Assembly: GCA_965208535.1 (NCBI GenBank)
Contig: CBDBOU010000003.1
Coordinates: forward strand, 1,765 to 65,764
Direction: 5' to 3'
From: Vicinamibacterales bacterium
GTDB lineage: Bacteria > Acidobacteriota > Vicinamibacteria > Vicinamibacterales > UBA8438
Length of the DNA stretch: 64,000 bases
Shown: positions 1-64,000 of the stretch, one piece after another
Layout: every line of letters starts with the position of its first letter
Numbering within the stretch: the stretch's first letter is position 1
Made by a program: the position numbers and the translations under genes
The notes under the pieces: generated by a model
What the model was told of the DNA's origin: nothing
Databases searched by the model: none
What the model saw: the letters and a program-made list of their open reading frames with translations, nothing else

Positions 1-2
1 AT

Positions 3-1244
3 CACTGGTACCCGGAGCTGTTCGGCGGCGGGGTCGCCGTGCTCGACCTGGACGGCGACGGCCGGTCCGACCTGCTGTTCGTCAACGGCAGGCGGTGGGG
101 ATCGGCCGGCGAGACCCGTCATGGCCTGTTCCGCAACAACGGGGACGGCACTTTCGGCGACGTCTTCGCGGGGAGCGGCCTGGACGGCGCCGAAATCTAC
201 GGCCTGGGAGCCGCGGTCGCCGACTACGACAACGACGGCCGCGACGACCTCTTCCTGACGACGGTGGACGGGGGGCGGCTGTACCGCAACGCGGGGAACG
301 GCACGTTCCGCGACGTGACCGCCGGCTCGGGCATCGGCGACGGCGGGTTCGCGGTCAGCGCCGCGTGGCTCGACTACGACCGCGACGGCCTGGTCGACCT
401 CTTCGTCGGGAACTACGTGGACTGGTCGCCCGAGACCGACACGGGGTGCGGCAATCCACCGGGGTACTGCGGTCCCGACGCGTACCGTCCGGTCGCGCCC
501 ACCCTGTACCGCAACGCCGGGCAGGGTCGCTTCGAGGACGTCACCGCACAGGCCGGCCTCGACGACCCGACCGACAAGGCGATGGGGGTCGCCGTGCTCG
601 ACTACGACGCCGACGGCTGGCCCGACGTGTTCGTCGGCAGCGACCGCGTGCCCGCAAAGCTGTACCACAACGACGGCGCGGGGCGATTCGTCGACGTGGG
701 CCTGCGCGCCGGCGTGTCCCTGAGCGAACGGGGACGGGCGCGCGCGAACATGGGGGTGGACGCGGCCGACTACGACCGGTCGGGCCGCCCGGACATCCTC
801 GTCGGCAATTTCCTCCACGAGATGCTCGGCCTCTATCGCGACGCGGGCGACGGCTTCTACGTGGACGCCGCGCCCCGCACGGCGGTGGGCCGCGCCAGCT
901 ACCAGTCGGTCACCTGGGCGGTCTTCTTCCTGGATGTCGACCTCGACGGCCGCCTCGACATCTTCGCCGCGAACGGCGGCACCGACGAGTCGCAGGGGAT
1001 GCTGGATTCGCGAGCGCGGCTCAGCCAGCCGCCGCTGCTGCTCAGAAACCGGGGCGACGACACGTTTCAGGACGCCAGCCGCGGAGCGGGCGAGGCGTTC
1101 GGCCGGCCGGCCATGGGGCGGGGGGCCGCCTACGCCGACTTCGACGGCGACGGGGATCTCGACCTCGTGCCCTCGGCAACCGGCTTGTCTCCGAGGTCGC
1201 GAGCGCCGACGTGCTGGAGGTCCTCACGCCGATCTCGCACGTGA
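3..1244 (+). CDS. FG-GAP/VCBS-repeat (CRTAC1/ASPIC-UnbV family) protein; 5' end outside the window, C-terminus truncated
   Basis: Repeated DxDxDGxxDL FG-GAP motifs with LYRNxGxGxF and MGVDAADYD. The frame is open from position 3. Homology stops at DGDLDLV (about 1168), where an integrase fragment begins, so the C-terminal ASPIC/UnbV domain is missing. Confidence 0.85.
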   Translation, partial: HWYPELFGGGVAVLDLDGDGRSDLLFVNGRRWGSAGETRHGLFRNNGDGTFGDVFAGSGLDGAEIYGLGAAVADYDNDGRDDLFLTTVDGGRLYRNAGNGTFRDVTAGSGIGDGGFAVSAAWLDYDRDGLVDLFVGNYVDWSPETDTGCGNPPGYCGPDAYRPVAPTLYRNAGQGRFEDVTAQAGLDDPTDKAMGVAVLDYDADGWPDVFVGSDRVPAKLYHNDGAGRFVDVGLRAGVSLSERGRARANMGVDAADYDRSGRPDILVGNFLHEMLGLYRDAGDGFYVDAAPRTAVGRASYQSVTWAVFFLDVDLDGRLDIFAANGGTDESQGMLDSRARLSQPPLLLRNRGDDTFQDASRGAGEAFGRPAMGRGAAYADFDGDGDLDLVPSATGLSPRSRAPTCWRSSRRSRT

Positions 1245-1294
1245 AGGTCCAGACGGCCGGGAACGTGCGGCAGCGCATCAGCGCGGTGATGGAC
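1169..1294 (+). pseudogene. P4-type tyrosine integrase central (core-binding) domain fragment
   Basis: Translates as LGNRLVSEVASADVLEVLTPISHVKVQTAGNVRQRISAVMD, matching the IntA/P4 pattern (ADVLxVLxPIW..K.ETA.RVRQRI..V). Confidence 0.7.
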
Positions 1295-1344
1295 TCCCCG
1301 GCTACACCCGGCCGTGGACATCCACGGATCACGGATCCACGGAC

Positions 1345-1435
1345 CGTAACCGTGGGCCGCCATCTTCTCCACGACTCCCGTTCGCCGGTCGTCGGCGTCG
1401 ACCGCAATCAGGGATTGCGTATCGGAATCCTGCAT
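1345..1435 (-). pseudogene. idi: Type I isopentenyl-diphosphate isomerase N-terminal remnant
   Basis: MQDSDTQSLIAVDADDRRTGVVEKMAAH matches the Idi N-terminus (LIxVDxxDxxxGxxEKxxAH). The following LHRAFS segment is absent. Confidence 0.6.
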
Positions 1436-1516
1436 GGGTGTCCACCTCGGAACCGCGGTATCGGCGGAACCGTCGACCGGATGTTTTGCCCCCGGGAAGT
1501 CGTCGGCCCGCTGGGG

Positions 1517-2692
1517 TCACCATTCTCGCGAATCTTCCTCGAACACCGAGGTCGGCAGGCTGTAGGAATGCTCGTACTCGCCCAGATTCGAGACTTCGAG
1601 CAGACTCCTGAACCGCGACCTCGACCGGTACGCGGCCAGGGGCGGCGCGAGCTTCCGCAGCATCCTGTCGGCAAGATTGCGCAGCCGCAGCAACGCAAGC
1701 TCCTTCTTCAGTCTTCCGCCGGGGAACCTCAGCTCGTCGGCCAGCCCGTCCCCGATCATCTCCCGGGACACCTGGTACATGTACTTCGCCATGGCGCGTC
1801 GCGTCTTGGGCTCGGTGAACCCCAGCACGATCGGCGCGCTGTTGATGATGCTGTTCGCCATGATGATCGCATCCTCGTCGGGCCGCGGCTCGCACTGCGC
1901 CGCAATCTCGAACCACCTGACCGACGACGCGTAGTCCTGGAACAGGATCTGGTCGGGTATCCCCATGAGCCGGCCGGTGTACCGCCAGACATGCACGTAC
2001 GCCTCGCGTTCCCGGTCGCTGAAGTCGCTGCCGAGGTTCGCGACGTGCTGCAGCAGCCTCCCCGAAAAGGCGGCGGCGCCGAGCAGCATGTGGGCCGCGC
2101 TGAGGGGGACCCCGTACACCGACTCGTCCCATTCATCGGCAGTCGCAATCAGCCGCCTCGCTTGCGCATGCACGAGTCGGATTCTGAGGCTGAGCTTCCA
2201 CCCGTCGCCGCCCGGCTCGATGCCCCCGGGCAGATACTGTTCCACGAGTTGCAGCAGGTTCTGCTTGAGCCGCCGAACCCCGTTCGTCATGATGCGGCTC
2301 CGAATGCGGAACGACTTGCTGATGAGTGTGGAAAAGCCCTCGATGATGGCCCCGCCCACCAGGGCGCCCATCACCATCTCGGAGTTGCGCAGAAGGGCCC
2401 GGGTCGCATCGCGGGCCAGATCGCGGTCGAACCAGTCGGGCAGGACGCCCGCGTCCGCAATCAGGTCACGCAGCGACTCGGGCGTGTCGGCCGGCAGATC
2501 ACTGAAGTTGTCGAGCGTTGTCGCGATGATTCCGTGCGCGTCCGCCGGCGACGCGTTCGCCGCCAAGTCGGCGACCACGACATCGGCCACCGGGTCTCCC
2601 AGCATCGTGTGGCGGACGTATTTCTCGGCCAGCAGCGGATCGACTTTGCGGGCGGTTTCGTAACCGGCGACGTAGGCGTCCGGGACGTTCAT
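1517..2692 (-). CDS. Oxygenase MpaB / rubber oxygenase (Lcp)-like heme protein (DUF2236 family)
   Basis: GDPVAD, PDWFD, IRLVHAQAR (heme-ligating His motif) and HVWRYTGRLMGIP. Start chosen at ATG 2692; the ORF is open to 2725. Confidence 0.85.
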   Translation of the reverse strand: MNVPDAYVAGYETARKVDPLLAEKYVRHTMLGDPVADVVVADLAANASPADAHGIIATTLDNFSDLPADTPESLRDLIADAGVLPDWFDRDLARDATRALLRNSEMVMGALVGGAIIEGFSTLISKSFRIRSRIMTNGVRRLKQNLLQLVEQYLPGGIEPGGDGWKLSLRIRLVHAQARRLIATADEWDESVYGVPLSAAHMLLGAAAFSGRLLQHVANLGSDFSDREREAYVHVWRYTGRLMGIPDQILFQDYASSVRWFEIAAQCEPRPDEDAIIMANSIINSAPIVLGFTEPKTRRAMAKYMYQVSREMIGDGLADELRFPGGRLKKELALLRLRNLADRMLRKLAPPLAAYRSRSRFRSLLEVSNLGEYEHSYSLPTSVFEEDSREW

Positions 2693-2738
2693 CAATGCCC
2701 CCCGGCGTCGGGTGAGCGCCGCCACACGGGCATCGCCG

Positions 2739-4109
2739 TCATCTTGTGCGCTCCCTGACGGTCACCCGAAAGCCGAGCACGCCGACCCCGACGTTCTCGC
2801 GTTTCGGTGGGCGGCTCGAAACCGGCTCTACCCGCAAGCGCTGCGTGATGGCGGCCAGCGCCAGCACGAACAGCATTGCCGCCAGATCCGCGCCGGAGCA
2901 GGCATGCGGACCGGCGCCGAACGGGATATAGGCATGCTCCGGACACGGCGGGCCGGCACGGCCCGATGCTTCCAGCCAGCGCTCCGGCCAAAACTCGCCG
3001 GCGCGCTCCCAGCACTCGGCGCGGTGGTGCAGCACGCGCATCCCGATGTACACCAGCGTACCCCGCGGAATGCGGTAGCCGCCGAGCTGGCAGTCCTGCT
3101 CCACCTGTCGCGCCCGCATGACGTAGGGCGGCGGCTCCAGGCGCAGGGTTTCCTGGAACACCGCGCGCACGTAGGCCAGCCGCGGCAGGTCGCCGGCCGC
3201 AACCGGGCGGTCGCCCAGCACGTCCGCCACTTCCTGCTCGACCCGCTCCCGGATAGCCGGGTTGCGCGCCAGGTGATCGAGCGCGAAGCACAGGGCGGCC
3301 GTCGGCGCATCCGTGAACGCACACAGGAAGCCGATCATCTCGTCGCGCAGCGCCCTGGCATTGGGATACGACCACTCGCTGCGCCTCTGGTCAGCCGCCC
3401 GCACGAGGCGCGAAACCAGGTCGCGGCCCGCGTGGGACGGATCGCCGGCGCGTTCGATGGCGCCGTAGATCGCCGCATCCAGCGCGGCCGTGTCGGGCAC
3501 CCGGCCGGCCTTCTTGACATGCTGGCCGAACGGCAGCAGATCAAGCAGTATGGCCGCCTTCAGCAGCCTGCCGATCCGCAGGCCCTCGGCGCGGCCCGCG
3601 GCATGCCCCAGCGCAGCGTCCACCAGCGCGTCCCAGACGTAGCGCTCGATCTCCGGCCGCAGGTCCACGGTCCGGCCCGGCTGGAGCCGCCCGCAAAGCT
3701 CCCGCGCATGGGCCGCAATCGCCTCGGCGTACGCCGCCAGGCAATCGTCCGCGAACGCGGCCGCCATGAGCTCGCTGCGCCAGCGATGGTCCTCGCCGTG
3801 ATGCACCGGCAGGCAGCCGTACTCCATCAGCGGGTTCGGCTCCCTGCCCCCGGGCGCCCACGGGGGGAACAGCTCCACGCGACTGACGAGCACTTCCTGG
3901 ATCAGCGCGGCGTCGAATACGGCACAGCACCGCAGCCCCGGCAGTCCGAAGTACACGATGTCGCCATGGTCCCGATGCAGGCGTTCCATGAACTCCGGAA
4001 AGCTGGTGAGCCGCTCGAAGTAGTTGCGCAGACGGCGGCCGCGTGGACCGGGCGGCAGCGCCGGAGAGTTGCCGGCCTCGTAGTGCGCCGCTCCTGCCTC
4101 TTGCATCAT
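2739..4109 (-). CDS. Cytochrome P450 with atypical I-helix
   Basis: LPPGP N-terminus, ETLR (ExxR), FWPERW, heme motif PFGAGPHACSG. The ATG overlaps the upstream TGA (ATGA coupling at 4106-4109). Confidence 0.9.
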   Translation of the reverse strand: MMQEAGAAHYEAGNSPALPPGPRGRRLRNYFERLTSFPEFMERLHRDHGDIVYFGLPGLRCCAVFDAALIQEVLVSRVELFPPWAPGGREPNPLMEYGCLPVHHGEDHRWRSELMAAAFADDCLAAYAEAIAAHARELCGRLQPGRTVDLRPEIERYVWDALVDAALGHAAGRAEGLRIGRLLKAAILLDLLPFGQHVKKAGRVPDTAALDAAIYGAIERAGDPSHAGRDLVSRLVRAADQRRSEWSYPNARALRDEMIGFLCAFTDAPTAALCFALDHLARNPAIRERVEQEVADVLGDRPVAAGDLPRLAYVRAVFQETLRLEPPPYVMRARQVEQDCQLGGYRIPRGTLVYIGMRVLHHRAECWERAGEFWPERWLEASGRAGPPCPEHAYIPFGAGPHACSGADLAAMLFVLALAAITQRLRVEPVSSRPPKRENVGVGVLGFRVTVRERTR

Positions 4110-5474
4110 GCACCCGGCCTGCGTTCGTCGACCCGCGCGCTGATCGGCCCCTTCACGCCCAGCCCGAGCAGTTCGGCCTTGAACGGCGTGGGCGACACCA
4201 GCGTGAGCCGTATGCCCTGCGCGCAACTCGCGAGCGTGAGCACCACCAGCATCGTCGCGAATTCCCAGCCGAGACAACTGTGCGGTCCGATGAAGAACGG
4301 CGTATAGGCATGTTCGGGACGGGCATCCGGCGCGTCGCCCAACCAGCGCTCCGGCCGGAACTCCGTCGGATGCTCCCAGTGCGCGGGATCCTGGTGCGAC
4401 TCGCCCAGACAGGGCTGCGCAATGGTGCCCTGCGGGATCCGGTAGCCGCCGATGGAGCAGTCCTCCGCCGCCTGCCGCCAGTGGGAAGTCCCGGCGTAGG
4501 ACGGCGGCCGCAGCCGGAAGCTCTCCCGGGCGACCGCCTGCGTGTAGGGCAGCCGGTCGAAGTCCGCGCCCGTAATGGGGCGGTCGCCGAGCATCTCGTC
4601 GACCTCCCGCTCCAGGCGCTCGCGCACGTCGGGATGCGCGTCGAGCAGCTCGAGGCTCCACACGAGCCCCATCATGGGCGAGTCGATGGAGCCGAGCACG
4701 ATCATGTAGAGCTCGTCGCGCAACTCGGCGTCGCCGCCGGCGAACGGGCAGCCGCCCTGCGCGTCGGCCGTCCGGACGACGTGCGAGGCCATGTCCGCGC
4801 CGTCGTGCCCCGCATTACGGGCCTTCCGCATCGCTCCGTACACGGCGTCGTCCATGGCCCGGATCGCCTGCTCTGCGCGGCGGTTTCCAGGCAGCGGCAG
4901 GCGCTTGAGCGCCGCCGACAGCGGCAGGTAGCTCAGCGCCCAGTCGCGCTTGATTGCCGCACCGGCATCCCAGGCCACTTCCGGCGGAATGCGCGGTTCG
5001 GTTCCCAGCAGCGCGTCGAGCAGCGCGCTGCAGGTGAGGCGACCGGTTTCGGACTTGTAGTCGATCGTCTGTCCCGGATGCCAGCGCGCCTTCATCTCGT
5101 GGACATTGTCGGCGATCAGATCGGCATACTTGCGCATGCGATCCTGGACGAACGCGCCACCGAACACCTCCCGCACGCTCTGGTGGTGCTCGCCGTGGTC
5201 GCGCGGCATGCACTCGGTCCTGATGACGCCGTAGCCCGCCGCGTCGCGGAACGCGGGAAAGATATCCGCCTTCTCGACCAGCACCTCGCGGATGAGATCC
5301 GCGTCGAACAGCGCGCATGCCCGGAATCTGGTAGTGGACGATGTCGCCGTACTCCGCGCGCAGCCGCTTCATCATCCCGCGGAAGTCGCGGGACCGCTCC
5401 ACGAAGTTGCGCAACCGCCGTCCTTGCGGCCCCGGCGGCAACCCCGATCGTCCGTTGTCGGCAACCTGTATCAT
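4106..5474 (-). pseudogene. Cytochrome P450, frameshifted near 5315
   Basis: The N-terminus (MIQV..LPPGPQGRRLRNF..YGDIVHYQIPGM) is in one frame. The remainder (ALFDADLIREVL..ESFR..FRPERW..PFFIGPHSCLG) is in another. It is a paralogue of the downstream P450. Confidence 0.85.
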
Positions 5475-5498
5475 TCACCGCCTCCCTTGCCCCGGCCG

Positions 5499-8400
5499 TC
5501 AACCGTTCGCCGGCGCAACCGGCGCCAGGACGCCGCCCACCGCCGGACGCAAAGCCGTGAGCCGAAAGTACACCGTGGCCAGGGCCGGCACCACGAGCAT
5601 CAGAATCGCCGTTGCGAACACCAGCCCGAAACCCAGCGAAACCCCGAGCGGACTGAGGAACTGGGCCTGGATGCTGCGTTCGAAAATCAGCGGGGCGAAA
5701 CCCAGGAACGTCGTCATGGACGTCAGCATGATCGGGCGGAAGCGTCCCTTGGCGCCCTCGATGACCGCCCGGCCCACGGGCAGACCGCAGCGGATCTTCT
5801 CCTGGATGAAGTCGATCATCACGAGTGAATCGTTCACGACGACGCCGGTAAGGCCGATGATGCCCCACATCGACGTGGCGCTCAATCCGATGCCCATGAC
5901 CAGGTGGCCCAGGACCGCGCCCACGATGCCGAACGGTATGGCGGCCATCACCAGCAACGGAATCGTATAGGAGCCGAACGGAATCGCCAGCAGCGCGTAG
6001 ATGGCCAGCACCGCCAGCGCCAGACCGCGCGTCAACCCTTCGAACGACTCCGCCTGTTGCTGCTGCTGCCCGCCCAGCGCGTACGTCAGTCCGGGATTGG
6101 CGCGGCGCAGTTCGGGCAGCGTCGCGGCAGTCAAGGCGGCAGTGGCTTCCCCGCCCGTGATCACGCCGTCGTCGACATCGGCGGTGACGGTCACGACGCG
6201 CCGGCCGTCCTTGCGCCGAATGGACGACAGGGTCTCTCCCATGCCGATCGTCGCCACGCGCCGGAGGGGGACTTCGGCCCCGTCGGGCGTGCGGATCAGG
6301 TAGTCCTCGACGTCGGCTATGGCGTTCCGCTCCGCGCGCGGCAGGCGCACGTAGACGCGGACGTCTTCGCGGCCCCGCTGCACGCGCAGCGCCTCCTCGC
6401 CGAAGAATCCGGAACGGACCTGGCGCGCCAGTCCGTCGAGCGTCAACCCCAGGGTGCGCGCCGACGGCAGCAACTCGATCTGCAGCTCACGAACGCCCGG
6501 CGAATGGTCCGCACGGACATCGAAGACGCCCTGCAACCGGCGCAGCTCGGCCGTTACCGACTCGGCGATGGGACCGAGCCGATCCGGATCGGGATGCGAC
6601 AACTCCACCTGCACCGGCACACCGAGATTCAGCAGTTCCGCGCCGAACGTCAGGCTGCGGGCCGCCGGTATCACGCCCGCTTCTTCCCGCCAGGCCTGGG
6701 CGAACGCCTCCGCGCTGACATCCCGCTGCTCGGCGCCGAGCAGGCGGAACTCCACCGCCGCGATGTTGCTCTCGGGATTCAGACTGGGGTCCTGCTCGAT
6801 GGAGCCGCCCAGCGTCCGCGCCCGCATCCCGACCGACAGGTTCACCCCGGTCAGCAGGTCCGGCGCGCCGTCGGGACGGTTGCGCTCCAGGCGCTCGACG
6901 GCGCGGTGTCCCGCGGCTTCCAGCTCGTAGGCGAGCTCCGCGGTGCGCTGCGCCGGCGTGCCTTCGGGCATCACCAGGTTGGCCGTGACGATGTCGGATT
7001 CGACATCCTCGATGAAGATCACGGCTACGATGCCGGATCCCACCAGGCCGACGCTCAGGATGACCATACCCAGGCCGCCCGCAATCACCACGGCGGGCTG
7101 GCCGGTAGCCAGCCGCAACCCCCAATCGAGCGGCCCGTCGATGAACCAGCGCAGTCCGCGGTCCACGTGGCCCTGAATCCACGCGAAGAAACGCTCGACG
7201 ACATTGGACGGCGGCAGCGCCGGATCCGGCAGGTGCGACAGGTGGTTCGGCAGCACCAGCAGCGACTCGACCAGCGACACCAGCAGCACCCCGATCAGGA
7301 TGATCGAGAGCGGACGCATCATGGCGCCGATGGGTCCGGGGATGAGCAGAAGCGGCGCGAAGGCGGCCACGGTGGTCAGCACCGCAAAGATCAGGGGACG
7401 CTTGATCCGCTGCACGCCCCGTATCGCCGCAGCCAGGCCCGGCGCGCCGCTGCGCCGCTCCGAATGGATGTTCTCGGCCACCACGATGGCGTCGTCCACC
7501 ACGATGCCGACCGCGAGAATGAACGCGAACAGGGAGATGGTGTTGAGCGAGACATCGAACGCCAGCGCCACGGCCAGCGCGCCGACAAAGGAGATGCCGA
7601 TGCCGGCCGCCACCCACACGGCGAGCCGGATCTCCAGGAACAGCGCCAATGCGGCCAGCACCAGCAGCAATCCCAGGGCGCCGTTCTCGAGCAGCAGGGC
7701 CACGCGGCTCTCGTACACTTCCGCGTCGTTGTTCCAGATGTCCACCGCCACGCCGGCCGGCAGGGCCGGAACGACCTGCCGCTCCAGGTGCTCTTCGACC
7801 GCCGCGACGACCGCCATCACCTGCTCGCCGGATGAGCGGTACACCTCAACGAAGGCCGCACGCTGGCCGTTGTAGCGGGCGATCAGGTCGGCGTCCTGGA
7901 AGCCGTCACGCACCGTGGCGATGTCGCCCAGCCGCACCGCCGTTCCGTCGGCGCGGCTCAGGATGATGATTTCCTCGAAGTCCTGCTGGTCGTAGGCCTG
8001 GCCCGTGGTCCGCACCCGCACCTGGGCGTCCCGGGTCTCCAGGCGGCCGGCGGAGAGGTCCAGCGAACCGGCGCGTACGGCATCCGCCACGTCGGTGAGC
8101 GTCAACCCCAGGGCGCGCAGGCGGCGCAGCGGCGCCTCGATGGAGATCTCGTAGTTGCGCACACCGCTCGTTTCCGCGTGCGACACCCCCGTCAACGTTG
8201 CGAGCTCGTCCTCGACGCCCTGCGCGATCTGCTTTAGCGCGCGCTCGGAAACGTCGCCGTGGATCACGAGGCGCAGCACGCTCTGGCGATTCGTCATCTC
8301 GCGGATGGCCGGACGCTCCGCCCGCGCAGGGAAGGTCTGAATGCGGCCGACGGCAGACTCGACGTCGTCGAGCGCCGCACGGAGATCCCGCCCCGTCCGA

Positions 8401-8717
8401 AGCTCGACGATGACCGACGCCAGCCCCTCGGCAGCGACCGAGGACACCGCGTTGACGCCTTCCAGAGTCGCAACCTGCTCCTCGATCTTGACGGCGATCG
8501 ACTCTTCCACTTCGGCCGGCGTGGCCCCCGGGTACACCACGGTGACCTCGATGGCGTCGAGGGAAACCGTGGGAAACGCCTCCTGCACCAGTCCGGGCAG
8601 CGAGAGCAGGCCCGCGGCCACCAGGAAGAACATCAGGAGATTGGCAGCGACGCCGTTGCTGGCCATCCAGGCGATGGGGCCGCGCACTTCGGGCGCCGGG
8701 GCGCCGTCCGGACTCAT
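5499..8717 (-). CDS. RND efflux permease (AcrB/AcrD/AcrF family)
   Basis: 1072 aa with GIVVDDAIVVAENI, GVVVNDSLVMID and RFRPIMLTSMTT motifs. Confidence 0.95.
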   Translation of the reverse strand: MSPDGAPAPEVRGPIAWMASNGVAANLLMFFLVAAGLLSLPGLVQEAFPTVSLDAIEVTVVYPGATPAEVEESIAVKIEEQVATLEGVNAVSSVAAEGLASVIVELRTGRDLRAALDDVESAVGRIQTFPARAERPAIREMTNRQSVLRLVIHGDVSERALKQIAQGVEDELATLTGVSHAETSGVRNYEISIEAPLRRLRALGLTLTDVADAVRAGSLDLSAGRLETRDAQVRVRTTGQAYDQQDFEEIIILSRADGTAVRLGDIATVRDGFQDADLIARYNGQRAAFVEVYRSSGEQVMAVVAAVEEHLERQVVPALPAGVAVDIWNNDAEVYESRVALLLENGALGLLLVLAALALFLEIRLAVWVAAGIGISFVGALAVALAFDVSLNTISLFAFILAVGIVVDDAIVVAENIHSERRSGAPGLAAAIRGVQRIKRPLIFAVLTTVAAFAPLLLIPGPIGAMMRPLSIILIGVLLVSLVESLLVLPNHLSHLPDPALPPSNVVERFFAWIQGHVDRGLRWFIDGPLDWGLRLATGQPAVVIAGGLGMVILSVGLVGSGIVAVIFIEDVESDIVTANLVMPEGTPAQRTAELAYELEAAGHRAVERLERNRPDGAPDLLTGVNLSVGMRARTLGGSIEQDPSLNPESNIAAVEFRLLGAEQRDVSAEAFAQAWREEAGVIPAARSLTFGAELLNLGVPVQVELSHPDPDRLGPIAESVTAELRRLQGVFDVRADHSPGVRELQIELLPSARTLGLTLDGLARQVRSGFFGEEALRVQRGREDVRVYVRLPRAERNAIADVEDYLIRTPDGAEVPLRRVATIGMGETLSSIRRKDGRRVVTVTADVDDGVITGGEATAALTAATLPELRRANPGLTYALGGQQQQQAESFEGLTRGLALAVLAIYALLAIPFGSYTIPLLVMAAIPFGIVGAVLGHLVMGIGLSATSMWGIIGLTGVVVNDSLVMIDFIQEKIRCGLPVGRAVIEGAKGRFRPIMLTSMTTFLGFAPLIFERSIQAQFLSPLGVSLGFGLVFATAILMLVVPALATVYFRLTALRPAVGGVLAPVAPANG

Positions 8718-9961
8718 TGCCCCTCTCCCGGCGCGGTCTGTACCTGCATGCCTTCGGTGGCCACCGGCAACCCGCCCACTACCGCCGCATCGCCGTCCTG
8801 CAGTGCGCCGCGCAGCAACACCTGCTCATCCGCGTGCTGCAGCACGTCGACCGGCACCAGCGTCACCCGGCCGCCGCGCACCACCCAGACCTCGTCTCCC
8901 GGCCGGAGTGCGGCGCGACGCACGTTGAAGTAGCTCTCCGGGGCGATGCCCTCGATCTCCACGTCGACGAACATCCCCAGGAGCAACGGCGGACCGCCGC
9001 CGCGCGGGGAATCCGCGCCGACCGGGACGCCGTGCGCACCGTCGTCAGGCGCATCCACGGGAACGCCGGCCGCAAACGGCTCCGGCACCCGGACGATCAA
9101 GTCGAGCGTCCGCGTCTGTTCGTCCAGGGCCGTCTCCACGCGGTCGGCGTGGCCTGCCCACGCGTACTGCCGTTTTCCGAACTCGGCCACGACCCGCACG
9201 CGGATCCGGCGCTCCGACTGTCCCGCGCGCAAGTCCCACAGACCCGGCACGAGCGCCGCGCTGGCGTCCGGCAGCGGCGCCACTACCTCCACCGCATCGG
9301 ATGCGTACAGCCGCCCCACGCCCTGCCCGGGCGCCACGTACTGCCCGACTTCCAGCGACTCGACGCGCACCACGCCGTCGAACGGCGCGCGCACCTCGGT
9401 TCGCGACAGCGCCAGTTCGGCCGCCGCCAGCACCGCGTTGTGCCGGTCGAGAACGGCCCGCGCGGCGTCCAGTTGCGGCTGCCAGAACGTCAGCGGACCG
9501 GCTTCCCCGGCCGGCGCTGCGTCCGCCTGACGGCGGCGGAACTCCTCGTACTGGGCGCGTGCGAGGCGCGCCTCTTCCTCGACCCGAAGGATCTCCACCT
9601 GCTGCACCGCGATGTCGCTGCGCACCTGCTCCACGCGGTTGTGGTAGTCGGCATTGTCGATCCGCAGAATCGGCTGCCCTTCGCGGATGCGGCCGCCGCT
9701 CTGGAAGGCCGGCTCCACCCAGACCACGCGCCCGCCGACCTCGGCGGCGATCTCCACTTCGGCGCGCGCCCGCACGGTGCCGGCCACCCGCACGGGAATG
9801 GCGCCGGCGCCGGCTACCACCGGCTCGGTGATGGCGAACGGAACCTGGGAGGGCAGCTCGCCGCGTTCCGGCTCCGGCCGCATCGAGATCATGTAGCCGG
9901 CCGCGGCCAACGACCCGATCAGGATGGCCGCCACGAGGAGAATGCTCCGCGATCGACCCAT
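8714..9961 (-). CDS. RND membrane fusion protein (periplasmic adaptor)
   Basis: N-terminal TM anchor, AEVGGRV, RTEVRAPFDGVV lipoyl-like motif and a coiled coil. Overlaps the RND start by 4 bp. Confidence 0.93.
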   Translation of the reverse strand: MGRSRSILLVAAILIGSLAAAGYMISMRPEPERGELPSQVPFAITEPVVAGAGAIPVRVAGTVRARAEVEIAAEVGGRVVWVEPAFQSGGRIREGQPILRIDNADYHNRVEQVRSDIAVQQVEILRVEEEARLARAQYEEFRRRQADAAPAGEAGPLTFWQPQLDAARAVLDRHNAVLAAAELALSRTEVRAPFDGVVRVESLEVGQYVAPGQGVGRLYASDAVEVVAPLPDASAALVPGLWDLRAGQSERRIRVRVVAEFGKRQYAWAGHADRVETALDEQTRTLDLIVRVPEPFAAGVPVDAPDDGAHGVPVGADSPRGGGPPLLLGMFVDVEIEGIAPESYFNVRRAALRPGDEVWVVRGGRVTLVPVDVLQHADEQVLLRGALQDGDAAVVGGLPVATEGMQVQTAPGEGQ

Positions 9962-9966
9962 CTATA

Positions 9967-11532
9967 TCACCTCGCCCAGCGGTCTGTTGCTGCAACCGGC
10001 GCGTCGCCGGGCTCGGCGGCGGCGTCCGGCGCGGTCCAGGCGCCGCCCAGCGCGCGATGGACCGCCAGCCGCGAAAGGGCCAGGTCGCGCTCGGAGGCAG
10101 CGAGCGCCGTCTCGATGTCGAGTAGCGTCCGCAGCGCGTCCAGATAGTCCACGTACCCGCCGACGCCGGAGGCGAAGCGCTCCGACTGGAAGTCCACCGT
10201 GGCTTGCGCCTCCGCGCGCCGCGAAGCGAGAAAGGCGTTGCGCTGGTCCTCGTGCTGTGCATCGGCCAACGCCGTTTCGACCTCGTTGACAGCCGTCACC
10301 ACCGTGCGGCCGTACGCGGCCGCGGCCTCGTTGAAGCGAATCTCGGCGAGCGTGACGTTGCTCTGGAGGCGATCGCCGTCAAGCACCGGCAGCAGCAGGT
10401 TCGCGGCCAGGTTGGAGAACCACTGGCGCACGTTGAAGAGTCCCGCCACCCGCGAGTTCTGCAGGCCGATCGTGCCGGCGAACGAAAGAGAGGGCAGCAG
10501 GTCCGCGCGCCGGATCTCGATCTGGTAGCCGGCAGCTTCCAGCCGGTGTCCGGCCGCCCGCACGTCCGGCCGCTGGTGCAGCAGATCGGCGGGTACGCCA
10601 ACCGGAACGGCGTCACCTCCGCCGGGCCGCGCGGGCGCGTCCGGCAGCAACGCTTCGACATCCCGGCGGTAGCCGCCCAGCAACACCGCCAGCCGCCCCA
10701 AAGCAGCGTCGAGCCGGCTCTCGAGCTGCGGCAGTCCGGCCTGCGTATCGAGCAGATCCTGGCGCACGCGGTAGATGTCCAGCGAACTGGCGAGCCCCCG
10801 CGTGTAGCGGGTCTCCGCCAGACCCTCCCGATCCTCGAGGACATCCACGGTCTCGCCCACAAGCTCGATCTGCCGCCGCAGACCGGCGACCTCGAAGTAG
10901 GTTGCGATGGTCTCGGCCAGCACGCCGATGCGGACGGTCTGATAGTCGGACTCCGACGCCAGGTACTCCGCGCCCGCAGCCAGCTCGCGGTTGCGGATGC
11001 GGCCCCAGAAGTCGAGCTCGTAGGCGAGGTCGGCGCCCACAGTGAACGTGGTGAGGCCCAGCCGCTCGGGCAGCGTGAAGTCGTCCGCGAAGTCCCCCAG
11101 CGCCTCGTCGAGGCCCAGCTCCTGAAGCTGCGCGCCGATGCCGGCGTTGGTGGGCACGCTGAAATACTCGACGGAGGCGCGCGCGCGCACGGTGGGGTAG
11201 AAGGCGGCGCGTGCGACGCGCGCGATCTCGCGGGCCCGCTGCACCCGCGCCACGGCTTCAGCCACATCGTGGTTGGCGTCGAGCGCCGCATCGACCAAGG
11301 CGTCGAGCGCCGGATGACGATAGGCGCGCCACCACTCCAGCGGCCGGTACGCGCCGGCCGCCGCGCCTGCGGCGAATCCGCCCGGCAACGTGCCGGCGAC
11401 CGCGGCGGGCGAGGCGACTACGGGCTTGGGCGCCTCGGGCGGTGGCACGACCGAACACCCCGAGACCAGGCACCCGGCCAGCAGGCCGCACACGACGGTT
11501 CTGACAGCGGTCATCTGCTGTGGGCCGCCCAT
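9967..11532 (-). CDS. Outer membrane efflux lipoprotein (TolC/NodT family)
   Basis: Lipobox LVSGC, YELDFWGR, PADLLHQRPDVRAA, EVETAL. The true start may be 11514. Confidence 0.93.
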   Translation of the reverse strand: MGGPQQMTAVRTVVCGLLAGCLVSGCSVVPPPEAPKPVVASPAAVAGTLPGGFAAGAAAGAYRPLEWWRAYRHPALDALVDAALDANHDVAEAVARVQRAREIARVARAAFYPTVRARASVEYFSVPTNAGIGAQLQELGLDEALGDFADDFTLPERLGLTTFTVGADLAYELDFWGRIRNRELAAGAEYLASESDYQTVRIGVLAETIATYFEVAGLRRQIELVGETVDVLEDREGLAETRYTRGLASSLDIYRVRQDLLDTQAGLPQLESRLDAALGRLAVLLGGYRRDVEALLPDAPARPGGGDAVPVGVPADLLHQRPDVRAAGHRLEAAGYQIEIRRADLLPSLSFAGTIGLQNSRVAGLFNVRQWFSNLAANLLLPVLDGDRLQSNVTLAEIRFNEAAAAYGRTVVTAVNEVETALADAQHEDQRNAFLASRRAEAQATVDFQSERFASGVGGYVDYLDALRTLLDIETALAASERDLALSRLAVHRALGGAWTAPDAAAEPGDAPVAATDRWAR

Positions 11533-11574
11533 ACCTCCCGTGCGCGGTATCGGCTCCTCCCGCTGCGGGCATTA

Positions 11575-12880
11575 GGCTTCTCGCCAAAATAAAGTAGTGA
11601 TTTATAAGAGTTGGTGTGTTATCGTCGGACTCCGTGGAGAACGCACTGACACAAGTGATTCAGGAGAAGTTTGCCGCGATTGGACCATTGCTCAACGAAA
11701 GGACTCGGCGGCGTTGGGCCGCGGTGGAGGCACGGGCACTCGGACGCGGTGGAATCGCGCGGGTCGCCGAGGCGACGGGGTTGTCGAGAGCGACGATCAG
11801 CGCGGGCCTGCAGGAATTGGCCGCAGGGCCGGAAGAAGACGATGCCGCGGGGCGGTTGCGCGGTCCTGGCGCTGGCCGCAAGGCGCTGGCCGAGCACGAC
11901 GCCGGCTTGGTGGCGGCATTGGAAAGGCTGGTCGACCCGGCGACGCGCGGCGACCCGACGGGGCCGTTGCGCTGGACTTGTAGCAGTGCGGCTCGGCTGT
12001 CGCGGGCACTCCAGGAAGGGGGCCATCGGGTCAGCGAGCGCTCGGTGAACCGGCTGCTGCACGCGTTGGGTTACAGTCTGCAAGCGAACCGTAAGACGCT
12101 GGAGGGGAAGCAGCATCCGGACCGGGACGCGCAGTTCAATCACATCAACCGCCGAGTGCGGGCTTTTCAGCGGCGGCGCCAACCGGTGGTGTCGGTAGAC
12201 ACGAAGAAAAAGGAGCTCGTCGGCCCGTTCGAAAACGCGGGGCGGGAGTGGCGTCCTCGCGGTCACCCGGAGGCGGTTCGGGTCCACGACTTTCCGGACA
12301 AGGCCCTCGGCAAGGCGATTCCGTACGGCGTGTACGATCTGACCCACGATGCCGGCTGGGTGAGCGTCGGCGTCGACCACGACACGGCGTCGTTCGCGGT
12401 GGAGACGTTGCGGCGGTGGTGGCGGCGGATGGGCTGCGTCTCGTATCCGGTGGCGCGCCGGTTGTTGATCACGGCTGACGGCGGCGGCTCGAACGGCAGC
12501 CGCAACCGTCTGTGGAAGTGGGAGTTGCAGCAGTTCGCCGACGAGATGGGGCTTCGGGTCTCGGTGTGCCACTTTCCGCCTGGGACGAGCAAGTGGAACA
12601 AGATCGAGCACCGGATGTTCTGTCACATCACGGAGAACTGGCGGGGCCGGCCGTTGGTGAGTCGGGAGGTGGTGGTGAACCTGATCGGCCACACGACGAC
12701 GCGGAGCGGCTTGGCGATTCGTTCCGAGTTGGACGAGAACAGCTACCCGACGGGACAGCCGGTGACGGCGGAACAGATGGAGAGTCTTTCGCTCAAGCGG
12801 GACAAGTTCCACGGCGATTGGAACTACAGTCTTACGCCGCGAGAGACCAAGAAATAATCAAGTTATTTTGGCGAGAAGCC
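11575..12880 (+). mobile_element. ISAzo13-family insertion sequence
   Basis: Perfect 18-bp terminal inverted repeats GGCTTCTCGCCAAAATAA (11575-11592 and 12863-12880), flanked by a 3-bp TTA duplication. Confidence 0.92.
11616..12857 (+). CDS. ISAzo13-family DDE transposase
   Basis: LNERTRRRWAA, SVDTKKKELVG, LITADGGGSN, PPGTSKWNKIEHR, FHGDWNY. Confidence 0.93.
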   Translation: MLSSDSVENALTQVIQEKFAAIGPLLNERTRRRWAAVEARALGRGGIARVAEATGLSRATISAGLQELAAGPEEDDAAGRLRGPGAGRKALAEHDAGLVAALERLVDPATRGDPTGPLRWTCSSAARLSRALQEGGHRVSERSVNRLLHALGYSLQANRKTLEGKQHPDRDAQFNHINRRVRAFQRRRQPVVSVDTKKKELVGPFENAGREWRPRGHPEAVRVHDFPDKALGKAIPYGVYDLTHDAGWVSVGVDHDTASFAVETLRRWWRRMGCVSYPVARRLLITADGGGSNGSRNRLWKWELQQFADEMGLRVSVCHFPPGTSKWNKIEHRMFCHITENWRGRPLVSREVVVNLIGHTTTRSGLAIRSELDENSYPTGQPVTAEQMESLSLKRDKFHGDWNYSLTPRETKK

Positions 12881-13230
12881 TTAGCCGCAACCGGCCGCGA
12901 TACGCCACCTGTCTCACGCCGCGATCCACAACATTCGGGTATACCTCCCTCCGATAACGGCGCTACGGCCACAGATGGCATCGTCGGGCCAGCACATCAT
13001 CCGCGCGTGTTCCCCGCCGTCAAGGCGCTCGCTGCCGCTCGCCCCGCCGCAGGCGGGCTTCGGCCTTGACACCGGGTCCGCGCGCGCTCCGAACCGGCAA
13101 TCGCCCGACGACGCCGGCCCCTGACACTGCCAGACGCCAACCGCCCTGCGCTCGACCGAGCCCTGCCCCAGTGGCGGAGAGACGACCTTGACCCCCAGGT
13201 CGAGCACCCCTCGAAGAACGAGAATCAGAG

Positions 13231-13485
13231 ATGCTCGACGAGAAGGTGCTCCGCCGGCTGCTGGAGCGGCAGCGGGTGGCCGCCGTTCCTCACGGCTTCC
13301 GCTCCTCGTTTCGAGGCTGGGCGGCTGAAGCGACGGAGCACCGTCGGGAGGTCATCGAGGCGGCGCTGACCCATGTGGTCCACGACAAGGTCGAAGCGGC
13401 GTATGCGCGGTCGGACCTGTTCGAGCGGCGGCGGTTGATGGACGACTGGTCGACCTGTCTCGGCCGGGAACGCCGGAGATGCTAA
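13231..13485 (+). pseudogene. P4-type tyrosine integrase catalytic C-terminal fragment
   Basis: VPHGFRSSFRGWAAE..EAALTH..VEAAYARSDLFERRRLMDDW carries the HxxR, H and catalytic Y residues. The N-terminal part is missing. Confidence 0.85.
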
Positions 13486-14009
13486 GCCGCACGGTCACGC
13501 AGGCCGTGGCGGACACGACGCACCGCCGCAACCGCCGCAAGGGCAATAGCCAGCAACAGGCAGATCGAGACCGCGTACCCCTTCGACAGGGTGAACCACG
13601 AGGCGACCGCCACCTGCCCGGCGGACACGTCCGGGTATCGGGTCAGCATGAGGACCACCTGGACGTTCTCGCACAGGTCGAGCATTCCCGCCGCCAGCGG
13701 CAGACAGGCCAGATTCCAGAGCCGTTCGGTTGGTCGGAAGCGGTGGACGAATCCGGCCAGGAAGCTGACGTACACGAACGGCAGCAACGTGTCCAGCGTG
13801 AGGCTGGACCACGCATACACCTGCCGCCCGCGCTCACCATAGCTCTCCATCGCGGCAACGGCCTCGGCGTAGGTGTAGCCTGCCTTCACGTCGAGCATTT
13901 CGCCGCCGATGGGCAGAGCGGGGAACACCACGACGAGCAGCACCAGCGTCGCGACCAGCGTGGCGCTGAGAGCCGGCGTTCTGCTGGCGGACTCGACGTA
14001 CTTCCTCAT
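13482..14009 (-). CDS. Hypothetical integral membrane protein (about 4 TM helices)
   Basis: 175-aa ORF with hydrophobic segments and GYT..YGERGRQVY..LDTLLP / DLCEN motifs; codon usage is plausible. Confidence 0.7.
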   Translation of the reverse strand: MRKYVESASRTPALSATLVATLVLLVVVFPALPIGGEMLDVKAGYTYAEAVAAMESYGERGRQVYAWSSLTLDTLLPFVYVSFLAGFVHRFRPTERLWNLACLPLAAGMLDLCENVQVVLMLTRYPDVSAGQVAVASWFTLSKGYAVSICLLLAIALAAVAAVRRVRHGLRDRAA

Positions 14010-14628
14010 GCTCTTCGCCTCCGGTGCCGGTGCCGCGAGCGGCGACCCGTGCCGCCCCCCGAGACCGGGCGGCGGTGCGGCCAGCCTGCGCCTCGGTGCT
14101 TTAGTCTATCGGGCTGGCGGCTGGCTTGCGCCGGCGCCGGGCACGAAACGTGTGGAACGGCTATGCCGTCGCGGTGCGCGACGGCGGCGGCGCGATGCCG
14201 GAGGTCGGGGGGACGTGGTCGACCAGGCTGCCGGGTTTTTCCTCCAGCGATGGGAATCTGGTTCGGCGCGCCATATAACCCGCCTGTGGCGGGGCGAGCG
14301 GCAGCGAGCGCCTGGACGCCCGAGTTCCGACGAGTGGCTGATGTGGCGCCGGACGCTCGACGGCTGGGGCTTCTGACGCCGGAGTTGATTAACCAATTGG
14401 ACGAACCCGGATCCGGTGCCGTTTGCTGGTCGTCGGCCGCGCGCCAGCGCCTCACGCCCGTCGTCGGGGCGCTGGCGGGTTGGGCGGGTTGGCGTCGATC
14501 TTGTGTGTCTCCGGGGATTCGGGCCAAAATAGCTGGCTTGTGCGCCCGGATTCGGGTCAACCGGGCGGGTCGTCTCTCGGGGGATCGGTTGCGAATCGAG
14601 GAGTGGAGTGTTGCTTTGCGCGATGGAC

Positions 14629-14657
14629 TTGACAACGCGGGCTGGACGTGGTTCTCT
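14629..14657 (+). promoter_or_regulatory. Putative sigma70-like promoter of adhesin 1
   Basis: TTGACA-N17-TTCTCT with TG at the extended -10 position. The cassette is about 27/33 identical to the one upstream of adhesin 2. The -10 box is non-consensus. Confidence 0.45.
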
Positions 14658-14660
14658 CGT

Positions 14661-14750
14661 GAGCGCAGAGCGCAGAGCGCAGAGCGCAGAGCGCAGAGCG
14701 CAGAGCGCAGAGCGCAGAGCGCAGAGCGCAGAGCGCAGAGCGCAGAGCGC
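14661..14750 (+). repeat. Heptanucleotide simple sequence repeat (GAGCGCA) x 12.9
   Basis: Perfect tandem 7-mer over 90 bp. Confidence 0.97.
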
Positions 14751-14912
14751 CTCGGTGCGGCTTGTGACGCTGGGCTGAGGCCACGGCCCCTCGGGAAGGG
14801 GCGGCCCGGATTCCCGGCCGCCGCATTCTTTTCCTCCCTGCTCCTCCGGATACCCGCAGACGGCCAGGACTCGACTCCGCCGGGTCGGGGCGCGGGTGCT
14901 GCCGTTCGCGGC

Positions 14913-17900
14913 ATGCTGCGCGGCTTGCTGGCGCCCTTCGTCTGCCTGGCGCTGCACGCCGCCCTCGCACCCGGCGCCGCCGCGCAGACACCGGTCCCGC
15001 ATGACTGGGCATTGACGCCGGCGGGTTTGGACGCGGGCGACCAGTTCCGGTTGCTTGTCGTCACCAACGCTTCAGACTTGGCCACGAACCCTTATATAAG
15101 CCCTTACGACCAAGTGGTGCAGAGAGAAATTCGCCTCGGCCACCAAGCCATCCGGTCCTACAGTCCGCATTTCCGTGTGCTCGCTTCGTCGGCCGGCACT
15201 CTCGAGTTCGCAATTCCCGTCCCACCGGTGGTGGCCCGCGACCACACCTCGACCACCGGTACGGGCGTGCCGATCTACTGGCTGAACGGCGCCAAGGTCG
15301 CCGACGACTATACGGATTTCTACGATGGGACCTGGGACAGCAACGAGGCGCGGATCGCATCGGGCGCCCGGAAGACCGTCACCCTCGTCTGGACGGGCAG
15401 CAACGCGGACGGCACCTCGTTCTCCGGCCAGGAACTCGGCAACGCCGGCACTATTGATGGCAGGGAAGGCGAGGATCTGGTCCGGGTCGGTTCTCTGGCG
15501 TCCACCAGCAACACGATCTCGTCTGGGTCCGAGCGCAGCAGGCGGCGTCTGCCCGTCTACGGTCTGTCCCCGGTGTTCGTGGTGCTACCCGCGGTGACCA
15601 TCACGGGCGGCGCCGCGGTGACCGAAGGCGACGCTGCCTCGTTCACCATCACGGCCTCCGCGGCTCCGAAGGCGAACCTGACGGTGAATCTGTCGGTGGC
15701 CGACGTGGCGGGCAGCGACTTCGTGGCGGCCACCAACGAAGGCAACAAGTCGGTCACCATCACCGCCGGCCAAACCACCGCCACCTACACCGTGGACACG
15801 GTGGACGACGGCGTGAACGAGGCCAGCGGCGCGGTCACGGTCACGGTGAAGGACGGCACGGGCTACAGCGTCGGCACGCCGTCGTCGGCGGGCGTGACGG
15901 TCAACGACGACGACGCGCCCGAGTTGACCATCACGGGCGGCGCCGGGGTGGCCGAGGGCGGGACCGCCTCGTACACCATCACGGCGACCGTGGCGCCAGC
16001 GGCGGATCTGACGGTGAACCTGTCGGTGGCCGACCCGGCGGGCAGCGACTTCGTGGCCGACGACGACGAAGGCAGCAAGACCGTCACCCTCGCCGCCGGC
16101 GCGACCACCGCCACCTACACGGTGGACACGGTGAGCGACACCGGCGCGGCGGGGGACGAGGCCAGCGGCCCGGTCACGGTCACGGTGGAGACCGGCACGG
16201 GCTACCGCGTCGGGACGCCGTCGTCGGCGGGCGTGAGGGTCACCGACAACGACGTGACGACGGTGACGCTGGAGGGGGTGGCGGTGAACCTGCCCGAGGG
16301 GTCGAGCCTGGACTTCTCGGTCCGTCTGAACCGCGCGCTGGTCTCCGGCGAGACGCTGCCGGTGCCGGTGACCTTCGGCGGGGAGGCGTCCCTGGCCGAC
16401 TTCTCGGTCACGTGTCCCTCGCCGCTGCCGACGGGCGTCAGTTGCGCCGGTCTGGCGACGACCAGCGCGACGGTCACCTTCACCGGCCCGTCGGCCAACC
16501 TGGCGACCCTGACGGTGACCTCGGTCCAGGACGACACGGCGGAGGCCGATCCCGAGTCGTTGGTGATCGGTCTCGGGACGCTGGGCGCGACCTCCGGCAC
16601 CGGGCTGGACGGCGGCGTGACCGGGGTGGACAACCTGGCTGACTTCAACCTCGTGGACGCGATCGGGGTCGCGCTGTCCTTCAGCGTGGAGGGCGTTTCC
16701 GTTCGCGAGGGAGACTCGGACCCCAACACCGGCGTGGCGCGGTTCAGCGCCTACGTCGCGAGCGGGAACGTGCCGGAGGGCGGCGTGGTCATCCCCTTCT
16801 CGATCAACTCCGGAACCGCGCAGGCGAACGACGCCTCGAGCGCCGACTACGGCACGGTTCCGGCGGGCATCTCCATCGCGGCCGGGGGGCTGCAAGGCAC
16901 GGCGACGCTGAGCATCGTGGACGACACGGTGGACGAGCTGCGCGAGAACATCCGCTTCCGCGTCACCGAGCTGCCGCCCGGCTACCGGTTCCATGGGGGA
17001 GCCTTCGACACCGCGAACAGCGTAGTGTCGATCCTGGACAACGACTCCACGCCGGTGAGCCTGAACCTGACGGGCGGCGGGACGTTCACCGAGCAGGACA
17101 CGACCACCTCAGCGGCGATCAGGATCCGTACGGCGCGCCGGATGTCCAACGACCCGCTGAACCCTCTCGGCGCCGAGGCGGTCATGGTGCCGCTGATGCT
17201 GGCCAGCACGACGGGGGCGGCGCTGCCCGGTTCGGCGAGTCCGATGTTCGCGGTCACGGCGTCGGGCACGGGCGTGTCGATCAGCGGGGAGAACACGGCC
17301 ACGCCGACGATCACGTTCACGGGGCACGCCACCAACATGGTGCAGGAGGCGACGGTCACGTTCACGGCGACGGCCAACGGCGACGCCGACGCGACGGCGG
17401 AGACGGTGACGGTGACGATGGGCACGCCGACGAGCACGAACGTGGACGGCGGCGTGAGCGCCACGATGGCGAACTCGGCGACGCTGACCATCGCCGACGA
17501 CGACGGGGCGCCGCAGCTCGCGGTGGCGCTGGTCGGCACCGACCTTGCGCGGGTGAGCGTGAGCGAGGGCGAAACCGCGAGGATTCGGGTGCGGCGGCAC
17601 GGGGGCGACAAGTCGGCGGCGCTGAGCTTCAGCGCGACGGCGACCGACGCCGACGGCTTCAGCGGCACGTTCTCCAGCGTGACGAGCATCCCGGCCGGCC
17701 AGCGGTCGGTGGACATCACCTACTCGGTGGCCGAGGACACCGCCGACGTGCCGCGGGGCGAGGCCACCTATGTGTTGAACGCCAATTCCGCCTACACGCT
17801 CTCGTCAATGGTCTCGGTGTCGCTGGAGGTCGTGGACAACGACGCGACGCGGGTGCTGTTGACGGCCGCGGACGACGACCTGGTGGAGGGTAACGTCAAG

Positions 17901-20900
17901 GGGGTGACCATGTCGCTCGGCCGGGGTCTGGTGTCGGGCGAGGCGCTGGTGGTGCCGCTGACCTTCGGCGGCACGGCGACGCGGGGCACGGACTACACGC
18001 TGGAAGGGACGCCCGGGCGCGGTGTGAGCGTCCAGAACCTGAACAGCGGCAGCGCCAGCGTCACCTTCACGGGCCCGGAAACGGGCGAGACCAGTACGAC
18101 TTTCTCAATGTTCCTGACCGCCGAGCCGGACGAGGTGGAGGAGCCGGACGGCGAGACCGTGGAGCTCGGCCTGGGGACGCTGAACGAGAACTCCGGCACC
18201 GGCCTGGACGGCGGCGCCAGCGCCAGCGGCGAGGAGTCGTTCAGCATCCAGGATTCGGTGCCCAACGCGGTGAACCTGTCGGTCAGCGACGACGGCGATG
18301 CGACCGAGGGCGGCGAGGCGCTGACCATCACGGCGACCCTGGACCGCGCCAACGCCACCGGCGCCGCGATCAGCATCCCCATCCAGGCGGATGCGGACGG
18401 CACGACCGCGCAGGCCGCGGACTACACGGTGGCGTCGAGCATCAGCATCGCCAACAACGCGCAGAGCGGCACGACCTCGTTCACGGCGACGGACGACGAT
18501 GTCGCCGAGAGCATCGAGACGGTCCTGATGGAGCTGGGAGGCACCCTGCCGGACGGCGTCGTCTCGGGCGAGGCGAACGACGTCGGCATCTCGATTACCG
18601 ACAACGACACGGCAGGTCTGGTCATCTCGCCGACCTCGCTGGGGGTGGCCGAAGGCGACGACGCGAGCTACACGGTCGAGCTGGCGACGCTGCCGACGGG
18701 GACGGTGACGGTGGCGATCACGGTGCCGGCGGGCACGGACCTGACGCTGGACACGACGAGCCTGACGTTCTCGACCTCGACGTGGGACGACGCGCAGACG
18801 GTGACGGTGACGGCGGGCGAGGACGACGACACGACGGACGACACGGCGACGCTGACGCACGACGCCTCGGGGGGCGGCTACGACAACCTGGGGCGGGAAC
18901 TCGCGGTCACGGTGACCGACAACGACGCGGCGGGCCTGGTGCTCTCGCCGACCTCATTGGAGGTGGACGAAGGCGACGACGCGAGCTACACGGTGAAGCT
19001 GGCGGCGGCGCCGTCGAGCACGGTGACGGTGACGGTCACGGGCCATTCGGGCACGGACCTGACGCTGGACACGACGAGCCTGACGTTCTCGACCTCGACG
19101 TGGAACACGGCGCAGACGGTGACGGTGACGGCGGGCGAGGACGACGACACGACGGACGACACGGCGACGCTGGCGCACGAGGCCTCGGGGGGCGGCTACG
19201 ACGCCGTGGAGGCGGACCTCGCGGTGACCGTCAGCGACGATGACACGGCGGGCCTGGTGCTCTCGCCGACCTCGTTGGAGGTGGACGAAGGCGACGACGC
19301 GAGCTACACGGTGAAGCTGGCGACCGCGCCGTCGAGCACGGTGACGGTGACGGTCACGGGCCATTCGGGCACGGACCTGACGCTGGACACGACGAGCCTG
19401 ACGTTCACGACCTCGACGTGGGACGACGCGCAGACGGTGACGGTGACGGCGGGCGAGGACGACGACACGACGGACGACACGGCGACGCTGGCGCACGAAG
19501 CCTCGGGGGGCGGCTACGTCGACGTGGAGGCGGACTTGGCGGTGACGGTCAGCGACGACGACACGCCCGGTCTGATCTTCTCGCCGACCTCGCTGGGGGT
19601 GGCCGAGGGCGACGACGCGAGCTACACGGTCAGGCTCGCCACCCAGCCGTCGAGCACGGTGACGGTGGCGGTCACGGGCCATTCGGGCACGGACCTGACG
19701 CTGGACACGACGAGCCTTACGTTCTCGACCTCGACGTGGAACGCCGTGCAGACGGTGACGGTTTCTGCGGGCGACGACGCCGACCTGACGAACGACACGG
19801 CGACGCTGACGCACACGGCCTCGGGAGGCGGCTACTCGGTGACGGCGCCCCTTGTGGTGACGGTGACCGACGACGACCAACTGCCGGTGGTCTCGTTCGC
19901 CTCGTCGTCGTCGAGCGCGGGCGAGGGTTCGGGCACGCGCAACGTGACGGTGGACTTGTCGCCGGCGCCGGCTGCCGCGATCACGGTGAGCTACACGGTG
20001 GGCGGCACGGCGACGGCGGGCAGCGACTTCAGCATCAGCGGCTCGGGGACGCTGTCGGTCGCGTCGGGGGCCACGATGGCGACCATCCCGGTGGCGATCA
20101 CCGACGACACGGCGGACGAGAGCAACGAGACGGTCGTCCTGACGCTGGCGACGGGCAGCGGCTACACGCTGGGGAGCCGGAACACCCACACCCTGACGAT
20201 CACGGACGACGACGGCACGACGCCGCCGCCGCCGACGCCGACGGTGAGCCTGTCGGCCGCGCCGAACCCGGTCGACGAAGGCGGCTCGGTGACGGTGACG
20301 GCGCGGTTGTCCGAGGCGCTGTCGGGCAGCGTGACGGTCCCGCTCGTGCTGACGGCGGGTACGGCAGAGCCGGAGGACTACGGCTCGCTGGCGAGCATCA
20401 CCATCAACGGCGGGCAGACCACGGGGACGGGCATGGTGACGACGGCGCAGGACGCCGACGAGGACACCGAGACGTTCACCGTGGCGCTGGGCAGCTTGCC
20501 GTCGGACGTGACGGCGGGCAGCCCGTCGTCGGTCGTGGTGACGATCCGCGACGACGATGGGACGACCGAGCCGCCGGAGCCGGTGAACACTCCGCCCACG
20601 GTGCGGGCGTCGTGCGACCCGTGCGCGACGCCGCCGGGCGGCGAGGTGGGTCTGACGGCGACGGCGTCCGACCCCGACGGCGACTCGCTGACCTACCGCT
20701 GGAGCGCGACCGCGGGGCGTTTCGACGGCCCCACCGACCGGTCGACCGCGCGGTGGACGGCGCCGGCCGAGCCGGGGCGCGTGACGATCACCGTGCGGGT
20801 CTCGGACGGCGAGGACTCGGTGTCGGCCACCGTCACCGTGGAGGTCGTCAACCGGGCGCCGGCGTTCAAGGAGTCGGTCTACCGCTTCGAGCTGGCGGAG

Positions 20901-23243
20901 AACCTCGACGGCAGCCGTCAGTCGGTCCATCTCGGCCAGGCGGCGGCGGAGGACCCCGACGGCGACGCGTTGACCTATGACGTGTCGGGCGGCGACCGGA
21001 AGCACTTCCGGATCGGGTCGCGGGACGGCGTGGTGAAGTATGTCGGCCCGGGCGAGGACTACGAGTCGGAGCCGAACCGGTACGAGCTGACGGTCCAGGC
21101 GCAGGACCCGCACGGCGCGGCGGCCGAGGCGCAGGTGGTGGTCACGGTCACCGACGTCAACGAACGGCCGGAGGCCGAGGACGACGCGGCCGAGACGCCG
21201 GAGGACGTGGCGGTGACGGTCGACGTGCTGGCGAACGACACGGACCCGGACGGCGACTCTCTGCGGGTCGAGTCGGTGTCGGCGCCCGAGCACGGGACGA
21301 CGCGCATCGCGGCGGGGGGCGTGCTCTACACGCCGGAGGCGAACTACCACGGCGCGGACCGGTTCACCTACGTGGTCACCGACCCCGAGGGCGAGACGGC
21401 CAGCGCGGCCGTCGAGGTGACGGTGCTGTCGGTCAACGACGCGCCGGAGGCGGTCGGGACCATGCCGGACCAGCCGCTCGACGAGGGCGGCGGCTCGGTG
21501 GACATCGAGCTGGCGCCGTACTTCGAGGACGTCGACGGGGACGAGCTGGCCTACCGCGCGGCGTCCTCGAATACGGACGTGGCGACGGTGCGGGTCGTTG
21601 GGGCGGTGCTGACGGTGACGCCGGTGGTGTACGGGTCGGCGATGGTGACGGTGACGGCGGCGGACCCTGAAGGCCTCACGGCGACGCAGACGTTCACCGT
21701 GGGGGTGGACGACCGGTTGGTGCGGGCGGTGCTGGGGCACACGCTGGCGGCGATGGCCCGCTCGCACCTGGCGAGCGCGCGGATGACGCTGGGGCGGCGG
21801 GTGGAGGCGGGCCGTAGCGACGAGCCGCGGCTGACGGTGATGGGCCGCGCGGTGCCGCTGGGCAAGGCGGCGGCGCGGCAGGCGGCCGAGCAGCTGGTCA
21901 TGGGCTGGCTGTCGAGCGGCGCCTACGCCGGCTCGTCGGCGCACGGCCTCGGCGGCTCTCCGTTCGGGGCGGCGGGCGCAACGCCGGGCCTGGGCGGGTA
22001 TCCGGCAGGCGGATTCGGCGGTCCGGCGATGGGCGGTCCGGCGATGGGCGGACCTGGGCTCGGTGGCCCCATGGCGGTCGGGATGCCGCCCGGCTCGGCT
22101 GGGAGCCTGTACGGCTTCGGGGGCTTCGGCGGCGGCCCGGACGCGCTGCTGCAAGGCACGGAGTTCGAGCTGGCGCTGGGGGGCGACGAGGACGGCGGCT
22201 GGGGGTGGCTGCGCCGGCGCCTCAGCGTGTGGGGGCAGGGCGACATCCAGACGTTCCACGGCGCGCCGACCGTGTTCCGCTACGACGCCCGCTACGACGG
22301 CGACATGCGGACCGGCTACGTGGGCGTCGACGCGCGGCTGTCGGAGCGCTGGCTGGCGGGCGTGGCGGTCTCGCGCAGCGGGGGCCGGAGCCACTGGCAG
22401 GTGGGCGCATCGCGCGGGCATCTGAAGACGAGGCTGACGGCGCTGCACCCCTACGCGCAGTGGTCGGACGGGACCACGTCGGTGTGGACGATGGCCGGCA
22501 CGGGTTGGGGCGAGGGCGAGGCTGAGAACGTGCGGGCGGCGACCGGCCTGTTGGGCGCCAGCGGCCTCGGCCTGCGGCTGGGGCTCGTCGAGCTGCGGCG
22601 CGAGCTGGGCGCGGTCGGCGGCGGCGCCGAGTTCGGGTTGCGGACCGATGCGGCGTGGGCGGAGCTGCGGACCGGCGAGGGCCGCGAATCGGTCGACGGG
22701 CTCACGGCGCCGGTCAACCAGCAGCGGGTCGGCGCGGAGGTGTCGCGGCCGTTGCGGCTCGGCGCGCTGGCCCTGCGGCCGTTCGGCGAGACGCACCTGC
22801 GGCGCGACGCGGGCGCGGGTCAGAACGGGACCGGCGTCGAGGTGGCCTTCGGGCTCGGGCTGACGGGCGGCCTCGTGCGGCTCGACGTGCAGGCGCGGAC
22901 GCTGGCCGTGCACTCGGCGGCCGGCTACGGCGAGCGGGGCGCCGGGTTGACGCTGACCGTCGGCGGCCAGCAGCGCGAGGGGCTGTCGCTGTCGGTGTCG
23001 CCTGCCTGGGGCGACGCCGCCTCGGGGACCGGCGCGCTGTGGCAGGAAGAGGTCTACCGCCACTACCTGCCCGAACAGGAACAGGACAGCTTCGCGGTCG
23101 ACGCGCGGGGGGACTACGGCATGCGGCTGCCGAACGGCGGGATGCTGACGTGGTTCGGCAGCTACAGCCACTCGCCCTACGGCCGCGGCTTCCTCGTCGG
23201 CGGCAGCATCGGGCTTGCCGATGCGCTGCTGCCCGGCCGGTAG
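14913..23243 (+). CDS. Large adhesin autotransporter (lectin-like tip, Calx-beta/cadherin-like/Ig repeats, C-terminal beta-barrel)
   Basis: Signal peptide MLRGLLAPFVCLALHAALAPGAAAQ, then a PHDWALTPAGL..FRLLVV domain, Calx-beta repeats ending in DDD, cadherin (AEDPDGDALTY), Big_9 (DVLANDTDPDGD), a Gly-rich linker and an amphipathic barrel. The ORF is open from 13479, so the true start is uncertain. Confidence 0.88.
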   Translation: MLRGLLAPFVCLALHAALAPGAAAQTPVPHDWALTPAGLDAGDQFRLLVVTNASDLATNPYISPYDQVVQREIRLGHQAIRSYSPHFRVLASSAGTLEFAIPVPPVVARDHTSTTGTGVPIYWLNGAKVADDYTDFYDGTWDSNEARIASGARKTVTLVWTGSNADGTSFSGQELGNAGTIDGREGEDLVRVGSLASTSNTISSGSERSRRRLPVYGLSPVFVVLPAVTITGGAAVTEGDAASFTITASAAPKANLTVNLSVADVAGSDFVAATNEGNKSVTITAGQTTATYTVDTVDDGVNEASGAVTVTVKDGTGYSVGTPSSAGVTVNDDDAPELTITGGAGVAEGGTASYTITATVAPAADLTVNLSVADPAGSDFVADDDEGSKTVTLAAGATTATYTVDTVSDTGAAGDEASGPVTVTVETGTGYRVGTPSSAGVRVTDNDVTTVTLEGVAVNLPEGSSLDFSVRLNRALVSGETLPVPVTFGGEASLADFSVTCPSPLPTGVSCAGLATTSATVTFTGPSANLATLTVTSVQDDTAEADPESLVIGLGTLGATSGTGLDGGVTGVDNLADFNLVDAIGVALSFSVEGVSVREGDSDPNTGVARFSAYVASGNVPEGGVVIPFSINSGTAQANDASSADYGTVPAGISIAAGGLQGTATLSIVDDTVDELRENIRFRVTELPPGYRFHGGAFDTANSVVSILDNDSTPVSLNLTGGGTFTEQDTTTSAAIRIRTARRMSNDPLNPLGAEAVMVPLMLASTTGAALPGSASPMFAVTASGTGVSISGENTATPTITFTGHATNMVQEATVTFTATANGDADATAETVTVTMGTPTSTNVDGGVSATMANSATLTIADDDGAPQLAVALVGTDLARVSVSEGETARIRVRRHGGDKSAALSFSATATDADGFSGTFSSVTSIPAGQRSVDITYSVAEDTADVPRGEATYVLNANSAYTLSSMVSVSLEVVDNDATRVLLTAADDDLVEGNVKGVTMSLGRGLVSGEALVVPLTFGGTATRGTDYTLEGTPGRGVSVQNLNSGSASVTFTGPETGETSTTFSMFLTAEPDEVEEPDGETVELGLGTLNENSGTGLDGGASASGEESFSIQDSVPNAVNLSVSDDGDATEGGEALTITATLDRANATGAAISIPIQADADGTTAQAADYTVASSISIANNAQSGTTSFTATDDDVAESIETVLMELGGTLPDGVVSGEANDVGISITDNDTAGLVISPTSLGVAEGDDASYTVELATLPTGTVTVAITVPAGTDLTLDTTSLTFSTSTWDDAQTVTVTAGEDDDTTDDTATLTHDASGGGYDNLGRELAVTVTDNDAAGLVLSPTSLEVDEGDDASYTVKLAAAPSSTVTVTVTGHSGTDLTLDTTSLTFSTSTWNTAQTVTVTAGEDDDTTDDTATLAHEASGGGYDAVEADLAVTVSDDDTAGLVLSPTSLEVDEGDDASYTVKLATAPSSTVTVTVTGHSGTDLTLDTTSLTFTTSTWDDAQTVTVTAGEDDDTTDDTATLAHEASGGGYVDVEADLAVTVSDDDTPGLIFSPTSLGVAEGDDASYTVRLATQPSSTVTVAVTGHSGTDLTLDTTSLTFSTSTWNAVQTVTVSAGDDADLTNDTATLTHTASGGGYSVTAPLVVTVTDDDQLPVVSFASSSSSAGEGSGTRNVTVDLSPAPAAAITVSYTVGGTATAGSDFSISGSGTLSVASGATMATIPVAITDDTADESNETVVLTLATGSGYTLGSRNTHTLTITDDDGTTPPPPTPTVSLSAAPNPVDEGGSVTVTARLSEALSGSVTVPLVLTAGTAEPEDYGSLASITINGGQTTGTGMVTTAQDADEDTETFTVALGSLPSDVTAGSPSSVVVTIRDDDGTTEPPEPVNTPPTVRASCDPCATPPGGEVGLTATASDPDGDSLTYRWSATAGRFDGPTDRSTARWTAPAEPGRVTITVRVSDGEDSVSATVTVEVVNRAPAFKESVYRFELAENLDGSRQSVHLGQAAAEDPDGDALTYDVSGGDRKHFRIGSRDGVVKYVGPGEDYESEPNRYELTVQAQDPHGAAAEAQVVVTVTDVNERPEAEDDAAETPEDVAVTVDVLANDTDPDGDSLRVESVSAPEHGTTRIAAGGVLYTPEANYHGADRFTYVVTDPEGETASAAVEVTVLSVNDAPEAVGTMPDQPLDEGGGSVDIELAPYFEDVDGDELAYRAASSNTDVATVRVVGAVLTVTPVVYGSAMVTVTAADPEGLTATQTFTVGVDDRLVRAVLGHTLAAMARSHLASARMTLGRRVEAGRSDEPRLTVMGRAVPLGKAAARQAAEQLVMGWLSSGAYAGSSAHGLGGSPFGAAGATPGLGGYPAGGFGGPAMGGPAMGGPGLGGPMAVGMPPGSAGSLYGFGGFGGGPDALLQGTEFELALGGDEDGGWGWLRRRLSVWGQGDIQTFHGAPTVFRYDARYDGDMRTGYVGVDARLSERWLAGVAVSRSGGRSHWQVGASRGHLKTRLTALHPYAQWSDGTTSVWTMAGTGWGEGEAENVRAATGLLGASGLGLRLGLVELRRELGAVGGGAEFGLRTDAAWAELRTGEGRESVDGLTAPVNQQRVGAEVSRPLRLGALALRPFGETHLRRDAGAGQNGTGVEVAFGLGLTGGLVRLDVQARTLAVHSAAGYGERGAGLTLTVGGQQREGLSLSVSPAWGDAASGTGALWQEEVYRHYLPEQEQDSFAVDARGDYGMRLPNGGMLTWFGSYSHSPYGRGFLVGGSIGLADALLPGR
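18612..19878 (+). repeat. Four tandem repeats of about 318 bp (106 aa) in adhesin 1
   Basis: GLVLSPTSL.V.EGDDASYTV..TDLTLDTTSLTF..W...QTVTVTAGEDDD units, the same family as the adhesin 2 repeats. Confidence 0.9.
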
Positions 23244-23922
23244 GCCGGCCGTCCGGCGCGTCGCGCCGTGCTTTCCCGAAGGGGAAGAATCCAGCCGGCG
23301 CGCAGCGCCTGATACTTGCCGCGGCTGACCGCGTCGTACCGAGCCGCTACGCACATCCATGCGTACTCCAGCTCGCCGTAGTCGTGGCGCTCGGAGTCGC
23401 GGAAGTACGTCGCCTGCACCTCGAAACGTGCAACCTCCGCACGGTAGTGCGACAATCAGTGGTGCACCGGCTCATCACGTGCAGCGCGCCCGCCTTGGTG
23501 ACGAACCAGACGCCGAGCCCGGTGCCGACTGCACAGCCAGAGGCGAAATCGACCCAGTGCGCCACGCTCTGCAGGCGAAAACATCGCCGGTTCCGGCTGT
23601 CCAGCTCAACGACCGGCGCCGAAAAGGCGGTAGGTATCGACTTCGCTGGGAAGCGGAACTCCGTGCAACGCGAGCGTCAGAGCGACGGCGCCGGTCGTGT
23701 TGACGATCATCGTCCACCTCCCGGGCGGCGCTTGACGAGGACGGGCATCGGTCGGTTCCTTCCCTTGTCACTACTGGACCGCCCGGATTTGCATCTGCCG
23801 CGAAGGCGCTGCTACTCCGCCAGGATCCGGACTTCGGACGCATCGCGGCCCGGCGGCGCCTGCAGGAACGCAGGAGCGACCTCCGACCCAGGGCTTCCCA
23901 TCCGCGATCCGGCCCGCCGAGG

Positions 23923-25530
23923 CTACGAGCCGATCGAGTAGCGAAACAGCAACCGCTGGGCCACCTGGTTCATGGCGCTCACCCGCGGCAGCCGAAGGAG
24001 GTCGACCTTGTAGTCCAGCGACAGCTCGGGCGTCAGCCGCCAGCTCAGCGTACTGCGCCAATCAATCGTCGGCGCGGGCGCCGCGAAGTCGCTGAACACG
24101 TCGAGGTTCGTGTTGTAGAGCAGGAATCGATAGCGGACGGTCGCGACCACCGTCGTCTCCAGCCCTGTCTCGTGGAAGTTGGTGGCCTCCACGTACTCCA
24201 GTTCGGGAGTCGTTTCGTCGTCGTCGAGGAAGAAGGCGCCCGCGAACCGGTTCTGCCGAAAGCCGGCCCCGACCCGCCAATCCAGTCGTATCGCCCGTCC
24301 CCGCAGCAGGCGGGTGTTCAGGCCGACCCCCTCGCGAAACTCGGGCGGGCTGAACGCGTCGCTGGTCGGGAACGTGCTGTTGGCCGGCACCACTGCCAGC
24401 TCGCGCCGCCCGTCGACGAACTGCCGCGAGATCAGCGTGTCCTCGGTGACAAGCGTGTTCGACTCGAACAGAGTCGTTCGCAGGCCGAAGCGGGCGTAGG
24501 GCCCGACGCGCGCGTTGAAGAACCGCGAATACAACACGTCGCTCCGGAGGCGGTCGTGGGTCTTCTGCCACGGCCTGGCCGCCGACGCCTCCGGCCTGAC
24601 CTGCACGAAACCCGACTCCAGTTCCAGGACGCTGCTGAACAGGTCGCGGTCGCGCTGGTAGGTGACGTAGTTGTCGAAGAACAGGTCCGTGCCGAATGTG
24701 GTCTCGTTGCTCGCGCCGACTACGTTGCGGGTCGACGCGAAGGGCGCCGACAGGCCGATCGCGTAGCGTCGATTCCAGGGCGAGACCTCCGGCGCCTCCC
24801 AGGAAGAGATGTCGGGTACCGCCCCGAGCTCATCAGGCGTCACCACTCCGGCACCGCGAAACTGGCCACTCGTGGGATTGATGACCAACCTGTAGTGGAC
24901 GAGCCCGCCCTCCGGAACCAGTACGGTCGCAAAGTCCGTGCGGGTGCGGTAGGTCGAGCCCGACTGCACGATGCGATACAGGCCAGGCGCCATCAACAGC
25001 GTCAGCAGCCGCTCGCCCTGCAGCGTGTCGGCCCCGAAGCCGACCGTGTAGGGTTGGCGGTCCGCCACCCGGATCAGCTCGTACACGCCGCGATGCGGCA
25101 GGTTGCTCTCGTCGACAACCTCGATGCGCAACCCGCCCCACCGCACGGGGACCACGGTCGTCGCGCCCGCCTGGACGTCGACCGGGACCGACACCATCTG
25201 GGACACCGGCCCGCTGCCCACCCGCACGAGATAAGCTCCCGCCTCGACGGCGATCCGGGCGCCGTTCGGACCGCTCGCGACCTGCTCGTCGCCGCGGAAC
25301 ACCAGCGCCTGCGGCTCGCTGTCCGGGCCGGACATCGAGGGTACCAGGATGGCGCCCGCACCCGGCGGCATCGGGGTCGTGGCCGCGGCGGCCTGGGCGG
25401 CGGCATCCGGCGTCAGCCACCGATAGATGTCCGACGGCGGCGGTGGCTGGGCAGCCGTTGCGGTCGCGAAGCCAAGAGACAGTGCGATGGCGAAAACGAG
25501 GGATCGCGGCACGCGAGGTGCACGCTTCAC
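23923..25530 (-). CDS. Hypothetical exported / outer membrane beta-barrel protein
   Basis: Signal peptide (SLVFAIALSLGFATATAAQ), N-terminal beta-sandwich-like segments, C-terminal amphipathic strands ending LLFRYSIGS. Start chosen at GTG 25530; the ORF is open to 25734. Confidence 0.65.
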   Translation of the reverse strand: MKRAPRVPRSLVFAIALSLGFATATAAQPPPPSDIYRWLTPDAAAQAAAATTPMPPGAGAILVPSMSGPDSEPQALVFRGDEQVASGPNGARIAVEAGAYLVRVGSGPVSQMVSVPVDVQAGATTVVPVRWGGLRIEVVDESNLPHRGVYELIRVADRQPYTVGFGADTLQGERLLTLLMAPGLYRIVQSGSTYRTRTDFATVLVPEGGLVHYRLVINPTSGQFRGAGVVTPDELGAVPDISSWEAPEVSPWNRRYAIGLSAPFASTRNVVGASNETTFGTDLFFDNYVTYQRDRDLFSSVLELESGFVQVRPEASAARPWQKTHDRLRSDVLYSRFFNARVGPYARFGLRTTLFESNTLVTEDTLISRQFVDGRRELAVVPANSTFPTSDAFSPPEFREGVGLNTRLLRGRAIRLDWRVGAGFRQNRFAGAFFLDDDETTPELEYVEATNFHETGLETTVVATVRYRFLLYNTNLDVFSDFAAPAPTIDWRSTLSWRLTPELSLDYKVDLLRLPRVSAMNQVAQRLLFRYSIGS

Positions 25531-25994
25531 CGCACCAGAGGCCCTCGCCTCATCCGCTCGAGGCCGCGCCCAGCCCTTATCGCCAAGAGCGAGAACGACC
25601 GATTGCGCGGATTGTTGCGCGAGACCGAGTGCGCACTTCACGAATCGGCGGTGGCCGCACGCATCGAGCCGAATCCTGCCCACGGAAGCGAGCACGGCAG
25701 CGGAGTTCACGGAATCGCGGAGCGGGCTCGACACGGTCGTTTGTGGTCTGCTGGATCAGCGGTTCGCCCTTCTTCCCGCGAATCCAAGGGTCCGGCCGAA
25801 AGGGCCGAAAGCGTCCGGCGCAGTCCGTCTGAATCCGAGCGGCAATTGCATATGGAATGTACCACGACCATCGCACCATCCCCATAACCGATTGCCAATG
25901 GGCGACTTCCGCACGATCGGGGGTTCGCACCAAAATTTCACGGACCGCCGTCATCGCGCGGCGCACTGACGGCGGCAGGTATTGCACTCGACCG

Positions 25995-26803
25995 CTGAAG
26001 CTACAGCCCGCTCGATCAGATCGACCGCGACACCGTCGGCAGAAGCCTCCGGCTGGTCTGGAGCCAGGCCCTGGCGACCGAAGTGCCGCCAGCAAGGGGG
26101 ACGCCGCTGGTCCGCGACAGCGTGATGTTCATGGCGAACCCGCAGGACTTCCGCCCAGGCCATCGACGCGGTGACCGGCGACCTGATCTGGGAGTACCGC
26201 CGCGACCGGCCGGGCGACCTGGGCGACTACATGATCCGCAGCCTGATCGACACCAACCGGAACATCGCCATCCACGGCGAGCTGATCTTCCACACCAGCA
26301 TGGACGACCGCATCGTCGCTCTCGACGTGGCGACGCGAAGGCCGGCGAGGAGCTGTGGCCGACGCGGCTGATTCCGGGGTGGGGGAGCCGGGCGACGAGA
26401 CCTGGGGCGACGTCCCGTTCGAGGAGCGCGGGCACGTCGGCTCCTGGATCGGTGCCGGGCGTCGACCCCGAGCTGAACCTGGTCTACGTCGGCACGTGGT
26501 GGACACGCCGGTCCGCCCGAACGCGGCGGCGGTGAGCTGGATCAACCCGCGCATCGAGCCGGGCGAGAAGAGGCGCGTGGTGACCGGCATTCCCGGCAAG
26601 ACGGGCATCGTCTACACCCTCGACCGAGAGACCGGCGAGTCCTGTGGGCGACGCCGACCATCACCCAGAACGTGGTCAGCGGCATCGACGGCGCCATCGA
26701 CCTGGTGACCGAGAACGCCGAGATCATCTTCACCCGCCAGCGCCCAGCGGCCAGCAGGCGCTGGGCCGTCCGCACGCCAGCGGCGGCAAGGACTGGGAGT
26801 CCG
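25995..26803 (+). pseudogene. PQQ-dependent dehydrogenase (beta-propeller) pseudogene
   Basis: Fragments in several frames: YSPLDQID, GTPLVRDSVMF, AIDAVTGDLIWEYRR, DPELNLVYVGT, GKTGIVYTLDRETGE, GGKDWE. Confidence 0.85.
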
Positions 26804-27504
26804 TATGCGGATCCGCGAAAACCCCAATAGATCCCGGATTCATTGGGTGAACCGGCGATCAGAACACGTCAGAAAACGGCAGAAAACGGCTCTCTCCCTC
26901 AGAAATGGCTGGCAGTCCGGCTGGCAGTCCGCTCGCAGCCGCCAAAGTGAAACTGTCGATGTTGACGGCAAGGGTGGCGGCGTTGAGCGCATGGAGAACC
27001 TTCGGCCGCGATCGTCGCCGGCCGGCGTGGACAACCGCGTTATCCGTCGAACCTGCGGCGCTCAGTAGGATCCGGCCGGCGAGTCGAAAAGACCATGCCG
27101 CACGCCCAGACGAACAGGACGCCGCAGGGCCGCCCACCCCCGTCGGCAGCCAGATCAACCAGGTCGGCGGTCCCGGTGACACGAAGCCCAACAGCGCCTC
27201 AAGCGACGGATGTCGTGGACCGGGACATCCGTCAAGCAGTAGAGTTGTCAGGGTGCGGTGTTCGGTGGAGGCACGGGCTCGCTGACTGCGGTGCTGGCGT
27301 TTCGGGACCGAGCGGAGGTGGTGCTCGTCCACTTGGCGGTCGGGCGATGCGTCGCATCCGCAAGGATTCGGGCGATTTAACTGGTACGGGAGCGGGTGTA
27401 ATGTTTGTCAATGGGGCCGACGGGCGCTGGCGGGGCCCTGCTTTGGCGTACTGGGGCGCTCCGACATTGTCGCTCAGGAAGGTCAGGATGTATCGGGGGA
27501 GGTT

Positions 27505-28413
27505 GTGATGGGGCGCACAAACGTGCTCAGGACCGTCGCTTTCGGCGTCGCCTTCCTGCTGACGGGCGTTGGGGTTTTCGGCCAGGACGACGCGCGGGTT
27601 GTACTGCACGGCGTCGAGGTCGAGGTGTCTGAAGATGAGCGGCTCGTGCTGCACGCCTCGGATGGCCGGTCGTACGAGCTGGCCGGATTGCGGGTGCGCT
27701 GGGAGTGCGAGGGCTCGGCGGGGATCTGGGCGTGCGGCGAGGCCTCTCGCCAGTTGCTGCAGTCGGCGGTTGCCGGCGAGAAGCTCGACTGCGAGATTCT
27801 CCTCGATGAGGGGAATCGGCTTGGCGTGGAGTGCATGGCGCAGACGCGGAATCTGAACCTGTGGATGCTTCGACGTGCCGGGGTCGACCTTCTTCCCCAA
27901 TGGTGGGATCGAGAGGGCGTCGACAGATTCAGGGATGCGGAACTGGCTGGGCGTGCAACTCGCGACTTGGTGCGCGCACTCGCCGAGAGCGACCCGCTGA
28001 ACATCCGTTCGCGGAGTCCGGAGGGGATTCGGCGGCGCGCGGCGCGGGAGGCGGCAGATGCTCCGCCATGGCCGAGCGTTCCTTTGGAGGAACGGGTTCA
28101 AAGGCGGGGAGCGACCGTTGACGAACGTCGCATCATCGCCGAGGGTGCGGTTGAGGACAGCCTCAGAGCAGGGGTTTGGGAGCTTGGCGGTTCTCGCGTG
28201 ATAGTGGGCGAGGATCTCCAAAGCTGCCTGTATGACTGGTGCAGGTTCGCGGTGGTCGATTCTGGCGGAGAGGTCGTTCTTTCGGGGACGGCCCGGCGGG
28301 CGCCGCGCGTGGTGGTTCCGGACGGGCCGGCTTTCGTGGTCGGGTCGTTGGAGCCGCTGGTTTTGACATGGGAAGAGCCCGGGGGCACTTGGGAACGATG
28401 GTCAATACGTTGA
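27505..28413 (+). CDS. Exported hypothetical protein with degenerate thermonuclease (SNase)-like N-terminal domain
   Basis: Signal peptide, then WACGEASRQLL..GEKLDC..VECM..NLNLWMLRRAG, which resembles SNase-like proteins. Catalytic residues are not evident. Confidence 0.5.
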   Translation: MMGRTNVLRTVAFGVAFLLTGVGVFGQDDARVVLHGVEVEVSEDERLVLHASDGRSYELAGLRVRWECEGSAGIWACGEASRQLLQSAVAGEKLDCEILLDEGNRLGVECMAQTRNLNLWMLRRAGVDLLPQWWDREGVDRFRDAELAGRATRDLVRALAESDPLNIRSRSPEGIRRRAAREAADAPPWPSVPLEERVQRRGATVDERRIIAEGAVEDSLRAGVWELGGSRVIVGEDLQSCLYDWCRFAVVDSGGEVVLSGTARRAPRVVVPDGPAFVVGSLEPLVLTWEEPGGTWERWSIR

Positions 28414-29021
28414 GTCGAGTCGTGGTTGTTCTGGTAGCGCTGGGGAGCCCCGCCCTTTCCGGTGCGAGCCAGCAGGATGTCGAGCGGTTTTTCAAGCTCA
28501 TTGCGCATCGGGAGAGCAGCGGGGACTGTGGTGCGCAGGCGGACCGCAGCACGGCGATGGGCTGCTACCAGATGACGGAAGCTGCTCTGCAGCAGGCGGG
28601 GTTCAAGGATGCCGCCGGCAATTGGGTACCCAACGAATACAACATCACATCCGACGAGGAGTTTCGCGCGAATCCGGCCGCGAACTACGCGGCGATGTTG
28701 GAGTACACGATAGAGAACTGGAGACTCTTGACATGCAGCGCCAGGTCGCAGGCCTGCGCTCTTGGTCTTGATCGGGCGGCGCTGCTGGCGGGCGCCCATA
28801 TTCTTGGAGCGACTGGCATCCGAGAGTTTCTTGAGTGCGCCCCCCCGGCGGATGCTCGTTGTCTTCGTCAATCTGCGGTTGACAGCAACAAGGTTGGTCG
28901 GAACGGGTTGCGCGATGTTGTCGTAGGCAGGATGGATGAAGTTCTGCGTGAAGATCTCGATCTTCCAGAGTTGACGCAGGAGGATTCACGGAGTTGCGGC
29001 GTTGCGGCATCTTGCCCGTAG
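28398..29021 (+). CDS. Secreted lysozyme-like / lytic transglycosylase protein
   Basis: Signal peptide, then IAHRESSG..MGCYQM..AAL..EEFRANP..LLAGAHILG lysozyme-superfamily motifs. Confidence 0.65.
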   Translation: MVNTLSRVVVVLVALGSPALSGASQQDVERFFKLIAHRESSGDCGAQADRSTAMGCYQMTEAALQQAGFKDAAGNWVPNEYNITSDEEFRANPAANYAAMLEYTIENWRLLTCSARSQACALGLDRAALLAGAHILGATGIREFLECAPPADARCLRQSAVDSNKVGRNGLRDVVVGRMDEVLREDLDLPELTQEDSRSCGVAASCP

Positions 29022-29507
29022 TCAAGTGACTGTGGAACGGTCCGAAGTCGTCGTCCACGGCGTAGACGTAGTAGTGGTTCACCATCGCCGTCGACGCCAC
29101 CAGCCACGGATAGGTCGCGCCGGTCCGCGGGTCGTGGCGGCGCTCCGTGCGCAGCACCCGAGCCTTCTCCTGCGCTCGCCCGATGTAGAGCACGCCCTCG
29201 CCCCCGACCACTTCCGCAGGTACTCCCGCGTCCGCTCGTCCTTGCGCTCGCCCCGGCGGAACGGCACGAGGTCGATCCCGTTGCGGGCGGCGTAGCTCTT
29301 GAGCGCGTTGACGAACCGCTCCGTGATCGGAGCCATCAGCACCGTCGAAGGCCACGCCGCGCCGCGCATCTCGCGAAAGAAATGCGCCGCCCCGGCCGCC
29401 GTCTGGAGCAGCGGCACGTAGACGTTGAGGTACATCCGGTCGACGCACTCCAGCGTCAGCACCGTGTGCCGCGACAGCACTTCCGCGACGGATCGTGCTA
29501 CGTTCAT
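29022..29507 (-). pseudogene. Truncated, frameshifted protein of an uncharacterised IS-like mobile element family
   Basis: TLECVDRMYLNVYVPLLQ..GERKD / GVLYIGRAQEKA..VNHYYVYAVDDDFGPF. Frameshift near 29205; cut off near 29030. Confidence 0.55.
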
Positions 29508-29680
29508 GGCTCGGACTCCGGTCGATGGGCTCCCCACCGGCCAGTCTACGGCCACCGTCGCCCTCGGGCGACCAATGAACGCGGTTCACGCCGCAGAGGG
29601 GGCAGCGGCCGGAGTCCGACTCACCCGCAGACAGCGCCGAGGCCTACATGTCTCGTCGGTCTGAGGCGCAGCCTCGCTAG

Positions 29681-31408
29681 CCCGGAAGATTCGCGGCGGG
29701 TGTGATTTTCGGTACAGACACAAGAGCCTCCGCGTGGTACAAGTGTAGTGGCAACAAGCACTTACACCACCACGGAGGCCCCTGCGTGACGACCGACACT
29801 GTATCACAGACTGTTCTGTTCCCGGATCTGTTCGACAAGCCGCTGTTCGCCCAGTTCAACCAGGAGCAGGCCAGCTCCGACGGCGGGGCGGTTCTGCTGA
29901 AGGCCGCCGAGCGCGTCTACGGTCTGGTCAAGGCGTTCGCCGGGTGCCTGTTCGACAAGCGGGCGCCGGACAAGACCCGTCACACGCTCGCGGACCTGGT
30001 CGGCCAGCGCATCTTCGGCATCGCCTGCGGCCATCCCGACTGCAACGACGGCGACCACCTCGCCGACGACCCGGTGCACAAGCTGTTGCTCGACAGAGAC
30101 CCGGTTTCGGGTGAGCGCCTGGCATCGCAGCCGACCCTGTCGCGGTTCGAGAACGCGTTCAACCGCTGCGCGCTCTACCGCATGGCGGACGAGTTGGCGA
30201 CGCGGGTCATCGAGCGCCATCGCCGCCGTCTGGACGGGCAGGCGCGGTGCATCACCATCGACCTGGACCCGACGGACGACCCGACGCACGGGGCGCAGCA
30301 GTACACCCTGTTCAACGGGTACTACGACAACTGGTGCTACCTGCCGCTGCTGGCCTTCCTGCGCTTCGACCGCGAATCCGAGCAATATCTGTGCGCGGCG
30401 CTGCTGCGGCACGGCAAGGCGGTCGCCTCCGACGGAACGGTCGGGCTGTTGTCGCGTTTGCTGCCGCTGGTGCGCCGGGCGTTTCCGCGGGCACGCATTC
30501 TCGTTCGGCTCGACGGGGGCTTTGCCAGCCCGGCGGTCTTCGACTTCCTGGAGGCGCAGCCGCGGCTCGATTACGTGGTCGCGATGGCGAAGAACGCGGT
30601 CCTGCTGCGACACGCCGAGCCGGCCATGCTGGTGGCGCGGGCGCGCACTTGGCGCAGCGACCAGACCGAGCACGTCTACACCGAGACCGACGAGTATCGG
30701 GCCGGCAAATGGAGTCACGCGCGCCGCGTCGTGATCAAGGCCGAGGTCGTTCGCCTCGGGGACCGCGAGCCGCGGGACAACCCGCGCTTCGTGGTGACGA
30801 ACCTGCGGCAGACGCCGCGCTTCATCTACGAGAAGGTCTACTGCGCGCGCGGCGACGTCGAGAACCGGATCAAGGAGCTGAAGGCCCTGCAGATCGACCG
30901 CACGAGTTGCCAGAAGTTCTCACCGAACCAGTTGCGCGTCCTGCTGACGGCCGCCGCCTACGTGCTGATGCAGGAGTTGCGGTTGCGCGCCGCCGACACC
31001 GCGTGTGCCCGCGCACAGGTGCCTTGGCTGCGCGACCGGCTGCTGAAGCTCGGCGTCCAGGTGGTGCGCTCGGTGCGTCGCATCGTCCTGCGCCTGCCGC
31101 GCGCGACACCGGACTTGGTGGCGTGGCGACAGATCGCGTTCGCGCTCGGGGCGCGCACCGGATAGCGTTCTGTCGCACGTCATATCGCTGCCGGCCGGTC
31201 GGCTGCCAAGCGCCCGCAACGGGGACGTGTGTGCAGCTATCGTCTTCGGCACCCGTCATCACGTCCATGGGGCGCTCAACCACGCCGCCACGCGTGGTTG
31301 AGGACGTTCCGGGGGCCACCCGCCGGTCACTACCCGCCGTCGGTGACCGAATCCGGTCTCGTCACCGCCTCCCGGAGGCCGAGTCCGGGACGTCGTGCAT
31401 GATGCGGG
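29681..31408 (+). mobile_element. IS1380-family insertion sequence
   Basis: CTAG duplication at 29677-29680 and 31409-31412; imperfect CCCG-starting terminal inverted repeats (10/15). Confidence 0.85.
29786..31165 (+). CDS. IS1380-family DDE transposase
   Basis: SSDGGAVLL, LASQPTLSRFEN, IDLDPTDDPTHGAQQ, RLDGGF, YCARGDVENRIKELK. Confidence 0.93.
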   Translation: MTTDTVSQTVLFPDLFDKPLFAQFNQEQASSDGGAVLLKAAERVYGLVKAFAGCLFDKRAPDKTRHTLADLVGQRIFGIACGHPDCNDGDHLADDPVHKLLLDRDPVSGERLASQPTLSRFENAFNRCALYRMADELATRVIERHRRRLDGQARCITIDLDPTDDPTHGAQQYTLFNGYYDNWCYLPLLAFLRFDRESEQYLCAALLRHGKAVASDGTVGLLSRLLPLVRRAFPRARILVRLDGGFASPAVFDFLEAQPRLDYVVAMAKNAVLLRHAEPAMLVARARTWRSDQTEHVYTETDEYRAGKWSHARRVVIKAEVVRLGDREPRDNPRFVVTNLRQTPRFIYEKVYCARGDVENRIKELKALQIDRTSCQKFSPNQLRVLLTAAAYVLMQELRLRAADTACARAQVPWLRDRLLKLGVQVVRSVRRIVLRLPRATPDLVAWRQIAFALGARTG

Positions 31409-31474
31409 CTAGATCTATCCGTGCGCCTCCCCATACACCCGGACCGCGCAGCCGACGCCGGATCGTAGCACGCC

Positions 31475-32920
31475 GGGGGATGTCCCAGACGCTGTTGAAC
31501 TTGAGTTGATGTGAAGCGGGTGGCGGCTCCTGCCCCTGTCCTGTGGTAGGACAGGGGATGCAATCAGAAAGGAGACTGCCACCCATGGCGAAGCATGACA
31601 GGCGGAAGACGTCCGGCCAACCCCCCAGCTCGCGACCCGTCACGATTCAGGTGCCGCTGCCGGTCCTCGGCGTGGTCAACGGTGTCCGGGAAGCATTCCA
31701 TGGATTGTGCATCGCGACCGGTCTGCAGGTCCTGGAGGCGATGATGGAGGCGGACCGGGAAATGCTGTGTGGCCCGAAGGGGCGCCATCAGGTTGAGCGT
31801 CCCGCGTGGCGCGGCGGGAGTGTCGACAGCCAGGTGACGCTGGGCGGGCGGCAGGTCGAGCTGCCACGGCTGCGGGTGCGGAGCGCCGAGGGCGAAGTCC
31901 CCCTGGCGAGCTTCCAGTGGGCGGCGGCCACCGACCCGCTGGACGAGCACACGCTGGCCGCGGTCGCCGCCGGGGTGTCGACACGCCGGTACGCGAGCAC
32001 GTTGGACCCGGTACCGTCGGAGGTGACCGAGCGGGCGACGTCGAGCAGCGCCGTGTCGCGGCGGTTCGTGGCGCTGTCGAGCAAGCGCCTCCAGGCGTTT
32101 CTCGACCGGCCGTTGGGGGAATTGGACCTGCGGGTGGTCTGCATCGACGGCAAGGTCTTCCGGGACCACTGCATGGTGATCGCGCTGGGGATCGACACCC
32201 AGGGCCGGAAACACGTGCTGGGCCTGCGCGAAGGCGCCACCGAGACGGCTGCCGTCACCACCGGCCTGCTGAGCGACCTGGTGACGCGCGGGCTGCCGAC
32301 GGACCGGACGTTGCTGTTCGTCATCGATGGCGCTGCGGGGGCTGCGCCGGGCCATCACCGACGTCTTCGGTTCTCGCGGCGTGGTGCAGCGTTGCCAAGT
32401 CCATAAGTGGAGGAACGTCATCGGCCATCTGCCCGAGCGGCTGCACGCCTCTGTCGGCAAGGCGTTGCGGGATGCGTGGGACCTCGATTCGGCGGACCGT
32501 GCGGCGCGCGTGCTCGAGCGGCTGGCCAAGTCACTGGAGCGTGAGCACCCCGGGGCGGCGGCGTCCATCCGGGAGGGATTGGACGAGACGCTGACCGTGC
32601 AACGCCTCGGACTGACGGGGGCGCTGCAGCGTACGCTGCGGACGACGAACATCATCGAGAACCTCAACGGCAGCGTCGAGCGCTACTCGCGCAACGTCAA
32701 GCGCTGGCGCGGTGGTCAGATGATTCAACGCTGGGTGGCGAGCGCGCTGGTCGAGGCGGAGAAGCGCTTCCGGCGCGTCCGGGGCTACCGTGACCTGCAG
32801 CACTTGGTCCGCGCCCTCGACGCGATAAGCCCCCCTGACAGCGTGGTTGCTTACGTGGCGTAATATAGACAGGACTGGGAGCTCGTCACCCGAAGTTCAA
32901 CAACGAACGGGACATTCCCC
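31475..32920 (+). mobile_element. IS256-family insertion sequence
   Basis: Imperfect inverted repeats of about 28 bp: GGGGGATGTCCC..GTTGAACTT and AAGTTCAAC..GGGACATTCCCC. Confidence 0.82.
31585..32863 (+). pseudogene. IS256-family transposase, frameshifted near 32330
   Basis: GVSTRRY, CIDG, GLREGATE, FVIDG in the first frame; LRRAI..VQRCQVHK..LRTTNIIE in the next frame. Confidence 0.88.
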
Positions 32921-33403
32921 TCGCCGCAGGCGGAACCATCCCGGCGGGTGGCGCGTCAAGCCTTGCGGCTCCTCCACTCGCGTTCCGGCCCTCCAGGGTG
33001 ACCCGCCACCCGCCGGGATGGGATGGCCAGTTGTCGCCGGAAGCCAAGCTACCGGCCCCTGACGAGGGCCGGAACGAGTCACCGCAACCGGACCACCACC
33101 GCCAACGCCGCGACCTGTCACCGGCACCAGACACCGATACTTGACAGCAACAATCGGGCCAACGCGCCAGGATGAGAGAATCGGAGGGGGGCACGGCGAT
33201 CAATGGAGAAACGGGCGGGTGGGGCGGGAAGGGCATCGAGGCGGACCACTGGGAGATCGAGGACGTGTGGGCAAGGAGGATCCGGACGGGCGGGTCGAGA
33301 GGAAGAACAGCGGCCGGAAGATGTGATCTGATCCGGCGCCTGGTCACAGCGGGAGCACCAGCCCGATCACACCCGAGCCGAAGACGATAGTGCCGCGCCA
33401 GAC

Positions 33404-33468
33404 CGTGACAGCATCCCTGTGACCAAGTCACAGCCCCTGTCACAGTCGGTGTCACAACCCCCGTCACA
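33404..33468. repeat. Iteron-like GTCACA array
   Basis: GTCACA at 33427, 33439, 33451 and 33463 (exact 12-bp period), inverted copies at 33404 and 33418, followed by a T-run. Confidence 0.7.
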
Positions 33469-33596
33469 CATTTTTTCCCTAAACCACTGAATCCATTGAC
33501 CCGACCCCACACGGACTATCCATCAACGGAGTATCCATGTTGTCAAGTGCGAGCCCACAGGCGCACGCTGTACGTTGAGTCTTGCCCCCTGGAAGC

Positions 33597-34580
33597 TCAT
33601 GCCGCGACGAGCGGCGCGTCTCCGGCGGATGGCGTTCTGTCCTGTCCTGGCCGCTCTGGCGACCAGGTTCGATCCTGTTCGAGCAGTGCGTTGGCGAGGA
33701 CGAGCAGCTTGCGCATGACGGCGACCAGAGCGACCTTGCCGGGCTTTCCCTGGGCGACGAGTTGTCGGTACTTCGTCCGCAGATCCGGATTGCAGCGCAT
33801 CGCGGTCACGGCCGGCATGTAGAGGATTCGTCGCACCTGCGCCCGGCCGGCCTGTATGAAGCTTCGGCCTTGCCAAGTGCCGGACTGTCGCGTGACGGGG
33901 GCGAGCCCCGCGAGGCTGGCGGCCGCCTTGGCGTCGAGTCGGCCGAGTTCCGGCATCTGGATGAGCAGGCCTGTGGCGGTGATGCGGGACACGCCCGGAA
34001 TCGATGTCAGGATCTCGGCCCGGCGGGCGAGCGCTTCGTCTTCGGCGAGCCGCTTTCCGATCTCGGCATCGATGGCGGCCAGATGCCGGTCGAGCTGGGC
34101 CACCTGCGCCTTGTTCTGGCGCTTGAGCAGGCGGTGTCGAATCTGCTTCTGGCGGTTGAGTGCGGCGGTGCGGTCCCTGATCAGTGCGTCACGCGCCACC
34201 TGGAGTTCCTCGAGGGCGCGGCGTGCAGGCGATGACATCTCGGTTGGCCGCAGTTCCAGCGCGGCTCCCATCTGCGCCAGGACCCGGGCGTCGACGAGGT
34301 CGGTCTTCGCCCGTTGTCCGATGGCCTGCGCGAACCGTCGGGCCTGCAACGGGTTGACCCGCGCCAGGGGCAACCCGGCTGAGAGCAGCGCTTCCTCGAA
34401 GGCTCGGTGCCAGTGTCCTGTCGGCTCGTAGGTAACGGCCCGCACGGGGCGTTCGATCCAGGCGATCAGCGCCTTGAATCCCGCGTCGTCGTTGGTGAAT
34501 CGCGCGGCCGTGCCGTCGGGCGCCCTGTAGGCGTCGAGAGGGGTCTTCGAGATGTCAACGCCTACGGTAGGATCTGGCAT
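33597..34580 (-). CDS. IS110-family recombinase
   Basis: DEDD residues in GVDISK, YEPTG and KTDLVDA; Tnp serine in PVTRQSG; SIPGVS. ATG at 34580. Confidence 0.93.
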   Translation of the reverse strand: MPDPTVGVDISKTPLDAYRAPDGTAARFTNDDAGFKALIAWIERPVRAVTYEPTGHWHRAFEEALLSAGLPLARVNPLQARRFAQAIGQRAKTDLVDARVLAQMGAALELRPTEMSSPARRALEELQVARDALIRDRTAALNRQKQIRHRLLKRQNKAQVAQLDRHLAAIDAEIGKRLAEDEALARRAEILTSIPGVSRITATGLLIQMPELGRLDAKAAASLAGLAPVTRQSGTWQGRSFIQAGRAQVRRILYMPAVTAMRCNPDLRTKYRQLVAQGKPGKVALVAVMRKLLVLANALLEQDRTWSPERPGQDRTPSAGDAPLVAA

Positions 34581-34589
34581 CTTTTCCTG

Positions 34590-34860
34590 CTCCTGTGCTT
34601 GTTTGCGAGCCCTCACGCTCAGGTATCCATTCAGGCCGTGGGAAAAGACGGTGGCGACCAAACTCCGTTGCGGCCCCTGATCGGCCAAGCGGCTCACGGT
34701 CCGACCACCGCCACCCCCGGCGCTCTGCACGGGGCGCCAGGGGGTGGGACCTTCCGCGGTCGGCGTCCCCTCCCCCGAGCCCCCTCCCGGGTCTACGACG
34801 CGCTGCGCGGACACTCTCAATCTTCCCCTGTCGTCCGGCTGAAGCTGCCGGAGTCCACAG
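34590..34860 (-). ncRNA. Predicted IS110 bridge RNA
   Basis: The non-coding left end has two internal loops with 8-nt exact matches to both donor halves and to the right target flank. Transcript ends are approximate. Confidence 0.75.
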
Positions 34861-35138
34861 CGGTGAAGCCTACAAACAAGCCGGGGAAAGGGTCGGGGCA
34901 AAGACGGGAGCGACCCGGCAAATCTGCCCGATTTGCGGCCCCGGCCGGCTCGTGTCGTCACACTCGCCGCCGAGTCCTCGGGTCGCTCCCGAAGCGGCAG
35001 TTTTCCGTGCCGGAAGGCTCTCGGCGCCCTGCGTCAACCGCCGTTTCTCCGGCGGCTGCCATCCCGACAGGACAGCCCGTTCGTCGTTCAGCCCGATGGA
35101 GCGCAGAACGCCCAGGCGGCTGCCGCCGCACCGCCGCG

Positions 35139-37673
35139 CTACTGCGGGACTTGCGCTGCACCCTCGCGCAGGTCGGCGGCCAGTCTCCGGGCCGTGTCGT
35201 GCGCGGGGTCGAGTTCGAGCGCGCGCTCCAGGCTCGCCAGCGCCTCGTCGCGGCGGCCGAGGAAGTACAGCGTGACGCCCGTGTTGGCGTGCACGGTCGG
35301 GTCGTCGGGCGCCAGGTCCGCGTGCGCGCGGTACAGCTCCAGGGCCTGCTCGTACTCCCGCCGCCCGAACCGCCACAGGGCCAGGTGGTCGAGCGCCTCG
35401 GCGTGTTCCGGGTCGCGCTCGACGGCGCTCTGGAAGTGCGTTGCGGCGTCGCCGTCGCGTCCGAGCCCCAGCAGGGCGCGGCCGGCCAGGTAGTGCGCGG
35501 TCGCCGCCGTGGCCGCATCCGCGCCCGGCGCGAAGCCGCGCTGCAGCGCTTCGAGCGCCTCGCCGTAGCGCTCCAGATCGAGCAGCGCGGCGCCGATGCC
35601 GACGTGGGCCGGGACGAAGTCGGGATCGATGCGCAAGGCTTCGCGGTACGAGGCGACGGCCTCGTCGCGGCGCCCCGCCGTCCGCAGCCCTTCGCCGATG
35701 ACGTGCAGCGCAGCCGGGTCGTCCGGGCGCGCGTCGCGGGCGCGGCGCAGGTACTGCTCGGCCTCGGCCGGGCGGCCCCCGTCGGCCAGCAGGTTCGAGA
35801 GCTGCATCAGCGGCGCCGGGCTCTCGGGCTCCAGCGCCGCGGCGCGCCGGAAGTGCGCGGCGGCGGCGGCGAGCCGACCCGCCTCGCGGGCCGCGCGGCC
35901 CGCGGCCATCGCGATCTCGCCCGCCGACGGCGCGTCCGGGTCCAGCGCGAGCGCCCGTTCGAGCGCCGCGAGCGCCTCGCCGTGGCGTCCCGACTCGAAG
36001 AGCGAGAGGCCGAGCCCGCCGTGCGCCGGCGCCAGATCCGGTTCCGCTTCCAGCGCGGCGCGGTACCTCTCGATGGCCTCGCCGTGGCGGCCCCGCCTGC
36101 GCAGCGCCTCCCCCAGGTTCTGGTGCGCGGCGGCGTCGCGGGGGTCGAGCCGCAGGGCGGTGCGCAGGACCGAGTCGGCCTCGTCGAACCCTTCCAGGCT
36201 CACGAGCACGCTGCCGAGGTTCACGTAGGCGTCCGCACTGAGCGGACGCCGCTCGACGCCGATGCGGGCGGCGGCGAGAGCCTCGTCGAGCCGGCCGGCT
36301 TCGGCCAGCGGACCCACCAGGTTGAGATGGGCGTCACGCGCGTTCGGATTGTGCGCGACGATGTGGCTGAAGAGGGTGACCCCGTCCCGGTAGATGCCCG
36401 CCTGCATCCACGTCAGCGTGCCGAGCAGCGCCAGCACCACGGCCAGCCCGCCGGCCGCGAGCCGCCGGTGGCCGGCCCGCAGGCGGCCGGCCCCGTGGGC
36501 GGCGGCGCCGACAGCCGCCGCCAGCACGCCGAGGCCGGCCAGGTACTGGAAGCGGTCGGCCACCAGCGAGAACTGCATGTAGCCGTAGTCGATGAAGCCG
36601 AGCACCGGAGAGAGCGTCACGGCGAACAGCAGCGCGCCCGCCAGCGGCCCCCGACCGAGTTGCCTCCTGCCCAGCCACAGCAGGGTGGCCAGCGCCATCG
36701 CCCCCAGGACGTACGTCCAGGCGACGGGGTCCGCGGCGTCGATCTCCCAGAGCGGGTAGATCACGATCAGGTCGGCCGGCCAGAGCAGCTTGCCAGCGTA
36801 GAACCACAGCGCGCGGGCCGCGATCAGCACGCGCTCGGCCAGCGAGTAGCCGAGGTCGAGCGGCTCGCGCGAGGCGTAGAACGCCAGGTCCGCCGCGGTG
36901 ACGGCCAGCGCCACGGCGAACATCGGCGCGAGCCGGACCACGTCGGCCCGCGTGACGCGGCCCGCCTGCCACCAGTGCCGGATGAGCAGGGCCGCCGGCA
37001 GCGTGACCACGACGGACTTCGACAGCAGGCCGGCCGTGAAGAGTCCGAGCGCGAGCAGGTAGCGCCCGGGCCGCGGCGCCTCGGTGAACCGGATCCAGGT
37101 CAGCGCGGCGGTCAGGTAGAACAGGGCCGAGAGCACGTCCTTGCGCTCGATGATCCAGGCGACCGACTCGACGTGCAGCGGATGGACGGCGAAGACCGCC
37201 GCGACGATCCAGGCGCCGGGCACGGCCAGACGCCCCATCAGGCGCCAAATCAGCAGCACGTTGACCAGGTGCAGCAGCACGTTGACCGCGTGGTAGCCGA
37301 GCGGCGCCAGCCCCCACAGCTTGTGCTCGATCCAGAAGCTGGTGTAGACGACGGGCCAGTAGTGCGCCTCCCCGGCGATGTCGCCGGGCGAGAACCAGAT
37401 GTTCCACAGCCCGGACCAGTCGTGCACGACGGGCTCCTCGACGAAGATCACGTCGTCCCAGACGAACCCGGCCCCCAGTGCCGGCAGGTAGGCTGTGACG
37501 GTGAGGGCGGCGAGCAGCAGCGCGCCGCGCAACCGCTGGCCGCCGACGCGGCCGGCTTCAGCCTGGGCAGATGCCAGCGGCCGGGTGCCGGCCTTCGAGC
37601 GTCCCGCGGACGAGGAGGCGCGCTCGGCGGCCAGCCGCTCGCGCCGCGTCAGGCGCTTCGCTGTCTTCTGCAT
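35139..37673 (-). CDS. TMTC-like (GT-C, DUF1736-type) protein O-mannosyltransferase with C-terminal TPR array
   Basis: FVWDD, HYWPV, GYHAVNVLLH, FAVHPLHVESVAWIIERKDVL, LLSK and ADRFQYL motifs in a multi-TM region, followed by about 10 TPRs. Start is 37673 or 37733. Confidence 0.87.
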   Translation of the reverse strand: MQKTAKRLTRRERLAAERASSSAGRSKAGTRPLASAQAEAGRVGGQRLRGALLLAALTVTAYLPALGAGFVWDDVIFVEEPVVHDWSGLWNIWFSPGDIAGEAHYWPVVYTSFWIEHKLWGLAPLGYHAVNVLLHLVNVLLIWRLMGRLAVPGAWIVAAVFAVHPLHVESVAWIIERKDVLSALFYLTAALTWIRFTEAPRPGRYLLALGLFTAGLLSKSVVVTLPAALLIRHWWQAGRVTRADVVRLAPMFAVALAVTAADLAFYASREPLDLGYSLAERVLIAARALWFYAGKLLWPADLIVIYPLWEIDAADPVAWTYVLGAMALATLLWLGRRQLGRGPLAGALLFAVTLSPVLGFIDYGYMQFSLVADRFQYLAGLGVLAAAVGAAAHGAGRLRAGHRRLAAGGLAVVLALLGTLTWMQAGIYRDGVTLFSHIVAHNPNARDAHLNLVGPLAEAGRLDEALAAARIGVERRPLSADAYVNLGSVLVSLEGFDEADSVLRTALRLDPRDAAAHQNLGEALRRRGRHGEAIERYRAALEAEPDLAPAHGGLGLSLFESGRHGEALAALERALALDPDAPSAGEIAMAAGRAAREAGRLAAAAAHFRRAAALEPESPAPLMQLSNLLADGGRPAEAEQYLRRARDARPDDPAALHVIGEGLRTAGRRDEAVASYREALRIDPDFVPAHVGIGAALLDLERYGEALEALQRGFAPGADAATAATAHYLAGRALLGLGRDGDAATHFQSAVERDPEHAEALDHLALWRFGRREYEQALELYRAHADLAPDDPTVHANTGVTLYFLGRRDEALASLERALELDPAHDTARRLAADLREGAAQVPQ

Positions 37674-38401
37674 GCTCTCGCCCGGCGGCGCCGGCACAGG
37701 GTCTCCCCGAGGCGGTGGCGGTAGAGCCGGCACAGATGGCGCAGGAAGTCGGCGTGCGTGCGCCAGTTCAGGTTGCTCCTGCCCTGCCGGCGGTCGACGA
37801 ACCGGATAGGCACTTCACGGACCCGGAGCCGGCCCCGCGCCATCAGCTCCAGGGCGACCTTGTAGCCGACGGGGCGCAGGCTGTCCAGGTCCGGCAAACG
37901 CCGCCGGTCGGCGGCGAAGAAGCCCGACAGCGGGTCCCGGCACTCCGCCAGCGGGCGCGCCAGCAGCGTGCCCAGCCGGGACACCAGCGCGCGGCGGCGG
38001 CCCCAGGCCGGGTCCACGGACGCGCCGGGCACGTAGCGGCTGCCGACCACGATGTCGCAGCCGTCGTCGAGCGCCGCCAGCAGGCCGGCGATCCGGTCGG
38101 GCGGGTGCGACAGGTCGGCGTCCATGACGACGAGGCGGTCGTGCCGCGCCAGCCGCATCCCGAGCAGGACCGAGAGCGCAAGGTCCCGGCGGGCCGCGCG
38201 GCGGGTCTCGATGCGCACCGGCAGGCGCCGGGCGATCTCGGCGACCACGGCCTCGCAGCCGTCCCGCGAGTCGTCGTCGACCAGGAGCAGCTCCCACTCG
38301 ACGCCCCGGTCCGACAACGCGGCATGCACGCCGGCGGCCAGGGCGGGCAGGTTCTCCGCCTCGCGCAGCGTCGGCACGACGATGGAGACGGCTTCGCCCA
38401 T
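37649..38401 (-). CDS. GT2 polyprenol-monophosphomannose synthase (DPM1/Ppm1-like)
   Basis: SIVVPTLREAENL, VDDDSRDG, VMDADLSHPP, VVGSRYVPG, DPLSGFFA, GYKVALE, EVPIRFVDRRQGRS. Confidence 0.9.
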   Translation of the reverse strand: MGEAVSIVVPTLREAENLPALAAGVHAALSDRGVEWELLLVDDDSRDGCEAVVAEIARRLPVRIETRRAARRDLALSVLLGMRLARHDRLVVMDADLSHPPDRIAGLLAALDDGCDIVVGSRYVPGASVDPAWGRRRALVSRLGTLLARPLAECRDPLSGFFAADRRRLPDLDSLRPVGYKVALELMARGRLRVREVPIRFVDRRQGRSNLNWRTHADFLRHLCRLYRHRLGETLCRRRRARACRRQRSA

Positions 38402-38420
38402 CTTCTCCGGCCGGCGCGAC

Positions 38421-41400
38421 CTACTCGGGTGCGCCGAGGTTGAGTATCCCGTAGAGGCCGACGCGGTGGTCGGCCCCGCCGTCGGGGCGGCCGTAGCGCT
38501 CGCCGAGCAGCTCGACCTCGACCGGCGTTGCCAGGTCGCCGCTGAAGCGCCCGAGCACGCCGAGCCGCGCCCCCAGTTGCACGCGTTGGGCCTCGCCTGT
38601 CCGGCCGTAGCCCACCAGCGGCGTCAGCAGCCGGTTGCCCGGCAGCATCCAGCCGTAGCCCAGCCGCGCGTCGACCCCGCCGTCGTGCCGGTTCGGTCCC
38701 GCCGCGTAGCTCTGGACGTGGTCCTGCCACAGCGACTCGGCCCCGTAGCCCGGCGCCCCCCAGTGCGGGCGCACCGACGCGGTCAGCCCCGGCTCGTAGT
38801 GCCCGCCGCCCGCCATCGCCGTCACGCTGAAGCCGTGCTCCTCGTAACCCGACGCGGTGTGCAGCAAGAGCCTGCGCCCCTGCGCCTCGATGCGCATCCT
38901 CCCGGCACTCACCCGCACCCCGGCGGCTGTCTCCAGTCCCAGGCCCGTCTGCCCGGCCCCGCCGTCGTGCCGCGTGCTCACCGCCCCGAACGGCGCCACC
39001 TGCATGCCGCCGGGGCCGCCCAGCGGCAGCGTCGCCTCGACTCCGGTCCGCAGCCGCCGCACCGCCGCCGCCAGCCCGTCGACCGTCTCCTCGCCACTGC
39101 CGGTCCGAAGCTCAGCCCACGACGCCTCGCCCCGCAGCGACAGCTCCACGCCCCCGGCCGCCCTGCCCAGCCGGTGCCGGCCCTCCAGCAGCCCCAGCCG
39201 CAGGTCCAGCGGGCTCGTCCCGCGCCGGCCATTGAGCGTCCGCACGTTCTCCGCCGTCCCCCGGCCCACGCCCGCCAGCGCCCACACCGCCGTGTCCCGG
39301 CCGCCGATGCGCACATACGGGTGCAGCACCGTCAGCTCCGTCCCCAGCCGGCCGCTCGAATAGCCCTGCCGCCACTCGCTGCCGCTGCCGCTGCGGCTCA
39401 CCGCCGCCCCCGCCAGCAGGTGCTCGGTGAGCTGCACGTCCACGCCGAGGTAGCCCGTCGCCAGGTCGCCCTCGTAGCCGGCCGCATCATCCGGCCCCGC
39501 CCACCGGAACGACTGCCGGTCGCCCTGGCCCCAGACCCGCCAGCGGCCAACGCCCGTACCGGGCGTCTCCGGGTCGCCCTGCCCGCCGAACGACAGCAGC
39601 ACGTCGGTGCCCAGCAGCATCTGGCCCCAGTCGGTCCCGGCCCCGCCCCCGAAGCCGCCGCCCATCAGGCCCATCCGCTGGAACCGCGGGTCGGCCGATG
39701 TCCCCGACAGGTCCCGCGGCGAGCGCCGCTGCCGCAGCGTCGCCGCCCGCAGCGACAGCCAGTGCGACTGCTCCAGGCTCCCGGCCCCCATCTGCTCCCA
39801 CGCGTCGGGCGTCAGCTGCTGGCCGCCGAGCATCAGCCGCATCGCGCCGTCGTCGTACTCCAGCCGCCGGCCGATGGCGATCCGCGCGCTCGACAGGTGC
39901 GCCCGCCCCAGCGCCGCCAGCGCGCCGGTCAGCACCTCCCGCACCAGCCCGTCGCCCACCGACACCCCGAACGTCTGCACTGCCGTCAGACCGTCGGGGT
40001 CGGCCGCCGTCACCGTCACGGTCGCCGTTCCCGTGACCACCGGCGAGAGCGTCAGCGTCGCGCCCACCACCGCCACCGTCACCGCCGACTCGTCCGAGGA
40101 CACCGCCGTGTAGCTCAGCGCGTCGCCGTCCACGTCGGTGAAGTACGGCGTCAGGTCCACCGTCGCCGTTCCGCCGCCCTCCTCGAGCGTCTGGTCCGGG
40201 ATGACCCCCACCGCCTCCGGCGCGTCGTTCACCGGCAGCACCGTCATCGTCACCGTCGCCGACGCCGTCAGGCCGCCCGGGTCCGCGATCGTGTAGCTGA
40301 AGCGGTCCGTGCCGTACCAGTTCAAGTCCGGCGAGTAGCGCACGCTGTTGTCGACGATGGCAGTCGCGCCGTGTGCGGCCGGGCCGGCCGAGACCACCGT
40401 CAGCGGGTCGCCGTCGACGTCCGTGTCGTTGGCCAGCACGTCGACCACCACCGCCACGTCCTCCAGCGTCTCCGCCTCGTCGTCGACCGCCTCCGGCGGG
40501 TCGTTCACCGGCGTCACCGTCACCACCACCGTCGCCTCCGACGTCAGCCCGCCCGGGTCCGTCGCCGTGTAGCTGAAACGGTCCTCGCCGTACCAGTTCA
40601 GGTCCGGCTCGTAGCGCACCCCGCCCGAGACCACCGTCGCCGTCCCGTTCTCCGGCGCCGTCACCGACGCCACCCGCAATCGCTCGCCGTCCGGGTCCGT
40701 GTCGTTCGACAGCACGTCGATCACCAACGGTGTGTCCTCGGGCGTCTCCGCCCGGTCGTCCTTCGCCTCCGGCGACTCCGGCGCGTCGACCACCCGTACG
40801 GTCACCTGCGCCTTCGCCTCGTACTCCCCGTCCCCCGCCGTCACCTGCAACTCGAACTCGGACGGACCCGACTCGAAGTCCTCGCCGCCGCCGGTGTAGC
40901 TCACCTCGCCGCCGCGCCGCGACACCGTGAAGCGGTCGCCGTCGCCCGCCGACAGCGCGTAGCGCAGCCGGTCGCCGTCGGCGTCGCTCGCGCCCACCGT
41001 CCCCAACGCCACCGGCGTGTCGCGTCCCGAGGCATTCTCCGGCAGGTCGAACGTGTAGCTCGACTGCCCGAACTCCGGCGGCCGGTTCGGCTCGTCGTCG
41101 TCGAGCAGCGTCAGCGACGTGCCCTCGACCGACAGCCCCACCTCGGTCGTGCCCGTGATCGCCACCCGCTGGTCCGGCTCGTCCTTCGTGTCGTCCACCG
41201 GCGTCAGGTCGAACGACGCGGCGGCGCTGGCCGCGTCCGCCGGGACCTCGACCGCGAACACCGACGGCGTGGCCGCATACTCGTCCGCGTCCTCGGCGAC
41301 ACTCACCGTCACCACCGTCGCTTCGCCGCGCGCTCCCGCGACGAGCGTCGCCGTCACCGTCACCGCCGTCGTGCCCGCGCCTTCGGAGACCGACGAGGGG

Positions 41401-44400
41401 CTCACGCTCAGGACCACGTCGCCCGACACCGGCTCGCCGTCGTCCTCGTCGTCATCGACCGTCACGGCGAGGTCCGCCGTGACCGACCCGTACCCGCCGC
41501 CCGACGCCGTGTGCGCCAGCGTCGCCTCGTCGTCTTCCGCATCGTCGTCCTGTGCGGCCGTCACCGTCACCGTCTGCGCCGTGTTCCAACTCGCCGTCGT
41601 GAACGTCAACGACGCCGTGTCCAGCGTCAGGTCCGTGCCCGAGTGCCCCGTGACCGCCACCGTCACCTGACCCGTCGGCTCGGTCGAAAGACGCACCGTG
41701 TAGGTCCCACCCTCCCCTTCGGCCACGGTCAGCGTCGAGGGCGACAGCACGACCCCGGCCGTCTCCGGCGTCTCGTCGTCGGTCACCGTCACCGCAAGCT
41801 CCGCCGTCTCGCCCGCGTAGTCGCCCCCGGACGCCGTGTGCACCAGCGTCGCCGTATCGTCGTCCGCGTCGTCGTCCTCGCCGGCCGAGACCGTCACCGT
41901 CTGCGCCGTGCTCCACGTCGCCGTCGTGAACGTCAGAGAAGTCGTATCCAGGCTCAGGTCCGTGCCCGAATGCCCCGTGACCGCAACCGTCACCTGAGCC
42001 GTCGGCTGCGTCGAAAGCCGCACCGTGTACTCGCCGTCGGCCCCCTCGGCCACCCCCAGCGCCGTCGTCGAGAGCACCAGGCCCACCGACTCGTCGTCGG
42101 TCACCGTCACCGCAAGCTCCGCCGTCTCCGACGCGTAGTCCCCGCCCGACGCCGTGTGCGTCAGCGTCGCCGTGTCGTTGTCCGCGTCGTCGTCCTCGCC
42201 CGCCGAGACCGTCACCGTCTGCGCCGTGTTCCACGTCGCCGTCGTGAACGTCAACGACGCCGTATCCAGGCTCAGGTCCGTGCCCGAGTGCCCCGTGACC
42301 GCAACCGTCACCTGAGCCGTCGGCTCGGTCGAAAGACGCACCGTGTAGGTCCCATCCTCCCCCTCGGCCAGTCCCAGCGACGAGGTCGACAGCACGATAC
42401 CCACCGACTCGTCGTCGGTCACCGTCACCGAAAGCTCCGCCGTCTCCGACGCGTAGTCCCCGCCCGACGCCGTGTGCGTCAGCGTCGCCGTGTCGTCGTC
42501 CGCGTCGTCGTCCTCGCCCGCAGAGACCGTCACCGTCTGCGCCGTGTTCCACGTCGCCGTCGTGAACGTCAGAGAGGTCGTATCCAGGCTCAGGTCCGTT
42601 CCCGAATGGCCTGTGACCGCCACCGTCACCTGAGCCGTCGGCTCGGTCGAAAGACGCACCGTGTAGGTCCCATCTTCTCCCTCGGCCAGTCCCAGCGACG
42701 AGGTCGACAGCACGATACCCACCGACTCGTCGTCGGTCACCGTCACCGCAAGCTCCGCCGTCTCCGACGCGTAGTCCCCGCCCGACGCCGTGTGCAAGAG
42801 CGTCGCCGTGTCGTTGTCCGCGTCGTCGTCCTCCGCCGCCGACACCGTCACCGTCTGCGCCGTGCTCCACGTCGCCGTCGTGAACGTCAACGACGCCGTG
42901 TCCAGCGTCAGGTCCGTACCCGAGTGTCCCGTGACCGCAACCGTCACCTGAGCCGTCGGCTCGGTCGAGAGCCGAACCGTGTAGGTCCCATCCTCCCCCT
43001 CGGCCAGCCCCAGCGACGAGGTCGACAGCACGATACCCACCGTCTCGTCGTCGGTCACCGTCACCGCAAGCTCCGCCGTCTCCGACGCGTAGTCCCCGCC
43101 CGACGCCGTGTGCAAGAGCGTCGCCGTGTCGTTGTCCGCGTCGTCGTCCTCGCCGGCCGAGACCGTCACCGTCTGCGCCGTGTTCCACGTCGCCGCCGTG
43201 AACGTCAACGACGCCGTGTCCAGCGTCAGGTCCGTACCCGAGTGTCCCGTGACCGCAACCGTCACCTGAGCCGTCGGCTGCGTCGAGAGCCGAACCGTGT
43301 ACTCGCCGTCGTCTCCCTCGGCCAGCCCCAGCGCCGTCGTCGACAGCGTCAGACCCACCGTCTCGTCGTCGGTCACCGTCACCGAAACGCTCGCCGTCTC
43401 CCCCGCGTAGTCGCCCCCGGACGCCGTGTGAACCAGCGTCGCCGCGTCGTTCGCCGCGTCGTCGTCCTCACCGGCCGAGACCGTCACCGTCTGCGCCGTG
43501 TTCCATGTCGCCGTCGTGAAAATCAGCGAGGTCGAGTCCAAGGTGAGGTCGGTGCCCGTCTGGCCCGTGACCGCAACCGTCACCTGAGCCGTCGGTTGCG
43601 TCGAGAGCCGAACCGTGTAGCTCGCATCCTCTCCCTCGGTCAGCCCCAGCGCCGTCGTCGACAGCGTCAGACCCACCGTCTCGTCGTCGGTCACCGTCAC
43701 CGCAACGCTCGCCGTCTCGCCCGCGTAGTCCCCGCCAGACGCCGTGTGCAGAAGCGTCGCCGCATCGTTCGCCGCGTCGTCGTCCTCGCCGGCCGAGACC
43801 GTCACCGTCTGCGCCGTGTTCCACGTCGCCGTCGTGAACGTCAGGCTCGCCGTGTCCAGAGTCAGGTCCGTGCCCGAGTGCCCCGTGACCGCCACGGTGA
43901 CGGTCGCCGTCGGCTGCGTCGCAAGCCGAACCGTGTACTCGCCGTCGGCCCCCTCGGCAACCCCCAGCGCCGTCGTCGACAGCGTCAGCCCCGCCGTATC
44001 GTCGTCGGTCACCGTCACCGTGACACTCGCCGTCTCGCCCGCGTAGTCGCCCCCGGACGCCGTGTGCAGCAGCGTCGCCGCGTCGTTCGCCGCGTCGTCG
44101 TCCTCACCGGCCGAGACCGTCACCGTCTGCGCCGTGTTCCACGTCGCCGTCGTGAACGTCAACGACGCCGTGTCCAGCGTCAGGTCCGTGCCCGAGTGCC
44201 CGGTGATGGTGACCGTCACCTGAGCCGTCGGCTGCGTCGAGAGACGGACCGTGTACTCGCCGTCGTCCCCCTCGGTCACCCCCAGCGCCGTCGTCGACAG
44301 CGTCAACCCCACCGACTCGTCGTCGGTCACCGTCACCGCAACGCTTGCCGTCTCGCCCGCGTAATCGCCCCCGGACGCCGTGTGCAGCAGCGTCGCCGAG

Positions 44401-47400
44401 TCGTTCGCCGCGTCGTCGTCCTCGCCGGCCGAGACCGTCACCGTCTGCGCCGTGTTCCACGTCGCCGTCGTGAACGTCAGACTGGTCGAATCCAAGGTGA
44501 GGTCGGTGCCTGCCTGGCCCGTGACCGCAACCGTCACCGTCGCCGTCGGCTGCGTCGAAAGCCGAACCGTGTACTCGCCGTCGTCGCCTTCGGCCACCCC
44601 CAGCGCCGTCGTCGACAGCGTCAACCCCACCGACTCGTCGTCGGTCACCGTCACCGCAACGCTCGCCGTCTCCCCCGCGTAGTCGCCCCCCGAGGCCGTG
44701 TGCAGCAGCGTCGCCGCGTCAGCCGCCGCGTCGTCGTCCTCGCCCGCCGTCACCGTCACCGTCTGCGCCGTATTCCACGTCGCCGTCGTGAACGTCAGGC
44801 TCGCCGTGTCCAGCGTCAGGTCCGTGCCCGCCTGGCCCGTGACCGCAACCGTCACCGTCGCCGAAGGCTGCGTCGCAAGCCGCACTGTATACTCGCCGTC
44901 GTCCCCCTCGGTCACCCCCAGCGCCGTCGTCGACAGCGTCAGCCCCGCCGTATCGTCGTCGGTCACCGTCACCGCAACGCTCGCCGTCTCCCCGGCGTAG
45001 TCCCCACCCGAGGCCGTGTGCAGCAGCGCCGCCGCGTCGTTCGCCGCGTCGTCGTCCTCGCCCGCCGTCACCGTCACCGTCTGCGCCGTGTTCCAACTCG
45101 CCGTCGTGAACGTCAACGACGCCGTGTCCAGCGTCAGGTCCGTACCGGCCTGGCCCGTGACCGCTATCGTCACCTGGGCCGTCGGCTGCGTCGCCAGACG
45201 CACCGTGTAGGTGTTGCTGCCCCCCTCGGTAACCCCCAGCGCCGTCGTCGACAGCGTCAACCCCACCGACTCGTCGTCGGTCACCGTCACCGCAACGCTC
45301 GCCGTCTCGCCCGCGTAGTCCCCGCCAGACGCCGTGTGCAGCAGCGTCGCCGCGTCGTTCGCCGCGTCGTCGTCCTCACCGGCCGTCACCGTCACCGTCT
45401 GCGCCGTGTTCCAACTCGCCGTCGTGAACGTCAGAGAGGCCGTGTCCAGCGTCAGGTCCGTGCCCGCCTGGCCCGTGACCGCTACCGTCACCTGAGCCGT
45501 TGGCTGCGTCGCCAACCGAACCGTGTAGGTGTTGCTGCCTCCTTCGGCCACCCTCAGCGCCGTCGTCGACAGCGTCAGACCCACCGACTCGTCGTCGGTC
45601 ACCGTCACCGCAACGCTCGCCGTCTCACCGGCGTAGTCGCCCCCCGAGGCCGTGTGCAGCAGCGTCGCCGCGTCGTTCGCCCCGTCGTCGTCCTCGCCGG
45701 CCGTCACCGTCACCGTCTGCGCCGTGTTCCAACTCGCCGTCGTGAACGTCAGAGAAGCCGTGTCCAGCGTCAGGTCCGTGCCCGCCTGGCCCGTGACCGC
45801 TACCGTCACCTGGGCCGTCGGCTCGGTCGAAAGGCGCACCGTGTAGGTGTTGCTGCCTCCTTCGGCAACCCCCAGCGCCGTCGTCGACACCGTCAGGCCC
45901 ACCGTCTCGTCGTCGGTCACCGTCACCGCGACGCTCGCCGTCTCGCCCGCGTAGTCCCCGCCCGAGGCCGTGTGCAAGAGCGTCGCCGCGTCGTTCGCCC
46001 CGTCGTCGTCCTCGCCGGCCGAGACCGTCACCGTCTGGACCGTGTTCCAACTCGCCGTCGTGAACGTCAGCGACGCCGTGTCCAGCGTCAGGTCCGTGCC
46101 CGAGTGTCCGGTAATGGCGACGGTCACCTGCGCCGTCGGCTGCGTCGAGAGACGAACCGTGTACTCGCCGTCGTCTCCCTCGGCAACCCCCAGCGCCGTC
46201 GTCGACAGCGTCAGACCCACCGTCTCGTCGTCGGTCACCGTCACCGCAACGCTCGCCGTCTCGCCCGCGTAGTCGCCCCCGGAAGCCGTGTGCAGCAGCG
46301 TCGCCGCGTCGTTCGCCCCGTCGTCGTCCTCGCCGGCCGAGACCGTCACCGTCTGCGCCGTGTTCCACGTCGCCGTCGTGAAGGTCAGCGAGGTCGCATC
46401 CAGGCTCAGGTCCGTGCCCGCCTGCCCCGTGATCGCAACCGTCACCTGGGCCGTCGGCTGCGTCGCCAGCCGAACCGTGTACTCGCCGTCGTCCCCCTCG
46501 GTGATCCCCAGCGCCGTCGTCGACAGCGTCAGACCCACGTCGTCGTCGTCGGTCACCGTCACCGCGACGCTCGCCGTCTCGCCCGCGTAGTCCCCACCCG
46601 AGGCCGTGTGCAGCAGCGTCGCCGCGTCGTTCGCCCCGTCGTCGTCCTCCCCGGCCGACACCGTCACCGTCTGCGCCGTGTTCCACGTCGCCGTCGTGAA
46701 CGTCAACGACGCCGTGTCCAGCGTCAGGTCCGTGCCCGAATGCCCGGTGATGGCGACCGTCACCTGCGCCGAAGGCTGCGTCGCCAACCGCACCGTGTAC
46801 TCGCCGTCGCCCCCCTCGGCAACCCCCAGCGCCGTCGTCGACAGCGTCAGATCCGCCTCGTCGTCGTCGGTCACCGTCACCGCGACGCTCGCCGTCTCGC
46901 CCGCGTAGTCCCCGCCCGAGGCCGTGTGCAAGAGCGTCGCCGCGTCGTTCGCCCCGTCGTCGTCCTCGCCCGCCGTCACCGTCACCGTCTGGACCGTGTT
47001 CCAACTCGCCGTCGTGAACGTCAGCGACGCCGTGTCCAGCGTCAGGTCCGTGCTCGCCTGGCCCGTGACCGCCACGGTTACCGTCGCCGTCGGCTGCGTC
47101 GAAAGCCGAACCGTGTACTCGGCGTCGTCCCCCTCGGCCACTCCCAGCGCCGTCGCCGACAGCGTCAGCTCCACCTCGTCGTCGTCGGTCACCGTCACCG
47201 AAACGCTCGCCGTCTCCCCGGCGTAGTCGCCGCCCGAGGCCGTGTGCAGCAGCGTCGCCGCGTCGTTCGCCCCGTCGTCGTCCTCGCCGGCCGAAACCGT
47301 CACCGTCTGCGCCGTGTTCCACGTCGCCGTCGTGAACGTCAGAGAGGCCGTGTCCAGAGTCAGGTCCGTGCCCGAATGGCCCGTGACCGCCACGGTGACG

Positions 47401-50400
47401 GTCGCCGTCGGCTGCGTCGAAAGCCGAACCGTGTACTCGGCGTCGTCCCCCTCGGCCACTCCCAGCGCCGTCGTCGACAGCGTCAGCTCCACCTCGTCGT
47501 CGTCGGTCACCGTCACCGAAACGCTCGCCGTCTCCCCGGCGTAGTCGCCGCCCGAGGCCGTGTGCAAGAGCGTCGCCGCGTCGTTCGCGCCGTCGTCGTC
47601 CTCCCCGGCCGTCACCGTCACCGTCTGCGCCGTGTTCCACGTCGCCGTCGTGAACGTCAGAGAGGCCGTGTCCAGAGTCAGGTCCGTGCCCGAATGGCCC
47701 GTGACCGCCACGGTGACGGTCGCCGTCGGCTGCGTCGCAAGCCGCACCGTGTACTCGCCGTCGTCCCCCTCGGCCACCCCTAGCGCCGTCGCCGACAGCG
47801 TCAGCTCCACGTCGTCGTCGTCGGTCACCGTCACCGAAACGCTCGCCGTCTCCCCGGCGTAGTCGCCGCCCGAGGCCGTGTGCAGCAGCGTCGCCGCGTC
47901 GTTCGCCCCGTCGTCGTCCTCGCCGGCCGAAACCGTCACCGTCTGCGCCGTGTTCCACGTCGCCGTCGTGAACGTCAGAGAGATCGAATCCAAGGTGAGG
48001 TCGGTGCCGGCCTGGCCCGTGATCGCAACCGTCACCTGAGCCGTCGGCTGCGTCGAAAGCCGAACCGTGTACTCGGCGTCGTCCCCCTCGGCCACCCCCA
48101 GCGCCGTCGCCGACAGCGTCAGCTCCACCTCGTCGTCGTCGGTCACCGTCACCGCCACGTTCGCCGTCTCGCCCGCGTAGTCCCCGCCAGAGGCCGTGTG
48201 CAGCAGCGTCGCCGCGTCGTTCGCCCCGTCGTCGTCCTCCCCGGCCGAGACCGTCACCGTCTGCGCCGTGTTCCACGTCGCCATCGTGAACGTCAACGAC
48301 GCCGTGTCCAGCGTCAGGTCCGTACCGGCCTGGCCCGTGATCGCCACCGTCACCTGGGCCGTCGGCTGCGTCGCCAGCCGAACCGTGTACTCGCCGTCGT
48401 CCCCCTCGGTGACCCCCAGCGCCGTCGTCGACACCGTCAGCCCCGCCGTATCGTCGTCGGTCACCGTCACCGACACGCTCGCCGTCTCGCCCGCGTAGTC
48501 CCCACCCGAGGCCGTGTGCAAGAGCGTCGCCGCATCGTTCGCCGCGTCGTCGTCCTCGCCAGCCGAGACCGTCACCGTCTGCGCCGTGTTCCACGTCGCC
48601 GTCGTGAACGTCAGGCTCGCCGTGTCCAGCGTCAGGTCCGTGCTGGCGGTCCCCGTGATCGCGACGGTCACCTGCGCCGTCGGCTGTGTCGCCAGCCGAA
48701 CCGTGTACTCGCCGTCGTCTCCCTCGGCAACCCCCAGCGCCGTCGTCGACAGCGTCAGACCCACCTCGTCGTCGTCGGTCACCGTCACCGCCACGCTCGC
48801 CGTCTCCCCCGCGTAGTCGCCCCCGGACGCCGTGTGCAGCAGCGTCGCCGCGTCGTTCGCTCCGTCGTCGTCCTCACCAGCCGAGACCGTCACCGTCTGC
48901 GCCGTGTTCCACGTCGCCGTCGTGAACGTCAGAGACGCCGTGTCCAGCGTCAGGTCCGTGCCCGAGTGCCCGGTGACCGCCACGGTGACGGTCGCCGTCG
49001 GCTGCGTCGAAAGCCGAACCGTGTACTCGCCGTCGTCGCCTTCGGCCACCCCCAGCGCCGTCGTCGACAGCGTCAGCTCCACGTCGTCGTCGTCGGTCAC
49101 CGTCACCGCCACGTTCGCCGTCTCGCCCGCGTAGTCCCCGCCAGAGGCCGTGTGCAGCAGCGTCGCCGCGTCGTTCGCCCCGTCGTCGTCCTCGCCGGCC
49201 GAGACCGTCACCGTCTGCGCCGTGTTCCACGTCGCCGTCGTGAACGTCAACGACGCCGTGTCCAGCGTCAGGTCCGTGCCCGAATGGCCCGTGACCGCCA
49301 CGGTGACGGTCGCCGTCGGCTGCGTCGCAAGCCGCACCGTGTACTCGCCGTCGGCCCCCTCGGCAACCCCCAGCGCCGTCGTCGACAGCGTCAGCTCCAC
49401 CTCGTCGTCGTCGGTCACCGTCACCGCAACGCTCGCCGTCTCGCCCGCGTAGTCCCCGCCAGAGGCCGTGTGCAGCAGCGTCGCCGCGTCGTTCGCCCCG
49501 TCGTCGTCCTCGCCGGCCGAGACCGTCACCGTCTGCGCCGTGTTCCACGTCGCCGTCGTGAACGTCAACGACGCCGTGTCCAGCGTCAGGTCCGTACCGG
49601 CCTGGCCCGTGATCGCCACCGTCACCTGGGCCGTCGGCTGCGTCGCCAGCCGAACCGTGTACTCGCCGTCGTCCCCCTCGGTGACCCCCAGCGCCGTCGT
49701 CGACACCGTCAGCCCCGCCGTATCGTCGTCGGTCACCGTCACCGACACGCTCGCCGTCTCGCCCGCGTAGTCCCCACCCGAGGCCGTGTGCAAGAGCGTC
49801 GCCGCATCGTTCGCCGCGTCGTCGTCCTCGCCGGCCGAGACCGTCACCGTCTGCGCCGTGTTCCACGTCGCCGTCGTGAACGTCAACGACGCCGTGTCCA
49901 GCGTCAGGTCCGTGCCCGAGTGCCCGGTGACCGCCACGGTGACGGTCGCCGTCGGCTGCGTCGAAAGCCGAACCGTGTACTCGCCGTCGTCGCCTTCGGC
50001 CACCCCCAGCGCCGTCGTCGACAGCGTCAGCTCCACGTCGTCGTCGTCGGTCACCGTCACCGCGACGCTCGCCGTCTCGCCCGCGTAGTCGCCCCCCGAG
50101 GCCGTGTGCAACAGCGTCGCCGCGTCGTTCGCCCCGTCGTCGTCCTCGCCCGCCGTCACCGTCACCGTCTGCACCGTGTTCCACGTCGCCGTCGTGAACG
50201 TCAGCGACGCCGTGTCCAGCGTCAGGTCCGTGCTCGCCTGGCCCGTGACCGCCACGGTGACCGTCGCCGTCGGCTGCGTCGAAAGCCGAACCGTGTACTC
50301 GGCGTCGTCCCCCTCGGCCACTCCCAGCGCCGTCGTCGACAGCGTCAGCTCCACCTCGTCGTCGTCGGTCACCGTCACCGAAACGCTCGCCGTCTCGCCC

Positions 50401-53400
50401 GCGTAGTCGCCCCCCGTGGCCGTGTGAACCAGCGTCGCCGCGTCGTTCGCCCCGTCGTCGTCCTCCGCCGCCGAGACCGTCACCGTCTGCGCCGTGTTCC
50501 ACGTCGCCGTCGTGAACGTCAGAGAGGTCGAATCCAGGCTCAGGTCCGTTCCCGAATGGCCTGTGACCGCGACCGTCACCTGCGCCGTCGGCTGCGTCGA
50601 AAGCCGAACCGTGTACTCGGCGTCGTCCCCCTCGGTCACCCCCAGCGCCGTCGTCGACAGCGTCAGCTCCACCTCGTCGTCGTCGGTCACCGTCACCGAA
50701 ACGCTCGCCGTCTCCCCGGCGTAGTCGCCGCCCGAGGCCGTGTGCAAGAGCGTCGCCGCGTCGTTCGCCCCGTCGTCGTCCTCCCCGGCCGAGACCGTCA
50801 CCGTCTGCGCCGTGTTCCACGTCGCCGTCGTGAACGTCAGAGAGGTCGAATCCAAGGTGAGGTCGGTGCCTGCCTGGCCCGTGACCGCAACCGTCACCTG
50901 AGCCGTCGGCTGCGTCGAAAGACGGACCGTGTACTCGCCGTCGTCCCCCTCGGCCACCCCCAGCGACGTCGCCGACAGCGTCAGCTCCACCTCGTCGTCG
51001 TCGGTCACCGTCACCGAAACGCTCGCCGTCTCGCCCGCGTAGTCGCCCCCGGACGCCGTGTGCAGCAGCGTCGCCGCGTCGTTCGCCCCGTCGTCGTCCT
51101 CCCCGGCCGAGACCGTCACCGTCTGCGCCGTGTTCCACGTCGCCGTCGTGAACGTCAGAGAGGCCGCACCCAGCGTCAGGTCCGTGCCCGAGTGCCCGGT
51201 GATGGCGACCGTCACCTGAGCCGTCGGCTGCGTCGAAAGCCGAACCGTGTACTCGCCGTCGTCCCCTTCGGCCACCCCCAGCGCCGTCGCCGACAGCGTC
51301 AGCTCCACATCGTCGTCGTCGGTCACCGTCACCGAAACGCTCGCCGTCTCGCCCGCGTAGTCGCCCCCCGTGGCCGTGTGAACCAGCGTCGCCGCGTCGT
51401 TCGCCCCGTCGTCATCCTCGCCCGCCGTCACCGTCACCGTCTGCGCCGTGTTCCACGTCGCCGTCGTGAACGTCAGCGAGGTCGAATCCAAGGTGAGGTC
51501 GGTGCCGGCCTGGCCCGTGATCGCAACCGTCACCTGAGCCGTCGGCTGCGTCGAAAGCCGAACCGTGTACTCGCCGTCGGCCCCCTCGGCAACCCCCAGC
51601 GCCGTCGCCGACAGCGTCAGCTCCACCTCGTCGTCGTCGGTCACCGTCACCGCAACGCTCGCCGTCTCCCCGGCGTAGTCGCCGCCAGAGGCCGTGTGCA
51701 AGAGCGTCGCCGCGTCGTTCGCCCCGTCGTCGTCCTCGCCCGCCGTCACCGTCACCGTCTGCGCGGTGTTCCACGTCGCCGTCGTGAACGTCAGCGAGGT
51801 CGCATCCAGCGTCAGGTCCGTGCCTGCCTGGCCCGTGATCGCAACCGTCACCTGAGCCGTCGGCTGCGTCGAAAGCCGAACCGTGTACTCGCCGTCGTCC
51901 CCCTCGGCCACCCCCAGCGCCGTCGTCGACAGCGTCAGCTCCACCTCGTCGTCGTCGGTCACCGTCACCGCGACGCTCGCCGTCTCCCCCGCGTAATCGC
52001 CCCCGGACGCCGTGTGCAGCAGCGTCGCCGCGTCGTTCGCCCCGTCGTCGTCCTCGCCAGCCATTACCGTCACCGTCTGCACCGTGTTCCACGTCGCCGT
52101 CGTGAACGTCAGCGACGCCGTGTCCAGCGTCAGGTCCGTGCTCGCCTGGCCCGTGACCGCCACGGTGACCGTCGCCGTCGGCTGCGTCGAAAGACGGACC
52201 GTGTACTCGCCGTCGTCCCCCTCGTCCACCCCCAGCGCCGTCGCCGACAGCGTCAGCTCCACCTCGTCGTCGTCGGTCACCGTCACCGCAACGCTCGCCG
52301 TCTCCCCCGCGTAGGCAGGGTCGGGCGACGAGGCCGTGTGCAGCAGCGTCGCCGCGTCGTTCGCTCCGTCGTCGTCCTCACCGGCAGAGACCGTCACCGT
52401 CTGCGCCGTGTTCCATCGCGTCCTCGTGAACGTCAGGAGCGCGGGGGCGACCGTCAGGTCCGTGCCTGCCTGACCCGTGATGGCCACCGTCACCTGAGCC
52501 CTCGGCTGCGACAACAGCTTCACCGTGTACTCGCCGTCGTTTCCCTCGTCCACCCCCAGCGCCGTCGTCGACAGCGTCAGACCCACCTCGTCGTCGTCGG
52601 TCACCGTCACCGCAACGCTCGCCGTCTCCCCCGCGTAGTCCCCACCCGAGGCCGTGTGCAGCAGCGTCGCCGCGTCGTTCGTCGCGTTGTCGTCCTCCGC
52701 CGCCGAGACCGTCACCGTCTGGACCGTGTTCCAACTCGCCGTCGTGAACGTCAGAGACGCCGCGGCGGGGGCCAGCGTCAGGTCCGTGCCCGAGTGCCCG
52801 GTGATGGCGACCGTCACCGTCGCCGTCGGCTGCGTCGCCAGCCGGACCGTGTACTCGCCGTCGTTTCCCTCGTCCACCCCCAGCGCCGTCGTCGACAGTG
52901 TCAGGCCCACCTCGTCGTCGTCGGTCACCGTCACCGCGACGCTCGCCGTCTCCCCCGCGTAGTCCCCGCCCGACGCCGTGTGCACCAGCGTCGCCGAGTC
53001 GTTCGCCCCGTCGTCGTCCTCACCGGCCGAGACCGTCACCGTCTGGACCGTGTTCCAACTCGCCGTCGTGAACGTCAGAGACGCCGCGGCGGGGGCCAGC
53101 GTCAGGTCCGTGCCCGAGTGTCCGGTGATCGCCACCGTCACCGTCGCCGTCGGCTGCGTCGCCAGACGGACCGTGTAGTCACCGGCGCCTCCCTCGGCAA
53201 CCCCCAGCGCCGTCGTCGACAGCGTCAGGCCCACCTCGTCGTCGTCGGTCACCGTCACCGCGACGCTCGCCGTCTCCCCCGCGTAGTCCCCGCCCGACGC
53301 CGTGTGCACCAGCGTCGCCGCGTCGTTCGACGCGTCGTCGTCCTGTGCGGCCGAGACCGTCACCGTCTGCGCCGTGTTCCAACTCGCCGTCGTGAACGTC

Positions 53401-56063
53401 AGAGAGGTCGCACCCAGCGTCAGGTCCGTACCCGAGTGCCCGGTGATGGCCACCGTCACCTGAGCCGTCGGCTGCGTCGAAAGCCGCACCGTGTACTCGC
53501 CGTTGTCCCCCTCATCCACCCCCAGCGCCGTCGTCGACAGCGTCAGCTCCACCTCGTCGTCGTCGGTCACCGTCACCGAAACGCTCGCCGTCTCCCCCGC
53601 GTAGTCCCCACCCGACGCCGTGTGCAGCAGCGTCGCCGCGTCGTTCGCCCCGTCGTCGTCCTCGCCCGCCGTCACCGTCACCGTCTGCGCGGTGTTCCAC
53701 GTCGCCGTCGTGAAGGTCAGACTGGTCGAATCCAAGGTGAGGTCGGTGCCTGCCTGGCCCGTGATCGCAACCGTCACCTGAGCCGTCGGCTGCGTCGAAA
53801 GCCGCACCGTGTACTCGCCGTTGTCCCCCTCATCCACCCCCAGCGCCGTCGTCGACAGTGTCAGGCCCACCTCGTCGTCGTCGGTCACCGTCACCGCGAC
53901 GCTCGCCGTCTCCCCCGCGTAGTCGCCCCCCGACGCCGTGTGCACCAGCGTCGCCGAGTCGTTCGCCCCGTCGTCGTCCTGTGCGGCCGTCACCGTCACC
54001 GTCTGCGCCGTGTTCCACGTCGCCGTCGTGAACGTCAGAGAGGTCGCACCCAGCGTCAGGTCCGTGCCCGAGTGCCCGGTGATGGCGACCGTCACCGTCG
54101 CCGTCGGCTGCGTCGCCAGACGCACCGTGTAGTCGCCGTTGTCCCCCTCATCCACCCCCAGCGCCGTCGTCGACAGCGTCAGGCCCACCTCGTCGTCGTC
54201 GGTCACCGTCACCGCGACGCTCGCCGTCTCGCCCGCGTAGTCGCCACCCGAGGCCGTGTGCAGCAGCGTCGCCGCGTCGTTCGACGCGTCGTCGTCCTCC
54301 CCAGCCGAGACCGTCACCGTCTGCGCCGTGTTCCAACTCGCCGTCGTGAACGTCAGAGACGCCGCGGCGGGGGCCAGCGTCAGGTCTGTGCCCGAGTGTC
54401 CGGTGATCGCCACCGTCACCGTCGCCGTCGGCTGTGTCGCCAGACGGACCGTGTAGTCGCCGTTGTCCCCCTCATCCACCCCCAGCGCCGTCGTCGACAG
54501 CGTCAGGCCCACCTCGTCGTCGTCGGTCACCGTCACCGCGACGCTCGCCGTCTCGCCCGCGTAGTCGCCACCCGAGGCCGTGTGCACCAGCGTCGCCGCG
54601 TCGTTCGCCCCGTCGTCGTCCTCACCGGCCGAGACCGTCACCGTCTGCGCCGTGTTCCACGTCGCCGTCGTGAACGTCAGAGACGCCGCGGCGGGGGCCA
54701 GCGTCAGGTCTGTGCCCGAGTGTCCGGTGATCGCCACCGTCACCGTCGCCGTCGGCTGCGTCGAAAGCCGCACCGTGTAGTCGCCGTCGCCTCCCTCGGC
54801 CACCCCCAGCGCTGTCGTCGACAGCGTCAGGCCCACCTCGTCGTCGTCGGTCACCGTCACCGCAACGCTCGCCGTCTCGCCCGCGTAGGCGGGGTCCGGC
54901 GACGAGGCCGTGTGCAGCAGCGTCGCCGCGTCGTTCGCTCCGTCGTCGTCCTCACCGGCAGAGACCGTCACCGTCTGCGCCGTGTTCCATCGCGTCCTCG
55001 TGAACGTCAGGAGCGCGGGGGCGACCGTCAGGTCCGTGTCCGCCTGGCCCGTGATGGCCACCGTCACCTGAGCCCTCGGCTGCGTCCCAAGACGGACCGT
55101 GTACTCGCCGTCGTCCCCCTCGGCCACCCCCAGCGCCGTCGTCGACAGCGTCAGCCGCGGCTCGTCGTCGGTCACCGTCACCGAGACGCTCGCCGTCTCG
55201 CCCGCGTAGGCGGGGTCGTGCGACGAGGCCGTGTGCAGCAGCGTCGCCGTGTCGTTGTCCTCGTCGGCGTCCTGGCCCGCAGAGACCGTCACCGTCTGCA
55301 CCGTGTTCCACGTCGCCGTCGTGAACGTCAGAGAGGTCCTATCCAGGCTCAGGTCCGTACTTGAGTGCCCACTGATGGCGATCGTCACCGTCGCCGTCGG
55401 CGGCGTCGCCAACCCCACCGTGTAGTCCGCGGCGTCCCCCTCGGCCACACTCAGCGCCGTCGGCGACACCCTGATCGCCGGCCCGTCGTCGTCGACGATT
55501 CGGATTATCGCGTGCGTAATGCCCCAGGTCGCCCCCGGCGGGAGTACCCCCCCCAAAAAGACACTGAATTCCTCGGTCTCCTCGGCGACATTGTCGTCGA
55601 GGATGGTGATGCTGATGCTCCCCGTTAGCGAGTTGGCCGGGATGGTCGCGGATCCATTGGAGACGACCCGGTAGTCGTTGATGTTCGCACTGGCGCCCGA
55701 GGTGTTGTACGACAGCTGTAGAGCGCTACCCAATGCCACATCAGCGCCGCGTGCAACTGTGAGCGTAGCGGTGCCAACGTCTTCATAGACCGTGTACAGG
55801 CCTTGCTCGAACCCCAGGGTATTGTCCTGCGCCTGCGCGGGGGAGGAAGCCAACATCACGAGTCCGAGGAGGACGCAGACAAGAAGCAGGGAACCGGGCC
55901 GTGCCTTGTCCGACACGCGGCCCGGCGGCAATCGGTCCCTCCGCGAAGGCCGGAGGGAGAGGGGAGGGTAGGCGGGGTTAGTAGTTACATACGAGAACGC
56001 TCTGCGCTCTGCGCTCTGCGCTCTGCGCTCTGCGCTCTGCGCTGACGAGCGAATCACGTCCAT
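38421..56063 (-). CDS. Giant repetitive adhesin autotransporter (5880 aa)
   Basis: Signal peptide ending SSPAQAQ, Calx-beta tip, about 44 Thr/Asp-rich 106-aa repeats, cadherin and Big_9 domains, C-terminal barrel homologous to adhesin 1. The start codon is uncertain. Confidence 0.92.
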   Translation of the reverse strand: MDVIRSSAQSAERRAQSAERRAFSYVTTNPAYPPLSLRPSRRDRLPPGRVSDKARPGSLLLVCVLLGLVMLASSPAQAQDNTLGFEQGLYTVYEDVGTATLTVARGADVALGSALQLSYNTSGASANINDYRVVSNGSATIPANSLTGSISITILDDNVAEETEEFSVFLGGVLPPGATWGITHAIIRIVDDDGPAIRVSPTALSVAEGDAADYTVGLATPPTATVTIAISGHSSTDLSLDRTSLTFTTATWNTVQTVTVSAGQDADEDNDTATLLHTASSHDPAYAGETASVSVTVTDDEPRLTLSTTALGVAEGDDGEYTVRLGTQPRAQVTVAITGQADTDLTVAPALLTFTRTRWNTAQTVTVSAGEDDDGANDAATLLHTASSPDPAYAGETASVAVTVTDDDEVGLTLSTTALGVAEGGDGDYTVRLSTQPTATVTVAITGHSGTDLTLAPAAASLTFTTATWNTAQTVTVSAGEDDDGANDAATLVHTASGGDYAGETASVAVTVTDDDEVGLTLSTTALGVDEGDNGDYTVRLATQPTATVTVAITGHSGTDLTLAPAAASLTFTTASWNTAQTVTVSAGEDDDASNDAATLLHTASGGDYAGETASVAVTVTDDDEVGLTLSTTALGVDEGDNGDYTVRLATQPTATVTVAITGHSGTDLTLGATSLTFTTATWNTAQTVTVTAAQDDDGANDSATLVHTASGGDYAGETASVAVTVTDDDEVGLTLSTTALGVDEGDNGEYTVRLSTQPTAQVTVAITGQAGTDLTLDSTSLTFTTATWNTAQTVTVTAGEDDDGANDAATLLHTASGGDYAGETASVSVTVTDDDEVELTLSTTALGVDEGDNGEYTVRLSTQPTAQVTVAITGHSGTDLTLGATSLTFTTASWNTAQTVTVSAAQDDDASNDAATLVHTASGGDYAGETASVAVTVTDDDEVGLTLSTTALGVAEGGAGDYTVRLATQPTATVTVAITGHSGTDLTLAPAAASLTFTTASWNTVQTVTVSAGEDDDGANDSATLVHTASGGDYAGETASVAVTVTDDDEVGLTLSTTALGVDEGNDGEYTVRLATQPTATVTVAITGHSGTDLTLAPAAASLTFTTASWNTVQTVTVSAAEDDNATNDAATLLHTASGGDYAGETASVAVTVTDDDEVGLTLSTTALGVDEGNDGEYTVKLLSQPRAQVTVAITGQAGTDLTVAPALLTFTRTRWNTAQTVTVSAGEDDDGANDAATLLHTASSPDPAYAGETASVAVTVTDDDEVELTLSATALGVDEGDDGEYTVRLSTQPTATVTVAVTGQASTDLTLDTASLTFTTATWNTVQTVTVMAGEDDDGANDAATLLHTASGGDYAGETASVAVTVTDDDEVELTLSTTALGVAEGDDGEYTVRLSTQPTAQVTVAITGQAGTDLTLDATSLTFTTATWNTAQTVTVTAGEDDDGANDAATLLHTASGGDYAGETASVAVTVTDDDEVELTLSATALGVAEGADGEYTVRLSTQPTAQVTVAITGQAGTDLTLDSTSLTFTTATWNTAQTVTVTAGEDDDGANDAATLVHTATGGDYAGETASVSVTVTDDDDVELTLSATALGVAEGDDGEYTVRLSTQPTAQVTVAITGHSGTDLTLGAASLTFTTATWNTAQTVTVSAGEDDDGANDAATLLHTASGGDYAGETASVSVTVTDDDEVELTLSATSLGVAEGDDGEYTVRLSTQPTAQVTVAVTGQAGTDLTLDSTSLTFTTATWNTAQTVTVSAGEDDDGANDAATLLHTASGGDYAGETASVSVTVTDDDEVELTLSTTALGVTEGDDAEYTVRLSTQPTAQVTVAVTGHSGTDLSLDSTSLTFTTATWNTAQTVTVSAAEDDDGANDAATLVHTATGGDYAGETASVSVTVTDDDEVELTLSTTALGVAEGDDAEYTVRLSTQPTATVTVAVTGQASTDLTLDTASLTFTTATWNTVQTVTVTAGEDDDGANDAATLLHTASGGDYAGETASVAVTVTDDDDVELTLSTTALGVAEGDDGEYTVRLSTQPTATVTVAVTGHSGTDLTLDTASLTFTTATWNTAQTVTVSAGEDDDAANDAATLLHTASGGDYAGETASVSVTVTDDDTAGLTVSTTALGVTEGDDGEYTVRLATQPTAQVTVAITGQAGTDLTLDTASLTFTTATWNTAQTVTVSAGEDDDGANDAATLLHTASGGDYAGETASVAVTVTDDDEVELTLSTTALGVAEGADGEYTVRLATQPTATVTVAVTGHSGTDLTLDTASLTFTTATWNTAQTVTVSAGEDDDGANDAATLLHTASGGDYAGETANVAVTVTDDDDVELTLSTTALGVAEGDDGEYTVRLSTQPTATVTVAVTGHSGTDLTLDTASLTFTTATWNTAQTVTVSAGEDDDGANDAATLLHTASGGDYAGETASVAVTVTDDDEVGLTLSTTALGVAEGDDGEYTVRLATQPTAQVTVAITGTASTDLTLDTASLTFTTATWNTAQTVTVSAGEDDDAANDAATLLHTASGGDYAGETASVSVTVTDDDTAGLTVSTTALGVTEGDDGEYTVRLATQPTAQVTVAITGQAGTDLTLDTASLTFTMATWNTAQTVTVSAGEDDDGANDAATLLHTASGGDYAGETANVAVTVTDDDEVELTLSATALGVAEGDDAEYTVRLSTQPTAQVTVAITGQAGTDLTLDSISLTFTTATWNTAQTVTVSAGEDDDGANDAATLLHTASGGDYAGETASVSVTVTDDDDVELTLSATALGVAEGDDGEYTVRLATQPTATVTVAVTGHSGTDLTLDTASLTFTTATWNTAQTVTVTAGEDDDGANDAATLLHTASGGDYAGETASVSVTVTDDDEVELTLSTTALGVAEGDDAEYTVRLSTQPTATVTVAVTGHSGTDLTLDTASLTFTTATWNTAQTVTVSAGEDDDGANDAATLLHTASGGDYAGETASVSVTVTDDDEVELTLSATALGVAEGDDAEYTVRLSTQPTATVTVAVTGQASTDLTLDTASLTFTTASWNTVQTVTVTAGEDDDGANDAATLLHTASGGDYAGETASVAVTVTDDDEADLTLSTTALGVAEGGDGEYTVRLATQPSAQVTVAITGHSGTDLTLDTASLTFTTATWNTAQTVTVSAGEDDDGANDAATLLHTASGGDYAGETASVAVTVTDDDDVGLTLSTTALGITEGDDGEYTVRLATQPTAQVTVAITGQAGTDLSLDATSLTFTTATWNTAQTVTVSAGEDDDGANDAATLLHTASGGDYAGETASVAVTVTDDETVGLTLSTTALGVAEGDDGEYTVRLSTQPTAQVTVAITGHSGTDLTLDTASLTFTTASWNTVQTVTVSAGEDDDGANDAATLLHTASGGDYAGETASVAVTVTDDETVGLTVSTTALGVAEGGSNTYTVRLSTEPTAQVTVAVTGQAGTDLTLDTASLTFTTASWNTAQTVTVTAGEDDDGANDAATLLHTASGGDYAGETASVAVTVTDDESVGLTLSTTALRVAEGGSNTYTVRLATQPTAQVTVAVTGQAGTDLTLDTASLTFTTASWNTAQTVTVTAGEDDDAANDAATLLHTASGGDYAGETASVAVTVTDDESVGLTLSTTALGVTEGGSNTYTVRLATQPTAQVTIAVTGQAGTDLTLDTASLTFTTASWNTAQTVTVTAGEDDDAANDAAALLHTASGGDYAGETASVAVTVTDDDTAGLTLSTTALGVTEGDDGEYTVRLATQPSATVTVAVTGQAGTDLTLDTASLTFTTATWNTAQTVTVTAGEDDDAAADAATLLHTASGGDYAGETASVAVTVTDDESVGLTLSTTALGVAEGDDGEYTVRLSTQPTATVTVAVTGQAGTDLTLDSTSLTFTTATWNTAQTVTVSAGEDDDAANDSATLLHTASGGDYAGETASVAVTVTDDESVGLTLSTTALGVTEGDDGEYTVRLSTQPTAQVTVTITGHSGTDLTLDTASLTFTTATWNTAQTVTVSAGEDDDAANDAATLLHTASGGDYAGETASVTVTVTDDDTAGLTLSTTALGVAEGADGEYTVRLATQPTATVTVAVTGHSGTDLTLDTASLTFTTATWNTAQTVTVSAGEDDDAANDAATLLHTASGGDYAGETASVAVTVTDDETVGLTLSTTALGLTEGEDASYTVRLSTQPTAQVTVAVTGQTGTDLTLDSTSLIFTTATWNTAQTVTVSAGEDDDAANDAATLVHTASGGDYAGETASVSVTVTDDETVGLTLSTTALGLAEGDDGEYTVRLSTQPTAQVTVAVTGHSGTDLTLDTASLTFTAATWNTAQTVTVSAGEDDDADNDTATLLHTASGGDYASETAELAVTVTDDETVGIVLSTSSLGLAEGEDGTYTVRLSTEPTAQVTVAVTGHSGTDLTLDTASLTFTTATWSTAQTVTVSAAEDDDADNDTATLLHTASGGDYASETAELAVTVTDDESVGIVLSTSSLGLAEGEDGTYTVRLSTEPTAQVTVAVTGHSGTDLSLDTTSLTFTTATWNTAQTVTVSAGEDDDADDDTATLTHTASGGDYASETAELSVTVTDDESVGIVLSTSSLGLAEGEDGTYTVRLSTEPTAQVTVAVTGHSGTDLSLDTASLTFTTATWNTAQTVTVSAGEDDDADNDTATLTHTASGGDYASETAELAVTVTDDESVGLVLSTTALGVAEGADGEYTVRLSTQPTAQVTVAVTGHSGTDLSLDTTSLTFTTATWSTAQTVTVSAGEDDDADDDTATLVHTASGGDYAGETAELAVTVTDDETPETAGVVLSPSTLTVAEGEGGTYTVRLSTEPTGQVTVAVTGHSGTDLTLDTASLTFTTASWNTAQTVTVTAAQDDDAEDDEATLAHTASGGGYGSVTADLAVTVDDDEDDGEPVSGDVVLSVSPSSVSEGAGTTAVTVTATLVAGARGEATVVTVSVAEDADEYAATPSVFAVEVPADAASAAASFDLTPVDDTKDEPDQRVAITGTTEVGLSVEGTSLTLLDDDEPNRPPEFGQSSYTFDLPENASGRDTPVALGTVGASDADGDRLRYALSAGDGDRFTVSRRGGEVSYTGGGEDFESGPSEFELQVTAGDGEYEAKAQVTVRVVDAPESPEAKDDRAETPEDTPLVIDVLSNDTDPDGERLRVASVTAPENGTATVVSGGVRYEPDLNWYGEDRFSYTATDPGGLTSEATVVVTVTPVNDPPEAVDDEAETLEDVAVVVDVLANDTDVDGDPLTVVSAGPAAHGATAIVDNSVRYSPDLNWYGTDRFSYTIADPGGLTASATVTMTVLPVNDAPEAVGVIPDQTLEEGGGTATVDLTPYFTDVDGDALSYTAVSSDESAVTVAVVGATLTLSPVVTGTATVTVTAADPDGLTAVQTFGVSVGDGLVREVLTGALAALGRAHLSSARIAIGRRLEYDDGAMRLMLGGQQLTPDAWEQMGAGSLEQSHWLSLRAATLRQRRSPRDLSGTSADPRFQRMGLMGGGFGGGAGTDWGQMLLGTDVLLSFGGQGDPETPGTGVGRWRVWGQGDRQSFRWAGPDDAAGYEGDLATGYLGVDVQLTEHLLAGAAVSRSGSGSEWRQGYSSGRLGTELTVLHPYVRIGGRDTAVWALAGVGRGTAENVRTLNGRRGTSPLDLRLGLLEGRHRLGRAAGGVELSLRGEASWAELRTGSGEETVDGLAAAVRRLRTGVEATLPLGGPGGMQVAPFGAVSTRHDGGAGQTGLGLETAAGVRVSAGRMRIEAQGRRLLLHTASGYEEHGFSVTAMAGGGHYEPGLTASVRPHWGAPGYGAESLWQDHVQSYAAGPNRHDGGVDARLGYGWMLPGNRLLTPLVGYGRTGEAQRVQLGARLGVLGRFSGDLATPVEVELLGERYGRPDGGADHRVGLYGILNLGAPE
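41450..55490 (-). repeat. About 44 tandem 318/324-bp repeats
   Basis: Unit LTLSTTALGVAEGDDGEYTVRLSTQPTA..ASVAVTVTDDDE. The 318-bp period also shows in the regularly spaced antisense shadow ORFs. Confidence 0.95.
55998..56043 (-). repeat. Heptanucleotide simple sequence repeat (AGCGCAG) x 6.6
   Basis: Same 7-mer as at 14661, at the 5' end of adhesin 2. Confidence 0.95.
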
Positions 56064-56076
56064 GCCGCTTTGTCAA
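56048..56076 (-). promoter_or_regulatory. Putative sigma70-like promoter of adhesin 2
   Basis: TTGACA-N17-TTCGCT with TG at the extended -10 position; conserved with the 14629-14657 cassette. Confidence 0.45.
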
Positions 56077-56100
56077 GGCGCGCGGCCCCGGAGACTCCAT

Positions 56101-56356
56101 TCAACCGGCCGTCACGAGCGGCTTGATGGCGTCGGTGTCCGCATCCGCACGGGCGATATCGAGGTCGTAGCGTTATGCCGAGCGCTCGTCCGATGCGCAG
56201 CGCGCTGTCCGCCGCAACGGACCGCCGACCGCGCCCGATGCCGTTGATCCGGCGTGGCGGCACGTCAATCGCTCGGGCCGGATGCGATGCCCTGATCTCC
56301 AACTCGTCGAGGATCTCCGCGAGATGTTCTCCAGGGTGGACGGAGTTGCTGCTCAT
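56101..56356 (-). pseudogene. higA: HigA antitoxin remnant
   Basis: MSSNSVHPGEHLAEIL..RAIDVPPRRIN..SVAADSALRIGRALG. The FWLNLQ segment is deleted and the tail RYDLDIAR is in another frame. Confidence 0.75.
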
Positions 56357-56367
56357 GACGCGCGCCC

Positions 56368-56660
56368 TCAGTGGTAGTCCGCAACTTCGACACTCCTGGG
56401 TGCGCGGTCCGTCCAGCGGAAGCAGATACGCCACTGGTCGTTGATGCCGCTCGAATGCTGCCCCTTCCGGTCGCCGCCCAACGCTTTTGAGGCGGTGCGA
56501 AGGAGGCAGCGCAAGTCCGACAACACGGTGGCGGCGACCACACGCTGAAGGCGAACGCGCGGGATATTGGCCGGGAGCCGGTAAACGGGGTAAACGGGCC
56601 GGCCCTCGAAGATGCGCTCCGAAGCCAAGCGCCTGAACCGATTCACGGGCTTGATGCTAT
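56368..56660 (-). pseudogene. higB: HigB (RelE/ParE family) toxin remnant
   Basis: LGGDRKGQHSSGINDQWRICFRW..VEVADYH C-terminal signature; degraded N-terminus; lies upstream of higA. Confidence 0.75.
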
Positions 56661-57018
56661 CGCGGCTGACGCCCCGTGTCGACAGGCGGCTGTCGGTCCG
56701 ATCGCGATCCCGGCTCACCGACTCCGTACCGTGCGGGGAGCAGACTCTATGCGCCGCCGGAGTTGGCGAAGCATCTGGCGGCGCTTGAACGGCTGCGCCG
56801 GGACGACGCTACGGGCGGGCCGGAACCGGCCGGCAGACCCGTTTTGCCGCGAAAGTTTCTGTCGCTTCGGACGCACGTCTCCTGGCGCGACGAAAGGCGT
56901 CACGAAGGGATGGCGCCGTTGGGCACGTTCTCCCCCGGGTGAGGCTCGACGGACGAGGCTGCCCCAAGTGGCCTCTGCGCGAACCGTGCTGGGGGTGAAC
57001 GCGGGTGGGATGGCGGTC

Positions 57019-58317
57019 TCAGCGCGTCGGGACGGTGCTCCTGTTTGCGGGAGGCGGCCAGTGGACCGAGCAGGTGCCGTCGTCGTTGCGAACGAGAATG
57101 TCGAACTGATGCAGTTTGCGGAGCCAGCGCGAAGCGCTGCGCTGCACGAGCAGCGCCTCGTAGTCGGTATCCGGGTCGCGGTAGGGCGTGGCGTCGCGCA
57201 GCACCGCGAAGACGCATCGCAGCAGCTTGTGGGCGGTGGCCACGATGGCGCGCTTGAAGCCGCGCTTCCGGGTCAGCGTCTGGTGATACGTCTGGAACTG
57301 GCAGTTGTGGGTTCGGGCGGCGGCGTGGGCGCACTCGATGAGCACGGTGCGCAGCGTCTGATTTCCGCGCCGGGTGCGACCGGTGCGGCGTTTGCCGGCG
57401 CTCTCGTTGTTGCCGGGGCACAGGCCGGCCCAGGCTGCCAGGCGGTGCGCGTTGCCGAACACGCGGTGCGGGTCGGCTCCGGTCTCGCTCAGGATGGCGC
57501 AGGCCGCCGTGTGGTCGATGCCGGGAAGCGTCTCCAGCAGGCGGAGTTGCTCGGCCCAGGGGGCCAGCGCCTCGTCGAGGTGCCGGTCGAAGTCGTCGAC
57601 GCGCCGGCTGAGCGTGTCGTGCTCGCTCAGCAGGTCGGCGAGCAGGCGGCGCTCGGTCTCGCGCAGCGTCAGGCCCAATGCGTCGCCGAGCTGCTCGAGC
57701 TTGCCGCGGACGTGCGCGCTGAGCGAGGCCAGGATGTCGGTACTGGGCCGCCGGGCGACCAGACCGTCGAGGATGCGCCGGCCGTTCCTGCCGAAGATGT
57801 CGCTCAGCACCGCCCCGATGCGGACGCCGCCGCGGTCGATCACCTTCTGTGTCTGGTTGCGGACCTGCGAGCGCCGCGCGACCAGCTTCCGCCGGTGGCG
57901 GCTCAACGTGCGCAGGTCGCGGAACTGCTGGGAGGGAACGAAACTGGGCCGCCCCAACCCGAACTGGCACACCCGCGCCAGCCAGCGGCTGTCCTCGACA
58001 TCGGTCTTCCTGCCGCGCAGTTGCTTCACATGCTGCGCGTGGAGTAACTGGGCGTTGATGCCGGCGTCGGTCAGCGCCTGCCACGGCGTGTGCCAGTAGA
58101 CGCCGGTCGCCTCCATCGCGGCGGCCACGACGCGGTGGCTCGTCAACCACGCGACCAGGGCGGCCAGGCCGCTCGCCAGCGCGCTGAACATGCGCGTCTC
58201 GCACTGCGGCGGGCCGGCCGTCGCCTCGGACAGCCGCACGGTGGCCGTGATGTGCCCCTTGTGGATGTCGAGTCCCGCCGCGCGGGGATGGACAACACAC
58301 AACTCATCGTTCATCAT
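57019..58317 (-). CDS. IS110-family recombinase (different subgroup from the first)
   Basis: GLDIHK, MEATGVYW, GRKTDVEDS, TLPGID, WAGLCPGNNESAGK, AHKLL. Confidence 0.93.
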   Translation of the reverse strand: MMNDELCVVHPRAAGLDIHKGHITATVRLSEATAGPPQCETRMFSALASGLAALVAWLTSHRVVAAAMEATGVYWHTPWQALTDAGINAQLLHAQHVKQLRGRKTDVEDSRWLARVCQFGLGRPSFVPSQQFRDLRTLSRHRRKLVARRSQVRNQTQKVIDRGGVRIGAVLSDIFGRNGRRILDGLVARRPSTDILASLSAHVRGKLEQLGDALGLTLRETERRLLADLLSEHDTLSRRVDDFDRHLDEALAPWAEQLRLLETLPGIDHTAACAILSETGADPHRVFGNAHRLAAWAGLCPGNNESAGKRRTGRTRRGNQTLRTVLIECAHAAARTHNCQFQTYHQTLTRKRGFKRAIVATAHKLLRCVFAVLRDATPYRDPDTDYEALLVQRSASRWLRKLHQFDILVRNDDGTCSVHWPPPANRSTVPTR

Positions 58318-58329
58318 CGGGATGCCTCC

Positions 58330-58600
58330 AGTTTCCGGGGGGTAGGCGGAGGCGGGACAGGCCGGTCGGACTCGGAACTCGCGCCCTGCACGGGCACGGT
58401 GCGTTTTGCCGCGCGTCCACAGCCCGGGGGCCGGGTACAATTCGGGGCTCGATGCCGAACCGGCCGGGTCAGTTTGGCTTCGGGGATAAACACCCGCCAT
58501 TGAAACAGACGACCACTCGTCCCGCCTCCGCCATTATTGTGCGACCCGCGGTCGGTCTCTGACGAACTTTCATCCTTCGGGGTGAGCGGCGCACGGTCGC
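58330..58600 (-). ncRNA. Candidate bridge RNA of the second IS110
   Basis: Structured non-coding left end with an 11-nt match to the element end and an 8-nt match to the flank. Confidence 0.5.
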
Positions 58601-58802
58601 TCATGACGTTTGGCTGGCAGTGTCGGCTGGCAGGACGACACTTGGCGCACCTAAATAGTGTTCGGTCGAAAACCCCGCAAGTGATTGATTCTACAGGGTG
58701 TAGCGCGGATTCAGGGTGGCGAAGATCGTCCGATTGCGGTATTCTCGGAGGTGATTCCCCGAGGATCGACGCACTCGGGCAATATCTTCGCGAATTGACA
58801 TC

Positions 58803-60221
58803 ATGAGAGAAGTTCACCGGTCGCAGTTACAGATCGGTCAGGTGCCGGTCGAGAGAATCTGGATCAACCCGAAGTCGCGTGACGACATCCCGGCGGTGTT
58901 GAAGGGGCTTCAGCACATTTGGTGCGACGAGGCGTTGCGGGCCCGGCTGTTGGCGCTGCTGGACGAGCATATTCTGCCGGAGGCCGACCGCACGGTCGGG
59001 CGTCCGGGAATGGACCTGTGGCAGATACTGGTGCTGGGAGCGCTGAAGCAGGGACTGGGCTGCGACTTCGACCGTCTTCACGACCTGACGAACCATCATG
59101 AAACGATACGTGCGTTCCTGGGACACGGGGATTTCGATGACAAGACGCGTTACGAGTACCAAACGGTGGTCGACAACGTGTCCTTGTTGACGCCGGAGCT
59201 GCTATCGGCAGTCGGGCGCCTGGTGGTGGAGAGCGGGCACAAGGTAGCAAAAAAAAAGCCTGGCGAGCCATTTCGCGGGCGGTGTGACTCGTTCGTCGTC
59301 GAGACGGACGTGCACTATCCGACGGACGTCAGCCTGTTGTGGGACGCGGTGCGTTGCCTGCTGCGCGAGACGGGGCGTACGGCTGAGCACTACGGGGTGC
59401 GCGGCTGGCGTCAGTGGCGCCATCTGTCGCGGGAGGTCAAGAAGCTGTTCAACAAGGTGCGCTCGACGCGGCGAGCGCAGCGGCATCCGGAGCGGGTGGA
59501 GGCGTATGTTGCGCGCTGCCGGGCGCTGGTGGAGCGCGCAGAGACAACGCTCGACGCGTTGCGGGACCAGGACGTAGGGGAATTGGGCTGTCGGTCCATC
59601 GCAGGCCTCGTCGCTCACGCCCGGCGGCAGATTGACCAGGTGGAGCGGCGTCTTCTGCGTGGCGAGACGATTCCTCACGAGGAGAAGGTCTTTTCGATTT
59701 TCGAGGAACACACGCGTTGGATTTCCAAAGGCAAGGCGGGCACGCCAGTTGAACTCGGGGTTCCTGTCGCTCTTATCGAGGATCAGTATCAATTCATCCT
59801 TCATCACAAGATCCTGTGGGAGGGCGAGGACGTGGACGTGGCGGTCCCGATGGTGCAGGAAGCGCAGGCATTGTATCCGGAGTTACGGGCGTGCAGTTTC
59901 GACCGAGGATTTCACAGCCCCGCCAATCGGGTGCGCCTCGACACACTGCTCGACGTCAATGCGTTGCCGCGGAAAGGGTACCTTTCGAAAGCCGACCGGG
60001 AGCGGGAAGAAGAGGAATCGTTTGCGGCGGCGCGGCGTGCGCATCCGGCGATCGAGTCTGCCATCAACGGGTTGGAGCATCGGGGACTCGACCGTGTCCG
60101 CAGCCATGGCGCGGACGGATTCGCCCGGACAGTTGCTCTATCGGTGCTGGCGGCCAACCTGCATCGCATCGGGTTGCTTCTGCAGAAGCGGGAGCGCAAA
60201 CGACAGCAACGCGTCGCCTGA
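58803..60221 (+). CDS. ISNCY-family DDE transposase
   Basis: KSRDDIP, GRPGMDLW, RCDSFVVETDVHYPTD, KVFSIFEEHT, SFDRGF, HPAIESAIN. An in-frame A9 run encodes AKKKP. Confidence 0.9.
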   Translation: MREVHRSQLQIGQVPVERIWINPKSRDDIPAVLKGLQHIWCDEALRARLLALLDEHILPEADRTVGRPGMDLWQILVLGALKQGLGCDFDRLHDLTNHHETIRAFLGHGDFDDKTRYEYQTVVDNVSLLTPELLSAVGRLVVESGHKVAKKKPGEPFRGRCDSFVVETDVHYPTDVSLLWDAVRCLLRETGRTAEHYGVRGWRQWRHLSREVKKLFNKVRSTRRAQRHPERVEAYVARCRALVERAETTLDALRDQDVGELGCRSIAGLVAHARRQIDQVERRLLRGETIPHEEKVFSIFEEHTRWISKGKAGTPVELGVPVALIEDQYQFILHHKILWEGEDVDVAVPMVQEAQALYPELRACSFDRGFHSPANRVRLDTLLDVNALPRKGYLSKADREREEEESFAAARRAHPAIESAINGLEHRGLDRVRSHGADGFARTVALSVLAANLHRIGLLLQKRERKRQQRVA

Positions 60222-60270
60222 CCACCTGTCTTCGTAGTCAAGGCCGGATTCGGAGCCGGCAGCACGGTCC

Positions 60271-60416
60271 TACTGGTGTGTCCCAGGAAGGACTTTACAC
60301 TTGCCTCTCGTGGCCGACGGCTCGCAGAAACGCCGTATTTCCGGGAGGATTGTGGGCGAGAGCGTCACCGCGCCACGGAAGTTGAACTGCAAACTTGTTC
60401 TAGTGACACACCACTA
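60271..60416 (-). mobile_element. 146-bp IS630-like MITE, copy A (nested in the ISNCY element)
   Basis: Ends TA(C)TGGTGTGTC and GACACACCACTA; an inverted homologue of 60996-61141. Confidence 0.7.
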
Positions 60417-60601
60417 CTGTCCTTGGAATCAGCACATCGGGATGATTTGCTGACCTTCGCCTCTCCGCAGTTCGTCAGGCGCCGTCGTCGCGCCCGGATC
60501 TGTGCCGAAATCGCGGCCATCAGGTCACGAAATGGCGCGGATCTCCGCTTGACACGGGGGTTTTCTGGCCGACACTAAATAGCTAGGATATAAGATGGTA
60601 C

Positions 60602-60857
60602 TGGGGTATCCATGTAACCGGAGCTGCCCCGCGCCGTTGCTCGCCCGGGCGGTCCGTGAAGCACACGCGACGCTCTCGGCGGGCGCACACGCCCCGGGAG
60701 GCTACTGGCGGGGTTCTCCGGCCGCGCTGAGGTCCTGGTCGCGCGCCCCAGGGTTGCGGGCGACGGCGACTTCCAGCACCCGAGAGAGCCTCGCCCGTGC
60801 ACGAGGGTGATCCGTCGCCGCAGCCACGCCCCTGACTCCGGTTAAATGGATACCCCA
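60602..60857. mobile_element. 256-bp MITE with 22-bp terminal inverted repeats
   Basis: TGGGGTATCCAT(G/T)TAACCGGAG inverted repeat (21/22); AAGATGGT is repeated 2 bp outside each end; no coding capacity. Confidence 0.75.
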
Positions 60858-60995
60858 AAAAGATGGTTATGACGTGCGTCATTGACGTGACACCAGACTG
60901 GGAGGCCGGGACGCTTCATCCCCGACGGCGGCCTCTTGTCGGTCCTTCGCCGGGAGCAGGCTGCAACGGGTGGGTCGAGTCCTGGATGAGGGATC

Positions 60996-61141
60996 TAGTG
61001 GTGTGTCACTAGAACAAGTTTGCAGTTCAACACCCGTGGCGTTGCGGCACTGCCGCCCACAATCGCCCCGCAAATTGGGCGTTTCTGCGAGCCGTCGGCC
61101 GCGCGCGGCAAGTGTAAAGTCCTTCCTGGGACACACCACTA
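60996..61141 (+). mobile_element. 146-bp IS630-like MITE, copy B
   Basis: Perfect terminal repeats TAGTGGTGTGTC and GACACACCACTA in a CTAG context. The right end reads CKVLPGTHH*, like an IS630 transposase C-terminus. Confidence 0.72.
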
Positions 61142-61179
61142 GACCGGTCGCGACACCCCGTTGAAGGCGTGCGCTTCCT

Positions 61180-61350
61180 CGCGAACGACGTCGTGGCGGC
61201 GATGCGGGCCGGGAACTTGCGGATCTCAATGCCGTAGAACGGATCGACATCGAGACGACGGACTGGACGGCGACAGCCAATTGTGTGGCCGTAGCCCTGA
61301 GGCTCAGCGGCTGGTCGAACTGCGCGACCGGCGGCTGAAACCGCCGACGG
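61180..61350. pseudogene. Scraps of type IIG/MmeI-like restriction-modification genes
   Basis: Minus-strand LDVDPFYGIEIRKFPARIA and plus-strand AQRLVELRDRRLKPP resemble motifs of that family. Confidence 0.4.
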
Positions 61351-61503
61351 GCGAACCGAACCGCACCCCTCCCGCACACCGCGCGTTGGCCGCCTCGACC
61401 ATGTGGTCCCGGATTGTTCCCGCCATGCCGTAGCCCCCGGACACCCGAATGTACGATCTCTCGTCCTCCTGCATCACTGTCCGACCTGCGCCGGGCGCAT
61501 CGG

Positions 61504-61920
61504 ATGACGGCACAGACGCAGACGATCGCACAATTGTCACGTGTTCTCGACGTTGACGAGCGCAGGGTCTCCAGGACCGCGCGGCGGGTACTGGGCCTGA
61601 GCGCGGCGATGGTTCGACATCCGGCACTGGCGCTCTCGCGCAACCACTGCCGGCAGGTCGCGCAGGCGCTCGGCAAGTCGGACCCGTGGGCGTCTGCATC
61701 GCGAGCATTCACGCTGTCCAATCCAACGGCGGCGCGACGGCCGGTGTTGAAGCGCGACCCCTGCGCGAGGGGCGAGCTGACGTTCTCCAGCCTGCCGCGC
61801 GCCGTGTGGGTTCACCCCGAGGTTCCCGATGGCCTCGGCGGGATGACGCCGCTGCGCCAGCGATTGGGCATCGTGCTGCAACACTTGGCCGCGCACGGGC
61901 GCACGACCGTGGTGAAGGGT
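61504..61920 (+). pseudogene. 5' part of an unknown gene interrupted by IS21
   Basis: Coding-like frame (..RQRLGIVLQHLAAHGRTTVVKG) that ends exactly at the TGT end of the IS21 element. Confidence 0.4.
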
Positions 61921-61991
61921 GTTGTCGAGCTCGAGGAAGTGATCATTTCTGAAGTGCCGTCGACTGGTTGAGGACGACCCTGCTGATCGCG

Positions 61992-62792
61992 TCATTCGGT
62001 TTCTTCGTCGCGAGGCGGACGCTGGCGGTTGCGCTCCTGCTGGCTGAGTTCAGCCTCCCGGCGACGAAAGCTGCGTCCTTCGATGCGAAGGATCTCGACG
62101 TGGTGGGTCAGCCGGTCGATCAGGGCGACGGCGCACGAGGCGTTGGGAAAGACGGTGTCCCAGTTCTTGAAAGGCAGGTTGGTGGTGATGAGCAGGGAGC
62201 GGTGCTCGTAGCGTCGGCTGACGAGCTGGAAGATCAGGTCCGCGGCGCGGGCGTCGTAGGCGAGGTAGCCCAGTTCGTCGACGCACAAGATCGCCGGGCG
62301 GGTGTAGTGGCGCAGGCGGCGTTCGAGTGCGCGTGCGGTCTCCTGTCCGTTGAGGTCGAGCAGCAAGTCGGCGGCGGTGGTGAAGAGTGCGGAGTGTCCG
62401 GCGAGGACAGCCTGGTGGGCAATGTTCTTCGCCAGCATTGTCTTTCCGAGGCCTTGCGCGCCGAGAATCACGACGTTGTCGCCGCGGTTGAGGAAGTCGA
62501 GCGAGAGGATGCGTTCGAGGGCGGTCCGGTCCAGCGCGGTGGGCCAGTCCCAGTCCCAGTCGGCGAGCGGCTTGAAGCGTCCGAGTCGGGCGCGCTTGAG
62601 TCGGCTCTCGACGCTGCGGCGCTGTTTTTCCTCGAGTTCGGCAGCGACGATGTGTTCGAGCAGCACGGTATGGCTCCAGCGCTTTCGGGTGGCCAGGGCG
62701 ATGAGGTCATTGAGCTGGTCGGCGGTGTAGTTGAGCCCGAGTCGCCGGAGGTCAGTCTGCAGCGTCGTCGTGGTCGTGTCGTCCGAGGGCAT
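61992..62792 (-). CDS. istB: IS21 helper ATPase IstB
   Basis: Walker A GAQGLGKT, LCVDELGY, RRYEHRSLLITTN, LIDRLTHH, GRSFR. Confidence 0.95.
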   Translation of the reverse strand: MPSDDTTTTTLQTDLRRLGLNYTADQLNDLIALATRKRWSHTVLLEHIVAAELEEKQRRSVESRLKRARLGRFKPLADWDWDWPTALDRTALERILSLDFLNRGDNVVILGAQGLGKTMLAKNIAHQAVLAGHSALFTTAADLLLDLNGQETARALERRLRHYTRPAILCVDELGYLAYDARAADLIFQLVSRRYEHRSLLITTNLPFKNWDTVFPNASCAVALIDRLTHHVEILRIEGRSFRRREAELSQQERNRQRPPRDEETE

Positions 62793-64000
62793 CGTAGGTC
62801 TCCAGGTCGTGAGGCTGGACATCGAGGTCACGCAGTCCGGGCCGGTCGGGCAGGGTGAGTCGGAGCGGGGGCTTGAGTCCGCGCTGCCGGCGTCGGGTTT
62901 CGAGGATGTGGGTGATCGAGCCGGCGCCGAGGGCGTCGCGTTCGAGGGCGATGTCGACGGCGTTGGCCAGTTCCTCGGGTCCGTAGTCGTCGAGCAGTGC
63001 GAGCAGCCGGGTGGCGTGCGGCCGCAGGGCCTCTCCACGCTGTGCGAGTCGTTCGAAGAGCGTGGTGGTGGCGGGAACGGCGGCGCGCAGCCGGTCGCGG
63101 GTGGTGTGGACGTTGGCCTGGCGGGTAGCCGCCAGCAGGCCTTCCAGATGGTCGGAGTCCTCGACGGTCAGTCCGGTGTCGTAGGTGCGGTGATGGTTGG
63201 CCAGCTCGGTCTGTCCGTCGAGGATGCGGATGCGGGTGGCTGAGGCGACCAGGGTCAGCGGCTTGCGGACGTGGGTGTGGGGGATCGAGTAGAGATTGCG
63301 GTCGAAGCGGACGTAGGGGGTCTTTCCGGAGCGGACGGCGCGCACCAGGTCGGTCTCGAAGGGATTGGCGGGCAGCGGCAGCAGGCGGGGCTTCTCCTCG
63401 GCCCAGACCTCGGCGACACTGCGATTGGGCTGATCGGGATGCGGCCGCCGGTGGGCGACCTCGTCGCGCCAGCGCCGGAACTGGGCGTTGATGTCATCGA
63501 GGTCGCGGAAGGGACGGGCGGCGAAGTAGGCGTGGCGTAGATATTGAATTTTCCTCTCGATTTTCCCCTTCTCATTTGGCCGTCCCGGCGTGCAGGGGTG
63601 GGGCGCGAAGTGGTAGTGGCCGGCGAGCTCGAGCAGGCGGGGATGAAACTGCACGGCGGCGCCGCGGCGGTCGAGCACGGCGCTGCGCAGGTTGTCGTAC
63701 ACGAGGTTTCTCGCGACACCGCCCAGCGCGTCGAAGGCGTGGACGTGCCCGCGGAGGAAGCTCTCCAGCGTCTGGTCGAGGGTGAACAGCGCGGCCAGCG
63801 CCCGGGAGTAGCCGAGGACCATGACAAATCCGGAGACCGTGCGCGTGCCGGCGCCGATGCGGACCTTGCCGAACGAGCCCCAGTCGACCTGTGCGGACTC
63901 GCCGGCCAGGGTGACGACCCGGCGGTAGACGGCGCGGCTGGTCTCGGGCCGCAGGCGCCGCACGAGTTTGCGTACGGGGAAAACGGAACCCGCATAGCCA
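62752..64000 (-). CDS. istA: IS21 transposase IstA (5' end outside the window)
   Basis: AQVDWG, VLGYSR, VYDNLRSAV, PNEKGKIER, VRFDRNLYSIP. Confidence 0.93.
   Translation of the reverse strand, partial: GYAGSVFPVRKLVRRLRPETSRAVYRRVVTLAGESAQVDWGSFGKVRIGAGTRTVSGFVMVLGYSRALAALFTLDQTLESFLRGHVHAFDALGGVARNLVYDNLRSAVLDRRGAAVQFHPRLLELAGHYHFAPHPCTPGRPNEKGKIERKIQYLRHAYFAARPFRDLDDINAQFRRWRDEVAHRRPHPDQPNRSVAEVWAEEKPRLLPLPANPFETDLVRAVRSGKTPYVRFDRNLYSIPHTHVRKPLTLVASATRIRILDGQTELANHHRTYDTGLTVEDSDHLEGLLAATRQANVHTTRDRLRAAVPATTTLFERLAQRGEALRPHATRLLALLDDYGPEELANAVDIALERDALGAGSITHILETRRRQRGLKPPLRLTLPDRPGLRDLDVQPHDLETYDALGRHDHDDAAD

Follow-up and report, generated by a model that had tools for sequence, protein, structure and literature searches.

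In mechanism, the closest described systems are neuO and opa. The neuO gene, an O-acetyltransferase gene carried by the CUS-3 prophage of Escherichia coli K1, has a heptanucleotide repeat in the 5' part of its coding region, three units of which encode a 7-residue peptide repeat. As described in that report, full-length protein results from one of the three repeat-number classes, the number of units ranges from 3 to 53 between genomes, and the gene is OFF in 65.6% of 64 genomes (PMC13001214). In the multi-copy opa family of Neisseria surface adhesins, (CTCTT)n lies in the leader-peptide region, slipped-strand mispairing shifts the reading frame, and the loci are described as switching independently of one another (PMC3960869). 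A different arrangement is reported for hmw1A and hmw2A of Haemophilus influenzae, two paralogous large adhesin genes with a 7-nt repeat about 70-100 bp upstream; these repeats lie in the promoter region and have a graded effect on transcription (PMC2651432).

The module examined here precedes giant adhesin-like genes in a Vicinamibacterales bacterium and resembles neuO in having a heptanucleotide repeat with a variable number of units. In the features covered by the published account, neuO differs by its unit (AAGACTC), its enzyme product, its single prophage locus and its known start codon; in the present module, the repeat precedes a signal peptide, the start codons are candidates, nine loci occur in one genome, and switching is proposed from comparison. 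The opa system, as described, has a 5-nt unit inside the hydrophobic leader and encodes small beta-barrels, whereas in the module a 7- or 8-nt unit is set ahead of the hydrophobic core, with 40-60 linker codons in between, and the products are giant cadherin/Calx-beta proteins. With hmw1A/hmw2A, it shares large adhesin paralogues and 7-nt repeats, as far as that report describes them, and also glycosyltransferase genes in the locus; unlike them, most members of the module have no start codon behind the tract and conserve the frame through it, an indication of translation. The module is a real, family-wide, multi-locus candidate for a simple-sequence switch. Its best reading is a translational frame switch of the kind found in neuO and opa, which we consider probable: frame shifts in the repeat would most likely decide whether each gene is on or off.

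The window, a stretch of 64,000 nt of contig CBDBOU010000003.1, contains two copies of the module. Tract 1 is (GCGCAGA)12 at 14663..14746 on the forward strand, 12 full units with 100% matches; Tandem Repeats Finder (TRF) places it at 14661-14750 with period 7, 12.9 copies and 100% matches. In any frame, this tract is free of stops and of ATG, GTG and TTG, and its translation gives SAERRAQ repeats. Tract 2, on the reverse strand, consists of (GCGCAGA)6 at 56001..56042 followed by GCG to 55998. Three joined GCGCAGA units have 14 matches in the window and none in 100 shuffles. Each tract is preceded by a 34-nt cassette. Cassette 1, TTGACA-N28, occupies 14629..14662 (+), with TTGACA at 14629-14634 and a GTGA end at 14659-14662 that contains GTG 14659-14661. 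Cassette 2 (TTGACAAAGCGGCATGGACGTGATTCGCTCGTCA) occupies 56043..56076 (-), with TTGACA at 56076-56071, and holds ATG 56063-56061 and GTG 56057-56055, both of which are in the frame of the adhesin 2 gene at n = 6. The two cassettes are identical at 28 of 34 positions. The original prediction had described one TTGACA cassette common to two adhesin genes, followed by 12.9 units in the first and 6.6 units in the second. The sequences are as given there, the 12.9 units agreeing with the TRF count and the 6.6 units corresponding to the six full units, the trailing GCG and the preceding A.

Both genes encode very large proteins. Adhesin 1, counted from ATG 14913, extends over 14913..23243 (+); it has a start that resembles a signal peptide by eye, MLRGLLAPFVCLALHAALAPGAAA/QT, and Pfam matches to Big_9, Cadherin and Calx-beta. 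Adhesin 2, counted from TTG 55931, extends over 38421..55931 (-), begins with a signal-peptide-like segment ending in GSLLLVCVLLGLVMLASSPAQA/QD, matches Calx-beta, Big_9 and Cadherin, and contains 43.8 copies of a 318-bp repeat. The Cadherin, Big_9 and Calx-beta matches make the window proteins adhesin-like and suggest a role in adhesion. Downstream of adhesin 2 and on the same strand, Pfam identifies a GT2 glycosyltransferase (37652-38401, -), the start of which is reported to overlap the adhesin 2 stop, and a PMT_2/TPR protein (35142-37733, -); these genes might also be affected by a switch in adhesin 2, as suggested in the original prediction. In the hmw locus, the glycosyltransferase is HMW1C.

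The module occurs at 19 loci in seven genomes of one Vicinamibacterales family, a set made up of matches to the cassette pattern and of relatives missed by the pattern and added when the first domain of adhesin 1 was used as a protein query. The genes downstream are giant and adhesin-like, fall into three kinds and all bear signal peptides. In all 19 loci, TTGACA is found 33-35 nt before the tract, with 27-29 nt between them. The genome of the window (8.40 Mb, three contigs, 68.7% G+C) holds nine of the 19, the outcome of a search for the cassette ahead of other surface genes that the original prediction had put forward. Six of the nine combine the cassette with (GCGCAGA)n, where n is 8, 6, 5, 12, 2 and 6, and three combine a near-identical cassette with (GCGCAGG)n, where n is 17, 8 and 8. 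The third (GCGCAGG) locus leads to adhesin 3, a giant repeat protein of 3464 open codons with a canonical ATG and a signal peptide 222 nt after the tract. All seven matches to the N-terminal domain of adhesin 1 in this genome carry a tract.

Across the family, the cassette pattern is found at 14 places in six of 104 genomes, with none for the reversed control. An order-wide scan that took in 352 genomes from a sample of 18 further families showed the cassette in none of these and in the family of the window only, and the look-up of the module sequence returned no look-alike. A same-genus relative, a Vicinamibacterales metagenome-assembled genome (MAG), has the same cassette and flanks. A scan of genome contigs for (GCGCAGA)3 gave at least 118 stretches; among the matches listed, 80 came with DNA and three of these carried the cassette, all three being Vicinamibacterales records. 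The scan of metagenome contigs for the cassette plus one unit gave no match. The flanks of the window are found in sequencing runs that carry the label sponge metagenome; of the sampled words of the stretch, 0.71-0.91 are covered by four runs from a single sample, and about 0.25 by sponge metagenomes. The repeat units GCGCAGA, GCGCAGG, GCGCCGA and GCCGCCGA measure 7 or 8 nt, never a multiple of 3. One locus (G003_694k) has (GCGCCGA)11, and another (G058_C88) has seven copies of the octamer GCCGCCGA behind TTGACA-N20-TACAAT-A. With a unit of 7 nt, or of 8 nt in one relative, the frame shifts whenever a unit is gained or lost.

Candidate starts are present in all three frames upstream of the tract. 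Ahead of cassette 1, an initiation-like block at 14598..14618 (+) comprises GAGGAG 14598-14603, GGAG 14605-14608, GTG 14608 and TTG 14616. GTG 14608, 4 nt after GAGGAG, lies in the frame of ATG 14623 (frame F_a), and TTG 14616, 7 nt after GGAG, lies in the adhesin frame (F_c). GAGGAG, GTG 14608 and TTG 14616 do not vary among the 11 distinct sequences of the family. The candidates of F_a also include the TTG of TTGACA and, in 16 of the 19 loci, an ATG or GTG that abuts the tract. The remaining frame, F_b, has a candidate start in the GTG of GGACGTG. In (GCGCAGA) loci, the TGA of ATGA/GTGA closes F_b; adhesin 2 and the (GCGCAGG) loci leave it open and have it as their in-frame one.

The number of units differs between close copies. 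The window copy has 12 units and a second copy on contig C1, at 1086k, has six, with 99.79% identity over 10.8 kb. A pair of relatives with flanks that are 99.7% identical has two units (G003b) and 11 (G003c), and the latter compares with nine units in a different species (G007) at 97.3% identity. Among the 13 (GCGCAGA) loci of the adhesin 1 family, n is 2, 2, 3, 5, 5, 6, 6, 8, 9, 11, 12, 16 and 19; three of them place the gene in F_a, three, including adhesin 1, in F_c and seven in the closed F_b. Both in-frame and out-of-frame alleles exist among relatives. The phase-variation switch put forward in the original prediction therefore gains support from comparison, as tract length differs between near-identical copies and between species and both frame classes exist. 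Over its first 53 kb, the window is colinear with and 95-99.8% identical to the end of contig C1, so that the apparent paralogues may be products of segmental duplication or strain haplotigs; the repeat has changed in either case, and if the copies are haplotigs, 12 versus 6 is a strain polymorphism, which supports the switch. Contigs of four runs (Logan) end at 14685/14688 and restart at 14730/14731, none spanning the tract. A protein search with the in-frame N-terminus gave 54 matches, among which there is no near-identical allele series differing in repeat number. Taken from these comparisons, slippage would be frequent and reversible.

The sequence downstream of the tract carries the argument for translation through it. 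In 12 of the 19 loci, the adhesin frame contains no ATG, GTG or TTG from the tract to about 45 nt before the hydrophobic core, and the genes that lack a start after the tract still have open frames of about 2,600-3,400 aa. As the tract itself holds no start codon, translation would have to begin upstream in these 12 loci. The linker likewise keeps its frame. From the first TGA to the hydrophobic core there are 118, 139, 154, 166, 169 or 175 nt, always 1 mod 3, in each of the 13 loci in which the block behind the tract is conserved (10 distinct linkers), and linker indels of 1 and 4 nt offset each other. In these 13 linkers, the adhesin frame has no stop and each other frame has at least one.

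In most loci, the wrong frames end within a few codons past the tract, and such stops are found in four unrelated contexts. Adhesin 1 has TGA at 14765-14767 and 14776-14778 (+), 6 and 9 codons past the tract as in its family, one for each non-adhesin frame and in a block kept in 13 loci. In adhesin 2, TAA at 55987-55985 and 55980-55978 (-), 4 and 6 codons past the tract, close both non-adhesin frames within an AT-rich patch of a 69% G+C genome. The corresponding stops lie at codons 5 and 22 in adhesin 3 and at codons 10 and 17 in the G058 locus. Homologues without the repeat (G075, G024, G058_C250, and P0009 and P0013 of the protein search) start at an ATG preceded by a Shine-Dalgarno sequence 30-45 codons before the hydrophobic core, that of G075 with GGAGG-N10-ATG, so a long charged N-terminal extension is normal in the family. 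Among the matches of the protein search, the extensions of repeat-free homologues measure 30-35 residues. The gene caller places the start of the two-unit relative (G003b, P0002) at the ATG adjoining the tract.

From these sequence features, we infer that translation starts upstream of the tract, inside a translated leader. In the proposed mechanism, the tract would act as a slipped-strand contingency repeat within this leader. Translation would initiate upstream, read the tract as SAERRAQ-type heptad repeats and continue through a linker of unconstrained sequence into the signal peptide of the adhesin. One frame would lead to the adhesin and the other two usually to stops a few codons past the tract, and the nine loci of this genome would switch independently.

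Within the window, the original prediction had assigned the translational start to ATG 14623 in adhesin 1 and ATG 56063 in adhesin 2. ATG 14623 reads through tract 1 and stops at TGA 14776-14778, out of the adhesin frame. The flanks are in frame with it when n is 1 mod 3, so one unit more or two fewer restore the frame, exactly as predicted. A translational switch is the model in best agreement with the gene family, and the predicted frame arithmetic for adhesin 1 is right, but this particular codon is not conserved, being CTG, GTG or another codon in most relatives; the conserved candidate starts of its frame are GTG 14608, TTG 14629 and GTG 14659. The assignment of adhesin 1 as OFF holds only if F_a initiates, as the adhesin's own frame is also open upstream of the tract with the conserved TTG 14616, and ATG 14913 lies directly at the signal peptide. 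The latter codon is missing from most relatives and is ACG in one sponge-metagenome contig.

For adhesin 2, ATG 56063 does read in frame through tract 2 and heads an open frame of 5880 aa (38421..56063). The ON state ascribed to it is possible, but a better-looking start, GGAGGG-N6-TTG 55931, lies downstream of the tract. The Shine-Dalgarno (SD)-like GGAGGG at 55942-55937 is covered by a predicted hairpin, CUCCCUCCG/CGGAGGGA (55929..55958, -), present in both the minimum-free-energy (MFE) and the centroid fold, with TTG 55931-55929 placed 6 nt further; the whole adhesin 2 leader folds no better than its shuffles (z 0.23). Because each window gene also has a start adjoining its signal peptide, the switch may be leaky or bypassed in both, and their dependence on the tract is uncertain.

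Several observations limit the translational reading. Over the 54 nt from the upstream GTG to the tract, the minimum numbers of changes by codon position are 9, 8 and 8, an even spread with no codon periodicity, and on this count a signal of synonymous changes was dropped. The linker, which in adhesin 1 runs from the tract to the signal peptide (14747..14912, +) with the adhesin frame open, has a GC3 of 0.52-0.79, versus about 0.85 in the mature part, and its GC content is flat by codon position; homologous linker bases are read in different frames among paralogues. The residues would therefore be unconstrained if the linker is translated, and selection appears to act on the frame only. One locus, the (GCGCCGA)11 one, is in frame yet lacks any canonical start. 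It would be unusual for the hydrophobic core of a signal peptide to lie as far as 90-130 residues into the protein, and canonical starts do adjoin the signal peptide in both window genes and in adhesin 3. TTGACA is perfect even where the rest of the cassette differs (the octamer locus, TGGTACAAT), which fits a promoter better than coding sequence.

The last point leads to the second alternative of the original prediction, a transcriptional or 5'-UTR control like that of hmw1A/hmw2A, in which the cassette is a promoter and tract length tunes expression. The putative promoter would consist of TTGACA, a 17-nt spacer with TG-n and a weak -10, transcription would start from the first unit, and tract length would set mRNA level, mRNA stability or translation from the start near the signal peptide. 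All 19 loci have an unchanged TTGACA, which forms the 5' end of the module in four gene contexts; in adhesin 2, adhesin 3 and the octamer locus, similarity begins with it. The conserved GTG of the cassette sits at the position of an extended -10 TG, and in the octamer locus TGGTACAAT is found 1 nt before the tract. The starts after the tract in adhesin 1 (ATG 14913), adhesin 2 (GGAGGG-N6-TTG 55931) and adhesin 3 (ATG with signal peptide) suit this arrangement as well, and hmw1A/hmw2A, with 7-nt repeats described at about 100 bp upstream, are its precedent (PMC2651432).

Against it, position 2 of the proposed -10 hexamers TTCTCT, TTCGCT and TTCACT is not the A of the consensus, the spacer to TACAAT in the octamer locus is 20 nt, and a sigma-70 scanner returned no site in four regions (the window and three relatives). 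A start after the tract is found in seven of the 19 loci only, both window genes included; its absence from the other 12 goes unexplained by transcriptional control, which also does not predict a linker length conserved in multiples of three or early stops in both other frames. We regard transcriptional control on its own as rather unlikely, although a promoter may be embedded in the translated leader. Other signals in the region were also rejected. By eye, a sigma-54 site has its GG-GC spacing off by one and lacks the GC in adhesin 1, a site of the extracytoplasmic-function (ECF) sigma type is not conserved in adhesin 2, and the geometry does not suit a leaderless mRNA that begins at TTGACA. 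An RNA consensus fold of 11 upstream sequences (GAG(U/C)GGA/UUCGCUC) has one compensatory change each in only two of 18 pairs. As a single-stranded DNA fold, the tract has a z of -1.2.

A further explanation, and an improbable one, treats the tract as a hypervariable but neutral microsatellite in a dispensable leader or N-terminal extension, with gene expression independent of it and out-of-frame copies decaying. The missing coding signature of the upstream block and linker would follow from it, and heptamer arrays, some of them GCGCAGA-like, are common in unrelated phyla without the cassette. Just three of 13 loci are in frame with the tract-adjoining start, and the two-unit relative (G003b) is truncated after 168 codons. 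However, the site of the tract is the same in three gene families and has persisted even where the unit was replaced, every unit is a non-multiple of 3, and intact genes of 2,600-3,400 codons stand behind the tract. The linker frame and the wrong-frame stops are conserved. Simple repeats are also scarce in this genome, with only 18 perfect ones at the thresholds of this analysis, and eight of its nine heptamer tracts of at least four copies lie at module loci. Finally, it is very improbable that tract lengths or duplicated copies stem from mis-assembly of the MAG, since, although the colinearity with contig C1 and the repeats shared by contig ends mean that strain haplotigs could account for some paralogues, six other genomes have the module within different flanks and its flanks in the window are error-free in contigs from independent runs.

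A further reading, which we regard as rather unlikely, goes beyond the translational frame switch. The same repeat may set both transcription and frame, if the module combines a promoter (TTGACA) with the frame of the leader. Such a combined module would comprise two upstream SD-start pairs in two frames and a third frame closed twice by TGA. In this reading, the cassette and its slippery tract would form a portable module that has been grafted onto three unrelated families of giant adhesins, with the unit swapped several times and the position kept. Repeat-driven phase variation is textbook biology in host-adapted pathogens, but to our knowledge there is little record of it in symbionts of the environmental or mutualistic kind. 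A literature search for repeat switches in Acidobacteria or sponge symbionts found none among the best-ranked matches at title and abstract level, and matches to the bare heptamer were primers only.

For annotation, the module is a warning that genes of this kind look frameshifted or start-less in a single assembly and yet are probably functional. If the portable module is real, mutability itself would be under selection in a sponge symbiont, and with nine loci that switch independently, the surface coat of each cell lineage would be combinatorial. A real switch would further imply that an uncultured lineage of Vicinamibacterales associated with sponges varies up to nine giant cadherin/Calx-beta surface proteins stochastically, which would bear on how the symbiont handles host recognition, phagocytosis or phages.

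Besides adhesin 1 and adhesin 2, the genome encodes a third giant repeat protein on contig C2 (G000:C2:3025962-3036445, locus L213), comprising 3464 open codons and preceded by TTGACATTGCGGGCCGGAAGTGCTTCACTCGTGG and a (GCGCAGG)8 tract. From the tract, 222 nt lead to a canonical ATG followed by a signal peptide (MKIFLSLTIVVVWLFPGIAAA/QH). The protein search also returned P0055, a predicted protein of 241 residues on another contig, in which RLDIAGWTRCAHE is followed by 13 repeats of SAERRAQ, the peptide read from (GCGCAGA)n, corresponding to about 39 units. Judged from its sequence, this match suggests an additional cassette-like locus with a far longer tract.

In the alignment of upstream sequences (window 14598-14662 with 10 relatives), the consensus fold pairs the SD-like block GAG(U/C)GGA with UUCGCUC, located directly before the tract; only 2 of its 18 pairs carry a compensatory change, one each. 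A 318-bp repeat, present in 43.8 copies with 89% matches, makes up the body of adhesin 2 (window 41497-55468, minus strand), and adhesin 1 contains four copies at 18597-19877.

Stretches of (GCGCAGA)3 or longer are distributed across many phyla, with at least 118 found in the scan of genome contigs. Among the matches listed, these are mostly imperfect heptamer arrays lacking the adhesin cassette, and some MAGs of Chloroflexota, Acidobacteriota, Verrucomicrobiota and Thermoanaerobaculia harbor multiple loci per genome. The longest heptamer tract of the window's own genome is (GGGCGAC)25 at G000:C2:821650-821824, with a TTGACA located 30 nt upstream. Downstream of this tract the same strand holds no long frame; on the opposite strand, a 374-codon frame follows. 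Three further simple repeats, a C41 run (G000:C2:3071014-3071054), a C18 run (G000:C2:2604770-2604787) and a (CCAA)15 tract (G000:C3:2238502-2238561), all appear intergenic, the last lying immediately beyond the end of a frame labeled by eye as putatively transposase-like.

Upstream of adhesin 1, an ISAzo13-family transposase occupies window 11616-12854 on the plus strand (DDE_Tnp_ISAZ013 match, E 3.8e-143), and about 1.3 kb is present in the window copy and missing from the near-identical adhesin 1 copy on contig C1 (C1:1086k). An IS110-family element at 56840-58615, with its transposase gene at 57022-58500, and a 1.7-kb element at 29677-31412, with a 494-codon frame at 29681-31165, each occur in more than 10 genome copies at 99.7-100% identity. 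On a larger scale, window 1-53083 is colinear over about 50 kb with G000:C1:1071493-1121114 at the end of C1, with an identity of 95-99.8%, and the ends of all three contigs have sequence in common (window 1-3935 versus C1:1-3935 and C2:1-7755). The colinearity with C1 and the common contig ends stem from a large segmental duplication or, alternatively, from strain haplotigs retained in the assembly.

Follow-up and report, generated by a model that had tools for sequence, protein, structure and literature searches.

The locus raises the question why a giant threonine-rich adhesin should be encoded together with two enzymes of glycosylation type, and whether the adhesin is what these enzymes modify. 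In the window, i.e. the whole 64,000-nucleotide stretch of DNA that was analyzed, the ORF calls give a cassette of three genes on the minus strand, in the order adhesin, GT2 and GT-C/TPR protein (Table 1). The gene positions and the 5880-residue adhesin of the original prediction are the same in these calls, and its description of the genes as tightly coupled holds as well: a gap of 19 bp separates the adhesin stop from the ATG of the GT2 gene, the GT2 stop and the ATG of the GT-C gene overlap by 25 nt, and no terminator-like sites were found on the minus strand between the three genes. The GT2 and GT-C genes are translationally coupled in the window copy. Judged by the layout, the gap and the overlap would argue for selection for co-expression of the cassette genes. 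For the GT-C/TPR protein the ATG start yields 844 residues, a frequent length among its closest homologues.

Table 1. Features of the cassette and its flanks (window positions; gene positions follow the ORF calls, with the alternative GTG start added).
Feature	Position	Strand	Details
IS110-family transposase gene directly downstream of cassette	33597..34961	-	
GT-C/TPR protein gene	35139..37673 from ATG, or 35139..37733 from GTG	-	844 aa from ATG
C-terminal TPRs, about 12, predicted periplasmic	35139..36383	-	aa 431-844; OGT TPR domain Z 28.1, 24% identity
GT-C membrane domain	36384..37673	-	aa 1-430; 11 predicted TM helices; WDD 72-74 in first periplasmic loop
GT2 gene, polyprenyl-phosphate-mannose-synthase-like, soluble	37649..38401	-	250 aa, no membrane domain; GGAG-like site 5' of ATG
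Giant adhesin gene	38421..56063	-	5880 aa, 19.3% Thr
Autotransporter-type beta-domain, C-terminal	38424..39803	-	aa ~5421-5880; PF03797 22.9 bits, cut-off 26
Cadherin (PF00028), then three Cadherin_4/Cadherin_5/Big_9 domains	39864..41057	-	aa ~5003-5400
Tandem Thr-rich repeats, about 44, 106 aa each	41454..55505	-	aa 187-4870, 22% Thr; predicted Ig-like beta-sandwiches, acidic DDD linkers
Calx-beta domain, adhesin N-terminus	55548..55826	-	aa 80-172; Pfam PF03160 37.4 bits, cut-off 27
Signal-peptide-like stretch	55830..55907	-	aa 53-78, K-A-R-P-G, hydrophobic run to AQA; read from translation by eye
Multi-copy IS110-family element upstream of cassette	56838..58614		transposase ORF 57019..58500 (-)

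The GT2 protein is clearly similar in sequence to Dol-P-Man synthases. It matches the Pyrococcus enzyme 5MLZ over residues 4-228 (E 3.2e-41, 144.7 bits), compared to 56 bits for ArnC, the second-best solved match, and 31 bits for GtrB, and the proposed likeness to a polyprenol-P-mannose synthase was thereby borne out. If the residues named in the consulted part of Gandini 2017 (PMC5526996) are mapped onto the protein through the 5MLZ alignment, 10 of the 13 key residues are retained (E12, D39, D89, D91, H94, R117, R131, S135, K178, R202), among them R117, R131 and S135, which the same source describes as conserved in bona fide Dol-P-Man synthases. Three are changed, namely Q93, reported there to contact the metal, to S, F177 to Y, and K208 to N; at the last position the GT2 family consensus has K. 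The 12 NCBIfam matches all lie far under their cut-offs, e.g. 31.4 bits compared to 375 for a Dol-P hexose transferase and E 1.2e-11 for PgfS, and none of the 12 models is specific for bacterial Ppm1. By homology the predicted synthase would make a hexose derivative, with mannose most probably as the sugar.

The AlphaFold model of the GT-C/TPR protein (pLDDT 83.8) has 11 transmembrane helices followed by TPRs, and its topology was derived from the basic residues at the N-terminus and from the loops that bear the motifs. The membrane domain matches PMT_2 (PF13231, GT39-like GT-C) with 30.1 bits compared to a gathering score of 26.1, as do 38 of 60 relatives. Compared to solved GT-C folds, the membrane part reaches Z 19.5 with STT3B (6s7t_A; 337 residues, rmsd 4.8), Z 18.8 with Pmt1-Pmt2 (6p2r_B), Z 17.9 with AglB (3waj_A) and Z 17.8 with Pmt4 (9e61_A), where the matches span 317-344 residues and one must keep in mind that helical models can reach middling Z by chance. 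These GT-C matches come from a wide structure search; neither a TMTC structure nor ArnT is among the 50 matches listed there for the full-length model, which does not speak against a likeness to either, and Foldseek with the whole 844-residue model returned TPR proteins only. A single-sequence search of solved structures with the GT-C domain gave no match at E<=10, and its profile found TPR proteins only, via its last 45 positions, leaving the membrane part unmatched.

These results bear on the possibility that the enzyme pair works like ArnC/ArnT or the three-component GtrB/GtrC systems, on lipid A or LPS core, exopolysaccharide, cell wall or another acceptor that is not a protein, with the adhesin as an unrelated neighbor. 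GT2 and GT-C pairs often decorate glycans, according to the portion of PMC11127046 that was available, ArnC does follow as second match of the GT2, and TPRs also occur in polysaccharide export proteins, of which PgaA and BcsC appear as weak NCBIfam matches. The GT2 scores are in favor of the Dol-P-Man synthase, though, the best solved GT-C folds belong to enzymes that modify proteins, and a GT-C domain with a C-terminal TPR superhelix is the architecture of TMTC proteins, the closest solved TPR structure being that of the protein glycosyltransferase OGT. Together with the enrichment of adhesin neighbors reported below, this makes a non-protein acceptor quite improbable. Judged by homology, the two enzymes look able to synthesize lipid-linked mannose and to transfer it to proteins outside the cytoplasm.

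How far the transferase is TMTC-like, as the original prediction called it, depends on the level of comparison. Its three named motifs, FVWDD, FAVHPLHVESVA and ADRFQYL, are all present, with core residues invariant in 38 family members; the invariant positions include W72-D73-D74, H164-P165-H167, R177-K178-D179, K219..T224 and R374..Y377. The motifs given for TMTC proteins in the available sections of Eisenhaber 2021 (PMC7801869) are DD, RxD and (D/E)RxxY, situated in loops one, two and five, respectively. The corresponding M1 (DD), M3 (RxD) and M7 (ERxxY) are kept as D73-D74, R177-K178-D179 and D373-R374..Y377, invariant or nearly so in the 38 sequences and aligned with the equivalent motifs of bacterial DUF1736 proteins. 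M4, KE(T/Q)xxT, reads KSVVVT, with K219-S220 at the K-E position, and the DW of M5 is I305-Y306 (D-Y in the aligned DUF1736 proteins). By the alignment, the protein thus lacks both acidic residues of M4 and M5, for which a role as metal ligands has been proposed in TMTC models.

The Pfam family TMTC_DUF1736 (PF08409; TM7-TM8 loop) gave no match at E<=10, neither in an hmmscan of the membrane domain nor across the whole genome, and is not among the 25 families listed of the 65 found in 60 relatives; within the phylum, the model does match in 32 of 301 genomes. BLASTP to bacterial proteins bearing DUF1736 gave 21-30% identity (E 1.8e-12 to 1.7e-26) within residues 27-670, mostly 45-535, apart from 38% over a short stretch of 138 residues (L082), and hhalign aligned 411 columns with a probability of 99.9% (E 4e-34), a comparison that covers bacterial proteins only. 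On these alignments the GT-C/TPR protein is homologous to bacterial TMTC_DUF1736 proteins. The TMTC-like label stands for the layout, the motifs and the homology, and does not extend to the DUF1736 family itself or to the acidic residues of M4 and M5. In the consulted text of Eisenhaber 2021 (PMC7801869), prokaryote homologues of TMTC are mentioned only as uncharacterized.

The superfamily is very large (98,253 clusters at E<=1e-3), which makes a single acceptor class for all its members unlikely. The best 150 matches of a representative search are all close bacterial relatives (E <1e-120). In the protein-cluster listing, bacterial PMT_2/TPR clusters come foremost, and a diatom cluster with DUF1736 in 25% of its members appears at rank 19, which we note as a lead only.

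The candidate acceptor is an unusual protein. Its signal-peptide-like stretch is preceded by a long N-terminal extension. We counted 44 repeat anchor motifs, and 36 of the 43 intervals between them measure 106 residues; the repeat zone (aa 187-4870) contains 62 instances of TVTV. The mean content per repeat is 23.5 Thr and 7.3 Ser, in line with the approximately 23 Thr proposed earlier, but above the approximately six Ser. The cadherin-like nature ascribed to the repeats was not confirmed: three repeats scanned at E<=10 matched 18 Pfam families, neither cadherin nor Calx-beta among them, with fn3_6 on top (30.3 bits). Foldseek with the repeat model returned protocadherins at 10-11% identity among many Ig-like matches, the highest identities being those of NCX1 Calx-beta domains (17-19%). 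We therefore ruled out cadherin domains and regard the repeats as generic Ig-like sandwiches. Domains of cadherin type do occur, but only between repeats and barrel, where PF00028 reaches 29.5 bits compared to a cut-off of 28.8. As to the assignment as an autotransporter, the beta-domain of the window copy stays below the PF03797 cut-off, while 5 of 10 aligned family members match (best E 4e-10). The barrel segment of L053, which contains a stop, was kept out of one of the alignments (A4).

Taken together, we give about an even chance to the reading that the cassette performs periplasmic, lipid-linked O-hexosylation, probably with mannose, of its own adhesin. On grounds of homology, the soluble GT2 would sit on the inner side of the inner membrane and load polyprenyl (undecaprenyl) phosphate with a hexose, for which mannose from GDP-mannose is the most probable candidate. 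The lipid-linked sugar would then be flipped to the periplasmic face. Fold, topology and conserved residues suggest that the 11-helix GT-C domain with its periplasmic WDD loop could pass the sugar on to Ser/Thr, and the superhelix of about 12 TPRs may grip the protein acceptor on the periplasmic side. Gene linkage points to the passenger of the neighboring autotransporter as this acceptor, after its export by Sec and while it is still in the periplasm; its approximately 1000 Thr, which alternate with Val (T-V-T-V) along the strands of about 44 Ig-like repeats, might serve as sites. The glycosylated passenger would finally leave via its C-terminal beta-domain. We further note three observations that count against this reading: the GT2 has no membrane anchor, the cassette has no flippase gene, and the metal-contacting Q93 is replaced.

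If gene linkage is to carry weight, the arrangement should be considered beyond the window. The 8.4-Mb genome contains five copies of the cassette. All 5 GT-C/TPR paralogues (78-100% identity) have a GT2 and a Thr-rich autotransporter upstream, 4 intact and 1 degraded, and every one of the four ORFs in the genome that reach both 1500 aa and 17% Thr is a cassette neighbor. The five copies are paralogous duplicates, not independent events. Contig C1 carries a duplicate 95% identical to the window cassette and starting at window position 34880, and the paralogue that has diverged most (78% identity) has its genes arranged in this way on the opposite strand. The IS110-family element upstream has 14 other full-length copies in the genome with >99% identity. 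A composite transposon between the two IS110-type genes was considered and dropped, as the multi-copy matches of 700 bp or more do not include the downstream gene, whose 3' end contains the start of the duplication.

This setting could mean that a mobile, IS-rich segment joined the adhesin to the enzyme pair by chance, followed by segmental duplication in this genome, so that the adjacency would have no functional meaning. The multi-copy IS elements bracketing the cassette, the close identity of the contig C1 copy and signs of horizontal transfer in the enzyme family are what one would expect in this case. On the other hand, the order adhesin-GT2-GT-C recurs not only in another Acidobacteriota genome (L005) but also in a gammaproteobacterium (L050) and a Holophagales genome (L054), the adhesins of the latter two having barrel domains only 34-36% identical. 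As the 78% paralogue keeps the arrangement even on the opposite strand, and the gap and overlap argue for selected co-expression, we consider a chance adjacency very unlikely.

Beyond these genomes the linkage is recurrent but loose. A GT2 with at least 50% identity lies no more than 10 kb from the GT-C/TPR gene at 33 of 70 assessable loci, directly upstream in 22; at 31 of the 70 there is none within 10 kb, and 4 of 5 genomes with a GT2-less locus have the GT2 elsewhere. At 17 of 76 GT-C/TPR loci, these 17 coming from 5 phyla, a Thr-rich ORF with 700 aa or more occurs within 10 kb, and at 59 of 76 there is none; the base rate determined in G000 is 3.7% of positions. For giant adhesins this rate may differ between genomes, and G005 clearly has a high one. 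A giant Thr-rich neighbor is enriched at these loci, but not obligatory. This enrichment also speaks against the non-protein acceptor. Within the same genus, 3 of 3 enzyme-bearing genomes have such an adhesin beside the enzyme. The trio described in the original prediction recurs in the five paralogues and the three other genomes, and most loci of the family lack the adhesin neighbor.

Among the alternatives to a dedicated acceptor, a general system is the most probable. The GT2 and the GT-C/TPR protein could constitute a general periplasmic protein O-glycosylation system, with the adhesin at most one abundant client and the adjacency due to co-mobilization in symbiosis islands. This would account for the 59 loci without an adhesin neighbor and for genomes in which adhesins outnumber the enzymes: about one in six repeat adhesins of G001, which has one enzyme gene, lies near it, and few of the more than 30 giant ORFs of G005 are near one of its 3 enzyme genes. 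At some loci 2-4 GT-C/TPR paralogues stand in tandem, and the streptococcal analogues Pgf and GtrB/PgtC2 act on several Ser/Thr-rich proteins, as stated in the accessible part of PMC12041528. In disagreement with a general system are the pairing in all five copies of this genome, which covers all four of its Thr-rich giants, the translational coupling of the cassette genes here, and the finding that in G001 and G002 the enzyme-adjacent adhesin is the one most similar to the query. We regard a general system as unlikely. That 8 of 38 enzyme-less relatives still carry adhesins with the same repeats (e.g. G011, G012) and that many similar adhesins are distant from every enzyme gene of this kind limits the earlier notion of a self-contained trio, of which the coupled genes and the recurrent order remain.

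A survey of related stretches, 241 in all, and of close relatives showed that the enzyme pair is 53-84% identical over at least 9 phyla and that, of 40 close relatives, only 2 were found to have the GT-C/TPR subfamily. DNA 90-99% similar to the cassette enzymes occurs in sequencing runs from four studies that carry the label sponge metagenome, and together these results make the pair a candidate shared symbiosis trait. We propose that the cassette belongs to the accessory genome and moves horizontally as a module, being multi-copy and IS-flanked here, patchy in close relatives and highly conserved between phyla in bacteria of sponge metagenomes. A more far-reaching idea would be that a horizontally spreading, TMTC-like O-mannosylation module coats giant Ca-binding beta-sandwich adhesins of sponge-associated bacteria from many phyla, and thereby copies the animal-specific O-mannose mark that cadherins receive from TMTC enzymes, for attachment to the sponge host or tolerance by it. 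We consider this rather doubtful. If true, the metazoan cadherin O-mannose pathway would have its counterpart in bacteria, with a TMTC-like enzyme whose metal-site residues are altered.

Returning to the reading that the cassette glycosylates its own adhesin, the comparison with known systems helps to judge what would be new. Animal TMTC1-4 likewise have an N-terminal GT-C domain with 11 transmembrane helices followed by TPRs, lumenal in TMTC and periplasmic here, and share the loop motifs DD, RxD and (D/E)RxxY (available sections of PMC7801869) as well as the homology to proteins bearing TMTC_DUF1736. The GT2 resembles animal DPM1 in being Dol-P-Man-synthase-like without a membrane domain, and the candidate acceptor, like TMTC substrates, is an adhesion protein of Ca-binding-type beta-sandwiches with Thr on the strands. 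Unlike TMTC, the cassette enzyme has no DUF1736 match and differs at M4 and M5, its repeats are not cadherin domains by Pfam, and its setting is the bacterial periplasm with undecaprenyl instead of dolichyl carriers.

In the ArnC/ArnT system, too, a GT2 makes an undecaprenyl-phosphate sugar that a GT-C transfers in the periplasm, but the acceptor is lipid A, ArnT lacks TPRs, and ArnC is membrane-anchored and scores well below the Dol-P-Man synthase with our GT2. A dedicated glycosyltransferase gene adjoining a large adhesin is known from the Aah, TibC and HMW1C-type systems. These autotransporter glycosyltransferases are cytoplasmic and use nucleotide-sugar donors, whereas the cassette is predicted to be periplasmic with a lipid-linked donor.

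The novelty seen in this difference was overstated, since a GT-A synthase and a GT-C enzyme acting on Ser/Thr-rich surface proteins are established in streptococci (PMC12041528) and actinobacteria (PMC5882110), to go by the available parts of both articles. Actinobacterial Ppm1/Pmt combines a polyprenyl-phosphate-mannose synthase with a PMT-type GT-C and modifies secreted Ser/Thr-rich proteins (PMC5882110, as far as available). Its Pmt has no TPR domain, and its hosts are monoderm actinobacteria that carry the genes in the chromosomal core, in contrast to a diderm cassette with a giant autotransporter dedicated to it. Streptococcal Pgf (PgfS/PgfM1/PgfE/PgfM2) and GtrB/PgtC2 pair a GT-A lipid-sugar synthase with a GT-C on Ser/Thr-rich regions (PMC12041528), and their targets include the adhesins Cnm and WapA (PMC12041528, PMC5856776), again in the portions consulted. 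They differ in the sugar (GalNAc/GlcNAc or glucose), in disordered acceptors instead of beta-sandwich repeats, in transferases without TPRs and in their Gram-positive hosts. A literature search outside subscription journals found no published description of such a cassette. If the reading is true, it would be, to our knowledge, the first lipid-linked, TPR-guided protein O-glycosylation tied to a diderm autotransporter, and it would provide a function for part of the very large uncharacterized superfamily of bacterial GT-C proteins with TPRs. The best reading is that the cassette represents a variant of the known systems of Ppm1/Pmt and Pgf type.

The three genes of the cassette follow one another closely: 19 bp, with a GGAG-like site inside, separate the adhesin stop from the start of the GT2 gene, and the GT2 stop overlaps the ATG of the transferase gene by 25 nt. 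No terminator-like site was found between the cassette genes on their own strand. The transferase (P0001) could alternatively start at a GTG at 37733, adding 20 residues; 844 aa, as counted from the ATG, is a frequent length in its closest homologues. We counted 44 repeat anchors in the adhesin, spaced by 106 aa in 36 of 43 intervals, with a mean of 23.5 Thr and 7.3 Ser per repeat; the repeat zone (aa 187-4870) has a Thr content of 22%. The positions of the open reading frames, the gene coupling and the repeat counts therefore confirm the initial observation of three tightly spaced minus-strand genes and a Thr-rich adhesin. Judged from its translated letters, the small ORF just 5′ of the adhesin start looks like a helix-turn-helix protein of the XRE/HigA type whose C-terminal half is disturbed.

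Positions of the cassette genes and of neighbouring features in the window
Feature	Position	Strand	Length
Adhesin gene	38421..56063	−	5880 aa
GT2 gene (P0002)	37649..38401	−	250 aa
GT-C/TPR gene (P0001)	35139..37673	−	844 aa
Small ORF	56054-56434	−	
Second giant adhesin gene	13479-23243	+	3254 aa
RND efflux operon	5499-11532	−	
ISAZ013-type transposase	11616-12857		
Dense IS region	29675-34961		
Dense IS region	56838-64000		

The N-terminus of the adhesin consists of a long extension and a signal-peptide-like stretch (spotted by eye only), followed by a Calx-beta domain (Pfam, 37.4 bits) before the Thr-rich repeats. C-terminal of the repeats, one Cadherin domain (29.5 bits, cut-off 28.8) precedes three Cadherin_4/Cadherin_5/Big_9 domains. 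The C-terminal domain scores 22.9 bits against the Autotransporter model, under the cut-off of 26; among ten homologues of the domain, five match the model (best E 4e-10). Three repeats were predicted to fold into tandem Ig-like sandwiches (pLDDT 89.9), and Foldseek matched them to generic Ig-like arrays such as ciliary ASH-type proteins, pilins, RTX adhesin repeats and titin. The highest identity was found for the Calx-beta domains of NCX1 (17-19%), compared to 10-11% for protocadherins, and a Pfam scan of the repeats returned no match to cadherin models. The term “cadherin-like” is justified for the whole protein with its Cadherin domains near the C-terminus, but not for the Ig-like repeats proposed as acceptor.

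The candidate donor synthase P0002 belongs to GT2 according to Pfam (83.3 bits). Its closest solved protein by far is the Dol-P-Man synthase of Pyrococcus furiosus (5MLZ; E 3.2e-41, 144.7 bits, residues 4-228), while the other solved GT2s ArnC and GtrB reach 56 and 31 bits. Via the 5MLZ alignment we transferred to P0002 the residues discussed in Gandini et al. 2017 (PMC5526996). Ten of 13 are kept (E12, D39, D89, D91, H94, R117, R131, S135, K178, R202), and the same paper describes R117, R131 and S135 as conserved in bona fide DPMSs. Changed are Q93 to Ser, F177 to Tyr and K208 to Asn, the last position being Asn in P0002 but Lys in the family consensus. P0002 stops after the catalytic domain and does not possess the membrane domain of the archaeal enzyme. 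The predicted likeness to polyprenol-P-mannose synthases is borne out by these data. P0002 reaches none of the NCBIfam equivalog cut-offs, so that mannose is our best guess for the sugar handled rather than a result.

The transferase P0001 matches PMT_2 (30.1 bits, cut-off 26.1) as well as numerous TPR models. Its AlphaFold model (38-sequence alignment, pLDDT 83.8) contains 11 membrane helices followed by approximately 12 TPRs. In a fold search independent of Foldseek, covering 48,161 solved chains, the membrane part (residues ~37-454) was aligned over 317-344 residues with STT3B (Z 19.5), yeast Pmt1-Pmt2 (Z 18.8), archaeal AglB (Z 17.9) and Pmt4 (Z 17.8), and the TPR part aligned with the superhelix that the TPRs of O-GlcNAc transferase form (Z 28.1, 24% identity). 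These matches speak against a non-protein acceptor of the enzyme pair, which we consider rather improbable. Among the family-invariant residues, W72-D73-D74 lies in the first periplasmic loop; others are H164-P165-H167, R177-K178-D179, K219..T224 and R374..Y377. At window positions 36750-37020 (GT-C residues 219-224, 298-309) two acidic metal ligands modelled for TMTCs are Ser and Ile throughout the subfamily, in which H104, H117, H128, H164 and H167 are invariant. The subfamily may use a different metal site, or none.

The Pfam model TMTC_DUF1736 was detected neither in P0001 at E up to 10 nor anywhere in the window genome nor in four other sampled genomes of its family (0/4), and it is absent among the 25 families listed for 60 relatives. 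The model works in this phylum, where it scores above cut-off in 32 of 301 genomes (a tally including the unpublished G193). In BLASTP, P0001 shares 21-30% identity with six bacterial DUF1736 ORFs across the larger part of the membrane domain (a single short match reaches 38%), with E from 1.8e-12 to 1.7e-26, and the profile-profile comparison reached 99.9% probability for five of the six (E 4e-34, 411 columns). In this alignment the motifs DD, RxD and (D/E)RxxY coincide, a TMTC set taken from Eisenhaber et al. 2021 (PMC7801869), which also mentions uncharacterised full-length TMTC homologues in prokaryotes. Motif M4 is altered from K-E to K-S, and the D of the DW/DY motif to Ile. In our reading P0001 would work like TMTCs as distant kin, as compared with bacterial DUF1736 proteins only, and would represent a distinct bacterial subfamily failing TMTC's defining Pfam test. 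The TMTC-like transferase of the original prediction is retained in its GT-C fold with TPRs, its three motifs and its homology to DUF1736 proteins, but not in a DUF1736 match or the acidic M4 and DW residues.

Five transferase paralogues occur in the 8.4-Mb genome (identity 100, 97, 93, 93 and 78%); in all five the transferase gene is directly preceded by the GT2 gene, which in turn follows a gene for a Thr-rich autotransporter. Four copies retain an intact adhesin (3425 to ~5885 aa, 17-19% Thr); in the fifth it is a broken remnant. Only four ORFs in the genome combine a length of at least 1500 aa with at least 17% Thr, and all of them neighbour a transferase paralogue; nine other Thr-rich ORFs, mostly with 10-13.5% Thr, never directly adjoin the enzymes. 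From window position 34880 onward the cassette is 95% identical to a copy on contig C1 of the same genome, and both are duplicates rather than independent events. On either side of the cassette lie multi-copy IS elements belonging to several families. That adhesin and enzymes adjoin without meaning, as a product of a mobile region, is in our view very improbable.

The remnant copy (L003, G000:C1:255600-275599, ~6500-9900) has an intact GT2 and GT-C/TPR gene and an adhesin shrunk to a 689-aa frame, with the reading frame lost in the Big_9 region; it is a decaying copy. Among the insertion sequences in the dense regions of the window, which are from several families, are DDE group 1, a frame-broken Mutator type and two IS110 types; most elements are present in at least 10 near-identical genome copies, and the genome is therefore IS-rich. 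The second giant adhesin (11.5% Thr over a 3304-aa open frame) has LapA, PKD, Cadherin and Cadherin_4/5/Big_9 domains; 12 kb separate it from the transferase, and it shares the cassette repeat type at 69% identity (window ~18903-19838). The efflux operon (AcrB-type pump, HlyD-type adaptor, outer-membrane factor) is followed by the ISAZ013-type transposase.

In other genomes, a GT2 of at least 50% identity was found within 10 kb of P0001 relatives in 33 of 70 assessable loci, directly upstream in 22; four of five genomes with GT2-less loci encode a 59-64% GT2 homologue elsewhere. Of 76 loci, 17 from five phyla have a Thr-rich ORF of at least 700 aa no more than 10 kb away, against a base rate of 3.7% of positions in the window genome (G000); in G005, a gammaproteobacterial genome, the base rate is clearly high. 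Ten of the 76 loci carry a barrel-domain homologue. The adhesin closest to the query adjoins the enzyme in both G001 and G002, and in the same genus all three enzyme-bearing genomes have the enzyme beside such an adhesin. An adhesin stands immediately upstream of the directly adjacent GT2 in only one of 22 cases, repeat adhesins in G001, G003 and G005 are numerous and mostly far from the enzyme, and 8 of 38 relatives without the enzyme have them as well. The linkage is real but facultative: the expected trio recurs in all five copies here and, with the order adhesin-GT2-GT-C, in loci from Acidobacteriota (L005), Gammaproteobacteria (L050) and Holophagales (L054), but such an adhesin neighbour is missing at 59 of 76 loci. 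A general protein glycosylation system would be another explanation, which we regard as unlikely. The small genome G005 (2.6 Mb, L013/L019) contains 143 matches to the three-repeat query; the giant open frames that hold them number more than 30, reach 7746 aa and make up an extraordinary share of the genome.

Relatives of the P0001 membrane domain populate more than 6247 of the 90% clusters, the best 120 being 71-93% identical, and 98,253 of the 50% clusters at E up to 1e-3. Relatives are encoded in 241 stretches of one-genome-per-species contigs. The best 76 loci (53-84% identical), many on megabase-scale contigs, belong to Acidobacteriota, Spirochaetota, Gamma- and Alphaproteobacteria, Binatota, Latescibacterota, Nitrospirota, Chloroflexota, Gemmatimonadota, Thermodesulfobacteriota and further groups. 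With a limit of E 1e-100, only 2 of 14 other genomes of the genus contained the subfamily, and none of 10 other genera of the family or 16 other families of the order did. A quick ML tree requires 15 phylum-label changes (minimum 8, shuffled-label mean 33.7), several clades supported by SH-aLRT values of at least 95 combine phyla, and ingroup branches are short compared to the DUF1736 outgroup. This pattern would fit horizontal spread and subsequent local diversification. All four runs examined, from four studies and all labelled sponge metagenome, contain contigs 90-99% like 35139-38700 (29-30 of 30 bins each). A single contig bridges 37155-38700 and so covers the start of the GT-C gene, the GT2 gene and the end of the adhesin gene. 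Several phyla have loci (L033, L038, L044, L064, others) in which 2-4 GT-C/TPR paralogues stand in tandem within 21 kb, which suggests diversified acceptor specificity.

The reading that we favour over the others, at about even odds, is that the cassette forms a Ppm1/Pmt-like or Pgf-like pathway with the neighbouring passenger as acceptor. Its steps, all of which we infer from homologies, fold, topology and gene linkage, would begin with the GT2 as lipid-sugar synthase at the cytoplasmic face, from where a putative flippase would lead to the periplasmic GT-C transferase. The TPRs of the latter could hold the protein acceptor, the passenger domain of the adjacent adhesin, which would be modified prior to outer-membrane export. 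A search of the open-access literature for such a cassette found no description. Systems of this kind are known, in which a GT-A polyprenyl-phosphate-sugar synthase is paired with a GT-C transferase that modifies exported proteins rich in Ser/Thr. They include actinobacterial Ppm1/Pmt (PMC5882110) and, in streptococci, Pgf and GtrB/PgtC2, which have the adhesins Cnm and WapA among their targets (PMC12041528; PMC5856776). In contrast to these systems, the cassette combines a TMTC-like GT-C and TPR architecture with altered motif residues, resides in a diderm host, has an autotransporter with folded beta-sandwich repeats as candidate acceptor, and represents a mobile, multi-copy, cross-phylum module of sponge-associated bacteria.
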